A stretch of 64,000 bases of DNA from an uncultured Gemmatimonadales bacterium (lineage in GTDB: Bacteria; Gemmatimonadota; Gemmatimonadetes; Gemmatimonadales; GWC2-71-9), in assembly GCA_963828735.1 (NCBI GenBank), contig CAWHFW010000003.1, positions 32,001 to 96,000 of the forward strand, read 5' to 3'. Positions 1 through 64,000 of this stretch are shown here, in pieces. A model generated the notes under the pieces. That model was not told where the DNA came from. It did no database searches and worked only from the letters and a program-made list of their open reading frames with translations. The position numbers were made by a program, and so were the translations under genes. Position 1 is the stretch's first letter. The number at the start of each line of letters is the position of its first letter.

Positions 1-1
1 G

Positions 2-676
<675 letters not shown>

Positions 677-698
677 CGGACGCGCGTCCACCCGGGTT

Positions 699-787
699 GT
701 CATCCCGGGCGAAGCGAGGGATCTTGCTCCGGAATGGCTCGAGCGATGCCACTGCTCACTGACGCCGTAGTCCTGCGTTCGCTCGGG
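699..787. repeat. Degenerate REP-like palindrome (GTCATCCCGGGCGAAGCGAGGGATCT type)
   Basis: CCCGGGCGAA (705) pairs with TTCGCTCGGG (778-787); shares CGAGGGAY arm with 4027, 55854, 58458. Confidence 0.5.
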
Positions 788-856
788 TAGCCGATCAGCG
801 ATTGCCACTCCCCGCGCACGCGCCGGGTCCGCGCAGCCGCACACCCGGAGCACGCC

Positions 857-2173
857 GTGGACGAAACGCACGATCCCTCCCGCACCTCCTGGGTAGAGTC
901 GGCTCAGGGCCACCCTGATTTCCCGATCCAGAACCTCCCCTTCGGGATCTTTCACCGGCGCGACGACAAGGACGACCCCTCCCCGGCCCGCGTCGGCATG
1001 GCGATCGGGAACTTCGTCCTCGACCTGACCGCCTGCCATGACGAAGGCTGGTTCACCGGAGCGGCCGACGCGGCGGGCGCGGCGCTCGCCCAACCCGCGC
1101 TCAACGCCCTGCTCCGCCTCGGCCCGGGCACGTGGGCCGAGCTGCGCCGGCAGGCGAGCGCGATCCTCGCGGCCGACTCGCCCGCCTACCGCGCCAACCG
1201 GCGGGTCGGCGACCACATCCTCGTCCCCATGGCCGACGCCGAGGTGCTGCTGCCGGTCGCGGCGGGGGATTACACCGACTTCTACGCGTCGGTGCACCAC
1301 GCCACCAACGTCGGCAGCATGTTCAGGCCCGACAATCCGCTGCTCCCGAACTACAAGTGGGTGCCGATCGGTTACCACGGCCGCGCGTCGTCTCTCGTGC
1401 CGAGCGGCACGCCGGTGCGGAGGCCGAGCGGACAGATCAAGGACGCCAAGGCCGACGCGCCGGTCTTTGGACCGTCGCGCTCGCTGGACTACGAGATGGA
1501 GGTCGGGTTCGTGGTGGGGACGGGCAATGCTCTCGGCACGCCGGTGCCGGTGGCGGAGGCGGAGTCGCATCTGTTCGGCCTCTGTCTCGTGAACGACTGG
1601 TCCGCCCGCGACGTGCAGAGCTGGGAATACCAGCCCCTCGGACCATTCCTCGCCAAGAATTTCGCGACCACGGTATCGCCCTGGGTCATCACGCTGGAGG
1701 CCCTCGCGCCGTTCCGCTCGCCGGCCGCGGCGCGCCCGGCCGGCGACCCGGCCCCGCTACCCTATCTCACCGCGCCCGATGATCGGACGCGCGGCGCGTT
1801 CGACGTTACGGTCGAGGTCTGGCTCAGCTCGGCCCGCATGCGATCGGAGCACGTCGGCCCGCTCCGCGTGAGCCGCGGCCGCGTCGCCGACCTCTACTGG
1901 ACTCCGGCGCAGATGCTCGCCCACCACGCGAGCAACGGCTGCAACCTCGAGCCCGGCGACCTGTTCGCGAGCGGCACCATCTCCGGTCCGGACCGCGAGA
2001 ACCGTGGCTGCCTGCTCGAGCTCACCTGGCGCGGCGCCGAGCCGCTCACGCTGCCGACCGGCGAGACCCGCGCGTTCCTGGAGGACGGCGACGAGGTGAT
2101 CATGCGCGGCTACGCCGAGCGCGAGGGCGCCGTGAGGATCGGGTTTGGGGAGTGCCGGGGGCTGGTGGAATAG
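857..2173 (+). CDS. fahA: Fumarylacetoacetase
   Basis: DFPIQNLPFG, DYTDFYAS, HATNVG, YHGRASS, LDYEME, NDWSARD, GPFLAKNF motifs. Confidence 0.95.
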   Translation: MDETHDPSRTSWVESAQGHPDFPIQNLPFGIFHRRDDKDDPSPARVGMAIGNFVLDLTACHDEGWFTGAADAAGAALAQPALNALLRLGPGTWAELRRQASAILAADSPAYRANRRVGDHILVPMADAEVLLPVAAGDYTDFYASVHHATNVGSMFRPDNPLLPNYKWVPIGYHGRASSLVPSGTPVRRPSGQIKDAKADAPVFGPSRSLDYEMEVGFVVGTGNALGTPVPVAEAESHLFGLCLVNDWSARDVQSWEYQPLGPFLAKNFATTVSPWVITLEALAPFRSPAAARPAGDPAPLPYLTAPDDRTRGAFDVTVEVWLSSARMRSEHVGPLRVSRGRVADLYWTPAQMLAHHASNGCNLEPGDLFASGTISGPDRENRGCLLELTWRGAEPLTLPTGETRAFLEDGDEVIMRGYAEREGAVRIGFGECRGLVE

Positions 2174-2248
2174 CTCGGGCGGTCGGCCAGGCGGGACGAT
2201 GTGATGGTAACGACCGCAGACTATCGCCTAGGCCGCGGTAAGCGGTGC

Positions 2249-2368
2249 CCGGGCGCAGGCGGGAGCGGGGCTCGCAGAGGGAGCCTCAGGGCGCACTCAA
2301 CCCCCTGCGCGATCCCACCCCCAGAGCGCCCTGCAGCGACCGGCGCGAGCCCCGCCCCCGTCGGAGCC
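2249..2368 (+). repeat. ~118 bp structured intergenic repeat, copy A
   Basis: Core GCTCGCAGAGGGAGC..CAGGGCGC-loop-GCGCCCTGCAGCGACCGGCGCGAGC shared with four other copies. Confidence 0.9.
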
Positions 2369-2391
2369 GCGCACCCCGACCCACCAGAGCA

Positions 2392-2787
2392 TTACTTCGC
2401 CGCGACGATCCGCTCGAGCACCTTCCGCGCATAGTCCTTGTCCCACTCCGCCAAATTCTTGCGCGCGTACACCTCCACCTTCGTGGTCGCCGTGTCCTGA
2501 CGCTCCATGTGCACGGTCACGTCGAGATCGTCACGCTTTCCCTTGAGATCCCGCTTCGCCCCACCGTCCTCGGTGCTGGACCCCTCCTGGCTGATTCCCA
2601 TGTCCTTCATCACCGACTCCGCGTTCGCCACCACTCGATCGATCGGCACCGCCACCAGGGACTCCACCCCGCGGCTCGTGGCGTAGATCGCGCCCGCCGC
2701 GCCCGCCGCGGCGGCGGCCACACATCCCGTCGCCGCCATCATCACCGCCACCGCCAACACGGCCTGCCGCCAGGACTTGCCTCGCAT
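2392..2787 (-). CDS. Lipoprotein, DUF3568-like
   Basis: AGGAGG RBS before ATG 2787; signal peptide with lipobox-like ATGC followed by AAAAGAAGAIY. Confidence 0.75.
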   Translation of the reverse strand: MRGKSWRQAVLAVAVMMAATGCVAAAAAGAAGAIYATSRGVESLVAVPIDRVVANAESVMKDMGISQEGSSTEDGGAKRDLKGKRDDLDVTVHMERQDTATTKVEVYARKNLAEWDKDYARKVLERIVAAK

Positions 2788-2885
2788 CTCTCCTCCTTCA
2801 TGTTGGCGCCACGGGCGGCGGCCGCGACTTCCCCGGCCCTCCGCCACATGGCATATTTTGGAATACTTCTTTGGAGACCGCACCC

Positions 2886-4008
2886 GTGGCCACGTTCCTC
2901 AAGACCACCGAGATCTCGATCGACGGTGCCCGCACCCTGCCCCGGCCATTCTATACCTCGCCTGAGATCTTCAGCGAGGAGCTGGAACACATTTTCCTGA
3001 AGCGCTGGCTCTGCGTCGGGCGCGAGGACCGGCTCACCAACCCCGGCGACTATTTCGTCCAGGAGATCGGCAAGGAGAGCGTGATCGTCCTCAAGGAGCG
3101 CGAGGGCGGCTACCGGGCGTACTACAACGTCTGCCGCCATCGGGGTACCCGGCTTTGCGAGGAGCACACCGGAAACCTGGGCGGCACCATCCAGTGTCCC
3201 TACCACGCCTGGACCTACGGCCTCGATGGCCACCTCATCGGCGCCCCCTCGACCCAGGAGATCGAAAACTTCGACAAGGCCGACTGGCCGCTCTTTTCCG
3301 TCGCGCTCGCGACCTGGGAAGGCTTCCTCTTCATCAACCTCGCCGAGAAGCCGGAGCCGTTCGACCGAGGCCTGGGCGCCGCTCGTGGGCCGGTTCGCCC
3401 GCTTCAACCTTTCGAACCTCAAGGTCGCCCGCACCATCGAGTACGACGTGAAATCGAACTGGAAGCTGTTGTTCCAGAACTATTCGGAGTGCTACCACTG
3501 CGGCCCGGTGCACCCGGCGCTTTCCAAACTCACGCCCCCGACCAGCGGCGAGAACGACCTGACGGAGGGACCGTTCACCGGCGGCTTCATGGTGATGACG
3601 CGCGGCGCCGAAAGCATGACGATGAGCGGGCGCTCGTGCGGCGTCACGGTGGGCGACCTGCCCGACGAGGACATGAACCGGGTCTACTACTACGCCATTT
3701 TCCCGAACCTGCTGCTGAGCCTGCACCCCGACTACGTGATGTTCCATACCGTCTGGCCCCAGGGTACGGACCGCACGCTCATCAGCTGCTCCTGGCTCTT
3801 CCATCCCGCCACCCTCGGCGACCCGACGTTCAATCCTGGCGACGGGGTCGAGTTCTGGGACATGACCAACAGGCAGGACTGGCACATCTGCGAGCAGAGC
3901 CAGCTCGGAGTCCAGTCGCGCGCGTATCAGCCGGGGCCCTACTCGAAGCGGGAGAGCCTGTCGGTCCAGTTCGACCGCGAGGTGTTGCGGAGTCTCGGGC
4001 GGGAGTAA
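2886..4008 (+). CDS. Rieske non-heme iron oxygenase alpha subunit (choline monooxygenase/GbcA-like), +1 frameshift near 3366
   Basis: CRHRG..CPYH Rieske motif in ORF 2871; NWK..ECYHCGPVHP and QDWHICE in ORF 3226; one extra C in TTCGACCGAGGCC joins them. Confidence 0.9.
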
Positions 4009-4026
4009 GGGCTGGATTGATCTGGG

Positions 4027-4058
4027 ACGAGGGACGTGCCGTGAGGTGCGTCCCTCGT
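4027..4058. repeat. Hairpin ACGAGGGACG..CGTCCCTCGT after Rieske stop (REP-like or terminator)
   Basis: 10 bp inverted repeat followed by TGCTTTG. Confidence 0.55.
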
Positions 4059-4069
4059 TGCTTTGTTGA

Positions 4070-4185
4070 GCTCCGGTGTGGGCCGGCGGGGCTCGCGCCG
4101 GTCGCTGCAGGGCGCTCCGGCAGGGGAGATCACGCAGGGGGGTGAGTGCGCCCTGACGCTCCCTTTGCGAGCCCCGCCGGCCCGG
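4070..4185 (-). repeat. ~118 bp structured intergenic repeat, copy B (inverted)
   Basis: Reverse complement matches copy D closely, including upstream GCTACGTGGCCC. Confidence 0.9.
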
Positions 4186-4336
4186 GCCACGTAGCACGAC
4201 GAGAGATCGTCGGTAGCCGGCGAAATGCCCGTGCCTCCATGGGGAGCGCGCGCTGAGCGCGCGGGCAGCGCCGCGCGTTGGCAGGAGCAGGCAGCAGCCT
4301 TGGAACGGATGGTCTGGCGCGGCTGGGATCGGAGCT

Positions 4337-4456
4337 CCGGGCGCAGGCGGGGGCGACGCTCGCAGAGGGAGCGTCAGGGCGCACTCCAACCCTTGCGCGA
4401 TCCCACCCCCCGGAGCGCCCTGCAGCGACCGGCGCGAGCGTCGCCCCCGCCGGAGC
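4337..4456 (+). repeat. ~118 bp structured intergenic repeat, copy C
   Basis: Perfect 18 bp outer stem GGCGGGGGCGACGCTCGC/GCGAGCGTCGCCCCCGCC around shared core. Confidence 0.9.
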
Positions 4457-4473
4457 CGCGCACCCCGACCCCG

Positions 4474-5643
4474 TCAGACCATGTAGTTCACCGGCGGATT
4501 CTCGAGCTGCAGGATCGCGCGGTCGATGCGAAACGGCTCGATGTTGTGCTCGGTGCGCCCGTCGATCGCGAGCTCGGACAGGATCCGCCCGATCAGCGAC
4601 GCGAACTTGTAGCCGTGCCCTCCTCCCACGCCCACGACCACGTTGGGATCGGACGGCAGTCGGTCGACCACGAAGTCGCGGTCGGGCGTCAGGGTGTACA
4701 GGCAGGTCTTGGTGTAGATGATCGGGCCGAGCGCCTTCGGGATGTACTTCCGGAGGAACTCCATCGTGCGCTCGAGCGCCGCCTGGTCCGGCTCGAAGCT
4801 CCGCGTGACGGGATCCGTCTCGAGGCCGCCGGCGTCCTGCCCCACCTTGGGACCGGCCTCGCCGAAGACGGGGAACCCGTAGAAGCACGGGTCGTCCATC
4901 CAGATCCAGACCGGGAACCGCCCAGGCTCGAACTGGGCCGCGTGCGGCGTCGCGAAGTAGGTGACCTGCTCCTTGGTGACCCGGAGCGGCAGCCGCATGC
5001 CGACATGCGTGAGGGCGCCGTTGGACCAGGCCCCCGCCGCGACGACCAGGCGGCGACAGCGATACACCGCGCCCCCGGCCGCGACCTCGATCTCCCCGTT
5101 CACGGACCTGATCCGCTCGACCGGCGAGCGGTCCACCAGCGTCGCCCCGTGCTCCCGCGCCATCCGAGCGTGCGCCGCGTTGCCGCGGGCGGCCATCGCG
5201 ATCCCGCTGTCCGGCTGGAACAGGCCCTGGATATCGTCGGTCACCTCCAGCACCGGCCAGCGCCGGCGGATCTCCGCCGCGTCGAGGTGCTCGTAGGCGA
5301 CCCCCGCCGCGTCCATGCTGCCGCTGTAGTTGGTGAGCGGGATAGCGCTCTCGCGCGGGGCGAAGTCGAGCCCTCCGGTCTTGAGCACGAGCTGCTCGCC
5401 CGAGTCCTTCTCGATCTCGGCCCAGGCGCGGTACGCGTGCTTGGCGAGCTCGACGTAGCCGGGCGTGTGATACGAAAGCCGGATGATGCGCGAGTGGTCC
5501 TGCGACTCGCCGCGCACGTGCCCCAGCTCGAACTGCTCGAGCCCGAGCACGTCGGCGCCCGCTCGGCGCGAGAGCCAGTAGGCCGCCGCACTGCCCCAGC
5601 CACCGAGGCCGAGGACGATGTACTCGTAGTCACGCCGGCTCAC
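4474..5643 (-). CDS. solA: N-methyl-L-tryptophan oxidase / monomeric sarcosine oxidase family flavoprotein
   Basis: GLGGWG Rossmann motif, SQDHSRIIR, TCLYTLTPD (FAD-linked Cys position), GHGYKF. Confidence 0.88.
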   Translation of the reverse strand: MSRRDYEYIVLGLGGWGSAAAYWLSRRAGADVLGLEQFELGHVRGESQDHSRIIRLSYHTPGYVELAKHAYRAWAEIEKDSGEQLVLKTGGLDFAPRESAIPLTNYSGSMDAAGVAYEHLDAAEIRRRWPVLEVTDDIQGLFQPDSGIAMAARGNAAHARMAREHGATLVDRSPVERIRSVNGEIEVAAGGAVYRCRRLVVAAGAWSNGALTHVGMRLPLRVTKEQVTYFATPHAAQFEPGRFPVWIWMDDPCFYGFPVFGEAGPKVGQDAGGLETDPVTRSFEPDQAALERTMEFLRKYIPKALGPIIYTKTCLYTLTPDRDFVVDRLPSDPNVVVGVGGGHGYKFASLIGRILSELAIDGRTEHNIEPFRIDRAILQLENPPVNYMV

Positions 5644-6743
5644 GTCGTACCGCGGTCCATGCGCTCCCCGATGTACCGGCGAATGTCCAGGCTCCAGCTT
5701 TCCATCGGCGCGTAGTAGCCGCGCTGGAACACCCGCGACGACATCCCGCGCTGCACCGACTCGCAGATCGCCCAGTCCTGGCGGTTGACCAGGTCCCAGA
5801 ACTCCACGACGTCGGCCGGCGCGAAGTCGGGCTTCGCGATCTCGGAGGGGTGGAAGAGGAACTCGTTCACGATGGTCGTCCGGTCGGGGCCGTCTGGCCG
5901 GACGTAGAACGCGGCCACGTGCTCAGCGCTGAGGCTCAGCATCAGGGTGGGGTAGACGAGCTCGCCCTTGTGCCGGATGCGCTCGTCCTCGCTCAGGCCC
6001 TCGAATGGAAGCCGGTTGGTCGTGCCGGTGGCCGTGAAGGTCCAGGCGCCGTCGCGATGGGGGATGCCGCGCTCCCAATCCAGCTCGGAGCCGCCGCGCT
6101 GCTTGAACGCGGGCACGAGGCGGCAGAGCTCGGGATGCACCGGCCCGCAGTGGTAGCACTCGTTGTAGTTCTCGAGCACCACCTTCCAGTTGGCGTGGAT
6201 CTCGTACTCGATCCGGTGCGCCACGCGAAGCTCGGCGAGCGGGTAGCGGGCGAGCCGCTCGGGCACGGCGTCCAGCTGCGTCGCGAGGGTGTGACCGCGG
6301 CGCTCGGCGTCGGCGGGCGTGAGGTGGACGAAGACGAAGCCGCCCCACGTGTCGACGCCGACGGGATGGAGCGACAGCTGGCCGCGAGCGAGCCCGTCGG
6401 ACTCCTCGAGGAACGGCGCGGTGCGGAGCTCGCCTTCGAGCGTATAGGTCCAGGAGTGGTAGGGGCAGCGGATGCCGCCGGCGAACGTGCCCGTGCCGCA
6501 GTCCGGTACCAGCTGCGACCCGCGATGGCGGCAGACGTTGTAGTGCGCCGCAAGACGGCCAGCGCGCGTCCGCACGAGGAGGATGCTCTCGCCCGCGACG
6601 TTCTTCACGGCGTAGTCGCCCGGCGAGGCCAGCTCCTCCTCGCGCCCGACGACGAACCACTCGCGCCAGAAGATCCGTTCCTGCTCATGCGCGAACACCT
6701 CGGGCGACAGATACGACTCGCGGGGCAGCGTGCGCTCGAGCAC
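5640..6743 (-). CDS. Second Rieske oxygenase alpha subunit
   Basis: CRHRG..CPYH, NWK..NECYHCGPVHP, QDWAICE; GTG start next to cupin stop; 4 bp overlap with solA. Confidence 0.92.
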   Translation of the reverse strand: MLERTLPRESYLSPEVFAHEQERIFWREWFVVGREEELASPGDYAVKNVAGESILLVRTRAGRLAAHYNVCRHRGSQLVPDCGTGTFAGGIRCPYHSWTYTLEGELRTAPFLEESDGLARGQLSLHPVGVDTWGGFVFVHLTPADAERRGHTLATQLDAVPERLARYPLAELRVAHRIEYEIHANWKVVLENYNECYHCGPVHPELCRLVPAFKQRGGSELDWERGIPHRDGAWTFTATGTTNRLPFEGLSEDERIRHKGELVYPTLMLSLSAEHVAAFYVRPDGPDRTTIVNEFLFHPSEIAKPDFAPADVVEFWDLVNRQDWAICESVQRGMSSRVFQRGYYAPMESWSLDIRRYIGERMDRGTT

Positions 6744-6744
6744 C

Positions 6745-7074
6745 TCAGGCCTCCCCGCCCTCGGGTCCGTAGAAGAACACCCACACGGCGAGATCGTCGC
6801 TGAACTCCTCGAACCGGTGCTCGACACCGGCCGCGACGAACAGCACGTCGCCCCGCTCGAACGAATGGCGCTCCGCGCCGTTCCGAAACGTCCCGCTGCC
6901 CTCGATCACAACGTACACTTCGTCCCGCGTATGCGGCGTCTGCGGGTCCGTGCCCCGCGGCGCGTACAGCTCGACACTCAGGGTGCCATGCCGGAACAGC
7001 TCGACGAACCGCTCCCCCTCCGGTCCCGGCAAGCGCGCGAGCCCCTGTGCGACCGTCAGGTAGTTCTCAGGCAT
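6745..7074 (-). CDS. Cupin domain protein
   Basis: QTPHTRDEVYVV and GDVLFVAAGVEHRF cupin motifs. Confidence 0.88.
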   Translation of the reverse strand: MPENYLTVAQGLARLPGPEGERFVELFRHGTLSVELYAPRGTDPQTPHTRDEVYVVIEGSGTFRNGAERHSFERGDVLFVAAGVEHRFEEFSDDLAVWVFFYGPEGGEA

Positions 7075-7203
7075 ATCCCCCCAGGATCTCCCGTGCCGCA
7101 GTTCGGCGTCTACACCAGGTCGCTGCCGCACCGTCAGCCCGCGCCACGCACCAGCGCGCGAGCCCAACCCGACCTCCGAGCATCCCGGCCTGGCTACGTG
7201 GCC

Positions 7204-7319
7204 CCGGGCCGGCGGGGCTCGCAGAGGGAGCGTCAGGGCGCGCTCACCCCCTTGCGCGATCCCACCCGCCGAGCGCCCTGCAGCGACCGGCGCGAGCCCC
7301 GCCGGCCCCCCAGCGGAGC
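7204..7319 (+). repeat. ~118 bp structured intergenic repeat, copy D
   Basis: Perfect 17 bp outer stem GGGCCGGCGGGGCTCGC/GCGAGCCCCGCCGGCCC around shared core. Confidence 0.9.
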
Positions 7320-7324
7320 CTGGC

Positions 7325-8918
7325 CTACGCTCGCAGGTCGCGCACGATCTCGCGGGCCGCGTTGTAGCCGCACGCACCCATCACCCCACCCCCCGGATGC
7401 GTCGCCGCCCCGCACAGATAGAGCCCGCGCACCGGCGTCCGGTAGTCCGCGTACCCCGGCACCGGCCGCATGAACGACAGGCTGCTGAGCGACATCACCC
7501 CCTGCATGATGTTCCCGCCGGTGAGCCCGAACCGCTGCTCCAGGTCCACCGGCGACAGGATCTGCCGCGCGATGACCGAGCGCTTGAAGTTCGGCGCGAA
7601 CTGGCTCATCAGGTCGAAGCACCGGTCCGCGTACTTCTCCTTCTCGGCCTCGAGCGACAGGCCGGGCGCGAGCTTGTACGGGAAGTACTGGGTGAACATC
7701 GACATCACGTACTGGCCGCGCGGCGCGAGCGTATCGTCCAGCACCGACGGGATCGTGGCCTCGATGATCGGCTGCGCCGACGGCCGGCCGTACTTGGCGT
7801 CGTCGTAGGCGCGCTCGATGTACTCCATCGTCGGCGAGATGTGGATCGTGCCCCGATGCTGCGGGCCCGGCGCGGTGCCGGGCACGGACGTGAAGTCCGG
7901 CAGCTCGCTCAGCGCGACGTTGATCTTGCAGCTCGCGCTCGCGTAGTCGATGTTGCGCACCGCCTCCACGAACTCCGCCGGCAGATCGCCGTTCTGCATC
8001 AGCTTGAGGAAGGTGACGTTCGCGTCCACGCCCGACGCGACCCGCTGGCGCGCGGATCTCGGTCCCGTCGGCCAGCGCCACGCCCTGCACGACGCCGTTC
8101 TTGACCAGGATCCGCGCCACCTCGGCGTTGGTCCGGATCTCGGCGCCGCGCTCCCGCGCCGCGGCCGCGATCGCGTTGCTGACGCCGCCCATGCCGCCGC
8201 GCACGTAGCCCCAGACGCCCCGCACCCCGTTGCACTCGCCCATGACGTGATGGAACAGCACGTAGGCCGTCCCCGGCATCGACGGGGACGCCATCGCGCC
8301 GATGATCGCGTCGGTCGCCAGCGTCACCTTGAGCTGCTCGCTCTCGAACCAGCGGTCCAGGATCGGCGTGGCCGCGCCGGTCAGGATCTCGATCGCCTTC
8401 TGCCCTTCGGTCCCCAGGCGCACGAAGGCGAGGCCCAGCTTCGCGAGCTGCGCCAGGTTGCCCGGGCGGAATGACCACGGGTTGGGCGGCGTCATGACGA
8501 GCGTCGGCTCGAGGAAATCGGCCACGCGCTCGAGCATCGCCTCGTACCTCGGCAGCGCCTCGGCGTCCTTGGTGGAGAACTTCGAGATCTCGCGATGCGT
8601 CTGCGCCTTGTCCGGGCCGAGCATGAGCGAGCGGCCATCGGGGAACGGGGTGAACGAGGAGGGACTCCGCGGCAGCATCTCGAAGCCGTGCCGCGCGAGC
8701 TCGAGATCGCGGATGATCTCGGGCCGGAGCAGGCTGTTCACGTACGCGGCGGTCGAGACCTTGAAGCCGGGCCACACTTCCTCGGTGACGCACGCGCCGC
8801 CGAGCACGTCGCGACGCTCGAGGACGATCGTCTTGAGGCCCGCGCGGGCGGCGTAGGCCGCGGTCACGAGCCCGTTGTGGCCACCGCCGATGATGATGAG
8901 ATCGTAGGAAACGGACAT
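7325..8918 (-). CDS. Phytoene dehydrogenase-like (PYROXD2-type) FAD oxidoreductase, frameshift near 8048
   Basis: GGGHNGL..LGGACVTEE in one frame, GLYLCGAATHPGGGVMG in another; removing one base gives IRAQRVASGVDA. Confidence 0.88.
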
Positions 8919-9000
8919 GAGATTCGCGGGGGTTGAGGTGGCGAATCTTACCCGCGAGGGGAAGGGGGTGGAAGGGGAAAAGCGAAGCGGGGAGCGGAAA

Positions 9001-9096
9001 CGGTGAGCGGGAAACGGTGAGCGGTGAGCGGTAAGCGGGAACAGCTCACCGAAGTAGTCTGGTGTGCTCTTCCCGCTCACTGCTCACCGCTCACCG
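9001..9096. repeat. Heptamer (CGGTGAG) tandem repeats forming a ~31 bp imperfect hairpin after the TBDT stop
   Basis: 9015-9045 is a near reverse complement of 9066-9096. Confidence 0.75.
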
Positions 9097-9100
9097 CCTC

Positions 9101-11923
9101 TCACCACGACAGCTGGATCTCGGTCCTCGCGTACACGAATCTGCCGTTGTACCCGAACGGCGATGCCGCCGCCCACGGGAACGTGCCGAAGTTGTCGTTG
9201 AAGTCTTTCGCCGTGTCCCCGGCGTCGTCCACCACGACCTGGGAGCTCGGCTGATCGGGGTACACGTCGAACAGGTTGCGCACGCCGACCGACAGCTTGA
9301 GCTGGTTGAACTGGTACCCGAGCTCCGCGTCCGTCAGACCCTTGCCCCCGTAGTTGTCCCGGCAGAGGTCGCAGAAGCCCGGCTGCGCCGAGCTGAAGGC
9401 GCCGAAGTAGGAGAACCGGCCGAGGGCGCTGACCCGGCCCACGGTGTAGTTGGCCTGCAGGGTGCCGCGCCAGTCGGGGCGCTCGTCCTGGATGCCGATC
9501 GCCGTCACCGAGTCGAGCAGCCCCGGCTCCGTCGATCCCGCGGCCACCAGCACCTCCGGAAGCGGATCCACGTGGGTGATCTTGTTCTCGGTCCAGTTGA
9601 ATCCGGCGTTGAGGTCGAGGATGCCGCTCCGGCCCGTCGGGATCCGGTAGTTGGCGGTGATGTCGATCCCCTGCGTGCGCGTATTCAGGCCGTTGGTGAA
9701 GTACTGCACGCCCGTGATGTTGTTGATGCCGGCGTTTTGCAGGATGGCCACGGTGACCGAATCGTCGAACGTGGCGCCGAGCAGGATCTGGTGGTCGATC
9801 GTGATGTGGAAGTAGTCGGCGCCGATCGTAAGGTTGTCCACCGGCGTCATGACGATGCCGGCGCTCAGGTTGACCGACGTCTCATCCCGCAGCGGCTTGG
9901 CACCGAGCGCGATGGACGCGGGATTGTCCACCGGGAAGAGGCCGACGTCGATGAACTCGCCCGCGATCACGTTCGTCACCACCTTGCTGAACGCGATCTG
10001 GCTCAGGCCGGGCGCCCGGAAGCCGGTACTCACCGCGCCGCGGAGCGTGACCCGGTGGGACGGCTGGAACCGGACCGCGGCCTTGCCGCTCACGCGTGAG
10101 CCGAAGTCGCTGTAATCCTCGTACCGCGCGGCCACGTCCGCGAGCACCTTCTCGGAGAGCTGGCTCTCCGCGTCGGCGTACAGGCCGAAGTTGGTCCGGT
10201 GGCGGTCGGACTCGTCACCCGGCGCGAAGCCGGGGAACGATTGCGACCCGCCGGGCGCCGGGCCGTCGCCGTTCTGGTCGGTGGCGCCGCCATTGACGTA
10301 CGAGGCGAGCTCCCCCGCCCGGATCGCGTAACGCTCCCGCCGGAACGCGGCGCCGAACGCCAGGTTGACCGGGTTCCGCAGTCCCAGGTTGACCGGCTTG
10401 GCGACGTTGGCCGCCACGATCGCTTCCTCCCGCAGCGGCCGGCCGGCGAAGAACGAGGTCTGGTTCGGGATGCCCGGGTCGTCGCTGGTGCCGAGGATCC
10501 CGTCGCTGCCCGGTGCGCACGCCACGTCCAGGCACGGGCCGAGCGACGCGTTGAGCGTGTTGCTGATCTGGTAGTCGAAGTGGTTGTGTCCGAACGTGGC
10601 GCCGACGTCGTAGTTCCAGCCCGACACCACGCCCCGCAGGCCGCCGGTGAGCGAGTAGTCGGTGACGAAGCCCTCGATGACAGGCAGGAAGCCGAGCGGA
10701 TAGATCTGCTGCCAGTTGCGGCCGCTGTCGAAGTAGCGCCGGTAGGGATTGCCCTGGCCGTCCCGGTGACTGTAGCCGCCGAACGCGTAGATCTCGCTCG
10801 TCCCCGCCTGGTTCACCGGCATCCGGAAGTTGGCGAACGTGAGCGCGTCCTTCTCCAGGCCGTCGCCCCAGTGGTGGTTCGGTTGTTCCACCGGGTTGTT
10901 CTTGTGAACCACCTGGCCGATGTCGTTGATCTCGTCGGCCTGCCCCGTGCCGGCCACCTCGAACCGATCGGCCCAGGCCCGGTTGGTCGCCTGGCGGTCG
11001 CGGAACTCGCCGAACAGCCCCAGCGATCCTCGGCCGATGCCGATGCCCCACCCGCCGTTCACGTTGACGGTGGTCCCGTCGTCCGGGTAGTTGTCGGTGG
11101 TGAAGCGGCCGACGTCGCCGTTGACGAACGGCGCGAACACGCCGTCCTTGACCACCAGGTTCACCACGCCGGCGATGGCGTCCGACCCGTATTGCGCGGC
11201 CGCGCCGTCACGAAGGACCTCGATCCGGTCCAGCGCGCTCGACGGGATGGCGTTCAGGTCCACGCCGCTCGAGCCCGCGCCCATGCCGTACGTGAAGTTG
11301 TTGACCAGCGCCGTCTGGTGGCGCCGCCAGCCGTTGAGCAGCACCAGGGTGTGGTCGGGGCTCAGGCCGCGCAGCGTGAAGGGCCGCACGATGTCGCCCG
11401 CATCCGTGACGCTCTGGCGCGGGAAGTTGATGGACGGCGAGACCGCCTGGAGGATGACGCTGGTCTCGGTGCTGCCCTGCTGCGCCAGCTGCTCCGACGG
11501 GAACACGTCCACCGGCACCGCCAGCTCTTCCGCGGCCGTGTGCCGCGCGCGCGAGCCGACGACGACGTCGATCGGCGCGAGCTGGACGGTGCTCTTGGCC
11601 AGCGTGAAGTCGGCGCGCGTGATCCCGCCCACCCCGATCGTGACCGAGGAGGCGCCGGCCTGGTAGCCGATCAGGTGAACCCGCACGGTGTGGGTGCCCG
11701 ACGGAACGGCGTGGATCTCGTAGCCGCCGTTCGCGCCCGTCACAGCCCGAAGGCCGGTTCCTTCGACGGTGACTGTCGCGTTGGGCAGCGTGACCCCGCC
11801 TTCATCCGCGACGACGCCCTGCATGTCTCCACCCTGGGCGGCAAGCGGGGTGACGGCGAGGGACGTGATGGTGAGAAGCGCGACCAGCAGGCAAGCCAAG
11901 AACCGGACAGTGCGATCGAGCAC
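9101..11923 (-). CDS. TonB-dependent outer-membrane receptor
   Basis: GGAGG RBS + GTG, signal peptide, N-terminal carboxypeptidase-regulatory-like domain, plug LRGL..RIEVLRDGAAAQYGSDAIAGVVN, terminal aromatic residue. Confidence 0.93.
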   Translation of the reverse strand: MLDRTVRFLACLLVALLTITSLAVTPLAAQGGDMQGVVADEGGVTLPNATVTVEGTGLRAVTGANGGYEIHAVPSGTHTVRVHLIGYQAGASSVTIGVGGITRADFTLAKSTVQLAPIDVVVGSRARHTAAEELAVPVDVFPSEQLAQQGSTETSVILQAVSPSINFPRQSVTDAGDIVRPFTLRGLSPDHTLVLLNGWRRHQTALVNNFTYGMGAGSSGVDLNAIPSSALDRIEVLRDGAAAQYGSDAIAGVVNLVVKDGVFAPFVNGDVGRFTTDNYPDDGTTVNVNGGWGIGIGRGSLGLFGEFRDRQATNRAWADRFEVAGTGQADEINDIGQVVHKNNPVEQPNHHWGDGLEKDALTFANFRMPVNQAGTSEIYAFGGYSHRDGQGNPYRRYFDSGRNWQQIYPLGFLPVIEGFVTDYSLTGGLRGVVSGWNYDVGATFGHNHFDYQISNTLNASLGPCLDVACAPGSDGILGTSDDPGIPNQTSFFAGRPLREEAIVAANVAKPVNLGLRNPVNLAFGAAFRRERYAIRAGELASYVNGGATDQNGDGPAPGGSQSFPGFAPGDESDRHRTNFGLYADAESQLSEKVLADVAARYEDYSDFGSRVSGKAAVRFQPSHRVTLRGAVSTGFRAPGLSQIAFSKVVTNVIAGEFIDVGLFPVDNPASIALGAKPLRDETSVNLSAGIVMTPVDNLTIGADYFHITIDHQILLGATFDDSVTVAILQNAGINNITGVQYFTNGLNTRTQGIDITANYRIPTGRSGILDLNAGFNWTENKITHVDPLPEVLVAAGSTEPGLLDSVTAIGIQDERPDWRGTLQANYTVGRVSALGRFSYFGAFSSAQPGFCDLCRDNYGGKGLTDAELGYQFNQLKLSVGVRNLFDVYPDQPSSQVVVDDAGDTAKDFNDNFGTFPWAAASPFGYNGRFVYARTEIQLSW

Positions 11924-12081
11924 GAAGCCTCCGGGGAGCCTTGGAGTTGACGCCGCGTGGGGCTGGCGGTGAAACACGTTGCTGCGGCGGGACGTCCGGG
12001 GACGAGCGATCGGGACGTTGGCCCGAGGATATTCGTTGCGGCTCAGTACGTCAAGCGGCCCGCGCGAGAGGTTTTGACAAC

Positions 12082-12098
12082 TTGGCCGCCTCTCTGCA
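12082..12098 (+). promoter_or_regulatory. Possible sigma-54 promoter (GG-N10-GC) upstream of susC-like gene
   Basis: TTGGCCGCCTCTCTGCA has correct -24/-12 spacing but several mismatches. Confidence 0.3.
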
Positions 12099-12189
12099 CA
12101 TTGGCTGAAGCCGTTCCCATCGCCTTGCCCCGACCGTACGCTCGCGCCGTCGCACACCCCGGGCAGGCCTCGCTCCGAGGAGAAGGCCC

Positions 12190-15100
12190 ATGGCACCTGA
12201 CGCTCGTCAGCCCGCTCGTCGTATTCCCTGGCTCACTTGGATCCTCGCCCTCGCCGCGCCGTCCTTCGTCGCCGCCCAGACCGCCACCATCAGCGGGAAG
12301 GTGACCGACGAATCCGGCGGCGTCCCGCTCGAGGCGGCCCGCATCGTGCTCACGGGAACGACGCGCATCGAAACCACGAACCGCGAAGGCATCTACACCT
12401 TTCGCGCCGTCGCCCCCGGGACCTACCAGGTCCGGGCGCTCCGCGTCGGCTACCGTCCCGCGACGGATTCCGTCACCGTGGCGGACGGTGGCCACGCGAC
12501 CGCCGATTTCCTGATGGCCGCCGCCCCGGTCCAGCTCGACGAGATCGTCACCACCGCGACCGGTGAGCAGCGCAAGCTCGAGGTCGGGAACGCGGTGACC
12601 ACGATCGACGCGGCCAAGATCACCGAGACGGCCCCGATTACCGAGTTCTCGAACCTGCTTTCCGGCCGCGCGGCCGGCGTCCAGGTGCTCAAGAGCAGCG
12701 GGACCACCGGCGAGGGCACCCGCATCCGCATCCGGGGCTCCAACAGCATCTCGCTCTCGAACGAGCCCCTGTACTACCTGGACGGCGTCCGGCTCGAGAG
12801 CGCCGCGAGCTCGACCACCCTCAACGTCGGCGGCTTCTCCGATCAGAGCAGCAACCAGGGTCCATCGCGCATCAACGACATCGACCCCGATGACATCGAG
12901 TCCATCGAGGTCGTGAAGGGCCCGGCGGCCGCGACGCTCTACGGCATCCAGGCCTCCAACGGCGTCGTGCGCATCACCACCAAGCATGGGACCGCGGGTC
13001 CGCCGCGCTGGAACCTCTACTCCGAGGTCGGATCGGTTTCCGACAACAATCAGTACCCCCTCAACTACTACGGGCGCGTCGATCCCGCGGTCGATCCGGC
13101 CGGGTTCGACGCGGGCTTCGACGGCTTCTGCACCATCCAGAGCCAGCTCGACGCCGCGTGCGTCCAGTCCCAGCTGCAGACGAACCAGCCGCTCAACAAC
13201 GCGGACACCCGGCCCTACAAGGCGGGCCTGCGGCAGTCCTACGGCGCGAACGTGTCCGGCGGCAGCGACCAGGTGACCTATTTCATCTCCGGCGCGTACG
13301 AGAACGAGAAGGGGGTGTTCCGTCTCCCGCAGTTCGAGGAGGACTCCATCCAGGCGACCCGCGGTGAGGTCCCGGCCAACCAGATCCGCCCGAACGCCCT
13401 CGAGAAGTACAGCGTCCGCGGCAATGTGCACGCCAACGTGTCGCCAAGCTTCGACGTGGACGCGTCGCTGGGTTTCGTCACCAACAACACGCGCCTGATC
13501 GAGAACGACAACAGCTTCCTCACCGTGAACGGCAGCGGCACAGCGAGCGGCGTCCTCCCCGAGGACAACCGCGGCTGGTTCTTCATCCCGGCCGAGCTCT
13601 TCGCCGAGCTGGCCCAGCAGGAAGCCAACCGGTTCACCGGCGGCTTCACCGGGAACTGGCGGCCGCTCTCGTGGCTCACCAGCCGCGCGACGATCGGGTA
13701 CGACGTGGTGAACCGGACCGACGTGCAGTTCTTCCCGACGGGTGAAGTGGCCGACTTCGGGGCGAACCGCGCGGGCGTCCGCTCACAGAACCGGTTCGAC
13801 ATCTCCCAGACGTCGGTGGACCTCGCCGCCTCGGCCAAGTTCCAGCTCACTCCCAACCTCGGTTCGCGCACCTCGATCGGCGGCCAGTGGTTCCGCGACC
13901 TTTCGCGGGGCAACTTCTCCACCGGGCGCGGCCTCCCCGCCGGCTCGGGCACCATCAGCGGCGCCAGCACTACCGAAGCGTCCGACACCCTGGTCGAGTC
14001 CCGATCCGTCGGCTCGTACATCGAGGAGGAGATCAACCTCAAGGAGCGCCTGTTCGTGACGGGTGCCGCCCGCTTCGATGACAACAGCGCGTTCGGCAAG
14101 AACTTCGATGCGACGGTCTACCCGAAGGCCAGCGTGTCGTGGCTCCTGTCGGACGAGCCGTTCTTCAACATCGACGCGATCAACACGGTCCGGCTGCGCG
14201 CGGCTTACGGCGCCTCGGGGCAGCAGCCGGGCACGACCGACGCCACCCGCTTCTTCCGGGCGGTTTCCGGCCGGAAGGACGAGGCGGGCACGACGGGCGT
14301 GACCTTCGGCAGCCTGGGCAATCCCGACCTCAAGCCCGAGCGCTCGACCGAGTTCGAGATCGGGTTCGACGCCGGCCTGTTCCGGGACCGCCTGTCGTTC
14401 GAATTCACCTACTACGACAAGCTCACCAAGGACGCCCTGATCGAGCGGCCGATCGCGCCTTCCCTCGGCGCCTCGACGACTCAGTTCGTCAACCTGTCGC
14501 GCATCAAGAACCACGGGTTCGAGCTGGCGATCACGACCCGCATCATCGACAGCAAGAACACCGCCTGGGACCTGACGCTGAGCGGCTCGACCACGAGCAA
14601 CAAGATCGAGGACCTGGGCACCGGCGTGAGCCCGATCTTCGTCGGGTTCTACCAGCAGCACCGCACCGGCTACCCGGCCGGCGGCTTCTGGGCGCCGACG
14701 ATCCACTATAACGACGCCAACGGCGACGGCATCATCGACCTGGACCCGAACCGCGACGGCTCGTTCGACGACTCCGAGGTGACCCTGAGCGACAGCTCCG
14801 TGTTCCGCGGCTCCGCGCTGCCGACCAAGGAGGCCTCGCTCAACAGCAGTCTCGCGCTCTTCGGCGGGAGGGTCGTCCTCGGGACGCAGTTCGACTATCG
14901 TGGCGGCCACCTGGTGGACAACTCGCTCGAGCAGTTCCGCTGCTTCTCGATCGGCAACTGCCGCGGGCTGTACGACCCGACGGCCCCGCTGTCCGAACAG
15001 GCGCGGGCCCAGTCCACCTTCCTCCCGGGCGCCGGCAACTCGGTGGCGTTCCTGGAACCGGGATGGTTCATCAAGCTTCGCGAGCTGTCGTTCACGTTCC

Positions 15101-15303
15101 AGGCGCCGGACAACTGGGCGCGCTCCGTCCGAGCGGCCCGCCTGAGCCTCACCATCGCCGGCCGGAACCTGTGGACGACCACCGATTACACGGGCGTGGA
15201 CCCCGAGGTCAATGCCTTCGCACAGAACAACTTCGCGTCCTCGGATTTCGAGTCCCAGGCGCAGGTGCGCTACTGGACCGCGCGCCTCAACGTCGGCTTC
15301 TGA
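12190..15303 (+). CDS. SusC/RagA-like TonB-dependent transporter
   Basis: IRIRG..EPLYYLDG, DIESIEVVKGPAAATLYG, GNPDLKPE, YTGVDPE, terminal Phe. Confidence 0.93.
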   Translation: MAPDARQPARRIPWLTWILALAAPSFVAAQTATISGKVTDESGGVPLEAARIVLTGTTRIETTNREGIYTFRAVAPGTYQVRALRVGYRPATDSVTVADGGHATADFLMAAAPVQLDEIVTTATGEQRKLEVGNAVTTIDAAKITETAPITEFSNLLSGRAAGVQVLKSSGTTGEGTRIRIRGSNSISLSNEPLYYLDGVRLESAASSTTLNVGGFSDQSSNQGPSRINDIDPDDIESIEVVKGPAAATLYGIQASNGVVRITTKHGTAGPPRWNLYSEVGSVSDNNQYPLNYYGRVDPAVDPAGFDAGFDGFCTIQSQLDAACVQSQLQTNQPLNNADTRPYKAGLRQSYGANVSGGSDQVTYFISGAYENEKGVFRLPQFEEDSIQATRGEVPANQIRPNALEKYSVRGNVHANVSPSFDVDASLGFVTNNTRLIENDNSFLTVNGSGTASGVLPEDNRGWFFIPAELFAELAQQEANRFTGGFTGNWRPLSWLTSRATIGYDVVNRTDVQFFPTGEVADFGANRAGVRSQNRFDISQTSVDLAASAKFQLTPNLGSRTSIGGQWFRDLSRGNFSTGRGLPAGSGTISGASTTEASDTLVESRSVGSYIEEEINLKERLFVTGAARFDDNSAFGKNFDATVYPKASVSWLLSDEPFFNIDAINTVRLRAAYGASGQQPGTTDATRFFRAVSGRKDEAGTTGVTFGSLGNPDLKPERSTEFEIGFDAGLFRDRLSFEFTYYDKLTKDALIERPIAPSLGASTTQFVNLSRIKNHGFELAITTRIIDSKNTAWDLTLSGSTTSNKIEDLGTGVSPIFVGFYQQHRTGYPAGGFWAPTIHYNDANGDGIIDLDPNRDGSFDDSEVTLSDSSVFRGSALPTKEASLNSSLALFGGRVVLGTQFDYRGGHLVDNSLEQFRCFSIGNCRGLYDPTAPLSEQARAQSTFLPGAGNSVAFLEPGWFIKLRELSFTFQAPDNWARSVRAARLSLTIAGRNLWTTTDYTGVDPEVNAFAQNNFASSDFESQAQVRYWTARLNVGF

Positions 15304-15316
15304 GGAGACGCCTCCC

Positions 15317-16660
15317 ATGACGATCCTGACCCGACGCGGCAGCCGCCTGGCGGCGACGCTGGGGCTTGCGCTCACCGCCGGATGCGGCCTGCTCGACACC
15401 GAGCAGCCCAATATTATCGACCCGAACGTCCTCAACACGCCGGACGCCGCAGAGGCGCTGCGACTCGGCGCGCTGGCCGATTTCGCCTTCGTCAAGGACG
15501 GGGACGGCACCCAGACGGACGACGGCCTGATCCTGGTCGGCGGCCTCCTGTCCGACGAGTTCGTCCTCTCGACCACGCCACCATCCGAGCAGGAGATCGA
15601 CCAGCGGACGACAGCGCTGGTCAATCCGAGCCTCTCGGACGTCTACTTCAACCTCCACAAGGCCCGCGCGGGCGCGGAGAACGCCGCGCAAGCGCTGCAG
15701 TCGTTCCTGGTCGCGCCGGAGGAGACCACCGAGATCGCCGAGATGCAGGCCATCGCCGCCTTCGCGTACGTCTACTTCGGCGAGGATTTCTGCAACGGCG
15801 TGCCGTTCAGCCGTGTCAGCGGTGACAGCCTGATCTTCGGCCCGGCCCAGACCAATCAGGCCATGTTCGAGACCGCGGTGGCCAAGTTCGACTCCGCCCT
15901 CGCGCAGCCCGGGCTGGCGGTGGACGACGGCACCATCACGGGCCTGGCGACGGTAGGCCGAGCCCGGGCGCTGGTGGACCTGGGCCGGTTCGCCGAGGCC
16001 GCGGTCGCGGTCGCCGATGTGCCCACCGAATTCCAGTACGTGAGCGAGCACGCCGAGAGTCCGCTCCAGCTCCAGAACGCCATCTGGTCGTACACCAGTC
16101 AGGGGCTGTGGTCGGTCTCGGATCTGGAAGGTGGCGCCGGGCTCCCCTTCATCTCGGCCGTCGACCCGCGCGTCCCGGTGGACAGCCTGGACGATGACGA
16201 GAACGGTTTCGCCGATACGGGGCTCGACAGTCAGACGCCGCAGTACTTCCTGCTCAAGTACCCCGACGCCAACGCGTCGGTCATCGTGGCCGACGGCATC
16301 GAGGCGCGCCTGATCGAGGCCGAAGCGCAGCTTCAGGTCAATGACTTCGGGGGGATGCACACCACCCTGAACGATTTGCGTGCGACGATCGGCCTCGACG
16401 ACCTGCCCACGCCCGGCTCGCGCGACGAAGCGATCGATGCGCTCTTCTCCGAGCGGGCCTTCTGGATGTACGCCACCGGCCATCGCCTGGGCGACATGCG
16501 CAGGTTGATCCGCCAGTACCTGCGGGACCCGAGCGCGGTCTTCCCGACCGGTGATTACCACAAGGGTGGTGGCAGCTACGGCAACGACGTGAACCTCCCG
16601 ATTCCGATCGAGGAAGAGAACAACCCGAACGGCGGGACGTGCACGGATCGGAACGCCTAG
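15317..16660 (+). CDS. SusD/RagB-like surface lipoprotein
   Basis: GGAG RBS, lipobox LTAGC, LIEAEA, ERAF..GHRLGDMRR, LPIP..EE.NNPN; directly after susC-like gene. Confidence 0.88.
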   Translation: MTILTRRGSRLAATLGLALTAGCGLLDTEQPNIIDPNVLNTPDAAEALRLGALADFAFVKDGDGTQTDDGLILVGGLLSDEFVLSTTPPSEQEIDQRTTALVNPSLSDVYFNLHKARAGAENAAQALQSFLVAPEETTEIAEMQAIAAFAYVYFGEDFCNGVPFSRVSGDSLIFGPAQTNQAMFETAVAKFDSALAQPGLAVDDGTITGLATVGRARALVDLGRFAEAAVAVADVPTEFQYVSEHAESPLQLQNAIWSYTSQGLWSVSDLEGGAGLPFISAVDPRVPVDSLDDDENGFADTGLDSQTPQYFLLKYPDANASVIVADGIEARLIEAEAQLQVNDFGGMHTTLNDLRATIGLDDLPTPGSRDEAIDALFSERAFWMYATGHRLGDMRRLIRQYLRDPSAVFPTGDYHKGGGSYGNDVNLPIPIEEENNPNGGTCTDRNA

Positions 16661-16692
16661 CCGGCCCGCGATTGGTGGGTGTCTGAACGAAG

Positions 16693-16725
16693 CGAAGGGG
16701 CATGCCTGGTGGGCATGCCCCTTCG
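16693..16725. terminator. Hairpin between convergent genes, likely terminator
   Basis: CGAAGGGGCATGCC-N5-GGCATGCCCCTTCG, 14 bp stem. Confidence 0.7.
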
Positions 16726-16755
16726 TCGTCTGCGCGGGACGTGATCCGCGCGGGC

Positions 16756-18180
16756 TCAGTCGATCCCGACCCGCCCCTGGACCGACGCGATCAGCTTCGC
16801 CGAATCGAACCCTACGCCGTCCTTGAAGACGGTCGAGGGCTTCTCGATGACCGCGGGGTCAGCGGTGAGGTCGCCGTCGAGCACCACCAGATCGGCGCGC
16901 TTCCCACGCTCCACGCTGCCGACCTGCCCCTCCACGCCCAGGATCTTGGCGCCGTTCAGGCTCATGATCCGGATCGCCTGCGCCGGCGCGAAGCCGGCCT
17001 CGATGAAGAGCTCGTAGTTGCGCTGATCGCCGTACCCCGCGAGGGCGCCGCCGAGGCCCGTCGGATCCACTCCGGCGGCCAGGTTCCCGCCCGCGGCCAC
17101 GAATTCCCGCTCGAACACCATGGCGCTCTTGAGCCCGTCGGCCGTGATCGGGCCCGCGCCGGTCGAATCGATCTCCTGCCGCACCTGCATATAGCTCGCG
17201 CGTACTTCCGGCGCCATGGCGTTGAGCACCCGCGGCTCCTTGGTCGGCCGGTTGGCGACGAACGGCTCGTAGACGGCCAGCGTGGACGTCATGGAGACGT
17301 TTCGCTTCACCATCGTCTGAATCGTGGCCTTCGCCACGTCGCCCGTCGGATCCACCGTGTTGTTGCGGCCGACCACGCCCACGGGACAGACGTCCGGCTG
17401 CTTCGACGGGTCGAAATCGGACGCCGTGAGCATGCCGTGCTCCAGGTTGTCGATCCCCAGGTCCACGGCCTCGCGGAACGAGACCGAGCAGAGGTGGCCG
17501 GTCACCTTGATCTTGCGCTTGTGCGCCTCCTTGATCGCGGCGCCCAGCTCCGCCCGGCCGATGTCGGTATACGCCTTGATCCAGGTGATGCCTTCGGACG
17601 CCCAGTAGGCCACGAAGCGCTTTGCCTCGTCGGGCGACGTCACCACGTCCATGCTGCCGCCGCCGGCGGCGCCGGTGATGTAGGGCGCCGTCAGGTGAAT
17701 GTGCGGACCCGGGACCTGCCCCTTGTTGATGGCGTCCCGCAGGTTGATCTCGGCGTAGGTATTCCGGCCGCCCGCCGTCCGGATCGTGGTCACCCCGGAC
17801 GCGAGGTAGAGTCGGGGGCCGGTGTAGGACATCTGCACCGCGCGACCGCCGGCCGCCGTGTAGAACAGGTGGTCGTGCATGCCGACGAGCCCCGGAATCA
17901 CCGTATGCCCGCTCAGATCCATCGTCTTCACCCCATCGGGAACGGTCACCCGCCCCGCGGGGCCCACCTCGGCGATCCGGCCGTCACGGATCAGGATCGT
18001 CTGGTCGGGAGTCGGCGCGGCGCCGGTGCCGTCCAGGACGAGGACGTGCGTCAACGCCACCGCGCTGGTGTCGAGCGCGACGTACTGCCGAACGGCCTCG
18101 GACAGCGAGTCCGGACGCTGGGCCGCGAGCGCGCCAGGCAGGAGGACGAGAGAGGCCAGCACGAAAGAACCGAGGCGCAT
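16756..18180 (-). CDS. Secreted metal-dependent amidohydrolase
   Basis: Signal peptide, PGLVGMHDH, GVTTIR, EHG, GKRADLVVLDGD. Confidence 0.9.
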   Translation of the reverse strand: MRLGSFVLASLVLLPGALAAQRPDSLSEAVRQYVALDTSAVALTHVLVLDGTGAAPTPDQTILIRDGRIAEVGPAGRVTVPDGVKTMDLSGHTVIPGLVGMHDHLFYTAAGGRAVQMSYTGPRLYLASGVTTIRTAGGRNTYAEINLRDAINKGQVPGPHIHLTAPYITGAAGGGSMDVVTSPDEAKRFVAYWASEGITWIKAYTDIGRAELGAAIKEAHKRKIKVTGHLCSVSFREAVDLGIDNLEHGMLTASDFDPSKQPDVCPVGVVGRNNTVDPTGDVAKATIQTMVKRNVSMTSTLAVYEPFVANRPTKEPRVLNAMAPEVRASYMQVRQEIDSTGAGPITADGLKSAMVFEREFVAAGGNLAAGVDPTGLGGALAGYGDQRNYELFIEAGFAPAQAIRIMSLNGAKILGVEGQVGSVERGKRADLVVLDGDLTADPAVIEKPSTVFKDGVGFDSAKLIASVQGRVGID

Positions 18181-18231
18181 GGAAGGCTCCCTGGGGATCG
18201 TTGGTGGTGATGGAACGGGCCGGACGAGCCG

Positions 18232-20406
18232 CTACTCCACGGTGAATCTCATCATCATTCCCGCCGACAGATGCTCGGCGATGTGGCAGTGCCCCATCCA
18301 TCGACCGGGGTTCGAGGGGTCGAGCAGAATATCCACGGCGGCACCCGCCGGCACCAGCACGGTGTCCTTCCACGCCAGGTTCTCGTTGGGCACGCCGTTG
18401 ACCGCCAGCACGAGGAAGCGCTGGCCGTGCAGGTGGATCGGGTGCTGCATCGCGTGCACGCTCTCGCGCGGGTTGACCAGGCGGACCCGGACCGGCTGGC
18501 CCCGGCGAAGGTGCCAGTCGATGTCCATGTTCTCGCGGCCGGTCTCGGGATCACGCAGGATCCAGCGAAGTTGATGCCCCGTCGCGGCCCAGTTCATCAT
18601 CGGCATGGTCCCGCTCCACTCGACCGGCGGGAAATAGATCGAGTCGAGCTGCATGAGCCGCCGGGTGACCGGAGCGAGGCCCGGCGCGTCGAGCGCGAGC
18701 ACGAGCGTCTTGACCGGCGCGGTTGCCGCGAGCCGGCGAAAGCGCTCGATCTCACCCGTGGCCGCCGAGTCCCGCCAGAGCGCGGTGAAACTGGCTCCGA
18801 GATCGCGGCTCACCGGCGATGATCCCACCTCCACCACGCCCAGCGTATCGGTCTCGTCGAAGAACCTGCCGTAGAGGTGATCGAGCCCCCGCACCCGGTT
18901 GACGAGCGCGACGGTGCCCGGGCGATCGAAGCGCACGTGAGCCACGTACCGCTCCGCCGGCGCGATCACCACGCTCTCCACCCACGCCTCGCGCTCGAAC
19001 GCGCCGACGTCCGCGCCGACGAGCTTCATGTGCGCGCCCGGAAACGACAGGTTGAGCGTGCGCGCGTTCGCCGCGTTCGTGAGGTAGAACCGCACGACCT
19101 CGCCGCGGCCGACCCGCAGCCTGTAGCGCGGCTCCCCGTTCACCAGGAGCACGTTGCCGAACCGCCCCATGAGGGCGTGCGTAGGGGCGTCACCCCCGAA
19201 CGGCACCTGACCACCGTCGGTCAGGAGCACGTCGTCGAGCATGAGCACCGCTTCGCGGTTGGCCGGGCCGAATTCCCTTCCCTTGTCCGGCCGTACCAGC
19301 AGGTTGCCGTAGAGGCCGAGCTCCTGCTGGGTGTCCTCCCGAACGTGGGGGTGATACCAGTAGATGCCCGCGTCCGGAAAACGGAGCCGATAGGTGAACG
19401 CGCCGCCGGGCGGCACCGCTGGTTGCGTCAGGTCGGGGATGCCGTCGTTCGCGTTGTCCAACCGGATGCCGTGCCAGTGCACCGTCGTGGGCTGCGGCAG
19501 ATGGTTGCTGAGGAGCACCGTGATCTCGGCGCCGCGCGCCACTTCGATCAGCGGTCCCGGCTGCTGGCCGTTGAAGGCGAACATCGTCACCGTCCGACCG
19601 TCGATCGTCCGGCGGACCGGGGCCGCCTCGAGCCGGAGCGTGTCGCCCGAAGCCAGGCGCACCCGCTCCGTCGGCCTCACGAGCGGCGCCGGCCCTGACG
19701 GCAGCCACGCCGGCGCGTCCGGGCGGAGCGCCATCTCCGCCGGCAACATGGTCAGGCCTCGCGGCATCGGAACCGTCGTCCATTCCGCGGCGCCGCTGTC
19801 GGAAGCCTCCATGCCTCCGTGCATGCCGCTCATGCCGTCGCGATCGTGGCCTCGAGGCCGGTGTGGGGCCGCCATCGCCCCGATCGAGAACTGCATGAGA
19901 TCTGGCGGAAAGAGCCGGGTCGCCGGAGACTGGCCACGGAGCACGACCCGCCCCGCCGGCTCCCGCCCCTTCGCGTCGCGCTCCGCGCTGATCAGGATCG
20001 TGTACTTCTCCAGCACGACCGTCCCCAGGTCGGTCGTGCCGTTCCGGACGACGCCAAGGCGAGTGATCGAGTCCATCGTCGGCGGCGTGATCCACGCGAC
20101 GAAGGTGCGGTAGCTGCCGAGCGACGAAGGCGCCGGCAACCCCGCCGCACGGAGAATCAGTCGTGTCCTCGGGCGGCCGTCCGCACCCACCTCGACCGTG
20201 AAAGGCCCCGCGTCCCGCGAGAGCTCGACCCGCCCGGTCACGCCCGGCAGGCCGGGCGTGGCGAGGAGTTCGACGCAGTAGAGGTCGCGGCTGGGTCCGA
20301 AGGGCTGCTGGGGGTCGCAGCCGCGCTCCTGGCCGGCGGAGGTCGCGGGGAGCGCCAGCCGGGCGAGAAGGAGCACGAGAAGCGGGATCGTAGACCGGCG
20401 CAGCAA
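18232..20406 (-). CDS. Multicopper oxidase with extra N-terminal domain (start uncertain)
   Basis: HWHG, YWYHPH, HPIHLHG, HCHIAEH..GMM copper motifs; signal-like segment after TTG 20406. Confidence 0.88.
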   Translation of the reverse strand: MLRRSTIPLLVLLLARLALPATSAGQERGCDPQQPFGPSRDLYCVELLATPGLPGVTGRVELSRDAGPFTVEVGADGRPRTRLILRAAGLPAPSSLGSYRTFVAWITPPTMDSITRLGVVRNGTTDLGTVVLEKYTILISAERDAKGREPAGRVVLRGQSPATRLFPPDLMQFSIGAMAAPHRPRGHDRDGMSGMHGGMEASDSGAAEWTTVPMPRGLTMLPAEMALRPDAPAWLPSGPAPLVRPTERVRLASGDTLRLEAAPVRRTIDGRTVTMFAFNGQQPGPLIEVARGAEITVLLSNHLPQPTTVHWHGIRLDNANDGIPDLTQPAVPPGGAFTYRLRFPDAGIYWYHPHVREDTQQELGLYGNLLVRPDKGREFGPANREAVLMLDDVLLTDGGQVPFGGDAPTHALMGRFGNVLLVNGEPRYRLRVGRGEVVRFYLTNAANARTLNLSFPGAHMKLVGADVGAFEREAWVESVVIAPAERYVAHVRFDRPGTVALVNRVRGLDHLYGRFFDETDTLGVVEVGSSPVSRDLGASFTALWRDSAATGEIERFRRLAATAPVKTLVLALDAPGLAPVTRRLMQLDSIYFPPVEWSGTMPMMNWAATGHQLRWILRDPETGRENMDIDWHLRRGQPVRVRLVNPRESVHAMQHPIHLHGQRFLVLAVNGVPNENLAWKDTVLVPAGAAVDILLDPSNPGRWMGHCHIAEHLSAGMMMRFTVE

Positions 20407-20523
20407 CCGCCTCGCGCTCGGTTGGCGGCGACCGAGGTCGGGAGAATGGGCCGGCCTCTGGCATCCGCGGGCTTCGCGCCGCAGATTGGGACCATTCCGC
20501 CTCGCCGGAACAGGAGGTCCACC

Positions 20524-21426
20524 ATGACCGCCGCCCAATCCGCTCCTCCGACTGCGCCCGACCGGAAGCCACGGGACGACGAGATCGACGTCTACGGGTT
20601 TACCCATCCCGGGAAAATCCGCACCGAAAATCAGGACCACTTCCTCATCTGCGCGCTCCGCAAACAGATGGTCGTCCAGCAAACCAGCCTGCCGGTACCC
20701 GAGAGCCTCATGGGGGAGAGTCAGCGCCTGGCGCTCCTCATGATGGTCGCCGATGGCGTCGGCGGTGGCGCCAAGGGTGCCGAGGCCAGTCGCCTAGCGC
20801 TCGAGGAGGTCAGCCAGTACGTCTCTCGCAGCATGCGATGCTACTATGCCGCCGGCGCCGGCGACCAGGAGTTCTCCGAAGCGCTGGAGGCGGCCGCGGG
20901 CCAGTGCCACGGCGAGCTCCTCAAGCGGGGCCAGGAGAATTCCGAGTTTCTCGGCATGGCGACGACGCTGACCCTCTACCTCGGCGTGTGGCCGCGCGCC
21001 TATCTGCTGCAGGTGGGGGACAGTCGCTGTTACCTGCTTCGCAAGGGCGAGCTGCTCCAGATCACGCGAGACCAGACGATGGCGCAGGAGCTGATCGACC
21101 TGGGTGTCCTGAGCCGGAGCGACCCGGGCGCCACCAAGCTCGCGCACACGCTGTCCAGCTCGATCGGCGGCCGGCAGACCGCCCCCGCGGTGACCCGCAT
21201 GGATCTGGACTGGGGCGACGTCGTGCTGCTATGCAGCGATGGGCTCACCCGACATGTGAGCGACGATCGGATCCGCGACCACCTCCGCACCATGACGTCG
21301 TCGCGACAGGTGTGCGAGGAGCTGGTGAACGAGGCGCTGGAAGGCGGCGGGAGCGACAACATCACCGTGATCGTCCGCCGCGCGATCCCGAGCCCCGCCC
21401 AGGGCGACCCGGCCCCCGATCAGTAG
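20524..21426 (+). CDS. PP2C-family Ser/Thr phosphatase
   Basis: GGAGG RBS; NQD, VADGVGG, MATT, VGDSR, CSDGL, GGSDNIT. Confidence 0.93.
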   Translation: MTAAQSAPPTAPDRKPRDDEIDVYGFTHPGKIRTENQDHFLICALRKQMVVQQTSLPVPESLMGESQRLALLMMVADGVGGGAKGAEASRLALEEVSQYVSRSMRCYYAAGAGDQEFSEALEAAAGQCHGELLKRGQENSEFLGMATTLTLYLGVWPRAYLLQVGDSRCYLLRKGELLQITRDQTMAQELIDLGVLSRSDPGATKLAHTLSSSIGGRQTAPAVTRMDLDWGDVVLLCSDGLTRHVSDDRIRDHLRTMTSSRQVCEELVNEALEGGGSDNITVIVRRAIPSPAQGDPAPDQ

Positions 21427-21800
21427 ACCACGAGGCTCGACCGGCTCAGGTCGCCCTCCAGGGTCCACTTCACGGACTGACCCTCCTGGATGTTGAGCGG
21501 GTCGCTCGTCTCGGCGCTGGACCCCGCGATGGGGTAGGCCAGGAGCCGGCTCGAGCCGGTGGACCCGAGCCGTCGATAAGGAAACGTGAAGGCCGCGTTG
21601 CTCAGGGCCGTGACGAGTCCCAGCCGCTCCTTCTGGGACCCGCGGAGCAGGTAGATCACCACGTCGCCCTGGAAGTGGTTCTCCACCTCGACCAGCACCG
21701 GCATGTTCGGATCCGGCGCTATGGTCGGATCCCCCTTGTGACGGCATGCCATGGCGCCGGCCGCCAGCAGGATCCACAGAGCCGCTCGCATCGTTCGCAT
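21420..21800 (-). CDS. Hypothetical lipoprotein
   Basis: GGAGG RBS, signal peptide ending AMAC, compact beta-rich domain. Confidence 0.75.
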   Translation of the reverse strand: MRTMRAALWILLAAGAMACRHKGDPTIAPDPNMPVLVEVENHFQGDVVIYLLRGSQKERLGLVTALSNAAFTFPYRRLGSTGSSRLLAYPIAGSSAETSDPLNIQEGQSVKWTLEGDLSRSSLVVY

Positions 21801-21909
21801 CGCTCCTCCCAGCGCCGCTTCGCATTCACCTGCTCTCGCCCGACGACGGCGCATGCTCTACGAAACGGCGTGGTGGGCGAGGACGCCAGGGCTTTCCGTC
21901 GAGCGTTTC

Positions 21910-23966
<2,057 letters not shown>

Positions 23967-23970
<4 letters not shown>

Positions 23971-25274
23971 TGCCCCTTGTAGACGACGCCGCCCTTCATC
24001 ACGAAGCCGACCTTCATGAACGACCGGAGATCCGCCAGGGCGTCACCATCGACGGCGATGAGGTCGGCGTACTTCCCCGGCGTGATGGAGCCCACCCGGT
24101 CCTGCCACTGCATGAGCTGCGCGGCCGAGATGGTCGCGCTCTGGATGGCCTGCATGGGGGTCAGCCCGTACTTCACCATGTAGGGGAGCTGCATGGCGTT
24201 GAGGCCATGCGGGTACACCCCGCTGTCCGTGCCGTAGGCGATCCGCACGCCCGCCGCGACGGCCTTGCGGAAGCCGGCCCGCTGGGCCTCGGTGGTCTCG
24301 CGGTTCTTCCGCAGGATCTCCTCGGACCAGTGCTCCGCCCGCCCGACGCTGTCGATGTAGTCCCCGTTCCAGATGTCGGCGACGAGCCAGGTACCGTGCT
24401 GCTTCATGAGGGCGATCCCCTCGTCGTCGATGAGCGAGCCGTGCTCGATCGAGCGCACACCCGCGCGCACCGCCCGCTTGATCCCTTCCGCGCCGTGCGC
24501 ATGCGCGGCGACGAACGTCCCGTACTCCGCGGCCTGGTCGACGGCCGCGCGCATCTGCTCCTCGGTGTATTCCGACACGCCCGGCTTGGTCCCTGCCGTC
24601 AGGACCGCCCCGGTCGCAATGACCTTGATGAAGTCCGCGCCGCCGTTGAGCAGGGCACGGACCCGCGTGCGCACCTCGTCCGCGGTATTGGCGACGCCGA
24701 ATCGGAAGGCCGGCGGCACCACGACGTCGGGGGCCTGGCCCGTGACCTCACCCCCGCCGGAGGAGACCGTCACATAGGCCCCCGCGACCTCCATCCGCGG
24801 CCCGATGACCGTGCCGTCGTTGATGGCGTCGCGGAGGCCGGCATCCACGAACGCGCGGTAGGTGCCGACGTCGCGAACGCTGGTGAAGCCCGCGAGCAGC
24901 GTTGCCTTCGCGTTCCTTACACCGCTCATGGCATCCTGCGTCTCGGTCCGCTCGAGCGGCTGGAGCACGTCGGCGGCCTGCGCCTCGCCGACCAGGTGGC
25001 TGTGGCAGTCGATGAGGCCGGGGAGCACGGTCGAGCGGCTCAGGTCGATGACCCGGGCTCCCGATGGGAGCTTCGCCGACGCGGGCTGCACGGCCGTGAT
25101 GCGGTCGCCGCGGATCAGGATGACCTGATCCCGCCGGATCGTGCCGTTCTCCACGTCCACCAGCCGGCCCGCGCGGACCGCGATGAGCGTGGGCTCCTGC
25201 GCGCGGAGGACCCCGGTGGCGGGCGCGCAGACGAGCGCGGCGAACGCGAGCCTCGACACCCAACGGCTCGGCAT
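23967..25274 (-). CDS. Amidohydrolase (Xaa-Pro dipeptidase-like), secreted
   Basis: PGLIDCHSH, AAHAHG, SIEHG, GTDSG, GKYADLIAVDGD. Confidence 0.92.
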
Positions 25275-25373
25275 GGCGGCTCCTGCATGAGATGGGGGAA
25301 ACACGGCGGCCGGTGCCACATGGCACCGGCCGCGGAATATAACGTTGATCCGGAGGCGAGCGACGGCGTTCTG

Positions 25374-25622
25374 TTATGGCTTCCGGTCGCTCGGCTTCTT
25401 GACGTCCACCTTGGGAACGGTGACTTCCTTCTTCTCGGTGGTCACCTTGGGAACGTCGAGCGTGTCCTTCACGGTGCCCGTCTCGACGCTTGGCGTTTCC
25501 ACCGTGTCCGTGGTGACACCCACCGTCGGTTTCTGGACTTCGTATTCGCCTTCGCCCGTCTTCTTGCAGGCGCCGGTCACGATCAACGCCGCGATGCCCG
25601 CGGCCAGCGTGAGCTTCTTCAC
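25374..25622 (-). CDS. Small lipoprotein
   Basis: GGAGG RBS + GTG, lipobox TGAC, repeated V/T-P-x-V units. Confidence 0.75.
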   Translation of the reverse strand: MKKLTLAAGIAALIVTGACKKTGEGEYEVQKPTVGVTTDTVETPSVETGTVKDTLDVPKVTTEKKEVTVPKVDVKKPSDRKP

Positions 25623-25930
25623 GAGCGACCTCCGTTCGAGAGTGATGTGCCTCCACTGCTGACACAATGTGCCGCCGGAACGAGAGGGGGCCTGTGCCCG
25701 GGGTCACGGCGCGGGCACAAGCGGGACTGGCTTTTCCTCATCAAATGTCGAAACTGTTGACAATGAGATTTCAAACTCGTTGTCCATAAAGAATTAACGA
25801 GATAAACAACTGATCAAATTATCGTCAAACAACGTGGATACACCCAGGTTGACGCCCCTCACCGCGGCCTCGGCCGTTTTGGCCTAAGGTGGACCTGTAG
25901 TCCGCGTCCACCCCAACCTGGAGGTCTCCC

Positions 25931-26596
25931 GTGCCGACCCTTCGATACGCTTTCCTCGCCGTGCTCTCCGCGCTCACCGCCCTCGCCTGCGCCCGCAACG
26001 CGCAGCGCGGCCTCGTCATCGGTACGGCCGGAGGCGCCGTCGTCGGAGGCGTGATCGGCAAGGTCGCCGGCTCGACCGCGAAGGGCGCCATCATCGGGGC
26101 CGCGGTGGGCGGAGCCGCCGGCGCGATCATCGGCGACCAGATGGACCGTCAGGCGGCGGAGCTCGAGCTGGAGGTGCCGGGAGCCAAGGTGGAGCGGGTG
26201 GGTGAGGGCATCGCGGTGACCTTCGACTCCGGTCTGCTCTACGACTTCGATTCCGACGTGGTGAAGGCCAACGCGCGTGACAACCTTCACAATCTGGCCG
26301 CTAGCCTCCAGAAGTACCCCAAGTCGGATATGCTCGTGCTGGGCCATACCGACAGCATCGGCACCGAAGCGTACAACAAGACGCTGTCCGTGCGCCGGGC
26401 CGATGCGGCCGCCGAGTATCTCGTGAGCCAGGGCGTGGCGCGGTCACGGATCGCGACCGGCGGATTGGGCGAGGAGGAGCCCGTGGCGTCCAACGGGGAC
26501 GCGATCGGGCGCGGAAAGAATCGGCGGGTGGAGGTGGCGATCTACGCCAGCAAGGAACTGCGCGAGCAAGCCCAGCAGCAGCACGCGAGCCGATAG
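25931..26596 (+). CDS. OmpA-family lipoprotein with glycine zipper
   Basis: Lipobox ALAC, GxxxG zipper, GHTD..G..YN..LS.RRA, NRRVE. Confidence 0.95.
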   Translation: MPTLRYAFLAVLSALTALACARNAQRGLVIGTAGGAVVGGVIGKVAGSTAKGAIIGAAVGGAAGAIIGDQMDRQAAELELEVPGAKVERVGEGIAVTFDSGLLYDFDSDVVKANARDNLHNLAASLQKYPKSDMLVLGHTDSIGTEAYNKTLSVRRADAAAEYLVSQGVARSRIATGGLGEEEPVASNGDAIGRGKNRRVEVAIYASKELREQAQQQHASR

Positions 26597-26605
26597 ACGG
26601 AAACG

Positions 26606-26633
26606 ACGACGGCCACCCGAGGGTGGCCGTCGT
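26606..26633. terminator. Hairpin between convergent genes, likely terminator
   Basis: ACGACGGCCACCC-GA-GGGTGGCCGTCGT. Confidence 0.7.
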
Positions 26634-26666
26634 GGTAGTTCCGGGGTTTGGCTCCCCTGGCGGCGC

Positions 26667-27584
26667 TCAGTCCTGGACGAGGATCAGGTACTTCGACGCG
26701 GACCAGAACTCCTCGGGCTGCGCGATTTCCACGGTGCCCGTCACCTTGCCGTCCTTGCTGACGCCGGAGGCGAGATAGGTCGGGCTCTGCCGCGAAACGA
26801 TCTTGTACTTCTTGTCCGTGCGCGGCAGCGGGATCGAGGTATTGGTCGTCTTGTCGATCGCGGTGAAGCCCTCCGGGCTCAGGTTCCGGGCCGGCTCGAG
26901 GCGGCTGCCACCGAAGACCAGGAACTTGGAGCCTTCCTTGGTGATGATGCCCCTCTTCATCAGCTCGTCCTTGGTGCCGATCGCGTAGTACACGGTGTTC
27001 TTGTACGAGGTCAGATTCACCACGGTATCCGTGAGCGCGGCCTTGTCGCTCTCGAGCCGGCCCTTCTCGGTCGTCAGCGTATCCACCCGGCCCGCCAGCG
27101 TGGCGATCTGGGTGTTCGCGGCGGCGAGCTGGGCCTCGTACTCGGTCTTCTGCGCCTCGGCGGTGCTGCGGAGATCCTCGATCGTCTTCTTGTAGGTCTC
27201 GATCTGCGCCAGCAGGCGGGCGTTCCGGTGACGCGAGTTCTTGGCGCGGGCCTCGGTCTCGGCCAGCTTGGCCTCGCTCTCGTTCAGCTTGGCGATGACC
27301 GCCTGCACCCGCTCGAGCGCCGCCTTCCGGTCCTCACGATCCTTGCGCGCGCCGGGCAGGCCGGGATCGGTACTGGCGGTCGTCACGGCCAGGCTCTTGG
27401 CCTTGGCCAGCTCGCTGTTGACGTCGGTGACGAACTGCGTGGTCTCGAGCACCTCGGTCAACAGGCTGTCCTTCTGGGCCTCGGCCGACTTCGCGTCGGC
27501 CAGCGCCTTCTTCAGCTCAGCCTGGTTGCAACCGGTCGTCGCGAACGCGCCGACCACGATCAAGGTCCAAGCAAATTTCCGCAT
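26667..27584 (-). CDS. Coiled-coil lipoprotein
   Basis: GGAGG RBS, lipobox TTGC, long heptad region, C-terminal NTVYYAIGTKDEL..P..FW..SKYL domain. Confidence 0.82.
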   Translation of the reverse strand: MRKFAWTLIVVGAFATTGCNQAELKKALADAKSAEAQKDSLLTEVLETTQFVTDVNSELAKAKSLAVTTASTDPGLPGARKDREDRKAALERVQAVIAKLNESEAKLAETEARAKNSRHRNARLLAQIETYKKTIEDLRSTAEAQKTEYEAQLAAANTQIATLAGRVDTLTTEKGRLESDKAALTDTVVNLTSYKNTVYYAIGTKDELMKRGIITKEGSKFLVFGGSRLEPARNLSPEGFTAIDKTTNTSIPLPRTDKKYKIVSRQSPTYLASGVSKDGKVTGTVEIAQPEEFWSASKYLILVQD

Positions 27585-27780
27585 GCGCACCTCCCCACTC
27601 TGCGAATGATGGGTACCCCTGCACGGACGCAAAAGCTGTCGACCAGTCCGCACGAGAGCGCCCGCCCATAGAGGGGCGGGTGCGCCGGCCAGAGGGAGCC
27701 GTACTCCGGAATGCGTAACTGGGTCGTCAGGCGCCCCAAGCATAATTAGGCGTCACCCAAGTCGCTACCCCAGAGTCACC

Positions 27781-27802
27781 TAATGTGATCTGGATCACAT
27801 TT
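27781..27802. promoter_or_regulatory. CRP/FNR-family binding site
   Basis: TAATGTGATCTGGATCACATTT: TGTGA-N6-TCACA with AT-rich flanks. Confidence 0.75.
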
Positions 27803-27965
27803 CACTTTAACGCGTGACAGCCGCTGGAAGTCGATCAGAACACCAGAGGTGCAAAGCGGTTACGACCCTTCGGACGCGAGTCCACCGGCCCGAGGAGCAG
27901 ACACGAACCCATCATCAGTCCCACGAGTGAGGGCAAAATGACCCGGCCGTCTATCGATCCCCGTC

Positions 27966-28563
27966 CTAGCCGTGGCCCTTGCCGTGGCCTTTCCCGTGGT
28001 CGTGGCCATGGCCGCTGCCTTGATCCTCCGCCCACTCCGCCACCGCCACCACCGCCTCCACCGCCACCGCCACCGCCTCCCTGGCCGTCGTTCCCCCCCG
28101 ACGGCGGTGGTCCCGCTGACCCTCCGTTACCGCCCTGGTCCCCATCCCCTGGCGGCGGAGCCTTGGCCACAGCCGTCAGCCGGAACCGCACCTGAAGGTC
28201 TCTGCCCGGGGTGGCGACCTGGGCATCGATCGGCTGGTCACCGGGACGGGTACCAAGCGTCACGGTCGCGGACGCTCGGCCACTGGAATCGGTGGGGGAA
28301 GAGCTCGGGTCCAGGACGGCTTGGGGTGGATCGTCGCTGAAGTGGAAGACCACCACCGCGCCTGGAACCGGACCTCCGTCGCTGTTCGTGACGGCGACGA
28401 CCAGCGGCTCCGACACCGCCTCGCCGACGGTCGCGCTCTGCCCGTCGCCGCTGACGATGGAAAGGCCTACGGGATCGCCGGATCCGGGTAACGTGAGGTC
28501 TGCGCCGCCGCAGGCGGCGAGGAGGGGGAGGAGGGGCAGGGCGGCTCGACGTAGCTCCCGCAT
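27966..28563 (-). CDS. Ig-like (Big_1-type) lipoprotein with Gly/His-rich tail; probable frameshift near 28030
   Basis: Lipobox LAAC, SGDGQ..VG Ig-like start; shifted frame gives DQGSGHGHDHGKGHGKGHG-stop (TAG 27966). Confidence 0.72.
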
Positions 28564-28572
28564 GCCAGCATG

Positions 28573-29391
28573 CTATCGGTCGGATCGTGCTCCGGCTATG
28601 TCACGCGTCACACCGGCACGAGGCCGCCTGCGCCCGATGAGAAAGCTGATGACGCGTCGAGGCAACAGGCCGATGAACCCGACCAGCGCCTTGTTGCGAA
28701 GCCCCGGCACGCAGACCGCCGGGCCCCCGCGGTCGAGCTGGACCAGCGAGGCATGCACCACTGCCTCCGCCTTCATCCACAGGGCGCGAGGCCGCGGATG
28801 GTCGTCCGATCCCATCCGCTGGTGGAACTCCGTCCCGGTAAAGCCCGGACAGAGCGCTTGTGCCTGCACGCCCGAGCCGGCGAGCTCGAGGGCCAGCCCT
28901 TCGGTGAAAGTCGTCAGGTAGGCCTTGGTCGCACAGTAGTTGATGCTGCCGGGTGCCCAGATGAACGACGCGATGGACGACACGTTGATGATGCCGCCCT
29001 GTCGGCGCGCGATCATGCCCGCCAGCGCGGCACGGGTCAGCAGCATGGGCGCGAGGACGTGCAGCCGGAGCATCTGCTCCTGGGGACCGGGCGCGGTCGT
29101 CGCGAGGCTGCCCAACGTGCCGAAGCCGGCGTTGTTGACGAGCAGCACCAGGGAGGACTCGGCCCCGATCCGCTCGGCGACGCGTGCCGTGTCCGCGTCG
29201 CGGGAGAGATCGGCGACGAGCGGCTCGACCCGAATGCCGTAGCGCGCGCCCAGCTCCTCGGCCAGCGCGCGGAGCCGCTCGCCGTCGCGGGCCACCACGA
29301 TGAGGTCGTGCCCCCGCTGGGCGAGCTGCACGCAGAACTCCCGGCCGATGCCGGCCGAGCCGCCCGTCACGAGTGCGGTGCCTCGGGCCAT
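28573..29391 (-). CDS. Short-chain dehydrogenase/reductase
   Basis: TGGSAGIG, NNAG, YCATK; TGATG overlap with upstream gene. Confidence 0.93.
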   Translation of the reverse strand: MARGTALVTGGSAGIGREFCVQLAQRGHDLIVVARDGERLRALAEELGARYGIRVEPLVADLSRDADTARVAERIGAESSLVLLVNNAGFGTLGSLATTAPGPQEQMLRLHVLAPMLLTRAALAGMIARRQGGIINVSSIASFIWAPGSINYCATKAYLTTFTEGLALELAGSGVQAQALCPGFTGTEFHQRMGSDDHPRPRALWMKAEAVVHASLVQLDRGGPAVCVPGLRNKALVGFIGLLPRRVISFLIGRRRPRAGVTRDIAGARSDR

Positions 29392-30599
29392 CAGCGCTGG
29401 AGTCCGCTCTCGAGCGCCGGCTGGGCGGAGCGCGGCTCGCGTGGCGCAGCGTCGCGGAGCCCGCGGAGTCGCCGTGCCGCCTCGGTCAGGATCTCCTCGG
29501 TCTTGCAGAAGACGAACCGGACCAGCGAGCGTCCCCCGCCCTCGCGATAGAAGCTCGATCCGGGGACCGGCGTGACGCCGATCTCGCGGCTGAGCCAGCC
29601 GGCGAACCCCGTGTCGTCCGTGACGGGGCCAAGGCCGGTGAAATCGGCCAGGATGTAGTAGGCGCCCTCCGGGGCCTGGCAGCGGAAGCCCGCGTCGAGC
29701 AGCGCGCCGTGCAGCAGGTCGCGTTTGCCCCGGTACATCGCGGTCAACCCGTCGTAGAAGGTCGCATCCAGCCCATCGAGCGCGGCGGCGACACCCTCCT
29801 GCAGCGGCGCGGGGGCGCCGACGGTGAGGAAGTCGTGGACCTTCCGGATGGCGTCGGTCAGATCCGCGGGCGCCACGATCCAGCCGATGCGCCACCCGGT
29901 GACGCTGAACGTCTTGGACGCTCCGCTGATGGTCACGGTGCGCTCGCGCATGCCCGGCAGCGTCGCGATCGGCACGTGCTCGCCGTCGAAGCGGATGTGC
30001 TCGTAGATCTCGTCGGTCACCGCCATCGCGTCGTGCCGCACGCACAGCTCGGCGATCGCGCCGAGCTCGGCCCGGGTGAGCACGCGTCCCGAGGGGTTGC
30101 TCGGCGTGTTGACGATGATCGCGCGCGTCCTGGGCGAGAACGCCGACGTCAGCCGGTCCAGGTCGAGCGGCTGACCGGGCTCGAGCGGGACGTAGACCGG
30201 TCGCGCATCGGCGAGGATGGTGTCGGGCCCGTAGTTCTCGTAGAACGGCTCGAACACGATGACCTCCTCGCCCGGATCCACCAGGGCGAGCAGGGTCGAG
30301 ATCATGGCCTCCGTTGCGCCGCAGGTGACCGTGATCTCGCGTTCCGGATCCGCCACGAGCCCATACCAGCGCCCGTACTTCCGCGCGATCGCCTCGCGCA
30401 GCGTCTGCGCGCCCCAGGTGATGGCGTACTGGTTGATGTCCTCCCGGATCGCTCGCGCTGCTGCTTCCTTCAGCATCTCGGGCGCGGCGAAGTTGGGGAA
30501 TCCCTGCGCCAGGTTGATCGCCTGGTGCTCCCGCGCGAGACGACTCATGCCGCGGATGACGGATTCGCGGAAGCCGTGGGTGCGGCGGGCGGTGGTCAC
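29391..30599 (-). CDS. PLP-dependent aminotransferase class I/II
   Basis: INLAQGFP, NTPSNPSG, DEIY, SKTFSVTGWRIG. Confidence 0.94.
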   Translation of the reverse strand: MTTARRTHGFRESVIRGMSRLAREHQAINLAQGFPNFAAPEMLKEAAARAIREDINQYAITWGAQTLREAIARKYGRWYGLVADPEREITVTCGATEAMISTLLALVDPGEEVIVFEPFYENYGPDTILADARPVYVPLEPGQPLDLDRLTSAFSPRTRAIIVNTPSNPSGRVLTRAELGAIAELCVRHDAMAVTDEIYEHIRFDGEHVPIATLPGMRERTVTISGASKTFSVTGWRIGWIVAPADLTDAIRKVHDFLTVGAPAPLQEGVAAALDGLDATFYDGLTAMYRGKRDLLHGALLDAGFRCQAPEGAYYILADFTGLGPVTDDTGFAGWLSREIGVTPVPGSSFYREGGGRSLVRFVFCKTEEILTEAARRLRGLRDAAPREPRSAQPALESGLQR

Positions 30600-30711
30600 G
30601 ATCGCGGAGCTCCGGATTGGGATGCTCCGAAGGTTAATACCCTTGAGGGTCGGGCGATCGGACGGTCGGTCGGAGGCTTTTTGGCCCGATCGTTGCTCCC
30701 ACGAACGCCCC

Positions 30712-31527
30712 ATGACCCAGCTCCCACCGTTCGTCGATCTCCACAACCATCTCGTTCCCGGCGTTGACGATGGCGCGGCCACGGTGGCCGAATCGCTGGA
30801 CGCGCTCCGCGCTCTCCACGCCGAGGGAGTACGAACCCTCGTCGCCACGCCCCATCTGCTCGTCCCGCGCCTCGAGACCGATCTGGCCATCGCCCGCGAG
30901 CTCGATCTGCAGCGGCGGGCGTTCGATCGCCTGGCGAATGCGGTCGCGCGCGAGCGGGATCTGCCGGCGCTCGGGCTGGGTCAGGAGATCTGGGCCCCGG
31001 ACGTAGCTGCCATCCGCCGCATCCTGGGACGACCCGACGTCGGACTGGATGGGTCCCGCGCGCTGCTGGTGGAATTCGGGTTTGACCTGACGGGGACCCA
31101 CGATGATGTCGTCCGCGCCACGATCGCCGGCGGACATCGCATGGTGATCGCTCACCCCGAGCGGTACCGCTTTCCCGACGGCCTCGACGCACTCGACGTC
31201 ATGCGGCACTGGCGGGAGCTCGGCGCCTTCCTGCAGGTGAACGTCGGCAGCTTCACCGGTCACTACCGGGATCACCGCCCGGAGTCGGAGTCGCTCGCGT
31301 GGGCGCTGGTGCAGGAGGGGATGGTGGACATCATCGGGAGCGACCACCATGGGCCGCGGCGTGCGGGCGTATGGCCGCTCGAGGCGTTCGAAGCCCTGTG
31401 CGCGGAAAACGAACGGGCAGCGGCGGTGCGTGCGATGGTGGAGCGGCCGGCGGCTGTGCTGCGGGACGAGCCGGTCGAGGAGACCGGCGCGTCGGTTCCC
31501 GTCAGGAGGCGATCGGCAGGCGCGTAG
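30712..31527 (+). CDS. PHP-family tyrosine phosphatase (CpsB/CapC-like)
   Basis: DLHNHLVPGVDDG, ATPH, AHPER, GSDHH. Confidence 0.9.
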   Translation: MTQLPPFVDLHNHLVPGVDDGAATVAESLDALRALHAEGVRTLVATPHLLVPRLETDLAIARELDLQRRAFDRLANAVARERDLPALGLGQEIWAPDVAAIRRILGRPDVGLDGSRALLVEFGFDLTGTHDDVVRATIAGGHRMVIAHPERYRFPDGLDALDVMRHWRELGAFLQVNVGSFTGHYRDHRPESESLAWALVQEGMVDIIGSDHHGPRRAGVWPLEAFEALCAENERAAAVRAMVERPAAVLRDEPVEETGASVPVRRRSAGA

Positions 31528-32827
31528 CGCCGATCGCCTGGAGCAGGTAGCTCATCGGACCGGGGTGATCCGCGGCACCCGCCACCTTCGCGGAATCCAT
31601 CGTCACCATGATCTGCTCGCGCAACGCCATGTACTCGCGCGCCGCCGCCGGATCCTCGAACCGGATGGTGTTCTTCGTGACCGCGTAGGTCCCGGCCTGA
31701 GCGTCCAGCACGCCGAGGAGGCTGTCGATCCCCTCGATCAGCGACGCCGTGAGCGTGGCCACCGCCGGTGACTCGGCGCGGACCGGCTTGGCGTACCACA
31801 TCTTGAGCTCCGCCGGCGTCCATCCGCGTGCCTTCGACGTCGCCTGGAACGATTCCTGGTACTGGCGCTCGATCGCGGCCTGCTGCAGCCGGTAGATCCG
31901 CACGAAGTTGGCGACGCCCGCGAGGCTCATCCGGGTCTCGGTGACGCCACCACCCGGGGTCAGCCGCGACGACGCGAACAGCTGGCTGAGCCGGGCCACG
32001 CGTACCCCGCTCTCGAGGCGCGCGAGCGCGGAGTCGTGCGCCGCGGTCCAGCGCGCGACGAACGAGCGGATCGTCGGCGCGCCTCCGTCGGGCGCCGGGG
32101 CCGGCGTGGAAGCGGTGGTCGTGGCCGCGACGGCCTTGAGCAGCCCGCTCGTCCGAATGCGCGGCGCCGTGGGCAGCAGGAACGCGGACTTGGCCGGGGT
32201 GGCCGCGGCGGCTGGCGCCGGGACCGTCGCCCCCTCGGTCGAGCTGGTCGAGGGAGCATAGCCGGGGGTGCGGTCGGTCCAGCGTTCGCCGCTGTTCGCC
32301 AGGGAGATCGTGGGTGCAGACGCCTGGGACGCGGATCCGGCGGGCATGGCCGGCGGCATTGCCAGCGGCGCCACGACGTTTGCCTGCGTGGCGGTGGGCT
32401 CGTGAGCGGCCCAAGGCGGCTTCTGCCCGGCCGCGGCCAGTTGCAGGCCGAGGATCAGCAACCCGCCCGTGATGCTGAGCGCGAGCGGACGTCGCCAGGG
32501 ATGGTCGGAATCGGTCGAGTTGGGCTTGCCGTCGCCGCCGTCAGCCTGATCGTCCGGCGAGGGATCGTTGGCGCCTGCCAGCGAGTCGGCCGAGTCGTTG
32601 AAGAAGGTCCAGGTGCTCCGCTCGAGCGGCGGCAGCGGTGGTGGCGCTGGGCGTTCCGAGACGATCGCCTTGTACTGTGGGTGCAGCGTCACCGAGATCC
32701 ACTTCGACGTCGCGCGATGATAGATCCGCGAGTGCACGTCCACGTCACCCTTCCGGATGGCCGCGGCCAGGTCCTCTGTCGTTCTGTACAGCTCTTCCTT
32801 GCCGGGGCGCAGCTCGACGAGGTACAT
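31502..32827 (-). CDS. Hypothetical single-pass membrane protein
   Basis: Small N-terminal domain, TM helix, Ala/Pro linker, helical C-terminal domain. Confidence 0.75.
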   Translation of the reverse strand: MYLVELRPGKEELYRTTEDLAAAIRKGDVDVHSRIYHRATSKWISVTLHPQYKAIVSERPAPPPLPPLERSTWTFFNDSADSLAGANDPSPDDQADGGDGKPNSTDSDHPWRRPLALSITGGLLILGLQLAAAGQKPPWAAHEPTATQANVVAPLAMPPAMPAGSASQASAPTISLANSGERWTDRTPGYAPSTSSTEGATVPAPAAAATPAKSAFLLPTAPRIRTSGLLKAVAATTTASTPAPAPDGGAPTIRSFVARWTAAHDSALARLESGVRVARLSQLFASSRLTPGGGVTETRMSLAGVANFVRIYRLQQAAIERQYQESFQATSKARGWTPAELKMWYAKPVRAESPAVATLTASLIEGIDSLLGVLDAQAGTYAVTKNTIRFEDPAAAREYMALREQIMVTMDSAKVAGAADHPGPMSYLLQAIGATRLPIAS

Positions 32828-33236
32828 GACGGCACTCGATTCCGTTCGTGGGCCCTGGGCCCGGGGTGAACGCGAACAGCATGCAACCGATGATGGGGAG
32901 GACCTGCCGATCTACGGGGTCCAAATAGGCCAGAACCGTGCTCTCGGCATAGGTGAGCAATTGCTCAGCGCCAGGGCGACCTGATGGCATGATTTATCCC
33001 TTTGTGGTTCAATGGCTTACCGCGTACTACCCTGGGCTGGCCAACCCCAGAAGGGTCGGGTCGTTCCACACCCCGACCCTCCGGCTCCGGGTGCGTTTTT
33101 CGGGAAGCGGTGGTGGAATGCAAGATGTTTCGCTCCAACCCGGGATTGATTAGAGTGCGAAGGTTCCCGCGCCGGGCACGCCCGGACTCGGTTGACGAAC
33201 CCACGCGCCGGCTCGGCGTCGCCGGTTGGAGGTTGC

Positions 33237-33799
33237 ATGAGCTCTGATGATCGCAGGTCCAGTCGGGGGGGCGCATCGGCGCCGCCTTCGTGGCCACCGT
33301 GCTCGGCGTCGGGGTCGGGCTGCTCGCCGCCCCTCAGGCAGGCAGCGACACTCGGCGTTTGCTGCGGCGACGTCTCATCGCCGCGCGGATGGGGCTCGGG
33401 AGCGGCATGGATGATCTCGAGGAGCGCAGCCGGCCGATCCGCCGGGCGGTCCGCGCGCGGGCGGAGGAGTTGCGCCGCCGCGGTCGCGAGCGCTACGAGC
33501 AGGCGCTGGAGGACCTCGAGGAGGACATGGAAGATCTCGACGAGGAGGAAGAGGAGGGCTCGCGTGGCATCGGCACCGTGGTGACTCTGGGTGCCGGCAT
33601 CGCCGCGATCGCGTATCTCCTCACCAGCGAGCGTGCCGCGCCCACCCGCGAGCGGGTGCGTGAGGCCGCCGCGACCGTGCGCGACGAGGCCGAAGCGCGT
33701 TGGGAGCGCTTCCGGGAGCGCCGCGGCAACGGGCATCGCTTTGCCGAGCGAGGCACGCGGATCGACCCGGCAGGATCGCCGCCGCCGCCGTCCGCCTGA
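33237..33799 (+). CDS. YtxH-like protein; probable missing base in G7 run 33265-33271
   Basis: GGAGG RBS + ATG 33237 is out of frame with GVGVGLLAAPQAGSDTR (YtxH motif) unless one G is added. Confidence 0.7.
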
Positions 33800-35850
33800 A
33801 GCTTTCCCTGCCCTCCGGGCGCCGCGTCCTCATCGCGGCGCTCGCGTTGCTGTCACTGCTGTTCATCGCCGCAGGTGGATGGACCGTCACCTGCGGCTTT
33901 ACCGGTTGCCCATCCACCGCCGACATCCAGACGTTCCGCCCGAGCCAGGGCGGCCGCGTGCTCGACCGCGGCGGCGTGGCGCTCGGCCGCCTGACCTATG
34001 TCCGGCGGGTGAACGTGCCGCTCGCGCGAGTGCCCCGCCACGTGCGCGCGGCCTTCATCGCCGTCGAGGACCGACGCTTCTACTACCACCACGGCGTGGA
34101 CTGGCGGAGCGCCGCGCGGGCGCTCGTGCGCAACATCGCCCGCGCGGACGTCAGCGAGGGCTTCAGCACCATCACCATGCAGGTGGTGCGGAACGCCTTC
34201 GTTCCGCAGCTCGCCCAGCGGCGCACGCTGCGCCGCAAGCTGATCGAGATCTACCTCGCCTACCGGCTGGAGCGCTCCCTCACCAAGCAGCAGATCCTCG
34301 CGCTCTACCTCAACGTGATCTACCTCGGCAATGGCGCCTACGGCGTCGAAGCGGCGAGCCGCGACCTGTTCGGCAAGGACGTGGATCGGCTCACCGTGGC
34401 CGAGGGCGCGACGCTGGCGGCGCTGGCGCGTGGACCGTCGGTCTACGCCCCGCGGCGGCATCCCGACCGCGCCGTGGCGCGCCGCAACCTCGTGCTCGGC
34501 GTGATGGCGCGCGAGCACTATCTGACCGACTCGCTCGCGGCGCGCGCCGCTCGCGGGCCGCTCCGGCTCGCGCCCTCCGAGTGGCGGCCGCGCGAGGACC
34601 GCTCGTTCGCGATCGACCCGGTGCGTGCCGTGGTCGACTCGGTGCTCGGCGACGACCAGCAGGGCGACCTGATCGTCTACACCACGCTCGACGCGCGGGC
34701 GCAGCGCTCGGCCGAGAGCGCCGTGCGCCGCCAGGCCGACGCGATCGACCGCATGGCGGGCACCGCGAGGGGCCGCGATACGCTGCAGGGCGCGCTGGTC
34801 GCGCTCGATCCGCGGAATGGCGAGATTCGCGCCCTGGTGGGCGCGCGCCGCTACGTCCCCGGCGGGTTCAATCGCGCGCTCGTCGCGCGGCGGCAACCGG
34901 GCTCCGCCTTCAAGCCGTTCGTCTACGCCGCGGCCCTGGCGAGGGGGCTCACGCCGGCCGCGGTCGTGATGGACACGCCGGTCGAGATCGCCGAGCGCGA
35001 CGGCGTGTGGCGTCCGGTCAACTTCGACGGGCGCTATGCGGGCCCCCTGACGCTGCGCCGCGCGCTCATGCGCTCGGCCAACGCGGCGACCGTCCGATTG
35101 GGCGAGGCCGTTGGCGAGCGGCGGGTCGCAGCCCTCGCCCATCGCGCGGGCATCCGGAGCCCGCTCGCCGCGGTGCCGTCGCTCGCGCTGGGCGCCGGCG
35201 AGGTCACGCCGCTCGAGCTGGTCGCCGCGTATGCCCCGTTCGCCAACGGTGGCGTCCAGGTCACGCCCTCGCTCGTGCGCCGCATCGAGGCGGGCGACGG
35301 CACCGTGCTCTGGCGCGCGCCCGCGCGGAAGGCCGAGCGCGTGCTCGGCGAGGCCGAGGCGTTCCAGCTTACGTCCATGCTGGAGTCGGTGGTGGACGGG
35401 GGCACCGGACGCGCGCTCCGCGATCTCGGCGTTCGCGGGGTGGTGGCGGGCAAGACCGGCACGACCAACGACGGCACCAACGTGTGGTTCGTCGGCTACA
35501 CGCCCACCGTGGTGGCGGCGGTCTGGTTCGGGTACGACGCGCCGAAACCGATCGCGCCCTCGGCCTCGGGCGGCCGCCTCGCGGCGCCCGCGTGGGCGGC
35601 GTTCTACCTGGACGGCTGGTTCGAGCGCGAGCCGGCCGACTGGGCGCGGCCCGCCGGACTCGTGAGCCGCACGATCGACTCGTTCAACGGCGACCTCGCG
35701 AACGAGTGGTGCCCCGTCACCCAGCGCGAGTGGTTTCGCGCCGGGACCGAGCCCACCCATGCCTGCTCCGAGCACAAGGCGCCGTTCGGCGACCGGCTGG
35801 CGGAGTTCGGCCGGAAGATCGGGCGGGCGTTGAAGGACTTGTTCAAGTAG
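33796..35850 (+). CDS. Class A penicillin-binding protein (transglycosylase/transpeptidase); start uncertain
   Basis: EDRRF, GFSTITMQ, RKLIE, YLN.IYLG; SAFK, SAN, KTG. Confidence 0.93.
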   Translation: MKLSLPSGRRVLIAALALLSLLFIAAGGWTVTCGFTGCPSTADIQTFRPSQGGRVLDRGGVALGRLTYVRRVNVPLARVPRHVRAAFIAVEDRRFYYHHGVDWRSAARALVRNIARADVSEGFSTITMQVVRNAFVPQLAQRRTLRRKLIEIYLAYRLERSLTKQQILALYLNVIYLGNGAYGVEAASRDLFGKDVDRLTVAEGATLAALARGPSVYAPRRHPDRAVARRNLVLGVMAREHYLTDSLAARAARGPLRLAPSEWRPREDRSFAIDPVRAVVDSVLGDDQQGDLIVYTTLDARAQRSAESAVRRQADAIDRMAGTARGRDTLQGALVALDPRNGEIRALVGARRYVPGGFNRALVARRQPGSAFKPFVYAAALARGLTPAAVVMDTPVEIAERDGVWRPVNFDGRYAGPLTLRRALMRSANAATVRLGEAVGERRVAALAHRAGIRSPLAAVPSLALGAGEVTPLELVAAYAPFANGGVQVTPSLVRRIEAGDGTVLWRAPARKAERVLGEAEAFQLTSMLESVVDGGTGRALRDLGVRGVVAGKTGTTNDGTNVWFVGYTPTVVAAVWFGYDAPKPIAPSASGGRLAAPAWAAFYLDGWFEREPADWARPAGLVSRTIDSFNGDLANEWCPVTQREWFRAGTEPTHACSEHKAPFGDRLAEFGRKIGRALKDLFK

Positions 35851-35949
35851 GGCGGTTGGACGAGCGGCGAGCGGATGGGTGGGTGAGTGGTGAGTGGGTG
35901 AGTGGGTGAGGTCAGGCAGGAACCAGCCCCGGGGACCCGAAAGAAACGA

Positions 35950-36672
35950 CTACTCCGCCCGAGCCTCCCAACCCATCCCCGCCGGATACGCCAGCAGGTC
36001 CCGCCGGACCTGACTCGCCGCTCGGATCACCTTGGACGGATAGCGATGACAGTTGGGCGTGTTCGCGCTCACGACGCAGCCGTTGTAGCGCAGCAGCGCC
36101 CGGTGGATGTTGCCGGTCCGCTTGAGGTACTGACCGAACACCCGCGCGCCGTGGCAGATGTTGGACTCCACGTCGAGCAGGTCGTCCGATGCGCAATCGA
36201 ACGTGCCCGCGTGGAAGTGCATCACCTGCATCAGACCGATCGCGCCCTGACTGCTGACCGTTCCGGTCTCGAGCTGCGGGTTCTCCGTGAGCAGCACGCC
36301 CGTGAGCAGGCTCGGCGCGACCTTGAGCCGGCCGGCTTCCTTCACGATCGCGCGCGCGATGCGGATCGCGGTGACCGGATCGCCGTTGCGCCGGCCGAGC
36401 AGGCGCGCGAGCGGGCGATAGTTGTAGCGGAACACGACATCCCGCTCCAATGCCGCGCTGTCCACGGGCCGACCGACCGGCCTGAGCTTCGGCGCACGGA
36501 GGCTCGGGGCTCCTGCCACGACCAGGGCGGAAAGCGGGGGCGTACCCACCGCGCCCGACGGGGTGAACTCGAGGGCGGCGACGAGCGAGGTGACCGCCAG
36601 CGCCACCAGGAACGGCCGGCGGGGCATGCGATTCTGGCGTACCTCGTTGGGAGGCGGCGATTTGGCGTTCAT
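35950..36672 (-). CDS. Lytic transglycosylase (SLT domain)
   Basis: TEN catalytic Glu, SSQGAIGLMQV, ALLRYNG; N-terminal TM/signal. Confidence 0.88.
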   Translation of the reverse strand: MNAKSPPPNEVRQNRMPRRPFLVALAVTSLVAALEFTPSGAVGTPPLSALVVAGAPSLRAPKLRPVGRPVDSAALERDVVFRYNYRPLARLLGRRNGDPVTAIRIARAIVKEAGRLKVAPSLLTGVLLTENPQLETGTVSSQGAIGLMQVMHFHAGTFDCASDDLLDVESNICHGARVFGQYLKRTGNIHRALLRYNGCVVSANTPNCHRYPSKVIRAASQVRRDLLAYPAGMGWEARAE

Positions 36673-36816
36673 GCGTCGCTCCCTGCGCGCGTGGTGGGCA
36701 TTCCGGGGGTTCCGGGGCCGCCTCTGCAAGAACCGCGCACACCGTCGCACTCACCTCGACGCGGTTCACGCCGGCCGATACGTTTGGCACATACCTCCTC
36801 CCCATGAGAGGCAGTC

Positions 36817-37938
36817 ATGCCATCCTGGCACCGGCTCGGCACCGAGGCAGAGCTGACCGCGCGAGTCCCCTTCTCCGTCAAGGTCGAGCGGCATCGTATC
36901 GCGATCTTCCAGCACGACGGCCGCTTCCGCGCGATCTCCGACATCTGCAACCACCGCGGCGGCCCACTTTCCGATGGACGCCTGCACGGCGAGTTCGTCA
37001 TGTGTCCGTGGCACGCGTGGGAGTACAGCGTCATCACCGGGAAAGGGCCGGAAGGCTACGACGAAGAGCAGGTCCCGGTGTACCGCCTCGAGACGCGCGA
37101 CGACGGCGTCTACGTCGAGCTGCCGCCGGTCATGCCGCGAAGGCTCCTCAAGCACAAGCCTTCGCACCTGCTGGAACCGCATCCCAAGCCGGCGGACGCA
37201 CCGCCGCGCGTGCTCGGCATCTCCACGACCGGCATGGACGCGGTCAATCCGCGCTTCTCGACGTCCGACTGCCTGTTGGAGCACGCCGTCGGGCATCTCG
37301 GCGCGCAGGGCGCTGACACCAGCGTGATCCGGCTCCGAGAGCTCACCTTTCGCCACTGCGAGGGCAATTACTCCAAGGCGTCACACGCGTGCACCTGGCC
37401 ATGCGCCATCACCGAGCGAGACCCGACCGACGAGCTCACGCCGGTCTACGAGGGCCTGGTGCACTGGGCCGACGTCGTGCTCATCGCCACTCCGATTCGC
37501 TGGGGCAACGCCTCCTCGCTCTACTTCAAGATGGTCGAGCGGCTCAACTGCATTCAGAACCAGCTCACGATTCACAACCGCCGGCTCATCATGAACAAGG
37601 TGGCCGCGCTCATCATCACCGGCGGCCAGGACAACATCCAGGCGGTCGCGGGCGGGATGCTGACATTCTGGTCCGAGCTCGGCTTCGTCTTTCCCGTGTT
37701 CCCGTTCATCGCCCACTCGCGCGGGTGGGACGCGGAGGACATGCAGAACAACGTGCGGCAGGTGAGAGAGAGCGAGCCTCTCCGCACGGCCGCCGCGGAG
37801 CTCGGCGAGCGCGCGCTCGGCACCTGGCGCGTGCTGGACCGCCATCGCGCCGAGATGGAGGGGCCGATGGGGCGCGCCGGGCGGAAGGCCAACTCGGTCG
37901 CGCCGGAGCCCGAAGCCGAAGCGGAGGCCGCGCCGTGA
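36817..37938 (+). CDS. Rieske ferredoxin fused to flavodoxin-like/NADPH-FMN reductase domain
   Basis: CNHRGG..CPWH; RFSTS, ADVVLIATPIRWG..SS, NKVAALIITG. Confidence 0.85.
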   Translation: MPSWHRLGTEAELTARVPFSVKVERHRIAIFQHDGRFRAISDICNHRGGPLSDGRLHGEFVMCPWHAWEYSVITGKGPEGYDEEQVPVYRLETRDDGVYVELPPVMPRRLLKHKPSHLLEPHPKPADAPPRVLGISTTGMDAVNPRFSTSDCLLEHAVGHLGAQGADTSVIRLRELTFRHCEGNYSKASHACTWPCAITERDPTDELTPVYEGLVHWADVVLIATPIRWGNASSLYFKMVERLNCIQNQLTIHNRRLIMNKVAALIITGGQDNIQAVAGGMLTFWSELGFVFPVFPFIAHSRGWDAEDMQNNVRQVRESEPLRTAAAELGERALGTWRVLDRHRAEMEGPMGRAGRKANSVAPEPEAEAEAAP

Positions 37939-38372
37939 GCGACCGCATGCGCATCGCCCGCGCCTACGAGGCGTCGCTCTTCGCCGGACGCATGGACGAG
38001 GTGAGCGCGGCCTTCACCGACGACGTCGTGTACTGGGTGGCGGGCGATCCGCCGATCGGCGGCGAATGGCGCGGACGGCAGGCCGTGCTTCGCGCGATGA
38101 CCGAGCGCGAGCCTGGTCTCGGCGCGGCCGACTGGGGGTACGAGGACGTGTGGCGGGAATGGTACGAGGCCGACGAGCGGATCATCGTCGAGATCCGCGA
38201 GCGGAGCTGGCTGCGCTCGGCGCCCGCGGACGTCATGGATCAACGGACCTGCGTGGTGCTCCGATTCCGCGGCGACCGCATCTGCGAGCTGCGGGACTAC
38301 ACCGACGCCGCGCTGTACGAGCGCTTCCTCCAACGGCACCGGAGCGAGCTGCCCAAGTTCACCCCGCGCTGA
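37935..38372 (+). CDS. NTF2/SnoaL-like protein
   Basis: GTGA overlap; FTDDVVYW..G.W.G, RI.E.RDYTD. Confidence 0.82.
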   Translation: MSDRMRIARAYEASLFAGRMDEVSAAFTDDVVYWVAGDPPIGGEWRGRQAVLRAMTEREPGLGAADWGYEDVWREWYEADERIIVEIRERSWLRSAPADVMDQRTCVVLRFRGDRICELRDYTDAALYERFLQRHRSELPKFTPR

Positions 38373-39252
38373 GCGTTCTGAGCAGCGCGACCATCTTCGC
38401 GTCCCAGGGGTCCGCCGTGGCGTCGTCCTCCGGCGCCTCGGGACGTGACTGCGGCGTCTCCAGAATCAGCGGGACGCCTTCGCTTCGCGGGTCGCGGAGC
38501 AGCCATCCGAACGCGGCCGTCCCGATCTTCCCTTCCCCGATCAGCATGTGGCGATCCCGATTGGATCCGAGCGCGCCTTCGCTGTCGTTCAAATGGAAGA
38601 ACGCCGGCGGCTCGCCGGCCGCCGCCTGGAACTCGTCCAGAATCCGGGCGAGCGCCGCCTCGGACTTGGTGATGTCGTGCCCGGCCGAAAAGAGGTGACA
38701 GGTGTCGAGGCCGTAGCCGGTGCGCCTCCGCAGGGGCTCCGGGATCGCGGCCAGGATGGCGCCCACCTCATCCGGGGTCCGACCGATGGTCATCCCGGCG
38801 CCCGCCGTGTTCTCGACGAGGAGACGCGTTCCAGCTGGCACCCGCTCGAGCGCCTGCGTCATCGCGCGCGCGACGCGGATCACGGCCGCGAGCCGATCCC
38901 CGTCCACCGCCGCCCCGGGATGAAAGCAGACGCCGCCCGCGCCGACCGCCGAGGAGCGCTCGAGCTCCTTCGCGAGCCCCGCGGCCGCACGGCTCCACTT
39001 CTCGTCGTCGTCGCTCGCGGTGTTGAGGACGTACGCGGCGTGGACGATCACGCGCTCAGGCGCGATGCCGGTTTCGGCGAGCGCCGCCCGGAAGCGGGCG
39101 ACGCGCTCGGGGCGGATGGAGGACTTGTCGCCGTAGTACTTGGGGATGGCCGTGAAGATCTGGAGGGCCGTCCCGCCGGCGGCGGCGGAGCGTCGCGCCG
39201 CCATGTCGATGCCGCCGGCGTCTACGGCGTGGATGCCGAAGTGATGGGTCAT
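38359..39252 (-). CDS. nfo: Endonuclease IV
   Basis: HAAYVLN, HPG, ENTAG, DTCHLF, HLNDS, DRH..IGEG.IG, ILETP. Confidence 0.93.
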   Translation of the reverse strand: MTHHFGIHAVDAGGIDMAARRSAAAGGTALQIFTAIPKYYGDKSSIRPERVARFRAALAETGIAPERVIVHAAYVLNTASDDDEKWSRAAAGLAKELERSSAVGAGGVCFHPGAAVDGDRLAAVIRVARAMTQALERVPAGTRLLVENTAGAGMTIGRTPDEVGAILAAIPEPLRRRTGYGLDTCHLFSAGHDITKSEAALARILDEFQAAAGEPPAFFHLNDSEGALGSNRDRHMLIGEGKIGTAAFGWLLRDPRSEGVPLILETPQSRPEAPEDDATADPWDAKMVALLRTLSAG

Positions 39253-39335
39253 GCGGCCCTCCCAGCAAGGGGCATGCGCCGCGAAGCGCATGCCCCTCGT
39301 ACGTCCTGCCGGCCCCCGCGACGGGAACGGACGAG

Positions 39336-40301
39336 CTACTGCCCGCTCGCGGCCGCCTGCGCCTGATAGAGCTCGAGCCGGCGCCTGGCGTTCTCCTGAT
39401 CGCGCGAGGCCACGTCCTTCGCGGCCTCGGCCCGCGCCTGCTGGGCCTGAAGCGTCCGCAGCTCGAGCTCCCGGATGACCGAGTCGTGGCGGAGCAGCGC
39501 GGTCGGATCTCCGGCGCTCCGGGCCCGCTCGTCGCGCCGGGCCGCGAGCTGGAGCTCCATCTGGAGCGCCTGCTGGCTCGCCAGCGCGAACTTCTTCGCG
39601 GCCTTGGCCTGCTCCTGCTCGGCGGCATACAGCGCTTCGCGGCGCTCGAGGAACGCCCGCTGCCGCTCGACCACCGTCTTCTCGGCGGTCAGGGCCGCCT
39701 TGTCCGCGTCCTGCTTCTGCTTGCCAGCCAGCTTGATGCGGCTGTCCAGGCTGGAGACCTCCTGCTTCTTCCCTTCGAGCAGCGCCTTCGTCTGGGCACG
39801 CTGCGAGTTGGTCTCGATGATCCGCGCGTCGATCTGATGCTCGGCGGCGATGGCCAGATCGAGCTCACCCTTGATCCGGTCGGCGCTCCGGGCCGGGATG
39901 ACGTCCACGAAGCCCAGCGCTTCGGCGACGCTCTTGCCGGCTGTCGGGGACGCAGGCAGCACGGGTGCAACGGCGGCCGGGGCCGGCGCTGCCGCGGGAG
40001 CGGGCGCAGCGGCCGGAGCGGCGGCCGGCGGCGTGGGAGCCGGCGCGGCGACTGCGGCCGGGGCCGGCGCGGCGGGGGCCACGGCGGGTGCTGCGGCCGG
40101 GGCCGGGGCCGCTACCGGTGCAGCTGCCGGCGCGACCGGCGGAGTGGCGGCGGGCATCGCCACCGGCACGACGGCCGCCGGGGCGGCGGCTGCCGGTGCG
40201 TATCCTTGCGCGGCGGTGTCGGTCGCCTGCTGGGCCGCCACCGGGGCTGCCATCAGGGCCGCCACGACGGCGAAGGCAAGAACCACACGAGGAACGGTCA
40301 C
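39336..40301 (-). CDS. Exported hypothetical protein, Ala/Pro linker plus coiled coil
   Basis: GGAGG RBS + GTG, signal peptide, ~80 aa AP-rich tract, helical C-terminus. Confidence 0.72.
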   Translation of the reverse strand: MTVPRVVLAFAVVAALMAAPVAAQQATDTAAQGYAPAAAAPAAVVPVAMPAATPPVAPAAAPVAAPAPAAAPAVAPAAPAPAAVAAPAPTPPAAAPAAAPAPAAAPAPAAVAPVLPASPTAGKSVAEALGFVDVIPARSADRIKGELDLAIAAEHQIDARIIETNSQRAQTKALLEGKKQEVSSLDSRIKLAGKQKQDADKAALTAEKTVVERQRAFLERREALYAAEQEQAKAAKKFALASQQALQMELQLAARRDERARSAGDPTALLRHDSVIRELELRTLQAQQARAEAAKDVASRDQENARRRLELYQAQAAASGQ

Positions 40302-40393
40302 AGGCTCAACCTCCACGAAGCGAGTATGGTCCGTCACGCTGCAGGGGCCGCCAACTTACCGCCAATTCTGACGACTCGTAATACCCCCGCGCC

Positions 40394-40963
40394 TCACGCG
40401 TCCACCCACCGCGTCACCTCGCCTGCCGGCCGCCGCCGGTGCGGCGCTTCCTCGGCAGCCGGATACCCCACGCTCACTACGCCCACGATCCGGAAACCGG
40501 CCTCCAGACCAACCAGCGACGCGACATCCGGGTCCCGCATGATCCCGCCGGTCTTCAGGTAAGTGCCCAGGCCGAGTGACTCTGCGGCGATGATGAAATT
40601 TGCAGTCGCCATCATCGTGGCAGCGTAGTCCTCCTCACGGGTAAGCTCGTCAGGGTGGATCGCGCACATCACGACCAGGAAGACCGGCGTCTCTTCGGTC
40701 TCCCGTCGCACCTTGTCGGCCCCGGCACGGGCTTCCTCGCTTTCGGGGTCCGCGTAGCGCTTGAGGCGGTGTCGGGCTCGCAGCGCGGCGAAGCGGGTCC
40801 GCGACGCTCCGGTCAGCACGGCGAATCGCCACGGCTCAGTGAGCTTGTGGTTGGGGGCTCGGACTGCGCACTCGAGCAGGGTCTCGATGGTCTCACGGGG
40901 AACCGGGTCGGGACGAAAACGGCGGACCGAGGTCCGCCGTCGTATCGCGGTGATGGCGTCCAT
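40394..40963 (-). CDS. Nitroreductase family (YdjA-like)
   Basis: RRTSVRRF, APNHKLTEPWRF, SLGLG. Confidence 0.92.
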   Translation of the reverse strand: MDAITAIRRRTSVRRFRPDPVPRETIETLLECAVRAPNHKLTEPWRFAVLTGASRTRFAALRARHRLKRYADPESEEARAGADKVRRETEETPVFLVVMCAIHPDELTREEDYAATMMATANFIIAAESLGLGTYLKTGGIMRDPDVASLVGLEAGFRIVGVVSVGYPAAEEAPHRRRPAGEVTRWVDA

Positions 40964-40972
40964 CCGGGGAAT

Positions 40973-41770
40973 CTATCCCGCCTGATGGCGCCATGCGGGG
41001 AGCAGTTCGATCACGGCGAACGTGCCGCCCTGCGGATCGGCGACGATCGCGCACCGGCCGACGCCCGGTATGTCAGCGGGCGCCGCGCGTACCGTGCCGC
41101 CGAGGGATTGCACGAGAGCGGCCTGCCCGTCGCAATCGCTCACGGCGAAGTACACCAGCCAGTGGGGCGGCACCGGCCCCCACGACAGTTGGATCGGGAA
41201 CATCCCGCCGCGAGGCGACCCGCCCTGCGAGAACGTCGTGTACGTGCCGTCCCCCATCGGCTTGGTCTCGGCCTCCCAGCCGAACAGGTCGGTGTAGAAC
41301 CGCGTTGCTCGCGGCGGGTCGCCGGTGCCGAGCTCGTTCCAGCACATCGCGCTCGTGTCGCCGATGAGTCCGGCGCCCATGTGACGGCGCGGCTCCCAGA
41401 GCGCGAACACCGCGCCGGTGGGGTCCTGCACTAGCGCCATCCGACCGACATCCAGCACGTCGAACGGGTCCATGAGCACCGCGGCGCCCAGCTCCTTCGC
41501 CCGTTTCGCCAGGTCGCTCGCGCTGGCCACCGAGATGTAGCTCAGCCAGTGCGGTGGAGCGCCGGAGTGGGCCGGCTCCAGCGCGTACAGGGCCGCGACC
41601 GCGCGGCCGTCCACGGTGAGCATGGTGTAGGACGCGTCCGGCCCCATGGGGCGATCGTCCGCGGTCCAGCCGAACAGCGCGGTATAGAAGCGTTTGGCGG
41701 CGGCGGCGTCGGGCGTGCCGAGGTCGGCCCAGCAGAACGTCCCGGGTGCGTACGTCTCCATCACGGGCAT
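40973..41770 (-). CDS. VOC/glyoxalase family protein (two-domain)
   Basis: Two W.(D/E)L.T.D..A..FY..LFGW / DP.G repeats. Confidence 0.92.
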   Translation of the reverse strand: MPVMETYAPGTFCWADLGTPDAAAAKRFYTALFGWTADDRPMGPDASYTMLTVDGRAVAALYALEPAHSGAPPHWLSYISVASASDLAKRAKELGAAVLMDPFDVLDVGRMALVQDPTGAVFALWEPRRHMGAGLIGDTSAMCWNELGTGDPPRATRFYTDLFGWEAETKPMGDGTYTTFSQGGSPRGGMFPIQLSWGPVPPHWLVYFAVSDCDGQAALVQSLGGTVRAAPADIPGVGRCAIVADPQGGTFAVIELLPAWRHQAG

Positions 41771-41824
41771 GCGTGTCCTCCTGGAAGTGTGCATCGCGGT
41801 GGGGAGGCCGGCGGCCCGACCTCT

Positions 41825-42400
41825 TTACAGGACGGACGAGGGTGGGGCTGGTTTCACGTCCAGGAGGATTCGGAGGGCCACGAGATCGTAGACCGCGTGG
41901 GCGACGATGGGCACGAGGAGGTTGCCGCTCGCGAGATGCAGCCAGCCGAGGTAGGCGCCGACGAGCGCGGCCATCACGGCGTAGGTCGCGCTGAGAAAGT
42001 GCGCCAGCCCGAACAGCATCGCGGAGATCGCGACGGCCGCCCAGGTCGGACATCGGTCGAGCAGCGCGGTCTGCACCACGCCCCTGAAGAGCGCCTCCTC
42101 GCCGAGTCCCGCCAGTCCGGCGACGAGCACGATCTCCGCCGGCGAGCTGCCGGCGAAGAGGGGCGCGATCCGCTCCTCGACCATGCGCACGAGCCTCGCG
42201 ACCGGAGGAAAGCGCGTGCGGAGACACCACCAGAGGCCCAACAGCAGAGGGGCCGTGGCCGCCATGCCGGCGGCCAGGCCCCTCGCGTTCCATTCGAGCG
42301 TCGCGAACGGCGCGACACCTGCCACCGCGCCGACGGCGAGCGCGACCAGGACCAGCGCACCTTCCGCCAGCGCGGCCAGCCGAACGGCGGCGAGCCGCAT
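41825..42400 (-). CDS. CPBP (CAAX/Abi) intramembrane metalloprotease
   Basis: EEALFRG, FGLAH, HAVYD. Confidence 0.9.
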   Translation of the reverse strand: MRLAAVRLAALAEGALVLVALAVGAVAGVAPFATLEWNARGLAAGMAATAPLLLGLWWCLRTRFPPVARLVRMVEERIAPLFAGSSPAEIVLVAGLAGLGEEALFRGVVQTALLDRCPTWAAVAISAMLFGLAHFLSATYAVMAALVGAYLGWLHLASGNLLVPIVAHAVYDLVALRILLDVKPAPPSSVL

Positions 42401-42417
42401 CGGCCCCGGCACCTGAA

Positions 42418-42975
42418 CTACTTGGCGCGCTCCAGGTACACGCCGTCGCGAGGATTCACACGCACCCGCTCGCCCTCGCCGATGAACTCGGGCACCTGGA
42501 TCGTGACCCCGTTGCTCAGCTTGGCCGGCTTGGTGCTGGCCGTCTTGGTCGCAGTCTTCATGATCGGCGCCGTCTCCACGACCTCGAGCTCGGCGGTGGC
42601 GGGCAGCATGATGGCGATCGGCCGGCCATTGAGCCACTCGACCTGGAACGTCATGCCGGGCTCCATCCACTGGCCCTGATCGCCGGTCACCTCGTCGTCG
42701 AGCGTGTACTGGTCGTAGCTCTGCGCGTCCATGACGTGCGTGCCGTTCCCGTCGCGATACATGACCTGCATTTCCTTCGTGTCCAGCCGCGCGTCCTCGA
42801 CGAACTCGGTGGCGCTCAGCCGGGTGTCGAAGGTGTTGCCGCTGGTGAGGTTCCTGAGCCTGACCTGCACGAATGCGCGCAGGTTGCCCGGGGTGCGGTG
42901 CTGGAAATCCATCACCCGGCACGGCTGGCCGTCGATGATGAGCACGTGGCCGCGGCGGATGTCGCTTGCCTTCAT
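42418..42975 (-). CDS. efp: Elongation factor P
   Basis: 185 aa; HRTPGNLRAFV loop, KPAKLSNG..IQVPEFI..GE, Y.ERA. Confidence 0.95.
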   Translation of the reverse strand: MKASDIRRGHVLIIDGQPCRVMDFQHRTPGNLRAFVQVRLRNLTSGNTFDTRLSATEFVEDARLDTKEMQVMYRDGNGTHVMDAQSYDQYTLDDEVTGDQGQWMEPGMTFQVEWLNGRPIAIMLPATAELEVVETAPIMKTATKTASTKPAKLSNGVTIQVPEFIGEGERVRVNPRDGVYLERAK

Positions 42976-43236
42976 CGGTCTGAAGCTCCGGAGAACGGTC
43001 GGTCGGCGGACGCCGGGGGTGGCGCCGCGGAGGTGGAAAATACACGGCGGCGGGCGAAGCGACAGTCACGGGTGACTGCTGTCACCGCCGGCGTCCGGCG
43101 CCCCGGCTAGGTTCGGCCGAACCCGCCGGGCGACGTCCCTGCCCGGCGACAGTCATATCACGGCCAACCAGCGAGAGCCGAATGCGCCAGGTGTCCCACG
43201 GTTAGCACGGCACCCCACGCGGAGCCCGAGCTGCCG

Positions 43237-44169
43237 GTGACGCCATGGCGTGGGCTCAAGGGCCAGGACCGGCTCGAGGCGTGGCGCGCGAACGTGGGCC
43301 GACCCCTGTCGCTCGACCTCGCCCCGGCCCCAGTTGACGCCCCACCATCGCGTGTCGCGATCGTGAGCTGGAATCTGTGGATCGGCCGGGGAAGGCTGGC
43401 CGAGGTCATCGGCCGGGTACGGGACCGCGTCGAGGCGCCGGTCATCGTGCTCCTCCAGGAGGCGTTCCGTGCCGATGCATCCATCCCCGCGAGCCGGGGC
43501 GTTCGCCGGGCCGCCGGCGCCTTTCCGCCCCGCACGGTCCCGCGCGCGGACATCGCCGAGATGGCCCGGGAGCTCCGGCTCAACCTGCGGTACGTCCCAT
43601 CCATGCGGAACGGGGTCCGGCCGAGCGACCGCGGCAATGCGATCCTCTCTGATCTCCCCCTCAGCGAAGCACGCGCCTTCGAGCTGCCGCTCGTGCTGCA
43701 GCGGCGCGTCCCGCTGGTGGCGACGGTGGAAATGTCGGGTGGACTGCTCCACGTGGTGAGCGCGCATCTCGACCCGCGCGGCCCCGCGGGCGCCGAATGG
43801 CTTGGCGGCCCCGGACGTGCCCGGCAAACCGGCTACCTCCTCGATCGTACCGAGGCTGACCTCGTTGCCCTGGGCGCGGATCTCAACCTCGCCCGTGGCA
43901 CACGCGAGCAGAGCTGGCGTCTGCTGCAGGATGCCGGCTTTACGGCGGGGGTGCCGCCGGTGCGGCACCAGTGGCGACACACCTTTCACGCTCTGCCGCG
44001 GCTGGTGCTCGACTACATCCTGGTGCGAGACCGCGGCGGGTGCGTCCGCGCCGCGCAGGTCGAGCGCCTGGACGAGCACCCGAACGATCGCGGGCCGACC
44101 GTCTTCGGGTCCGACCACCATCCCCTCCTCGCCCGGCTCGAGCTCGCCCCCGAAGGGGTCGTGACATGA
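43237..44169 (+). CDS. Endonuclease/exonuclease/phosphatase family protein
   Basis: SWN, LLQE, GNAILS, HLD, GADLN, LDYI, SDHHP. Confidence 0.88.
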   Translation: MTPWRGLKGQDRLEAWRANVGRPLSLDLAPAPVDAPPSRVAIVSWNLWIGRGRLAEVIGRVRDRVEAPVIVLLQEAFRADASIPASRGVRRAAGAFPPRTVPRADIAEMARELRLNLRYVPSMRNGVRPSDRGNAILSDLPLSEARAFELPLVLQRRVPLVATVEMSGGLLHVVSAHLDPRGPAGAEWLGGPGRARQTGYLLDRTEADLVALGADLNLARGTREQSWRLLQDAGFTAGVPPVRHQWRHTFHALPRLVLDYILVRDRGGCVRAAQVERLDEHPNDRGPTVFGSDHHPLLARLELAPEGVVT

Positions 44170-45461
44170 GCGACCTGTTCTCCGCCGGGCTCCCGTGGTG
44201 GGGCTGGGCGCTGATGGCGCTCGGCCTCATCGCACTCGTATCCGTGCTGGGGGCGCTGTTCCTCCCCGACTGGAAGGAGTCCGACTACACGCTCGGCCAG
44301 ACCGCCGAGCCCGGCAGCGAGCAGTTCGTCAACATGGCCGGTGCGTACCTCAACAACCCGGTGTATCGCGGCGGCACGGTCGAGCTGCTCCAGAACGGCG
44401 ACCGGTTCTATCCCGCGATGCTCGACGCGATTCGCACGGCCAGGGACACGATCAACTTCGAGGTCTACATCTTCGACCCCGACGAGATCGGGCGCGCGTT
44501 CATGGACGCGTTCCTCGAGCGCGCCCGCGCCGGCGTGGAGGTCCGGGTCCTGGTGGACGCCTTCGGCTCGTTCAAGCTGCGCAAGCGGCACCGGAACGAG
44601 CTCCGCCAGGGAGGAGTGAAGGTCGAGCGATTCCGGCCCTTCGGCCTGAGCAACCTGGTGCGCGTCTACCGCCGGACCCACCGGCGAGCCATCGTCGTGG
44701 ACGGGCGGGTGGCCTTCACCGGGGGCGCCGCGATCTCGAAGAAATGGGCGGGTGACGTTCGGACCGAGCATGAGTGGCGGGACAGCATGCTGCGGATCAC
44801 GGGACCCCTGGTCGGCGGCATCCAGTCGGCCTTCACCGAGAACTGGATCTACTGCACGGGCGAAGTCCTCGCGGGCGAGCGCTTCTTCCCGCCCGCGGAA
44901 GCTGGGCCCGGCCCCTGCAGCATCTCGGTGGTGAGCTCGCCGTCCGACGCGCAACAGCCCATCCGGCTGCTCTTCTGGCTCACCATGGCCAACGCCCGGC
45001 GACGGCTGTGGATCTGCAACTCCTATTTCATCCCCGACCCGCGCCTCCGGACGGCGGTGGTGGAGCGCGCGCGGAAGGGAGTGGATGTGCGGGTCCTCGT
45101 GCCCGGCAACCACACCGACGCGATCCCGGTGCAGCTCGCGGGTCGGAGCTACTACGAGGAGCTGCTCGACGCGGGCGTCCGGATCTTCGAGTTCCAGCCC
45201 GCGATGATGCACGCGAAAACCATCGTCGCCGACGAGATGTGGTCGGTCCTCGGCTCCGCGAACATGGATGAGCGAAGCATGGAGCTCAACGAGGAGAATA
45301 TCGTCGGCATCGCTGACGAGGAGCTGGCCCGCACCGTCGCGTCGGGCCTCGAGGCGGATTTCGGCCGGTCGAAGGAGGTCCGGCTGGAGGAGTGGCGGAG
45401 GCGGCCCACGTGGCAGCGTGGGATGGAGGCGGTGGCGAAGGTGTTGATCGAGCAGTACTAG
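44166..45461 (+). CDS. Phospholipase D family, cardiolipin synthase ClsB-like
   Basis: LLQNG, HRR..VDG and HAK..AD..GSAN motifs, WRD, YFIP; ATGA overlap with EEP gene. Confidence 0.88.
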   Translation: MSDLFSAGLPWWGWALMALGLIALVSVLGALFLPDWKESDYTLGQTAEPGSEQFVNMAGAYLNNPVYRGGTVELLQNGDRFYPAMLDAIRTARDTINFEVYIFDPDEIGRAFMDAFLERARAGVEVRVLVDAFGSFKLRKRHRNELRQGGVKVERFRPFGLSNLVRVYRRTHRRAIVVDGRVAFTGGAAISKKWAGDVRTEHEWRDSMLRITGPLVGGIQSAFTENWIYCTGEVLAGERFFPPAEAGPGPCSISVVSSPSDAQQPIRLLFWLTMANARRRLWICNSYFIPDPRLRTAVVERARKGVDVRVLVPGNHTDAIPVQLAGRSYYEELLDAGVRIFEFQPAMMHAKTIVADEMWSVLGSANMDERSMELNEENIVGIADEELARTVASGLEADFGRSKEVRLEEWRRRPTWQRGMEAVAKVLIEQY

Positions 45462-45512
45462 GCGGGCGCGCCGGACGATCACGCGATCGTCCGGCCGCCG
45501 GACTCTCCTGCC

Positions 45513-45788
45513 TCACCCTCCCGCGATCGCCGCCACCACCGTGATCTCATCCCCGGAACGCACCGGCGTCGCGAACCCGCTGCGAAACCGGATGTCCTCG
45601 TCGTTCAGATAGTACGTGACGAACGGATAAGGTCCGCCCGTCTCGTCGCGCAGTCTCGGCGCGAGCCGCGGAAAGCGGTCCGCGATGGCGGCGACGACTT
45701 CACCGAGCGTCTCGCCGGTGGCATCGATCGTGGCCTGGCCGTCCGCCAGGCGGGCCAGCACGGTGGGCAGGCTAAAGGTCACGGCCAT
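45513..45788 (-). CDS. MoaD/ThiS/CysO-like sulfur carrier protein
   Basis: 91 aa beta-grasp pattern, LNDEDIRF, C-terminal IAGG. Confidence 0.92.
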   Translation of the reverse strand: MAVTFSLPTVLARLADGQATIDATGETLGEVVAAIADRFPRLAPRLRDETGGPYPFVTYYLNDEDIRFRSGFATPVRSGDEITVVAAIAGG

Positions 45789-47061
45789 ACAGAGCCTCCA
45801 GTTCGCGGATGCGCGGCGCGATGATCGGAGCGTCGGGCAGGGCGCCGTGCAGTGCCTCGACGGTCTTGAGTCCGTTGCCGGTGATGCAGAGGACGAGCTC
45901 GTCCTCGGGGGCCAATCTTCCGTCCTTTGCCAGGGCGAGCGCGGCCGCCACCGTGACACCGCCCGCGGTTTCGGTGAAGACACCGGTCGTCTCGGCCAGC
46001 AGCTTGATCCCCTCGACCAGCGCGGCATCGGATACGCCCGTGGCCCAACCGCCGCTCCGGCGGATCGCGCTCGCCGCGAACCCGCCGTCCGCGGGATTCC
46101 CGATCGCGATCGAGCGCGCGATGGTATCGGGCACCACCGGCGACACGTGCTCGCCGCCCCGCTCCACGAGGTGCACGATCGGGGCGCATCCCGCGGCCTG
46201 CGCGCCGTACAGCCGCGGCGCAGCGCCGGACACCAGGCCGGCGTCGGTGAATTCCCGGAAGCCCTTCTCGAGCTTGGTCAGGAGCGAGCCCCCCGCCATC
46301 GGAGCGACGACTGCCGTCGGGAGCCGCCAGCCCAGCTGCTCGGCGATCTCGAACGCCATGGTCTTCGAGCCTTCGCCGTAGTAGCTCCGGAGGTTGATGT
46401 TGACGAGGCCCCACCCGTAGCGATCGGCCACCTGCGCGCAGAGTCGGTTCACGTCGTCGTAGGTGCCGCGCACGCGCACGAGCCGTGGGTTGTACACCGC
46501 GGTCCCGACGACCTTGCCGAGCTCGAGATCGTGCGGGATGAAGATCCAAGCCGGCAAGCCGGCGCGGGCGGCCTGCGCCGCGACCGCGTTGGCCAGATTG
46601 CCGGTCGAGGCGCACCCCACCACCTCGAGGCCCAGCCCGAGCGCGGCGTTGAGGGCCGACGCGACGACCCGGTCCTTGAAGCTGAGCGATGGGTGGCTCA
46701 CGGCGTCGTTCTTGACCCACACCCGCGCCACGCCGAGCCGACGGGCGAGGGCGGGAGCGTCGAGCAGCGGGGTGAACCCGCTGTCGAGCGAGACCACAGG
46801 CTCGCCATCGAACGGCAGCCACTCCCGGTAGCGCCAGAGGGACGGTGCGCGGGCCGCGATCGTCGCGGCATCGGGGAGCTTTCGCCCGACGTCGTACGCG
46901 GGCTCTAGCGGGCCGAGACATTCATCGCAGGTTGCCGAGGCGGCGGCAGGCTGCGGTGTCCCGCAGAGTCGGCAGACGAGGGAGAGCGGCCGAGGACCGC
47001 GCGGCCGTGCGACGGCTTCGGAGGAAGTCGGGTCGAGCGGAAGGTCGAGAAGCGTCGTCAT
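45772..47061 (-). CDS. Threonine synthase-like PLP enzyme
   Basis: N-terminal CxxC..CxxC, SLWRY, SFKDR (PLP Lys), ASTGN, EGSKT, ITGNGLK. Confidence 0.92.
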   Translation of the reverse strand: MTTLLDLPLDPTSSEAVARPRGPRPLSLVCRLCGTPQPAAASATCDECLGPLEPAYDVGRKLPDAATIAARAPSLWRYREWLPFDGEPVVSLDSGFTPLLDAPALARRLGVARVWVKNDAVSHPSLSFKDRVVASALNAALGLGLEVVGCASTGNLANAVAAQAARAGLPAWIFIPHDLELGKVVGTAVYNPRLVRVRGTYDDVNRLCAQVADRYGWGLVNINLRSYYGEGSKTMAFEIAEQLGWRLPTAVVAPMAGGSLLTKLEKGFREFTDAGLVSGAAPRLYGAQAAGCAPIVHLVERGGEHVSPVVPDTIARSIAIGNPADGGFAASAIRRSGGWATGVSDAALVEGIKLLAETTGVFTETAGGVTVAAALALAKDGRLAPEDELVLCITGNGLKTVEALHGALPDAPIIAPRIRELEALYGRDL

Positions 47062-47115
47062 TGCGTGAGTTCCCGCCCCGGGCTCCCGAAGCGTCTCTCA
47101 GCGCCGAGCCAAATG

Positions 47116-47151
47116 AAAAAGCGCCCGGTGCCAAAAAGACACTCGGGACGC
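47116..47151 (-). terminator. Intrinsic terminator in leader (riboswitch expression platform)
   Basis: Minus strand GCGUCCCGAGUGUC-UUUUU-GGCACCGGGCGC-UUUUU. Confidence 0.8.
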
Positions 47152-47154
47152 GAG

Positions 47155-47206
47155 GCTTTTTAGCATTTGTTTAACGTGGCTGCAATAGGCCGCAAATTGC
47201 CACGAA
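47155..47206 (-). ncRNA. SAM-II (SAM_alpha) riboswitch
   Basis: UUCGUGGCAAUUUGCGGCCUAUUGCAGCCACGUUAAACAAAUGCUAAAAAG: P1 CGUGGC/GCCACG, pseudoknot AUUUG/CAAAU, UUGCA and GCUAAA hallmarks. Confidence 0.87.
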
Positions 47207-47276
47207 GTCAGTTGTCTGTGTCAGTGTACGTAATCGGGTGGGGGGACGCAAGAGGGTTCGATCGGCCGACCGCGTC

Positions 47277-49010
47277 CTACCAGTCCCTTCCCTCGGACCC
47301 GCCTCCGTTCGACCGCCGCCCCTCGTGGCTCGCGAGCTGCTCGCGTTGCACGGCCTCGAGCAGCTGTCGCGCCTGGTCGGCGTCGAGCTCCTTTACCGAC
47401 TCGCCCTCCCCCGCGCCGAAGCCGCCGCCAGCCATGGCGCCCGACGCGGCCTCCGGATTCCCCTCGTAGCCGGGCACGTTCATGTTGCCGCGACCGTAGT
47501 CGGCGGAGCGGCCGCGGCCCGAGGACCCGCCCTTCATGCGGTCCTCTTCCAGCCGCTGCAGCGCCAGCTCGAGGTTCCACTTGGCGTCCTGGTCCGCCGG
47601 ATCCAGACGCAGCGCCTCCTCGTACGCGCCGACCGCGTCGAGCAGCAGTTGGCCCCGCTCGGGTGCCTCCTCGGCGGCGCGGACGAGCGCGTTGCCGAGG
47701 TTGAAGACGCTCTGCTGTCGGAGCTGGAGCCGTCCGGCCGCGTAGCGGTACCGCGCGGCCGCGTCCTCGTAGCGCTTCATGCGATAGTAGGCGTTCCCCG
47801 CGTTGTACGCCCGGACCGGCGTGCTGTCCGCGGCCAACGCGAGGTCGAATAGCTTGGCCGAGCCGGCGAAGTCGCCGGAGGCGTAGAGCCGCTCGCCCTT
47901 CCTGGCGTCGAGCGACCCCCGCGCGCAGCCGCCGTTCAGGAGCAGCAGAAGCGGCAGCAGCACGGCGGCGACCGCGTGCGCACGCGCGCGCACTGGCACG
48001 GGTGTCCGCCGGCGCCGTACGCGGGCGGCCAGCCACATCTCGCCGAGCAGCGCGATGACGGCCAGCGCCAGCGGCCACTGAAAGCGGTCCGCATGCTCGG
48101 TCACCTGTTGGGTCGAGAGGGTGCGGGTGCGGACCTCGGCGAGCGCTTCGCGCAGCGCCTTGCGATCGTCGGCACGGGCAGCCCGTGCATACGCGCCACC
48201 CGTCAGCTTCGCCGCGGTCCGGAGCTCGTTCTCCTCCAGGCGCGAGATCGCGACTCGTCCGATGTGATCGCGATGGAACTTCTCCGGCGCCTCCGAGCTG
48301 TCGGCCGGCACCGGGCCGCCGCCGCTCGTGCCGACGCCGAGCGCGAACACCGGGATGCCCTCGCCGCGGAGGCTCGCGGTCGCGGCCTCGAGATCGCCCT
48401 CGTCGCTCTCGCCGTCGCTCGCGAGGAGCACGGCGCGGTGGCCGCGGTCGCCTTCGTGCTCGAAGACCTTGCCGGCCGTGGCGAGCGCAGTCCCGATGTC
48501 GGTCGCGGGGTCGCCGAGGTCGTCGGGCGTCGCGGCATCGAGGAACAGCTTGAAGGTCGCGTGATCCGAGGTGAGCGGGAGCTGCAGGAACGCGCTGCCG
48601 CCGAACACGACGAGCCCGACCCGATCGCCCGGCGACGCGGAGACCACCTCCCACACCGCATCCTTCGCCGCCGCCAGCCGGGTCGGCGACACGTCGGTCA
48701 CCGTCATCGAGCGCGAGAGATCCAGCACCACCAGCAGGTCCCTGCCCGTCCGCGCGAGCTCCGCCGGCCGCTCGCCGAGCTGCGGGCGCGCGAGCGCGAG
48801 CACGCCCAGCCCGAGCGCCGATGCCTGCAACCACGCGCGGAGGCGCGCGGTGCGTCCGTCGCTCAGGCTCGATCCACGCTCCAGCACCGCCGGCTCGCCG
48901 AACGCACGAAGCTCGGCCTCCCGCCGCCGCGTGCCGAGGAGCAGCGCGCGCAGCGTGACCGGCACGAGCACCACGCCGAGCAGGAGGACGGCCGGCCAGG
49001 CGAAGCTCAT
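47277..49010 (-). CDS. BatB-like VWA protein fused to TPR domain
   Basis: ALARPQ, DLSRSM MIDAS, PLTSD, SDGE; YNAGNAYY / FNLGNAL / AKWNLELA TPRs. Confidence 0.9.
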   Translation of the reverse strand: MSFAWPAVLLLGVVLVPVTLRALLLGTRRREAELRAFGEPAVLERGSSLSDGRTARLRAWLQASALGLGVLALARPQLGERPAELARTGRDLLVVLDLSRSMTVTDVSPTRLAAAKDAVWEVVSASPGDRVGLVVFGGSAFLQLPLTSDHATFKLFLDAATPDDLGDPATDIGTALATAGKVFEHEGDRGHRAVLLASDGESDEGDLEAATASLRGEGIPVFALGVGTSGGGPVPADSSEAPEKFHRDHIGRVAISRLEENELRTAAKLTGGAYARAARADDRKALREALAEVRTRTLSTQQVTEHADRFQWPLALAVIALLGEMWLAARVRRRRTPVPVRARAHAVAAVLLPLLLLLNGGCARGSLDARKGERLYASGDFAGSAKLFDLALAADSTPVRAYNAGNAYYRMKRYEDAAARYRYAAGRLQLRQQSVFNLGNALVRAAEEAPERGQLLLDAVGAYEEALRLDPADQDAKWNLELALQRLEEDRMKGGSSGRGRSADYGRGNMNVPGYEGNPEAASGAMAGGGFGAGEGESVKELDADQARQLLEAVQREQLASHEGRRSNGGGSEGRDW

Positions 49011-50002
49011 GGGACGCTCCGGAGTCGCGTCGCGCCCAGAACGAGGCCGGCGGCCAGCAGGAGGAGACCCGGCGCGAGCGCGTACGCGTACAGCTCGCGG
49101 TAATCGCGGGTCTCGCTGATCTTCACGTCCCGCCGCTCGATCGGATCGATCGCGCTCAGGATGTGGGTGAGCGCCTCCGGATCGGTCGCCCGGAAGTACC
49201 GGCCGCCGCTCCGATCCGAGATCCGCTTGAGGATCACCTCGTCGCCGCTGGTGAGGCGGTCGGGTGTCCGTCCACCCCAGCGCCAGATGAACCGCTTGTC
49301 GGGCCCGGAGGTGTCGGCCGCGCTCACCCCGATCGTGTGGATGCGAACGCCGATCGCCCGCGCGGCCTCGGCCGCGACCAGCGGCGACGGCTGGCCGGTA
49401 TTGTTGGCGCCATCGGTGATGAGGACGACCACGCTCGCCGTCGCGGGCAGATCCTTGAGCTGATTGAGGCTCATCGTGAGCGCCGTGCCGATCGCCGTCC
49501 CGTCGGGCAGCATCCCGATGTCCACCCGCCCGAGCATGCGGTCGAGGAGGTCGGTGTCGGGCGTGAGCGGGGCCTGGAGGAAGGCGCGCCCGGCGAAGAT
49601 CACCAGCCCGAGCAGGTCGCCTTTCCGTTCGCGGGCGAAGTCGGCCAGCACCTTCCGCGCGACCATGAGGCGGTTGCCAGGCTTGAAGTCGCCCGCCTTC
49701 ATGCTGCTCGAGATGTCGAGCGCGAGCATGATGTTGCGTGACTTGCTCCGGATCTGGCGGACCTCGTGCGGCACCTGCGGCCGCGCCAGCGCGACGACCA
49801 GCAGCGCCAGGCCGAGCATGCGGAGCGCGTCGGGAACCCACGGCCAGCGCGCGCGACGAGTGGTCGGGGCGCCGGCGAGGAACGCGAGCCCCGGAAAGCC
49901 GATCCGCTCGACCGGCGCGCGCCGCCGCTCGCGCCACTGGGTCCAGGCCCAGGCGCCCGGGACGAGGAGCAACAGCAGATAGAGGGGGTCAGCGAACCGC
50001 AT
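49007..50002 (-). CDS. BatA-like VWA domain protein
   Basis: ALARPQ, DISSSM, GTAIG, ITDGANN, GGRYFRATD. Confidence 0.92.
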   Translation of the reverse strand: MRFADPLYLLLLLVPGAWAWTQWRERRRAPVERIGFPGLAFLAGAPTTRRARWPWVPDALRMLGLALLVVALARPQVPHEVRQIRSKSRNIMLALDISSSMKAGDFKPGNRLMVARKVLADFARERKGDLLGLVIFAGRAFLQAPLTPDTDLLDRMLGRVDIGMLPDGTAIGTALTMSLNQLKDLPATASVVVLITDGANNTGQPSPLVAAEAARAIGVRIHTIGVSAADTSGPDKRFIWRWGGRTPDRLTSGDEVILKRISDRSGGRYFRATDPEALTHILSAIDPIERRDVKISETRDYRELYAYALAPGLLLLAAGLVLGATRLRSVP

Positions 50003-50942
50003 CGGCGACCTCCCGCGCGGGCGACGCCTCGCGCCATCCCACGAGCAACGCGCGCGCATCGCCAACCAGCACGACGGCCGCGGACGCGTCCGGGCGGCCG
50101 CGCGCGAACTTGACGAGGTCCGCCTCGCCGAGCAGGGCGGCGCAACCCCGGCGCAACGCACCGGCGCTCAGATGGGGCGGCAATGCCCGAAGCACTTCCG
50201 TGCTCGTTCGCTCGCGGGCCGGGATGCCCTCCGCCGCCGCGAGGTAGTCGCGCAGCGCGTCCGCCACGGCCGTGTAGTGCCGCGCGAGGTCTCCGGTCGC
50301 GGCCCAGCCCGCACCTTCGAGCTCGGCCAGGCGCTCGAGCGCCCGCTGGAACGGATCGGCCGCCTCGCTCGCCGCCACGTCCACGGTGGCGAGCGCCGGC
50401 GCCGTGACCAGTGCGCGCCGGCTCCGGCGCCGGAACGCCAGCACCGTGACCAGCATGGCGGACAGGGCGAGCGCGACGTAGCGAGGGTCGGGTCCGGGGA
50501 GCTCGACGATCTCCTTGATGTCCCGCAGCGTCGGGCCGCCGCCCGAGGTGAGCACCGGCGCGATCTCGATCACCACCGGATCGCTCCGAACGGTGCCGTG
50601 AAGGATCACGGCGCCCCGACGAAAATTGATCGCGAACGAGGGGATCGTCTGGCGTCCGGGACGGTAGAAGGCGAGACGCGCTCTCGCCTCGAGGACGCGG
50701 TTGGCGGTGCGCCGCATCGAGTCGACGGACAGAAGCCGGACCCCGTCGGCCAGGGTCACCTCCGGATGCGGCGTGGACTCGAGTAGCGCATCACCTTCGT
50801 ACAGCCGCAGCACCAGCCGCAGGCCGACCGGGTCTCCGACGGTGATACGGCCGGTGTCGGGAATGGCCTCGAACGTCTGCGCGCTCGCCGATGAGACGGC
50901 GATGGCCCCGAACAGCGCGAGGATCAGGACGGCGCCGCGCAT
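49989..50942 (-). CDS. MoxR-operon membrane protein (DUF4381-like), paralog 2
   Basis: Signal peptide, TVGD, LRDIKE, TM helix, ERTSTE, ADLVKFA. Confidence 0.8.
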   Translation of the reverse strand: MRGAVLILALFGAIAVSSASAQTFEAIPDTGRITVGDPVGLRLVLRLYEGDALLESTPHPEVTLADGVRLLSVDSMRRTANRVLEARARLAFYRPGRQTIPSFAINFRRGAVILHGTVRSDPVVIEIAPVLTSGGGPTLRDIKEIVELPGPDPRYVALALSAMLVTVLAFRRRSRRALVTAPALATVDVAASEAADPFQRALERLAELEGAGWAATGDLARHYTAVADALRDYLAAAEGIPARERTSTEVLRALPPHLSAGALRRGCAALLGEADLVKFARGRPDASAAVVLVGDARALLVGWREASPAREVADAVR

Positions 50943-51969
50943 CAGCCCGCCACTCCTTCGGTGGCCGCGGCCTTGAGCGCGCCGCTCCGCTGCCACGCCG
51001 TGAGGAGGTCGCGCGCCGCACGAAGGAACCCATCCGCCTGGCCCGGTCCCGGTCGCAGGCGTGCGAACTTGACGAGATCGGCCGCGTCGAACACGCCCTC
51101 GAACCGTCGTGCGCCGTCTCCGGCAAGCAGCGTCGGAGGCAGCACCCAGCGCAGCTCCGACGTCGTGCGCTCGCGAGCGGGAATTCCGTAGGCTTCGAGG
51201 TAATCGCGAACCGCGTCCGTGATGTCCGCGTAGTGGCGCGACACATCCTGCGCGGCCCAGTGCTCACGCTCGATGGCGGCCAGCCGTGCCATCGCCTGAT
51301 CGTAGGGATCGGGCGGCGGCGGTGGGGAACCCTCCTCCGCGGGCGCGATGGGCACCTCCGTGGGCGCGGACTGGCGCGCCCGCCACGCCAGCCATCCGGC
51401 GACTCCGAGTGCGGCAAATCCCAACAGCAGCTCGAGCGGCGGTCCGCCGCGGGACGCGAGGGGTTCTTTAATGTCCCTCAGCGTCGCCGAGGAGCCTCCG
51501 GCGAGCACCGGCACGACCTCCACGCTCGCGCTGTCGCTCGACAGCGTCCCGCGCGACAGTCCCTTCACCGATCGCATGAACGGCAGCTGGAACACGGGCA
51601 CGGCCTGCCGTCCGGGACGATAGAAGGCGATGCGCGCGCGCCCGACGAAGATGCGGTCCGGCTGGCGCTGCAGCTTCTCGACCGAGAAGATGCGAATCCA
51701 GTCGGGCGGCGTGAGTGCGGGCTTGGGAACCGTGTCGAACAGGAGATCACGCTCGTCGAGCCGTACCCGAAACGCGACGGTAATCGTGTCGCCGACCGTC
51801 GGCCGAGCCGTTTCGGGGGTGACGTCCCAGTGCTGTCCGTGGAGCTGTGCGGCGATCGAGCGGGGAGACGCGACGAGAGCCGCTAGGCCGATCCCGATGG
51901 CCAAGGCCTGGCGCCCGGGAATCCCCAGGACCGACCGGACGATGCGCGCGCGCGACCATTCCCCGCCCG

Positions 51970-51979
<10 letters not shown>
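50942..51979 (-). CDS. MoxR-operon membrane protein (DUF4381-like), paralog 1
   Basis: TVGD, AFYRPGRQ, LRDIKE, TM helix, ERTTSE, ADLVKFA; start approximate. Confidence 0.8.
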
Positions 51980-52847
<868 letters not shown>

Positions 52848-52851
<4 letters not shown>

Positions 52852-53873
52852 GGCACCGGCACCGCCTCGAAGATCCGTCGCAGCAGCGCGTCCGGCCCCA
52901 CGCCTTCGGCATCGGCGCGGTACGTGAGGATGACGCGATGGCGGAGCACGTCGGGGCCGAGGGCCTTGATGTCGTCGGGCGTGACGTACGCGCGCCCCCG
53001 AATGAAGGCGTGCGCCTTGGCGGCGCGCAGGAGGAAGATCGCCGCCCGGGGCGAGGCCCCGAACTCGATGAGCGGCGCGAGGTCCGCCAGCCCGGCGTCG
53101 GCCGGGCGGCGCGTCGCGCCGACGAGGTCGAGCACGTATTCCTTGACCCGCTCGTCGGTGTACACCTGCTGTACCACGCGCCGGGCGCCGAGCACCCGCG
53201 CGGGATCCATCACGCACGTGGCCTCCGGCTCGTCCGGCCCGGTCATCCGGTCCAGCACCTCCCGCTCCTCCCGCCGTTCCGGATAGGTGACGACCAGCTT
53301 GAACATGAAGCGGTCCACCTGCGCCTCGGGCAGCGGATAGGTGCCCTCGTGCTCGATCGGGTTCTGCGTCGCGAGGACCAGGAACAGCTCGGGTAGCGGA
53401 TAGGTCTGCCCGCCGATCGTCACCTGCTTCTCCTGCATCGCCTCGAGCAGCGCGCTCTGCACCTTGGCCGGCGCGCGGTTGATCTCGTCGGCGAGCAGCA
53501 GATTGGTGAAGATGGGACCCTTCTGGACGGTGAAGTCCCCGCTCCGCTGGTTGTAGATCATCGTGCCGATGAGGTCGGCCGGGAGCAGGTCGGGCGTGAA
53601 CTGGATGCGGTGGAACGCCGCCGCGATCGTGCCGGCGAGCGTCCGGATGGAGAGGGTCTTGGCCAGCCCCGGCACGCCCTCGAGCAGCACGTGACCGTCC
53701 GCCAGCAGCCCGATCAACAGCCGCTCGAGCATCGCGTGCTGCCCCACGATGACGCGGCCGAGCTCCGTCATGAGCTCGCCCACCAGCCGGCTCTCCTGCG
53801 CGATCAGTCCGGCATCAGGCAACGCGGAGGCCGCGCGGGGATCGGCCGCGAAGCGCTCGGGAAGGGTTGTCAT
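52848..53873 (-). CDS. moxR: MoxR-family AAA+ ATPase
   Basis: EGVPGLAKT, RIQFTPDLLPAD, DEINRAPAKVQSALLEAMQE, ATQNPIE. Confidence 0.95.
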
Positions 53874-53887
53874 GTTGGGGGAATCTA

Positions 53888-55240
53888 CTACGGCCAATCC
53901 ACGAGCGGGGCGGGTGGGGGACGCACGACGGCCACGGCGAGCGCGCCGGTGGCTGCGAACACTTCCGCGCGATGCCGCCGCTGGACGACCGCCCCCCACA
54001 CGTAGTCGCCGCGCTCGTAGCGCGCCCCGGAGTACCAGAACGTGATCGCGTCGGTCACCGGATCGTACTCGAAGGTCGTGCGATAGACGATGTCCTGGAG
54101 CGTCGGCGTGGCCCCCCTGGTGAGCACCGCGTTCGGCAGCACCTCCCACACGAGCCCGTCCGCGCTCTCGGCGATGTAGACCGCCGGCGTCGCGCAGTCG
54201 GCCTCCGTCTTGGCGTTGTAGACCGCCCAGAACACCTGCCGGCTCGCAATCCATTGTACGTCGATGTGCCAGGGCGAGAGGCCCGGCTGCTTGAGCGCCA
54301 CCCGGGCCGGCGTTCCCCAATGAAGCCCGTCCGCGGAGCGGCGTGCGTCCACCGTGGTGGCGGCGGCACCACATCCTGTCGTCCCGGTGTTGACGGCGAA
54401 CATCCACCAGTCGTCGGCCGCTCGCCGGACGATGCTCGGAGACACCAGCTCGTGGTTCGGGGCGCGCGCCACCTCGAGCGGCGCGGTCCATTGGCGTCCA
54501 TCCGCGGTTCGGACCAGCATCACGAGATTCGCGTCGATGACCTGGCGATAGTAGAGCCAGAGCTCGCCGAGTTCGGGCACGTAGACCAGGTCGGGGTCGG
54601 AGAGATAGCCGGTGTCCGGCAGCACCACCGGATTTGGAACGCCGTTGGTCAGCGACCACAGGTCGCGGCGAGCGCCGTCGAACAGCGACGGGTTCTCGAA
54701 GGACTGGTCCCCATGAGGATACGGCGTGATCGCGAGATGGAAGGGTTGCCCGAAGGCCCCGTCCGGCGTCGCGGCGTAATCCGGATGCACCACCTGGTGC
54801 GAGCCGTCGTAGGTCGGCACGTCGATCGGGAACAGCTCGCCGAACGGCAGCGCCTGGTCGCTCTCCGCGACGGCGGTGAAGATCGCTGGCTCGAGTCCTG
54901 GCAGGGTCGCCTCGACGCTACGCTGGCCCTCGCTCTTCCCGAGCACCCAGCGCGCCTCCGCGTGGCCCTCCTCGTCGGTCGCTGGATCGAGCGGAATGAC
55001 CCGATCATCGCCGACGGCGCGCCATTCGACCTTTACGCCGCGCATCGGCCGGCCGTCGCCGTCGACGACGGTCACGACGATCGGCGTCGGCAGCAGCGTT
55101 CCGATTTGAGCGATCTGTGCGTCGCCGTTGGTCACCTCCAACCGCGCGGGCATCACCGGCCCCGCACCGTCGGCGCACGCCATGGACGACGCAGACAGCA
55201 ACGCGATCGCGTTGGCGACACGATTCGAAACGATGCGCAT
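53888..55240 (-). CDS. Lipoprotein, Ig-like domain plus probable beta-propeller glycoside-hydrolase-like domain
   Basis: SMAC lipobox, NGDAQ Ig-like start, HPD..ENP..SDPD, repeated S.DG..W boxes. Confidence 0.72.
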   Translation of the reverse strand: MRIVSNRVANAIALLSASSMACADGAGPVMPARLEVTNGDAQIAQIGTLLPTPIVVTVVDGDGRPMRGVKVEWRAVGDDRVIPLDPATDEEGHAEARWVLGKSEGQRSVEATLPGLEPAIFTAVAESDQALPFGELFPIDVPTYDGSHQVVHPDYAATPDGAFGQPFHLAITPYPHGDQSFENPSLFDGARRDLWSLTNGVPNPVVLPDTGYLSDPDLVYVPELGELWLYYRQVIDANLVMLVRTADGRQWTAPLEVARAPNHELVSPSIVRRAADDWWMFAVNTGTTGCGAAATTVDARRSADGLHWGTPARVALKQPGLSPWHIDVQWIASRQVFWAVYNAKTEADCATPAVYIAESADGLVWEVLPNAVLTRGATPTLQDIVYRTTFEYDPVTDAITFWYSGARYERGDYVWGAVVQRRHRAEVFAATGALAVAVVRPPPAPLVDWP

Positions 55241-55852
55241 GGGCGATCCGGTGAAAGCGGAGCAACGACGGTTCGTTCGTCGTCCGACGCGCGCTCCTGC
55301 GCGCCGGTTTCGCGCGAAACCGCGGCGACGACCTCGCCGTCAGGAGAGAGATTGTGCCTCTGGCTCTCCGGTCACTCGAGCTTTGACCTCACACATGCGC
55401 GGAACGTTGCTTCGAAACCCCCGCGGCAGTCCTGGTCGCCAGCGGCGTTACCTACGTTGGGAGTGGCGATGAGCAGCTGTACGCCCTCGACGCGAGCGGC
55501 GAGGAGCAGTGGCGGTTCGTGGCGAAGGGGCGGCAGGGAGTTCGAAAACGGCGAAGAACGGTCACCGTGGGACATCTCGGGTTGGTGGGAGGCGAGCGGG
55601 CGGCAGATACGACTGCGGTGACCGAGGCGCTCGGACTGGATGGGAGCGCGGTCTCGCGGCGGCATCAGTGAACCGGGACGCCGGCGGCGAGGGCCCCGGG
55701 TTCGTCCGCGTCAACGGGTCAGGAACGAGCGGCGATCCGATTCCGGACGTCGTGCGGATTCAAACGGTGGCGGAGTACCGACGGGTGAGATGAAGGGTCG
55801 AGGAATCAGACGAGGCGACGGGACAGCCGGAAGCGCGGGCACCCGGAACCGA

Positions 55853-55901
55853 GCGAGGGATCTCCTGCCCCGGGTTCGACCCCGGCGAGAAGATCCCTCG
55901 T
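55853..55901. repeat. REP-like hairpin CGAGGGATCT..AGATCCCTCG nested in larger stem 55783-55925
   Basis: 10 bp perfect arms plus inner GC-rich hairpin with TTCG loop. Confidence 0.65.
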
Positions 55902-55943
55902 TGCTGTCCGGCCTTCACCTCACCCCGCTCGTCCCAAACCCTC

Positions 55944-56219
55944 TCACGTCGGTCCGTTGAACGCCGGATCGCTCGCCCGCGTCCGCAGGTCGGTCTCGGC
56001 CCCGCGGTACCACCCGCCCCGGAACTCGAAGTGGCTCCCGTCCAGAATTCTCGAATTGAGCGCGTCGGTGCCCTGCTGCTGTACCTGCCACAGCAGCACC
56101 TTGGCGCCCATCTCGGCCGCGGTTTCCCAGATATCGGGAACCAGCGGCGGGTAGAGATCGGCGAATTCCGGCTTGAGCCTGGCTTCCCGAGGCGTGAACT
56201 CCATCCCTACCTCCAGCAT
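55944..56219 (-). CDS. Hypothetical protein
   Basis: Protein-like composition (REARLKPEFADLYP..HFEFRGG); start may be 56204. Confidence 0.65.
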   Translation of the reverse strand: MLEVGMEFTPREARLKPEFADLYPPLVPDIWETAAEMGAKVLLWQVQQQGTDALNSRILDGSHFEFRGGWYRGAETDLRTRASDPAFNGPT

Positions 56220-56373
56220 GATCGAGGCGAGCCCGCGCGGTCCGGGCGACGAGAGCTAGGATAATGCAGCCCGACCGGCAGAGCCACCAGGGGCCGTGCG
56301 ACCGGTGCGCGCCCCTCCCGTCCCTTCCCTGACACCGCCACTATTCGGGTCGCCTCATCGGGACACGTTCGTC

Positions 56374-57411
56374 ATGCGCATTGTGGTGACCTTCGACACT
56401 CCGTACGACGGGTGGGAGCACCCGGATCACGAGCGCCAGATGGCGACCGAGGTTGCGGCGTGGAAACACGATGAGCCCGAGATGGAGTACCAGATCGCCG
56501 ACGCCCTGCGGCTCAAGGGGCACGACGTGATGCTGGTCGGTGTGCGCAACGACCTGCAGTACCTGGTTCGGTGCCTCGAGGAGATCCGACCGGACCTGGT
56601 CTTCAACGGGGTCGAGGCCTTCCACGGCCACGCCGGCCTCGAGTACATGGTCCCCGGCATGCTCGAAGCCGAGGGTTACCGCTATACCGGGTCCCCGCCG
56701 CTCTCGCTGTTGGTGTCGCGCAACAAGGCCATGAGCAAGAAAATCCTCGCGTTCCACGGGATCCGGGTTCCTGCCTTCGTCACCTGCCGGCCAGGCGAGG
56801 CCCTGACCGTGCCCCCGGATCTCCGGTTTCCGCTCATCGTCAAGCCGCTCCAGACCGACGCTTCGGCGGGGATCGCGCAGGCGTCGGTGGTGCAGGACCA
56901 GTCGTCGCTCGCCGACCGGGTCGCCATGATGCACGATCGGTTCGACCAGCCCGCGATCGCCGAGGAGTTCGTGGACGGCCGCGAGCTTTACGTGAGCCTG
57001 CTCGGCAACGGCAACGACCTCGACATCCTGCCGATCACCGAGATGGTGTTTGACAAACGGAGGACCCGTCCGGAGGAGCGTATCGCCACCCAGAGCGCGA
57101 AGTGGGACGAGGACTATCGGTCGCGGAAGGGCATTCGCAACGTGTTCGCGAGGCCCCTGGCGCGTCCGGTACGGCACCGGATCGAGGATATCTGCCGGAC
57201 GGCCTTCCGCGCGCTCTGGTTGCGGGACTACGCCCGGCTCGACGTGCGCGTCGCGGCCGACGGCGAGGTCTGGGTACTCGAGGCCAACGCCAACCCCTTC
57301 ATCAGCTACGGGCACGACATGGCCAACGCGGCACAAAAGGCCGGGATGGACTACTACGAGTTCATCCAGCGGCTGGTCGACGAGGCGATCGCACGGTATG
57401 AGCATGCGTAG
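56374..57411 (+). CDS. D-Ala-D-Ala ligase-like ATP-grasp enzyme
   Basis: DLVFN..E, YTGS, NKAMSK, FPLIVKP..DAS.GI, EEFVDGRE, YARLD.R, LEANANP. Confidence 0.9.
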   Translation: MRIVVTFDTPYDGWEHPDHERQMATEVAAWKHDEPEMEYQIADALRLKGHDVMLVGVRNDLQYLVRCLEEIRPDLVFNGVEAFHGHAGLEYMVPGMLEAEGYRYTGSPPLSLLVSRNKAMSKKILAFHGIRVPAFVTCRPGEALTVPPDLRFPLIVKPLQTDASAGIAQASVVQDQSSLADRVAMMHDRFDQPAIAEEFVDGRELYVSLLGNGNDLDILPITEMVFDKRRTRPEERIATQSAKWDEDYRSRKGIRNVFARPLARPVRHRIEDICRTAFRALWLRDYARLDVRVAADGEVWVLEANANPFISYGHDMANAAQKAGMDYYEFIQRLVDEAIARYEHA

Positions 57412-58411
57412 CAGGTCGCGCCATCGTCCGGCACCGCGCGCGGAGTACCGCTGCGTCTGCGGGCATGGGCTCAAGAAGTACTGGGCCTACTGCGGCAACT
57501 GCGGCCGGGCCCAGCAGTGGAAGGATCTGGGCCAGGTGACCGGCGCGGAATGCTTCAGCTGCGGTTGGGTGGTGAGCGACCGGTTCTCCCACTGCCCGTG
57601 GTGCGACGCCGACATTCACGAGGAGGGCTACTCCAGCGAGCGGCCGCTGAAGGCGCCGCGAGGCTTCCGCATGGACGCTCGCTGCGACTGGGGATGCGGC
57701 GGCGGCGTCCAGTACCCCATGCCCTATTGCCCCTGGTGCGGGCGGCCGCAGAGCTGGAATGAGGAAGACGTGTTCGAGGGCGAATGCCCGCACTGCGATC
57801 GAGGGGTGGACGACTGGATGAACATCTGCCCCTGGTGCGGCCTCGACGCCACGGGACGGGACCTGATCCCGAGGGCGCTCACCCGCGTGCGCCGGCTGCT
57901 CCTGGTCTCGCGGATCCGCGATTGGGGCTATCGCGTGCTGCTCCGCCCTGGCGTGTCGGGCGTGGACCCGCGGTATCCAAAGGCGGTCGAGATCGAGCAG
58001 CGCTACGTCATCGGCAACAAGCGCCCCGACGAGATCTCGTGGACCATGCTGGTCGGCCTCATCACCCACGAGCTCGGCCACAGCTTCCTGTATCACCACT
58101 GGGACTGGGCCAGGAGTCGGAGCTTCCGCCGCGCCTTCGGCGAGGTGGACAAGGCCTACCGCGGCATGGACAACACCTGGGTGTACTTCCAGCGCCGCCG
58201 CATCGCCATTGCTCCGCGTGACTTCGTGAGCACCTACGCGGCGAAACATCCCCAGGAAGACTTCGCCGAGGTCTTCCGTTTCTACGTCACGCGCCGGGGT
58301 CGCCTGCGCGACCTGTTCGCGGAATTCGGGCAGAAGCGGAAGGGCGTGATCCTCTATGAGAAGTTCCTGGTCCTGCACGACTTCGTGCGGGCACTGCGTG
58401 GGTGGGGCTGA
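57398..58411 (+). CDS. Putative zinc metallopeptidase with four N-terminal zinc-ribbon units
   Basis: Eight Cys pairs; HELGH; YAAKHPQEDFAE. Confidence 0.85.
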   Translation: MSMRSRSRHRPAPRAEYRCVCGHGLKKYWAYCGNCGRAQQWKDLGQVTGAECFSCGWVVSDRFSHCPWCDADIHEEGYSSERPLKAPRGFRMDARCDWGCGGGVQYPMPYCPWCGRPQSWNEEDVFEGECPHCDRGVDDWMNICPWCGLDATGRDLIPRALTRVRRLLLVSRIRDWGYRVLLRPGVSGVDPRYPKAVEIEQRYVIGNKRPDEISWTMLVGLITHELGHSFLYHHWDWARSRSFRRAFGEVDKAYRGMDNTWVYFQRRRIAIAPRDFVSTYAAKHPQEDFAEVFRFYVTRRGRLRDLFAEFGQKRKGVILYEKFLVLHDFVRALRGWG

Positions 58412-58554
58412 GGAGCGCGGTCAGACGGGTCAGCGCGGGCCACGATCCCGAACCCAACGAGGGACCTCCTTCGCGGGTGTCCACCCGGCTAGGGAGATCC
58501 CTCATCTTGCCTGAGTAGGCATCTTGCCTGCGTAGCCTCCCACACACCGGAGCG

Positions 58555-58673
58555 CCGGGCGCAGGCGGGGGTGCCGCTCGCAGAGGGAGCGTCAGCGCGC
58601 GCTCACCTCACTGCGAGATCTCAAACGCCGAGCGCGCTGCAGCGACCGGCGCGAGCGGCACCTCCGCCGGAGC
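58555..58673 (+). repeat. ~118 bp structured intergenic repeat, copy E (most diverged)
   Basis: Same core with compensatory changes CAGCGCGC/GCGCGCTG and GGTGCC/GGCACC. Confidence 0.88.
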
Positions 58674-58705
58674 CATTGCACCGACCCCGAGCCGCCCAAC
58701 CCCCG

Positions 58706-60304
58706 TTACCGGTCCGCCAGCACCTCCATCGCGGCGTTCCGCCCGTTGATCCCGATCACGCTCCCGCCCGGATGCGTCCCCGCCCCGCAAAGGAACACCC
58801 CCGGCATCGGCGTCCGCGCCTGCAGCCGACGGTCCCACATGTACGCCGGCAGGATCTCCCCCTGAAAGATGTGCCCGCCCGTGAGGCCCACCCGCCGCTC
58901 GATGTCCGGCGGTCCAAGCACGTCGATCGCCGTGATTGCCCCCGGCAGGTTGCTGCAGAACCGCGCGATCGAGTTCACGACCGTCTGTCCCGCCTCCTCG
59001 CGCCGCGTATCCCAGGTCCCTTCCTTGAACCGGTGCGGCACGTACTGGGCGAAGACGCTCAGCGTATGCACGTGGTCGGGCGCGACCGAACGATCGAACA
59101 CCGTCTGCAGATAGAGCTCGCACCAGGTGCGCGGGGGAAGGACGCCGTCATTGGCCATCCGGTGGTAGTCGCGCCACTCGCGCTTCGAGAGCGGCGTGTT
59201 CACCTGCCCCGTGTGATGCGGCTCGTTCGTGCCCGGCCGCGCGGTGAAGTTGGGGAGCTCCGTGAGGGTCATGTTCACCTTCACCGTCACTCCTTCGATC
59301 GGAATCCCCCGCACCTGCGCCGCCCAGGCCGGGTCCGCGGCCCCGTCGAGCAGGCGGAGGGTGACCCGCGGATCGGCATTGGACACGACGCTCGGCGCGC
59401 GGATCCGCTCGCCCGACTCGAGCTCCACGCCCTCGCCCGGCACGATGCGCGCGACCGGCACGCCCGCGGCAACGGTGACTCCTGACTCGCGCGCGATGTC
59501 GCACAGCAGAAAGGACACCATCCCCATGCCGCCGTCCACGTAGCCCCACGTGCCTGGCAGACCCTCCATGCGCCCGGAGGCATGATGGAACAGGATCGAG
59601 GCCGTGCCCGCGTCGAACGGGCTGGCGTTGGTGCCGATGACGCCCTGGCCGAGATACGCGAGCTGCAGGCGCTCGTCGCGCAGGTAGCGCTCGACCATCT
59701 CCACCATCGACCACTCGAAGAGCAGCCCGCGCGCCTCGGCGTCGCCGCCCAGGCGTTGCTCGAGGGCTTCGCGCGAAGGTGAGGGCCCGATCCACACGTC
59801 GCCCTCGCCGTCCGGCCGCAGGAGGTCGCGGAGGCGATCCTTGACCGCCTTCATCGCCCGCCAGCCGGCCACGTCCCCAGGTGAGAACCGCCGAACCTCC
59901 TCCTCGCAGCGCTCGTCGTCCTCCCACAGCTGAACACTGCCCCCGTCCTCGAACGGCATGAACATTCCGCCGGCCGCCGGCGTCCAGCGGAACCCGTGAC
60001 CCGCGAGATCGAGCTCCCGCATCACCAGCGGATGCAGCAGGCCGGCCACGTAGGCGCAGGGGGACATGCGGACCCCGGGCCAGGGCTCCTCGAGCGTGCA
60101 CGCGCCTCCCACCTGCTCGCGCGCCTCGAGGACCAGCACCCGTCGACCCGCGCGCGCGAGATAGGCCGCGCAAGCGAGGCCGTTGTGCCCGGCTCCGACG
60201 ACGATCACATCCCATTGGCGGCCGGCGAGCGTGCGCACCGGGTCGGGCAGGCCCACACGCCCAAGCACCGCGCCGGTCGGGCTATCCTGATACCGACGGT
60301 TCAC
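58706..60304 (-). CDS. Second phytoene dehydrogenase-like FAD oxidoreductase
   Basis: GAGHNGL, GGACTLEE, WGYVDGGMG, GLTGGHIFQG, LCGAGTHPGGSV. Confidence 0.92.
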   Translation of the reverse strand: MNRRYQDSPTGAVLGRVGLPDPVRTLAGRQWDVIVVGAGHNGLACAAYLARAGRRVLVLEAREQVGGACTLEEPWPGVRMSPCAYVAGLLHPLVMRELDLAGHGFRWTPAAGGMFMPFEDGGSVQLWEDDERCEEEVRRFSPGDVAGWRAMKAVKDRLRDLLRPDGEGDVWIGPSPSREALEQRLGGDAEARGLLFEWSMVEMVERYLRDERLQLAYLGQGVIGTNASPFDAGTASILFHHASGRMEGLPGTWGYVDGGMGMVSFLLCDIARESGVTVAAGVPVARIVPGEGVELESGERIRAPSVVSNADPRVTLRLLDGAADPAWAAQVRGIPIEGVTVKVNMTLTELPNFTARPGTNEPHHTGQVNTPLSKREWRDYHRMANDGVLPPRTWCELYLQTVFDRSVAPDHVHTLSVFAQYVPHRFKEGTWDTRREEAGQTVVNSIARFCSNLPGAITAIDVLGPPDIERRVGLTGGHIFQGEILPAYMWDRRLQARTPMPGVFLCGAGTHPGGSVIGINGRNAAMEVLADR

Positions 60305-60407
60305 GAAGTCTCCTGATCGGACGAAACGAGCGGCAGGACCAATCTAAGAGGGGCAGACACGGCACGAGGTAAGGTGGGCCGGCGCGCGGCGGGACCGGGC
60401 ATCAGTG

Positions 60408-61184
60408 TCAGGCGAGCAGGATAAGCACGCCCCACAGCACCAGGCCCACGCCGGCCAGGCGCGCGGCCCATTCGCCACGAGTCAGCAGCCTCTCGATGAA
60501 GACGAATCCGGCGAGCACCGCCACCCACACCAGGTTCATCACGCCCGCGACGAACAGGAGGGCCATGAGGAGCCCGCAACAGCCGACGCAAAAGGTCCCG
60601 TGTCGCACGCCCATGACGAGCGCGCCCCCCGTCCCTTCACGCCAGCCTGCCGTGAACACGTGAAACGGCGACCGGCAGTGAGCCAGACACGAGCCCTTGG
60701 TGGGCAGCCACTGATAGATCCCGGCCGTGATGAGGAGGGCCGCGGCGAACGCCGGGCTCGACGCGGCCATCGATGGGGAGAGCAGCGCGCGGCGGTGAAG
60801 CTCCCACTGCGCCGTGCCGGCAACCGCCGCGTAGGCCATCCATACCGCGAGGTATCCGAGCATGAACGCGCCGACCGGGGCGGACGGTATTCCTTCGAGC
60901 CTGCGCCGGCGAGCCACGCCGTCGAAGAGGAGGATCGTGGGTGCGGCCGACGGGAGCATCATCGCCACCATCATGACCATCCACATGCCGATCAACCAGG
61001 CGAGCGTCGGTGTGCTTCCGACACCAGTCCCCGCCACGCTCGGCATCCCGGGCATCGCGACGACACGCGCCGCCGACCCCCCCGACATCGCCATCCGGAC
61101 CACGTAGCCCCAGGCGAGCACCGTCAATCCGATGAGACCGGCAACCGTCACCGCGCGGTCCCGCCGGACTACTCCGTCGAGCAC
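60408..61184 (-). CDS. DUF2182 predicted metal-binding membrane protein
   Basis: W..MMVAMMLPS, YQ..P.K..CL.HCRSP, CVGCC..LM..LF..GVMN. Confidence 0.9.
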   Translation of the reverse strand: MLDGVVRRDRAVTVAGLIGLTVLAWGYVVRMAMSGGSAARVVAMPGMPSVAGTGVGSTPTLAWLIGMWMVMMVAMMLPSAAPTILLFDGVARRRRLEGIPSAPVGAFMLGYLAVWMAYAAVAGTAQWELHRRALLSPSMAASSPAFAAALLITAGIYQWLPTKGSCLAHCRSPFHVFTAGWREGTGGALVMGVRHGTFCVGCCGLLMALLFVAGVMNLVWVAVLAGFVFIERLLTRGEWAARLAGVGLVLWGVLILLA

Positions 61185-61186
61185 CG

Positions 61187-61846
61187 TCAGGCCTGGTTGG
61201 TCCAGGTGGGCGAGGCGTAGCTCGCGAACCCGCCGGGGTGCCGGAACCGGATCAGGCCGTAGTCGCACTGCATGGTCGCGGACGTGGCCACGTTGCCCAC
61301 GTTCCAGAAGAATCCGCCGTTGGGGTACACGATCTGCACCGACTTTTCCTGCCCCGAGATAGCGTCGCGAAGCGGCGTTTGCGCCAGCTCGAGGACGCCC
61401 GGAATGCGGAACGACGAGCGGGTGCCGTCGACGGTCATGTCGATCGGCGCGCGAACCGGCCCGTCGACCGAGGCATACGTTCCGGCGAGCGCCTCGAACG
61501 GCATCCCTCCCGCGCGGCCGAGCAGAATCGCCGCCAACGCGTCCGCCTGGGCGCGAGTCGCCCGGTCGTCGATGAAGAAGACGACCGCGCCATTGCCCTC
61601 GTGGATGGCCTTGGGATACACGAACGCGATAACATACCGAACCCCGTCGAGCGCGACGTCGCCGAAGGCGCCTTGCCGCACTTCGCCGCCGATCATCGCC
61701 TCGCAGTTGCCCTTGTCCGGGTAGCCCGTGAACTGGCAGTTGCAGCCCGGGCTGCAGTTGCAGGCCTCGATGTTGTGGACGTGCATCCGCCAGGGCGTCC
61801 GAGCGGCAAGGGTGCTGGAATCGGGAGTCGCGGATGGACGAGTCAT
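61187..61846 (-). CDS. DUF1326 domain protein
   Basis: EACNCSPGCNC..P..G.C, IHEGNG, IDDRA; adjacent to DUF2182. Confidence 0.88.
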   Translation of the reverse strand: MTRPSATPDSSTLAARTPWRMHVHNIEACNCSPGCNCQFTGYPDKGNCEAMIGGEVRQGAFGDVALDGVRYVIAFVYPKAIHEGNGAVVFFIDDRATRAQADALAAILLGRAGGMPFEALAGTYASVDGPVRAPIDMTVDGTRSSFRIPGVLELAQTPLRDAISGQEKSVQIVYPNGGFFWNVGNVATSATMQCDYGLIRFRHPGGFASYASPTWTNQA

Positions 61847-61960
61847 GAGCCACCTCGAAAGGCGGAGCTGCCGGGCAACCGCGGTGATGCGGACAGTCGG
61901 GACGAGGGCAATATGCCCGCCGGTTCCGGAACCCGGAAGACGTCGGTTACACTACAGCGC

Positions 61961-63127
61961 GTGACGGATCGCCTGTACTACCGCGACGCCTACCTGACCG
62001 AGTTCGACGCGGCCGTCGTCGACCGTGCGGAGGACGGCCGGCGGGTCTACCTCGACCGCACGGCGTTCTATCCGACGTCCGGCGGGCAGCCGTTCGACAC
62101 GGGCCGGATCGGCGACGCCGATGTCGTGGACGTGGTCGACGAAGGCGAGCGCATTGCCCACCACCTGGACCAACCGGTAACCGGCGTTCGGGTGCACGGC
62201 CGGGTAGACTGGGCCCGGCGCTTCGATCACATGCAGCAGCACACCGGCCAGCATCTCCTCTCGGCGGTCTTCGCGGAGCGGTTCGGGTACGAGACCGTCA
62301 GCGTCCATTTTGGCCGCGAAAGCTCCACTCTCGACCTGACGGCCCCGGCGCTCGCGCACCAGCTGGTGACGGAAGCCGAGCGACTCGCGAACCGTGCGGT
62401 CACAGAGAACCGTCCCGTCCGGGTCAGCTTCGAGGACGCCGCCTCGGCCGCGGGACTCCGCAAGGCCACCGACCGGCAAGGCACGCTCCGCATCGTGACG
62501 ATTGACGGGCTCGATCGAAGCGCCTGCGGCGGCACCCACGTGCGGGCAACCGGCGAGATCGGGGCGATTCTGATCCGGAAGGTCGAACGGGTGAAGCAGC
62601 TCGTCCGGCTGGAGTTTCTCTGCGGGGATCGCGCCGTGAACCGCGCGCGGGCGGATGCCGACCTGCTCGCCGCGCTCGCGGCCCCCCACTCCGCGACGCC
62701 GGACGAGCTGCCATCGCTGCTCGAAGCGCAGCGCGCCGAGCTCAAGGCGAGCACCGCGGCGAGGCGCGAGCTCGAGGAGGCGCTGGCCGGCGTTCGTGCG
62801 CGCGAGCTCTACGCAGGGAGCCTGCCGGACGACCGCGGCCGCAGGTGCGCTGTGGTCCGCGAGCTGAACGGCCCGGCGGAGCGTTTGCGACCGCTGGCCC
62901 AAGCCTATGGCGGCATGCCGGGCGCGCTGTTCGTCGCCGTCGTGGAAACGCCGCCGACCGTTCTCGTCGCGGCGGCGCCTGACTCGGGGGTGGATGCGGG
63001 AAAGGCCCTGAAGGCGGCACTCGAATCGCGCGGCGGCCGCGGCGGGGGCAACGCGCGATTCGCGCAGGGCACCGTGCAGGACCGCGCGGAGCTCGATGGG
63101 GTGATTGCCTCGATGCTGTCGGCGTGA
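61961..63127 (+). CDS. AlaX-like alanyl-tRNA editing protein with DHHA1 domain
   Basis: RLYY.D.Y, TAFYPTSGGQP.D, HTGQH, CGGTH, GGRGGG. Confidence 0.92.
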   Translation: MTDRLYYRDAYLTEFDAAVVDRAEDGRRVYLDRTAFYPTSGGQPFDTGRIGDADVVDVVDEGERIAHHLDQPVTGVRVHGRVDWARRFDHMQQHTGQHLLSAVFAERFGYETVSVHFGRESSTLDLTAPALAHQLVTEAERLANRAVTENRPVRVSFEDAASAAGLRKATDRQGTLRIVTIDGLDRSACGGTHVRATGEIGAILIRKVERVKQLVRLEFLCGDRAVNRARADADLLAALAAPHSATPDELPSLLEAQRAELKASTAARRELEEALAGVRARELYAGSLPDDRGRRCAVVRELNGPAERLRPLAQAYGGMPGALFVAVVETPPTVLVAAAPDSGVDAGKALKAALESRGGRGGGNARFAQGTVQDRAELDGVIASMLSA

Positions 63128-63152
63128 GGGTCCGGCCGCCAGCTTGACCTCG

Positions 63153-64000
63153 TTACCGGGAGGTGCCCGCCAGCGCCTCGACGCTTTCGCCACACACGCC
63201 GACCCCCGCCTCCTTCCGCAGGATCCCGATCACCTGATCCCACGCCAGCCCTGCCCGATATGGCCTGTCCGCCGCCAGCGCCTCGGCGATGTCCGCCACG
63301 ACCAGCACCCGGCTCGAGGGGCACAGCGACTTCCCATCCACGCCGCGATGGTAGCCCCTGCCGTCGAGCCGCTCGTGGTGGGAGCTCGCGATGCCGACGA
63401 TCGGCTCGAAGGCGGCCACCCGCTCGAGAATGCGGTGCGTGAACTCGGGGTGGAGCCGCATCTGACGCCGCTCGTCATCCGTGAGGGGGCCGGGCTTGTC
63501 GAGAATCCGGTTCGAGACGCCGAGCTTGCCGATGTCGTGCAGCAACGCCGCCCGTCGTAGGTCGCTGAGCTGGTCGGCATCGAAGCCCCGCGCCCGGCCG
63601 ATCGCCAGCGCGAGCTCCGCCACGCCCTCCGAGTGGCGGCTCGTGTACGGCGACTTGGCGTCGATCACCTGCGCGAACGCCTCCGCGATCAGATCGAGCT
63701 GGGACTCGGTCGCGAGCTCCGCGTGCTCCTCCGGCTCTAGCGCCGACAGGTATACCCGCGGGTTCGAGCCCAACACCTCCGCCCAGAACAGCCGGTCGCG
63801 CCGGAACGAGCGGAGGACGTCGACCAGCAGCGGATCGAACCAGGTCCCCCGGCGCTCCAGCGCCACCGCCATCGCGGCCTCCACACTGAACGTGCTGGCG
63901 AAGACCTCGACCGTCTGCGCCAGGCCGACGATGCGTCCCAGCAGCGGGATCTGGTGCCCGCGGAGCCCGAGCGGCATGCCGCGCCCGTCCCAATGCTCGT
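63153..64000 (-). CDS. HD-GYP domain phosphodiesterase, 5'-truncated by window
   Basis: HS.GV, LLHDIGK, HHERLDGRGY, DRPYR; a second EHWDGRGMP motif at the window edge implies tandem domains. Confidence 0.92.
   Translation of the reverse strand, partial: EHWDGRGMPLGLRGHQIPLLGRIVGLAQTVEVFASTFSVEAAMAVALERRGTWFDPLLVDVLRSFRRDRLFWAEVLGSNPRVYLSALEPEEHAELATESQLDLIAEAFAQVIDAKSPYTSRHSEGVAELALAIGRARGFDADQLSDLRRAALLHDIGKLGVSNRILDKPGPLTDDERRQMRLHPEFTHRILERVAAFEPIVGIASSHHERLDGRGYHRGVDGKSLCPSSRVLVVADIAEALAADRPYRAGLAWDQVIGILRKEAGVGVCGESVEALAGTSR

What the first reader, a model, noticed from the sequence alone, without database searches (positions are those of the whole stretch)
2249..58673. Five-copy ~118 bp intergenic element with compensatory base changes in two nested stems
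Seen: copies at 2249-2368 (+), 4070-4185 (-), 4337-4456 (+), 7204-7319 (+) and 58555-58673 (+). Layout: CCGGGC, a 17-18 bp outer stem ending GCTCGC, A(G/A)AGGGAGC, inner stem CAGGGCGC, a ~31 nt C-rich loop with invariant TGCGnGATC, GCGCCCTG, CAGCGACCGGC, GCGAGC plus outer stem, then CGGAGC. The outer stem differs between copies but stays paired (GCGAC/GTCGC in C, GTGCC/GGCAC in E, CCGGCGGG/CCCGCCGG in B and D). The inner stem changes on both sides in E (CAGCGCGC/GCGCGCTG). GGGAGC/GCGACC can pair with tandem G.A mismatches. Two flank subtypes exist (A, C, E and B, D). Inference: the fold is under selection, so this is a structured RNA or an ssDNA substrate (REP/MITE-like) that I cannot assign to a known family. 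No mobilising enzyme lies in the window.
Basis: partly seen in the sequence, partly recalled or inferred. Interest (0 to 1): 0.85.

Follow-up and report, generated by a model that had tools for sequence, protein, structure and literature searches.

The report
Strand-specific hairpin repeat in Gemmatimonadales
A roughly 120-140-base hairpin-forming repeat sits between genes in one family of uncultured soil bacteria and keeps the fold of one particular strand, so it is likely a small copy-and-spread DNA element read as single-stranded DNA by an enzyme that has not been found.

Summary
The five copies are real. They belong to a repeat family with about 31 copies in this genome and matches in 85 of 103 genomes of the genus; a phylum draw found it only in the window's own family. 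Stems co-vary strongly. G·T wobbles outnumber A·C 180 to 33 on one strand, whichever way neighbouring genes point, so one strand's fold is kept. Copies cluster by genome, not by site, and 76 of 94 matching sites are empty in this genome, which points to turnover. There is no Rfam match, GTAG foot, attC core or target duplication. Only 1 of 111 candidate mobiliser loci had a copy nearby. Best reading: a REP/REPIN-like single-stranded DNA element with an unknown mobiliser; an RNA role is not excluded. Not found in the papers searched, but this scan already reported what is likely the same family on other contigs of this genome (e1-9935346, e1-8417121, e1-9985431).

The parts
2249..2367 (+). Copy A (A/C/E end type), single; its 3' end lies 25 bp from the stop of a convergent small lipoprotein-like gene
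4070..4185 (-). Copy B (B/D end type), left partner of a head-to-head pair; its 3' end lies 62 bp from the stop of a convergent Rieske-type gene (name by inspection)
4186..4336 (.). 151-bp spacer of the B/C head-to-head pair; no sigma-70-like promoter found
4337..4456 (+). Copy C, right partner of the pair; 18 bp from the stop of a convergent FAD oxidoreductase (Pfam DAO)
4346..4363 (+). Copy C outer stem, 5' arm (pairs with 4434-4451); sequence varies freely between copies while pairing is kept
4364..4382 (+). Copy C conserved 5' core: 3x3 purine loop, two pairs, tandem G·A, two pairs, 2x2 loop, CAG and inner stem
4383..4414 (+). Copy C terminal loop; sequence is genome- and subtype-specific, not family-wide
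4415..4433 (+). Copy C conserved 3' core (partner strand of 4364-4382)
7204..7319 (+). Copy D (B/D end type), single; 6 bp from the stop of a convergent oxidoreductase gene
58555..58673 (+). Copy E, single; inner stem changed on both sides; 33 bp from the stop of a convergent FAD oxidoreductase whose 3' end is 78% identical to the gene next to D

Best explanation
The element is a multicopy intergenic hairpin repeat of one Gemmatimonadales family, and it is likely a non-autonomous REP/REPIN-like mobile DNA that an unidentified enzyme would recognise as a folded single strand and copy in trans. Shown: copy number, restricted range, co-varying stems, a conserved core of purine mismatches, a one-strand wobble bias, frequent head-to-head pairs, gain or loss at matching sites, and likeness of copies within a genome. 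Inferred: the named strand folds while single-stranded (replication or cruciform), the mismatch core is the protein-recognition site, the variable stems only need to pair, and new copies land in or survive at gene ends. A strand-specific HUH-type tyrosine transposase is the best guess for the enzyme, by analogy only.
For: Ten short-loop and 21 long-loop copies in G000; a model built on shorter-loop copies also finds the long-loop ones. 85 of 103 genus genomes match; 22 of 71 in the same family and 0 of 79 in other families. Covariation score 0.501 against 0.134 shuffled and at most 0.084 slid; 24 of 32 pairs change on both sides. G·T 180 against A·C 33 in 163 copies; 29 against 9 in 31 copies with dissimilar arms, p=0.002. 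The bias holds for convergent (97:23), co-oriented (54:9), sense-3'UTR (47:10) and divergent (32:5) neighbours. Nearest neighbour by inner stem and loop lies in the same genome for 73 of 84 copies, 11 expected. 76 of 94 colinear sites are empty in G000. 57 head-to-head pairs and no other arrangement in that set. TnpA-REP reads one REP strand and needs stem mismatches (PMC8266576, passages); REP heterodimers are common (PMC3733652, section 14).
Against: No mobiliser was found. 0 of 69 loci of Y1_Tnp, GIY-YIG, four-helix-bundle and tyrosine-recombinase genes carry a copy; 1 of 42 GxxExxY and integron-integrase loci does, and that gene has its own unrelated arms. G000 has no Y1_Tnp, nor do 5 of the 6 genomes with 19 or more copies. 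No GTAG foot (5 of 222) and no target duplication. Singles pair as well as dimers (13.0 against 13.4 of 14, p=0.15), unlike decaying REP singlets. 18 of 94 sites are filled in both species, and 12 of 12 loci of one oxidoreductase family carry a copy (selected loci, not de-duplicated), which also fits long retention with gene conversion. G·T and sheared G·A pairs suit RNA as well as DNA. No empty site at nucleotide resolution was obtained. Some same-strand tandem pairs and one apparent tail-to-tail pair exist.
Confidence: 0.55

Rival explanations
1. The fold acts as RNA: each copy would give a small structured transcript, or the family would spread through an RNA intermediate.
For: One-strand wobble bias and G·A-rich internal loops are typical of RNA; the RNA energy model gives the nested fold for 4 of 5 window copies, while the DNA model keeps the outer stem but often rearranges the core.
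Against: Mostly antisense to the adjacent 3' gene. Pair spacers are 33-303 bp, median 26% A+T, and 0 of 57 have a TAnnnT on both strands; none in the B/C spacer. No enrichment of GNRA or UNCG loops. Terminal loop not conserved family-wide. No Rfam hit.
Confidence: 0.2
2. A host-kept element at gene ends (protein-binding site or 3' mRNA protector, as proposed for BIMEs) that is homogenised and occasionally moved by gene conversion or recombination, with no dedicated mobiliser.
For: Median 30 bp from convergent stop codons for the short-loop type; the same sites are filled in several species by different subtypes; no mobiliser found.
Against: An mRNA protector should favour the transcribed strand, yet the bias is on the other strand in those cases. 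Most matching sites are empty and 18 of 103 genus genomes had no match.
Confidence: 0.15
3. The head-to-head pair is a polar recombination site, working like an attC site for an unknown recombinase, that would shuffle accessory genes in kinase-rich islands.
For: Eight same-polarity pairs separate kinase, AMP-binding, toxin-antitoxin-like and lipoprotein genes in 17 kb of L223; G000 C7 has a like array, and shared cargo (a two-gene module, a kinase) has different neighbours. Size and structure-over-sequence conservation resemble attC (PMC2727003, passages).
Against: No R-box pair in 222 copies; G000 has no integron integrase; no copy in three integrase-bearing regions (L570, L573, L575). Of 120 sites with both flanks mapped, 0 joined two element-adjacent G000 places and 3 joined one. 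Most copies flank housekeeping genes. Homologous recombination between repeats could give the same shuffling.
Confidence: 0.1

Closest known systems
REP / BIME / REPIN elements with RAYT (TnpA-REP), especially group 2 long REPs with an irregular stem (PMC8266576 passages; PMC3116915 passages)
   Same: Intergenic, multicopy, lineage-restricted imperfect hairpin; one strand distinguished; conserved mismatches in the stem; inverted heterodimers; compensatory changes.
   Different: About 120-140 nt against 20-42 nt; no GTAG foot; no RAYT gene flanked by it; G000 lacks Y1_Tnp; singles are not decayed; partners of a pair each fold on their own.
CGTC-tagged REPs (PMC3733652, abstract and sections 6, 14, 16)
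   Same: Holds a conserved CGTC followed by a stem; head-to-head dimers dominate; no dedicated transposase known.
   Different: CGTC lies inside a long outer stem, not at an unpaired end; loop 27-45 nt against 4-5; the stem does not start with the AT pair; far longer.
Integron attC sites (PMC2727003 passages)
   Same: Similar size (57-142 nt), structure kept over sequence, one strand used, sometimes in arrays between accessory genes.
   Different: No AAC/GTT R boxes, symmetric loops instead of extra-helical bases, head-to-head pairs, cargo on either strand, not found in integrase-linked regions.
MITEs derived from insertion sequences (own knowledge)
   Same: Short, non-coding, inverted ends, gained or lost between genomes.
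   Different: Ends vary in sequence instead of being the conserved part; no target-site duplication signal; no parent IS found.

Membership tests
GTAG REP / RAYT system | Unpaired GTAG at one end | tested here: not met
   5 of 222 copies have GTAG near an end
GTAG REP / RAYT system | Length 20-40 bp | tested here: not met
   116-140 nt
GTAG REP / RAYT system | RAYT gene flanked by the repeat | tested here: not met
   0 of 30 Y1_Tnp loci fetched, of 61 matches in 50 genomes; none in G000
GTAG REP / RAYT system | Strand-specific imperfect hairpin with conserved stem mismatches | tested here: met
GTAG REP / RAYT system | Cleavage and strand transfer by the transposase | not testable with these tools
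   needs biochemistry
REPIN | Inverted doublets over-represented | tested here: met
   104 of 222 copies have an opposite-strand partner on the 5' side; no random-placement model was run
REPIN | Singlets more decayed than doublets | tested here: not met
   13.0 against 13.4 paired of 14, 69 against 71 copies, p=0.15; stem pairing was measured, not sequence identity
CGTC REP | Terminal unpaired CGTC, 8-9 bp stem, 4-5 nt loop | tested here: not met
   CGTC is internal and the loop is 27 nt or more
attC site | R boxes with AAC and GTT | tested here: not met
   0 of 222 with the full pair (heptamer consensus recalled, AAC/GTT in PMC2727003 passage)
attC site | Array linked to an integron integrase | tested here: not met
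   G000 has none over cut-off; 0 of 12 integrase loci and 0 of 3 longer regions carry a copy; 32 of 103 genus genomes have an integrase
MITE | Target-site duplication | tested here: inconclusive
   Longest flanking direct repeat 5.3 against 5.2 control, 116 copies, ends approximate; no clean empty site
Rfam RNA family | Match at gathering score | tested here: not met
Structured ncRNA | Discrete transcript of the folding strand | not testable with these tools
   only unstranded contigs were available

The most novel reading that the evidence does not exclude
The hairpin is the substrate of an undescribed structure-specific recombinase. Singles spread like REPs, while head-to-head pairs act as polar junctions that stack and re-order accessory genes (kinases, toxin-antitoxin modules, lipoproteins) into integron-like arrays without attC sites or an integron integrase.
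Probability: 0.12. Interest if true: 0.8.

Novelty: new variant of a known kind. Interest (0 to 1): 0.45.

Why it matters
It adds a long, strand-specific hairpin repeat that fails the defining tests of REP, attC and Rfam families, in an abundant uncultured soil lineage. Its mismatch core is sharply defined, so it can serve as bait to find an unknown ssDNA-processing enzyme. If the pairs shuffle cargo, it would be a new gene-cassette system. If not, it is one more orphan REP-like family, and several such families share these intergenic regions.

Tried and rejected
Rfam: nothing on the element. Mobiliser by neighbourhood: no transposase, nuclease or recombinase family recurred among neighbours; most were judged from N-termini and recalled short motifs, and only 32+8 proteins went through Pfam/NCBIfam; part of the listing was cut. 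Genus Y1_Tnp sits at a fixed site beside ATP-synthase genes with other repeats. DUF559: 0 of 5 high-copy genomes. GIY-YIG and four-helix-bundle genes are present but not flanked. GxxExxY genes have their own heptad arms. The 830-bp gap between two heads in L289 holds no recognisable gene and includes another repeat. DNA contigs laid on the window showed no listed joint skipping a copy; only 15 of 96 joints were shown and cover was patchy. RNA contigs: two low-depth pieces overlap copies B and C, unstranded, so no conclusion. Empty sites in G000 were too diverged to fix a target. Pattern hits in Roseateles, Lachnospiraceae and one viral contig have no model match and are chance. SRP and kink-turn likeness were considered from memory and dropped: the register of the co-varying inner stem does not fit and Rfam gave no hit. 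GNA-triloop enrichment as a DNA signature was weak (9 on the minus strand against 2.1 shuffled) and is not used.
Full report
Observation. The five copies are at the stated places and parse with the stated layout. A covariance model finds these five and nothing else of note in the window. In all five, the 3' end lies 6-62 bp from the stop codon of a convergent gene. B and C are a head-to-head pair. Rfam has no match on the element.

Extent in the genome. The window is G000:C3:32001-96000. A profile of the five copies finds 10 strong copies, 8 within 73 kb of C3 and 2 on C5. A second, long-loop subfamily has 21 copies and two fragments, clustered on C7 (16-41 kb), C3 (234-248 kb) and C5 (2686-2702 kb); the four on C3 may be two copies doubled by an inverted duplication. 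The model built on shorter-loop copies also scores the long-loop ones, so this is one family.

Range. A core pattern gave 117 loci in the part of the genome collection scanned (43 of 64 parts); 115 are Gemmatimonadota records from 42 assemblies. The two others and a single viral hit have no model match. The model matches 85 of 103 genomes of the genus with 1-32 copies each, capped at 32 scored candidates. In a phylum draw it matches 22 of 71 genomes of the same family and 0 of 79 of other families; pattern hits labelled Gemmatimonadaceae or Gemmatimonas do score, so rare copies or mis-binned contigs exist outside.

Anatomy. From the base: an outer stem of about 17-25 pairs with free sequence, a 3x3 purine-rich loop (GNA opposite GNA in 129 of 216), two pairs, a tandem G·A, two pairs, a 2x2 loop, invariant CAG/CTG, a variable inner stem and a terminal loop. 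In 77 aligned copies, 24 of 32 pairs change on both sides and the covariation score is 0.501 against 0.134 shuffled. These 77 were picked from 222 for good outer-stem pairing, shorter loops and diversity, so the 88% paired figure is biased, and the tool warns that kin can exceed the shuffles. The tandem G·A is replaced by Watson-Crick pairs almost only on both sides at once.

Which strand. With a filter blind to wobbles, outer stems hold 180 G·T against 33 A·C on the named strand; 102 copies lean that way and 11 the other, of 163 parsed from 222. Among 31 copies with dissimilar arms it is 29 against 9. The bias is the same whichever way the neighbours run, so transcription-linked mutation does not explain it. 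The purine mismatches would be pyrimidine mismatches on the other strand. One strand's fold is therefore kept; these data do not say whether as DNA or RNA.

Context. On the 3' side a gene is convergent in 129 cases and co-oriented in 65; on the 5' side lies an opposite-strand partner in 104, a co-oriented gene in 53 and a divergent gene in 35. This argues against a riboswitch or 3'-UTR RNA. All 57 close pairs in that set are head-to-head; later searches also showed some same-strand pairs and one apparent tail-to-tail pair. Spacers show no paired promoter signal.

Turnover. Of 270 element blocks from other genomes, 150 lacked a mappable flank, 76 mapped to an empty G000 site, 18 to a filled one and 26 were not colinear. 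Copies at the window's own sites in other genomes are 0.48-0.72 identical to the window copy, no closer than to other G000 copies, while G000 copies average 0.83 among themselves; 73 of 84 nearest neighbours lie in the same genome, 11 expected. This fits repeated insertion at favoured sites or concerted evolution; I cannot separate them. No target duplication was seen.

Mobiliser. None found. G000 lacks Y1_Tnp, DUF559 and an integron integrase. 0 of 69 and 1 of 42 candidate loci (about 1.5 kb flanks) carry a copy, and the one case is a GxxExxY gene with its own arms. Neighbours of several hundred copies are housekeeping or accessory genes. An enzyme acting in trans from an unflanked gene is not excluded.

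Arrays. Long-loop pairs form same-polarity arrays between kinases, lipoproteins and toxin-antitoxin-like genes in L223/L224 and G000 C7, with shared cargo in different order. The nucleotide test found no junction joining two element-adjacent G000 places, so shuffling at the element is not shown.

Comparison with print. PMC3733652 (abstract, sections 6, 14, 16): REPs are 20-40 bp, tagged GTAG or CGTC, often heterodimers, and CGTC types lack a transposase. PMC8266576 (passages): TnpA-REP is strand-specific and needs GTAG and stem mismatches. PMC3116915 (passages): doublets are the unit and singlets decay. PMC2727003 (passages): attC features. No supplements were read; repeat lists there could bear on novelty. 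Four searches for a Gemmatimonadota repeat or RNA of this kind found nothing relevant in the listings; subscription papers are not covered.

Earlier scan notes. Three notes on other contigs of this genome describe what is likely the long-loop subfamily and reach a similar reading. They are unchecked AI notes and not independent support; my strand, pair and array results were computed before I read them. What this report adds is the link between dispersed short-loop copies and arrayed long-loop copies, the gene-direction control and the wider mobiliser screen.

Verdict. A real, apparently undescribed, strand-specific hairpin repeat that works like a REP/REPIN but is not a member of that family by its defining features. 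ssDNA mobile element 0.55, RNA 0.2, host-kept element with gene conversion 0.15, cassette site 0.1. Interest 0.45.

Noticed in passing
window 697-726: Short TGTC-tagged hairpin after the first kinase gene, fitting the CGTC REP description in PMC3733652 by eye.
   Followed up: no
window 4026-4059: A separate 15-pair hairpin beside copy B, scored terminator-like; similar GAGGGAC-armed hairpins lie upstream of copy E and of the copy at G000 C3:24574. Several repeat families share these gaps.
   Followed up: no
window 47140-47213 (-): Rfam SAM_alpha riboswitch hit (42.5 bits, gathering 36) upstream of a threonine-synthase-like gene at 45772-47061.
   Followed up: partly
window 2888-4008 and 7325-9080: The Rieske-type gene and the oxidoreductase gene appear frameshifted, as do many genes in this assembly; likely long-read errors.
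   Followed up: no
G000 C3:234621-247740: Inverted duplication bounded by element pairs, with duplicated genes inside and outside; real inversion or fold-back assembly artefact.
   Followed up: no
G000 C5 beyond about 2703900: Gene content and codon use change abruptly (lolA-, trxB-, infA-, clpA-like by recalled names); possible foreign sequence in the assembly.
   Followed up: no
L193-L222: A mostly single-copy IS200-like Y1 transposase in 50 of 103 genus genomes, usually between ATP-synthase genes and a peptidase-like gene, with its own short inverted repeats.
   Followed up: partly
L010 and L337, upstream of the element: A third hairpin family shares this element's 3' tail and outer-end motif but has a different interior, so the ends may be modular.
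   Followed up: no
G000 C5:2686352 and 2698479, C7:31576; L015, L032, L035, L036: Eight distinct copies carry a small side hairpin with a mostly TNC loop in place of the 2x2 loop's 5' side.
   Followed up: partly

Follow-up and report, generated by a model that had tools for sequence, protein, structure and literature searches.

A predicted SAM-II-controlled metM-metO operon for sulfur-carrier-dependent homocysteine synthesis in an uncultured Gemmatimonadales bacterium

Why would a gene that looks like a threonine synthase lie behind a SAM riboswitch, with a ubiquitin-like sulfur carrier encoded directly after it? The question is raised by a locus on the minus strand of a 64,000-nucleotide stretch of DNA (the window, by which we mean the whole of the sequence analyzed) from an uncultured Gemmatimonadales bacterium. 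The original prediction, made from the letters alone, took the enzyme for a carrier-dependent homocysteine synthase that would be misannotated as thrC. Our analysis supports that reading: gene anatomy, conservation, clade membership, and genome context together make it very probable that the operon is a two-gene metM-metO unit for homocysteine synthesis under SAM-II control. The operon belongs to the known MetM/MetO system, whose chemistry and misannotation have already been published, and the gain here is therefore one of range and regulation. Our additions are small: the SAM-II class of the switch, a predicted attenuation mechanism, the spread of the system across Gemmatimonadales, and the occurrence of a PanB paralogue in some of the operons.

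The SAM-II motif proposed ahead of the gene pair was recovered by an Rfam scan as SAM_alpha (RF00521; positions 47140..47213, minus strand; 42.5 bits, gathering score 36, E 3.3e-06); it is the sole Rfam match in the whole window, and RF00521 matched in 0 of 14 control genomes. Downstream on the same strand are genes for a ThrC-like fold-type II PLP enzyme of 429 aa (45772..47061, predicted MetM) and for a ubiquitin-fold sulfur carrier of 91 aa that ends in GG without an extension (45513..45788, predicted MetO). Pfam assigns PALP to the enzyme (E 2.7e-61) and ThiS to the carrier (above cut-off; C terminus AAIAGG). The reported 17-nt overlap of the two genes is confirmed, and a GGAGG precedes the carrier start. 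Both genes fall inside the stretch first marked out for this unit (45513..47206), but the aptamer match runs 7 nt past its end. Between the carrier stop and a convergent cardiolipin-synthase-like gene that ends at 45461, the sequence itself shows an inverted repeat of 11 perfectly matched bp around a 4-nt loop (45470..45495, no strand assigned). The repeat has no U-tract and probably marks the end of the operon; given this repeat and the convergent gene beyond it, the unit consists of two genes. Just upstream of the operon and unrelated to it, on the same strand (47277-53900, minus), lie genes for a MoxR-type AAA ATPase, a DUF58 protein, and VWA/TPR proteins, a cluster that we take to be Bat-like. 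The guess of a Gemmatimonadota host was sound, as homologues at 85-86% identity are named Gemmatimonadota or Gemmatimonadales (4 named among the 120 matches listed).

The same arrangement recurs in relatives, which are not independent samples. An orthologue of the enzyme with at least 67% identity is encoded in 20 of 24 same-genus genomes and in 2 of 16 genomes of other families. The 91-aa GG carrier is next in 19 of the 20 same-genus genomes, and in the remaining one the contig breaks off 52 nt past the enzyme match. SAM-II is conserved in all 18 same-genus loci scanned (two more, whose contigs end just before the gene, were outside the scan); with genome G029 included, Rfam found it in 19 of 20 loci, and in genome G033 it lies further upstream. 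The order in G029 is SAM-II-hom-metM-carrier-moeZ, and in G033 it is SAM-II-aminotransferase-panB-thrB-carrier-moeZ-metM. Across an even draw of 201 genomes from the order Gemmatimonadales, 60 encode the enzyme at E<=1e-100. At 14 loci picked by hand from other genera among those 60, the carrier is present in 13, moeZ is part of the operon in 11, the SAM-II pattern occurs in 12 (passing the Rfam cut-off in 8), and several also contain hom, thrB, or panB. Two more distant orthologues (60-62% identity) have no SAM-II pattern; one (L178) is accompanied by a C-terminally extended carrier and by a JAMM gene, and the other (L179) by thrB, with no carrier in the 9.5 kb fetched.

We compared the enzyme with threonine synthases and with possible orthologues outside the phylum. 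It has a PLP lysine (K129) and an N-terminal CxxC...CxxC, and all five PDB sequences that match it at E<=1e-10 bear the name threonine synthase. Its identity to the ThrC of the genome's own thr operon is about 35%, as it is to a third ThrC-like gene (35%), and it is 48-50% identical to Streptomyces and Nonomuraea orthologues of the same layout. One of these, a Nonomuraea gerenzanensis match (48%, from a plasmid collection), combines a SAM-I riboswitch, the enzyme, and a GG carrier. A search with an alignment led by this match gave 570 confirmed stretches, of which the best 80 are all actinobacterial by their titles; within these best 80 of 570, the enzyme is 46-53% identical to 80/80 (the genome's own thr-operon ThrC, 29-33%), a carrier lies directly downstream in 79/80, and a SAM-I riboswitch lies upstream in 20/20 of those scanned. 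A tree of 36 proteins unites the enzyme with 8 Gemmatimonadales relatives and 15 actinobacterial rows in one group (100/99) and keeps this group separate from 7 thr-type ThrC rows, as the original prediction would have it with respect to true ThrC. The tree carries a long-branch warning near the grouping node and was built from a set outside which the characterized enzymes fall; pairwise identities and motifs agree with its grouping. Four weak matches in other families (34-39% identity, L033-L036) fall outside the group, and within about 1.5 kb of them there is no carrier and no SAM-II pattern. Neither the accessions of Streptomyces albulus MetM (A0A059WBP2) and MetO (A0A059W7F4) nor the species name appeared among the matches listed, and membership in the MetM lineage therefore rests on Streptomyces orthologues chosen by context. 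That two SAM riboswitch classes precede the same enzyme lineage provides independent support for the MetM assignment.

Could the enzyme nevertheless be mainly a second threonine synthase, or a threonine deaminase, with the carrier as a passenger? It passes the TIGR00260 thrC model (261 bits, cut-off 167), although this match is not discriminating, because the Streptomyces orthologue passes too (264.5 bits). The main caution against the MetM reading comes from Microcystis: according to the available text of PMC12172450, a member of the lineage there (51.6% identical to MetM, with an adjacent carrier and no riboswitch) has threonine synthase and threonine deaminase activity in vitro, converting O-phosphohomoserine to threonine and threonine to 2-oxobutyrate. 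On the other side, tblastn found two further ThrC-like genes in the window's own genome. Both context and motifs mark one of them, behind thrA and thrB on contig C5, as the canonical threonine synthase, so that the anticipated second thrC exists as part of a separate thrA-thrB-thrC operon. The third ThrC-like gene passes PRK08197 and lies on contig C1 (L001:7776-8969) between two reading frames that, from their starts, we take to be uvrC-like and larC-like. An orthologue of the thr-operon ThrC was found in 18 of 22 cassette-bearing relatives; the 4 without a match, which lend the second-threonine-synthase reading some support, are 70-93% complete, fragmented assemblies.

The active site also argues against a threonine synthase. 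Gemmatimonadales and actinobacterial enzymes share the motifs STGNL and N[IV]N[LV]RxYYxEG[S]K, which correspond to STGNT and NS[IV]NPxRxEGQK in threonine synthases from thr operons and the PDB. The canonical ThrC set (STGNT, NS[IV]NPxRxEGQK, and GN.GN) and thr-operon context are absent from the window enzyme and present in the C5 gene. In an alignment with the Thermus thermophilus enzyme (1UIM), counted by hand, K61 and N154 are kept as K129 and N221, and T88, S155, R160, Q164, and N188 are replaced by L156, N223, Y228, S232, and G257; in the Thermus enzyme, several of the five replaced residues presumably bind the phosphate group through which water is activated when threonine is made. Repression of threonine synthesis by SAM would make little sense, and a passenger carrier is at odds with the retention of the carrier in nearly all same-genus genomes and with moeZ inside the operon at most of the other-genus loci described above. 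We therefore consider a threonine synthase or deaminase role very unlikely as the main function and retain the MetM assignment.

How would the leader control such an operon? It lies upstream of, and in sense with, what is on our reading a methionine-pathway gene, and its aptamer includes a P1 stem (47204-47199 with 47180-47175, minus strand) and a pseudoknot 3' strand (47165-47156, minus). Folding predicts an intrinsic terminator at 47112..47151 (minus), composed of a hairpin (47151-47121, -18.6 kcal/mol) and a U-rich tract (47120-47112). A simple consensus scan of 45300-47500 found neither a terminator nor a sigma-70-type promoter; it missed the hairpin because the stem has bulges. Terminator-like elements were found in 30 of 39 leaders and in 19 of 195 shuffles. 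The aptamer's 3' strand is also predicted to form 10 bp with the terminator's loop and 3' stem (47165-47156 with 47138-47129), giving a putative antiterminator (47129..47165, minus). A helix of at least 8 bp at this place is available in 28 of 39 leaders, compared with 3.9% of shuffles; by target, it occurs in 18 of 19 direct leaders of the enzyme (where the 10-bp helix is kept), 9 of 14 metH leaders, and 1 of 6 others, and in metH leaders an A-U pair has changed to C-G by compensating substitutions on both sides. The leaders in these counts are related, and the counts are accordingly not independent. Other candidate antiterminators, in which the P1 5' strand or the loop pairs with the 5' side of the terminator, were weak (-5.6 and -5.5 kcal/mol, versus -10.0 kcal/mol for P1) and were rejected.

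In SAM-II structures, this strand is held in the pseudoknot when SAM is bound. At low SAM, the aptamer 3' strand would pair into the terminator and transcription would continue; with SAM bound, the strand would be held in the pseudoknot, the terminator would form, and the operon would be off. From this model, and from the comparison between leaders, we infer that the leader acts as an OFF switch by transcription attenuation. Terminators downstream of SAM-II are already known (Corbino 2005, PMC1273637, and PMC9373788, in the portions available). The available text of PMC9373788 also reports that the terminator behind the Sinorhizobium meliloti metA SAM-II riboswitch was not predicted to be SAM-dependent, which would fit a leader that precedes a genuine MetM yet is degenerate or retuned, with a constitutive or leaky terminator. 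At one aptamer position the Rfam consensus has G, this leader has A, and most same-genus leaders have C, which points the same way; the UUU, UUGC, and GCUAAA core and P1 are, however, preserved in the leaders examined, and the retention and compensation of the pseudoknot-strand helix would be hard to reconcile with a leader that does not switch. We regard such a leader as even less likely than a threonine synthase and favor a functional SAM-responsive attenuator. RNA runs had no bearing on expression or termination, as at most 0.11 of words were present and 4 of 24 listed runs gave scattered contig pieces.

The other SAM-II targets belong largely to methionine synthesis. Thirteen genomes yielded 31 matches, one of them without a locus; the remaining 30 loci lead metH (14), the enzyme or its operon (12), aspartate-kinase-like genes (2), and unassigned targets (2; L121 and L133). 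The aspartate-kinase-like genes are short and occur in two same-genus genomes (L138, L149). In the genome studied here (97.5% complete, 5.17% contamination), the second SAM-II match leads metH together with a homocysteine methyltransferase/MTHFR gene. No SAM-I riboswitch was found in this genome (150 of 259 candidates scored), and no Rfam riboswitch was found at the metY-metX operon, thr operon, or cysM cluster loci.

The expectation that metB, metY, and metZ would be missing failed. The genome has a metY-aspartate kinase-carbonic anhydrase-metX cluster, in which metY passes the TIGR01326 cut-off and metX scores 300.6 bits, below its family cut-off of 331, as well as metB-like genes, one of them above the PRK07811 cut-off; the MetM route is thus redundant in this genome. 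A second metY-like gene, on contig C4 (272.7-273.9 kb), is split by a frameshift that is either a lesion or an assembly error. The redundancy may not extend to all relatives. The genome's own MetX matches 15 of 40 relatives, including 10 of the 22 that carry the cassette, and the other 12 cassette bearers have no match to it at E<=1e-30. In those 12, the MetX family model found nothing in 9 at E<=1e-8 and weak matches (91-159 bits) in 3, MetA was found in none (0/12), and a SAM-II-led metH was found in all (12/12, one below the Rfam cut-off). These assemblies are incomplete (84-100%) and are kin, and the absence of MetX and MetA is therefore to be read as "not found in those searched."

The machinery that would charge the carrier is encoded elsewhere in the genome, as the original prediction had anticipated for MoeB/MoeZ and a JAMM peptidase. 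The only ThiF-family gene encodes a ThiS-ThiF-rhodanese fusion (MoeZ) and lies in an Rrf2-cysM-JAMM peptidase cluster (contig C5, 149.9-153.3 kb). Its ThiS-family carrier domain is joined to the MoeZ-rhodanese part through ...IAGG, and a full-length match to the fusion occurs in 20 of 24 same-genus genomes. The adjoining JAMM peptidase (Prok-JAB, 93.7 bits) probably frees the carrier from the carrier::MoeZ fusion, and MoeZ would also charge the window carrier. Four ThiS-family carriers are encoded in all. By the ORF lists, one adjoins a thiG-like gene and another moaE/moaA-like genes; the remaining two are the MoeZ-fused one and the one in the window, which given the first two is not required to make thiamin or molybdopterin. 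Among PDB entries, the window carrier matches best to 3DWG chain C ("cfp10A"), which we take to be the CysO partner in the CysM/CysO complex, and to 4N6E chain B ("ThiS/MoaD family protein"). A C-terminal GGC is found on many Streptomyces carriers and agrees with the Mec step ("[MetO]-L-cysteine hydrolase") listed for MetO; the window carrier, ending in GG without a Cys extension, would require no such trimming. The least likely alternative, that the pair transfers sulfur to a different acceptor or yields a different product (cysteine made from phosphoserine, cystathionine made from O-phosphohomoserine plus free cysteine, or cysteate), draws on the resemblance of the carrier to 3DWG chain C and on the enzyme's weak cysteate synthase match (69 bits against a model cut-off of 325), and it is opposed by the separate Rrf2-cysM-mec-[carrier::moeZ] cluster that serves cysteine, by the presence of the O-phosphohomoserine-supplying genes hom and thrB in the corresponding SAM-II operons of relatives, and by the fact that SAM-II in these genomes otherwise leads metH.

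With homocysteine as the product, the route would run as follows. ThrA and ThrB would provide O-phosphohomoserine; MoeZ, with its rhodanese domain, would adenylate the C-terminal Gly-Gly of the carrier and convert it to a thiocarboxylate; and the PLP enzyme would eliminate phosphate and attach the sulfur of the thiocarboxylate to the gamma carbon. Homocysteine would then be released, by analogy with CysM/CysO, whose chemistry is the model for release from the carrier, and MetH would convert it to methionine. CysM, CysO, Mec, and MoeZ make up the cysteine route of mycobacteria. In Wolinella succinogenes, HcyS/MetY reportedly uses the sulfur of a protein thiocarboxylate with O-acetylhomoserine as the acceptor. 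The present pair resembles both systems in that a protein thiocarboxylate delivers sulfur to a PLP enzyme, and it differs from them in enzyme family (CysM and MetY there) and in acceptor (phosphoserine and, reportedly, O-acetylhomoserine there).

The closest known system is that of S. albulus. A ThrC-homolog/carrier route to homocysteine in Streptomyces, which the original prediction had invoked, is real: Table 2 and S1D of PMC13759103 (GapMind 2026) list MetM, MetO, Mec, and MoeZ of S. albulus with evidence "yes," from Hasebe et al. 2024 (Appl Environ Microbiol 90:e01247-24), and the available text states that MetM is often misannotated as threonine synthase. A SAM riboswitch upstream of S. 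albulus metM is described in the accessible part of PMC12172450, MetM/MetO is also cited in the portion available of 10.64898/2026.09.15.751699, and the Wolinella thiocarboxylate route is cited in that of PMC5764234. The window operon shares with S. albulus a ThrC-homologous PLP enzyme beside a ubiquitin-like carrier, an upstream SAM riboswitch, MoeZ and a JAMM peptidase in the genome, and annotation as threonine synthase. It differs in the class of the switch, which is SAM-II here and SAM-I in every scanned actinobacterial locus (S. albulus's own class not being among them), in the absence of a Cys extension on the carrier, in its Gemmatimonadales host, and in coexisting with metXY. Compared with ThrC itself (TIGR00260; PDB 1UIM, 2ZSJ, 6CGQ, and 2D1F), the fold, the PLP lysine motif SFKDR, and the probable substrate O-phosphohomoserine are the same; the low identity, the altered active-site motifs, and linkage to a carrier and a SAM switch rather than to thrA-thrB are different.

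Known SAM-II riboswitches (RF00521; PMC1273637; S. meliloti metZ and metA in PMC9373788, as far as the accessible text goes) share with this leader the aptamer consensus, a place before methionine genes, and a terminator behind the pseudoknot. They differ in host phylum and target gene as far as our literature searches showed, and the leader described here has in addition an explicitly predicted antiterminator helix. Those searches gave no publication on SAM-II in Gemmatimonad or Gemmatimonadetes hosts or with this target gene, and for the pathway itself they gave, apart from unrelated listings, no papers beyond those cited here, although Hasebe 2024 or its supplement may list Gemmatimonadota homologues; the text of PMC5473149, figures apart, has no mention of "Gemmatimonad" in the portion available.

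A panB-like gene was observed inside SAM-II-led metM operons at 4 of 16 other-genus loci (L039:7858-8829 of G033, L182, L183, and L185), and three of these four genomes have a second, higher-scoring panB elsewhere. We tentatively suggest a broader picture, possible though on balance doubtful as a whole. In it, MetM/MetO would be the main or only homocysteine route in a large part of the Gemmatimonadales, wired to a SAM-II attenuator with a pseudoknot-strand antiterminator independently of the Actinobacteria. A single MoeZ, synthesized as a carrier::MoeZ polyprotein from which the JAMM peptidase releases it, would charge four carriers (ThiS, MoaD, CysO-like, and MetO-like) and so split sulfur between cysteine and methionine. 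The PanB paralogue would be an undescribed accessory, for example a sink for 2-oxobutyrate released by the enzyme when carrier sulfur is short.

As a SAM-II switch that would act by terminating transcription, and with its predicted antiterminator, the leader is a compact and testable example. For the organisms themselves, recognizing the operon as metM-metO would correct gene annotation and metabolic models for an abundant soil lineage, mostly uncultured, in which genomes without metX or metA would otherwise be scored as methionine auxotrophs.
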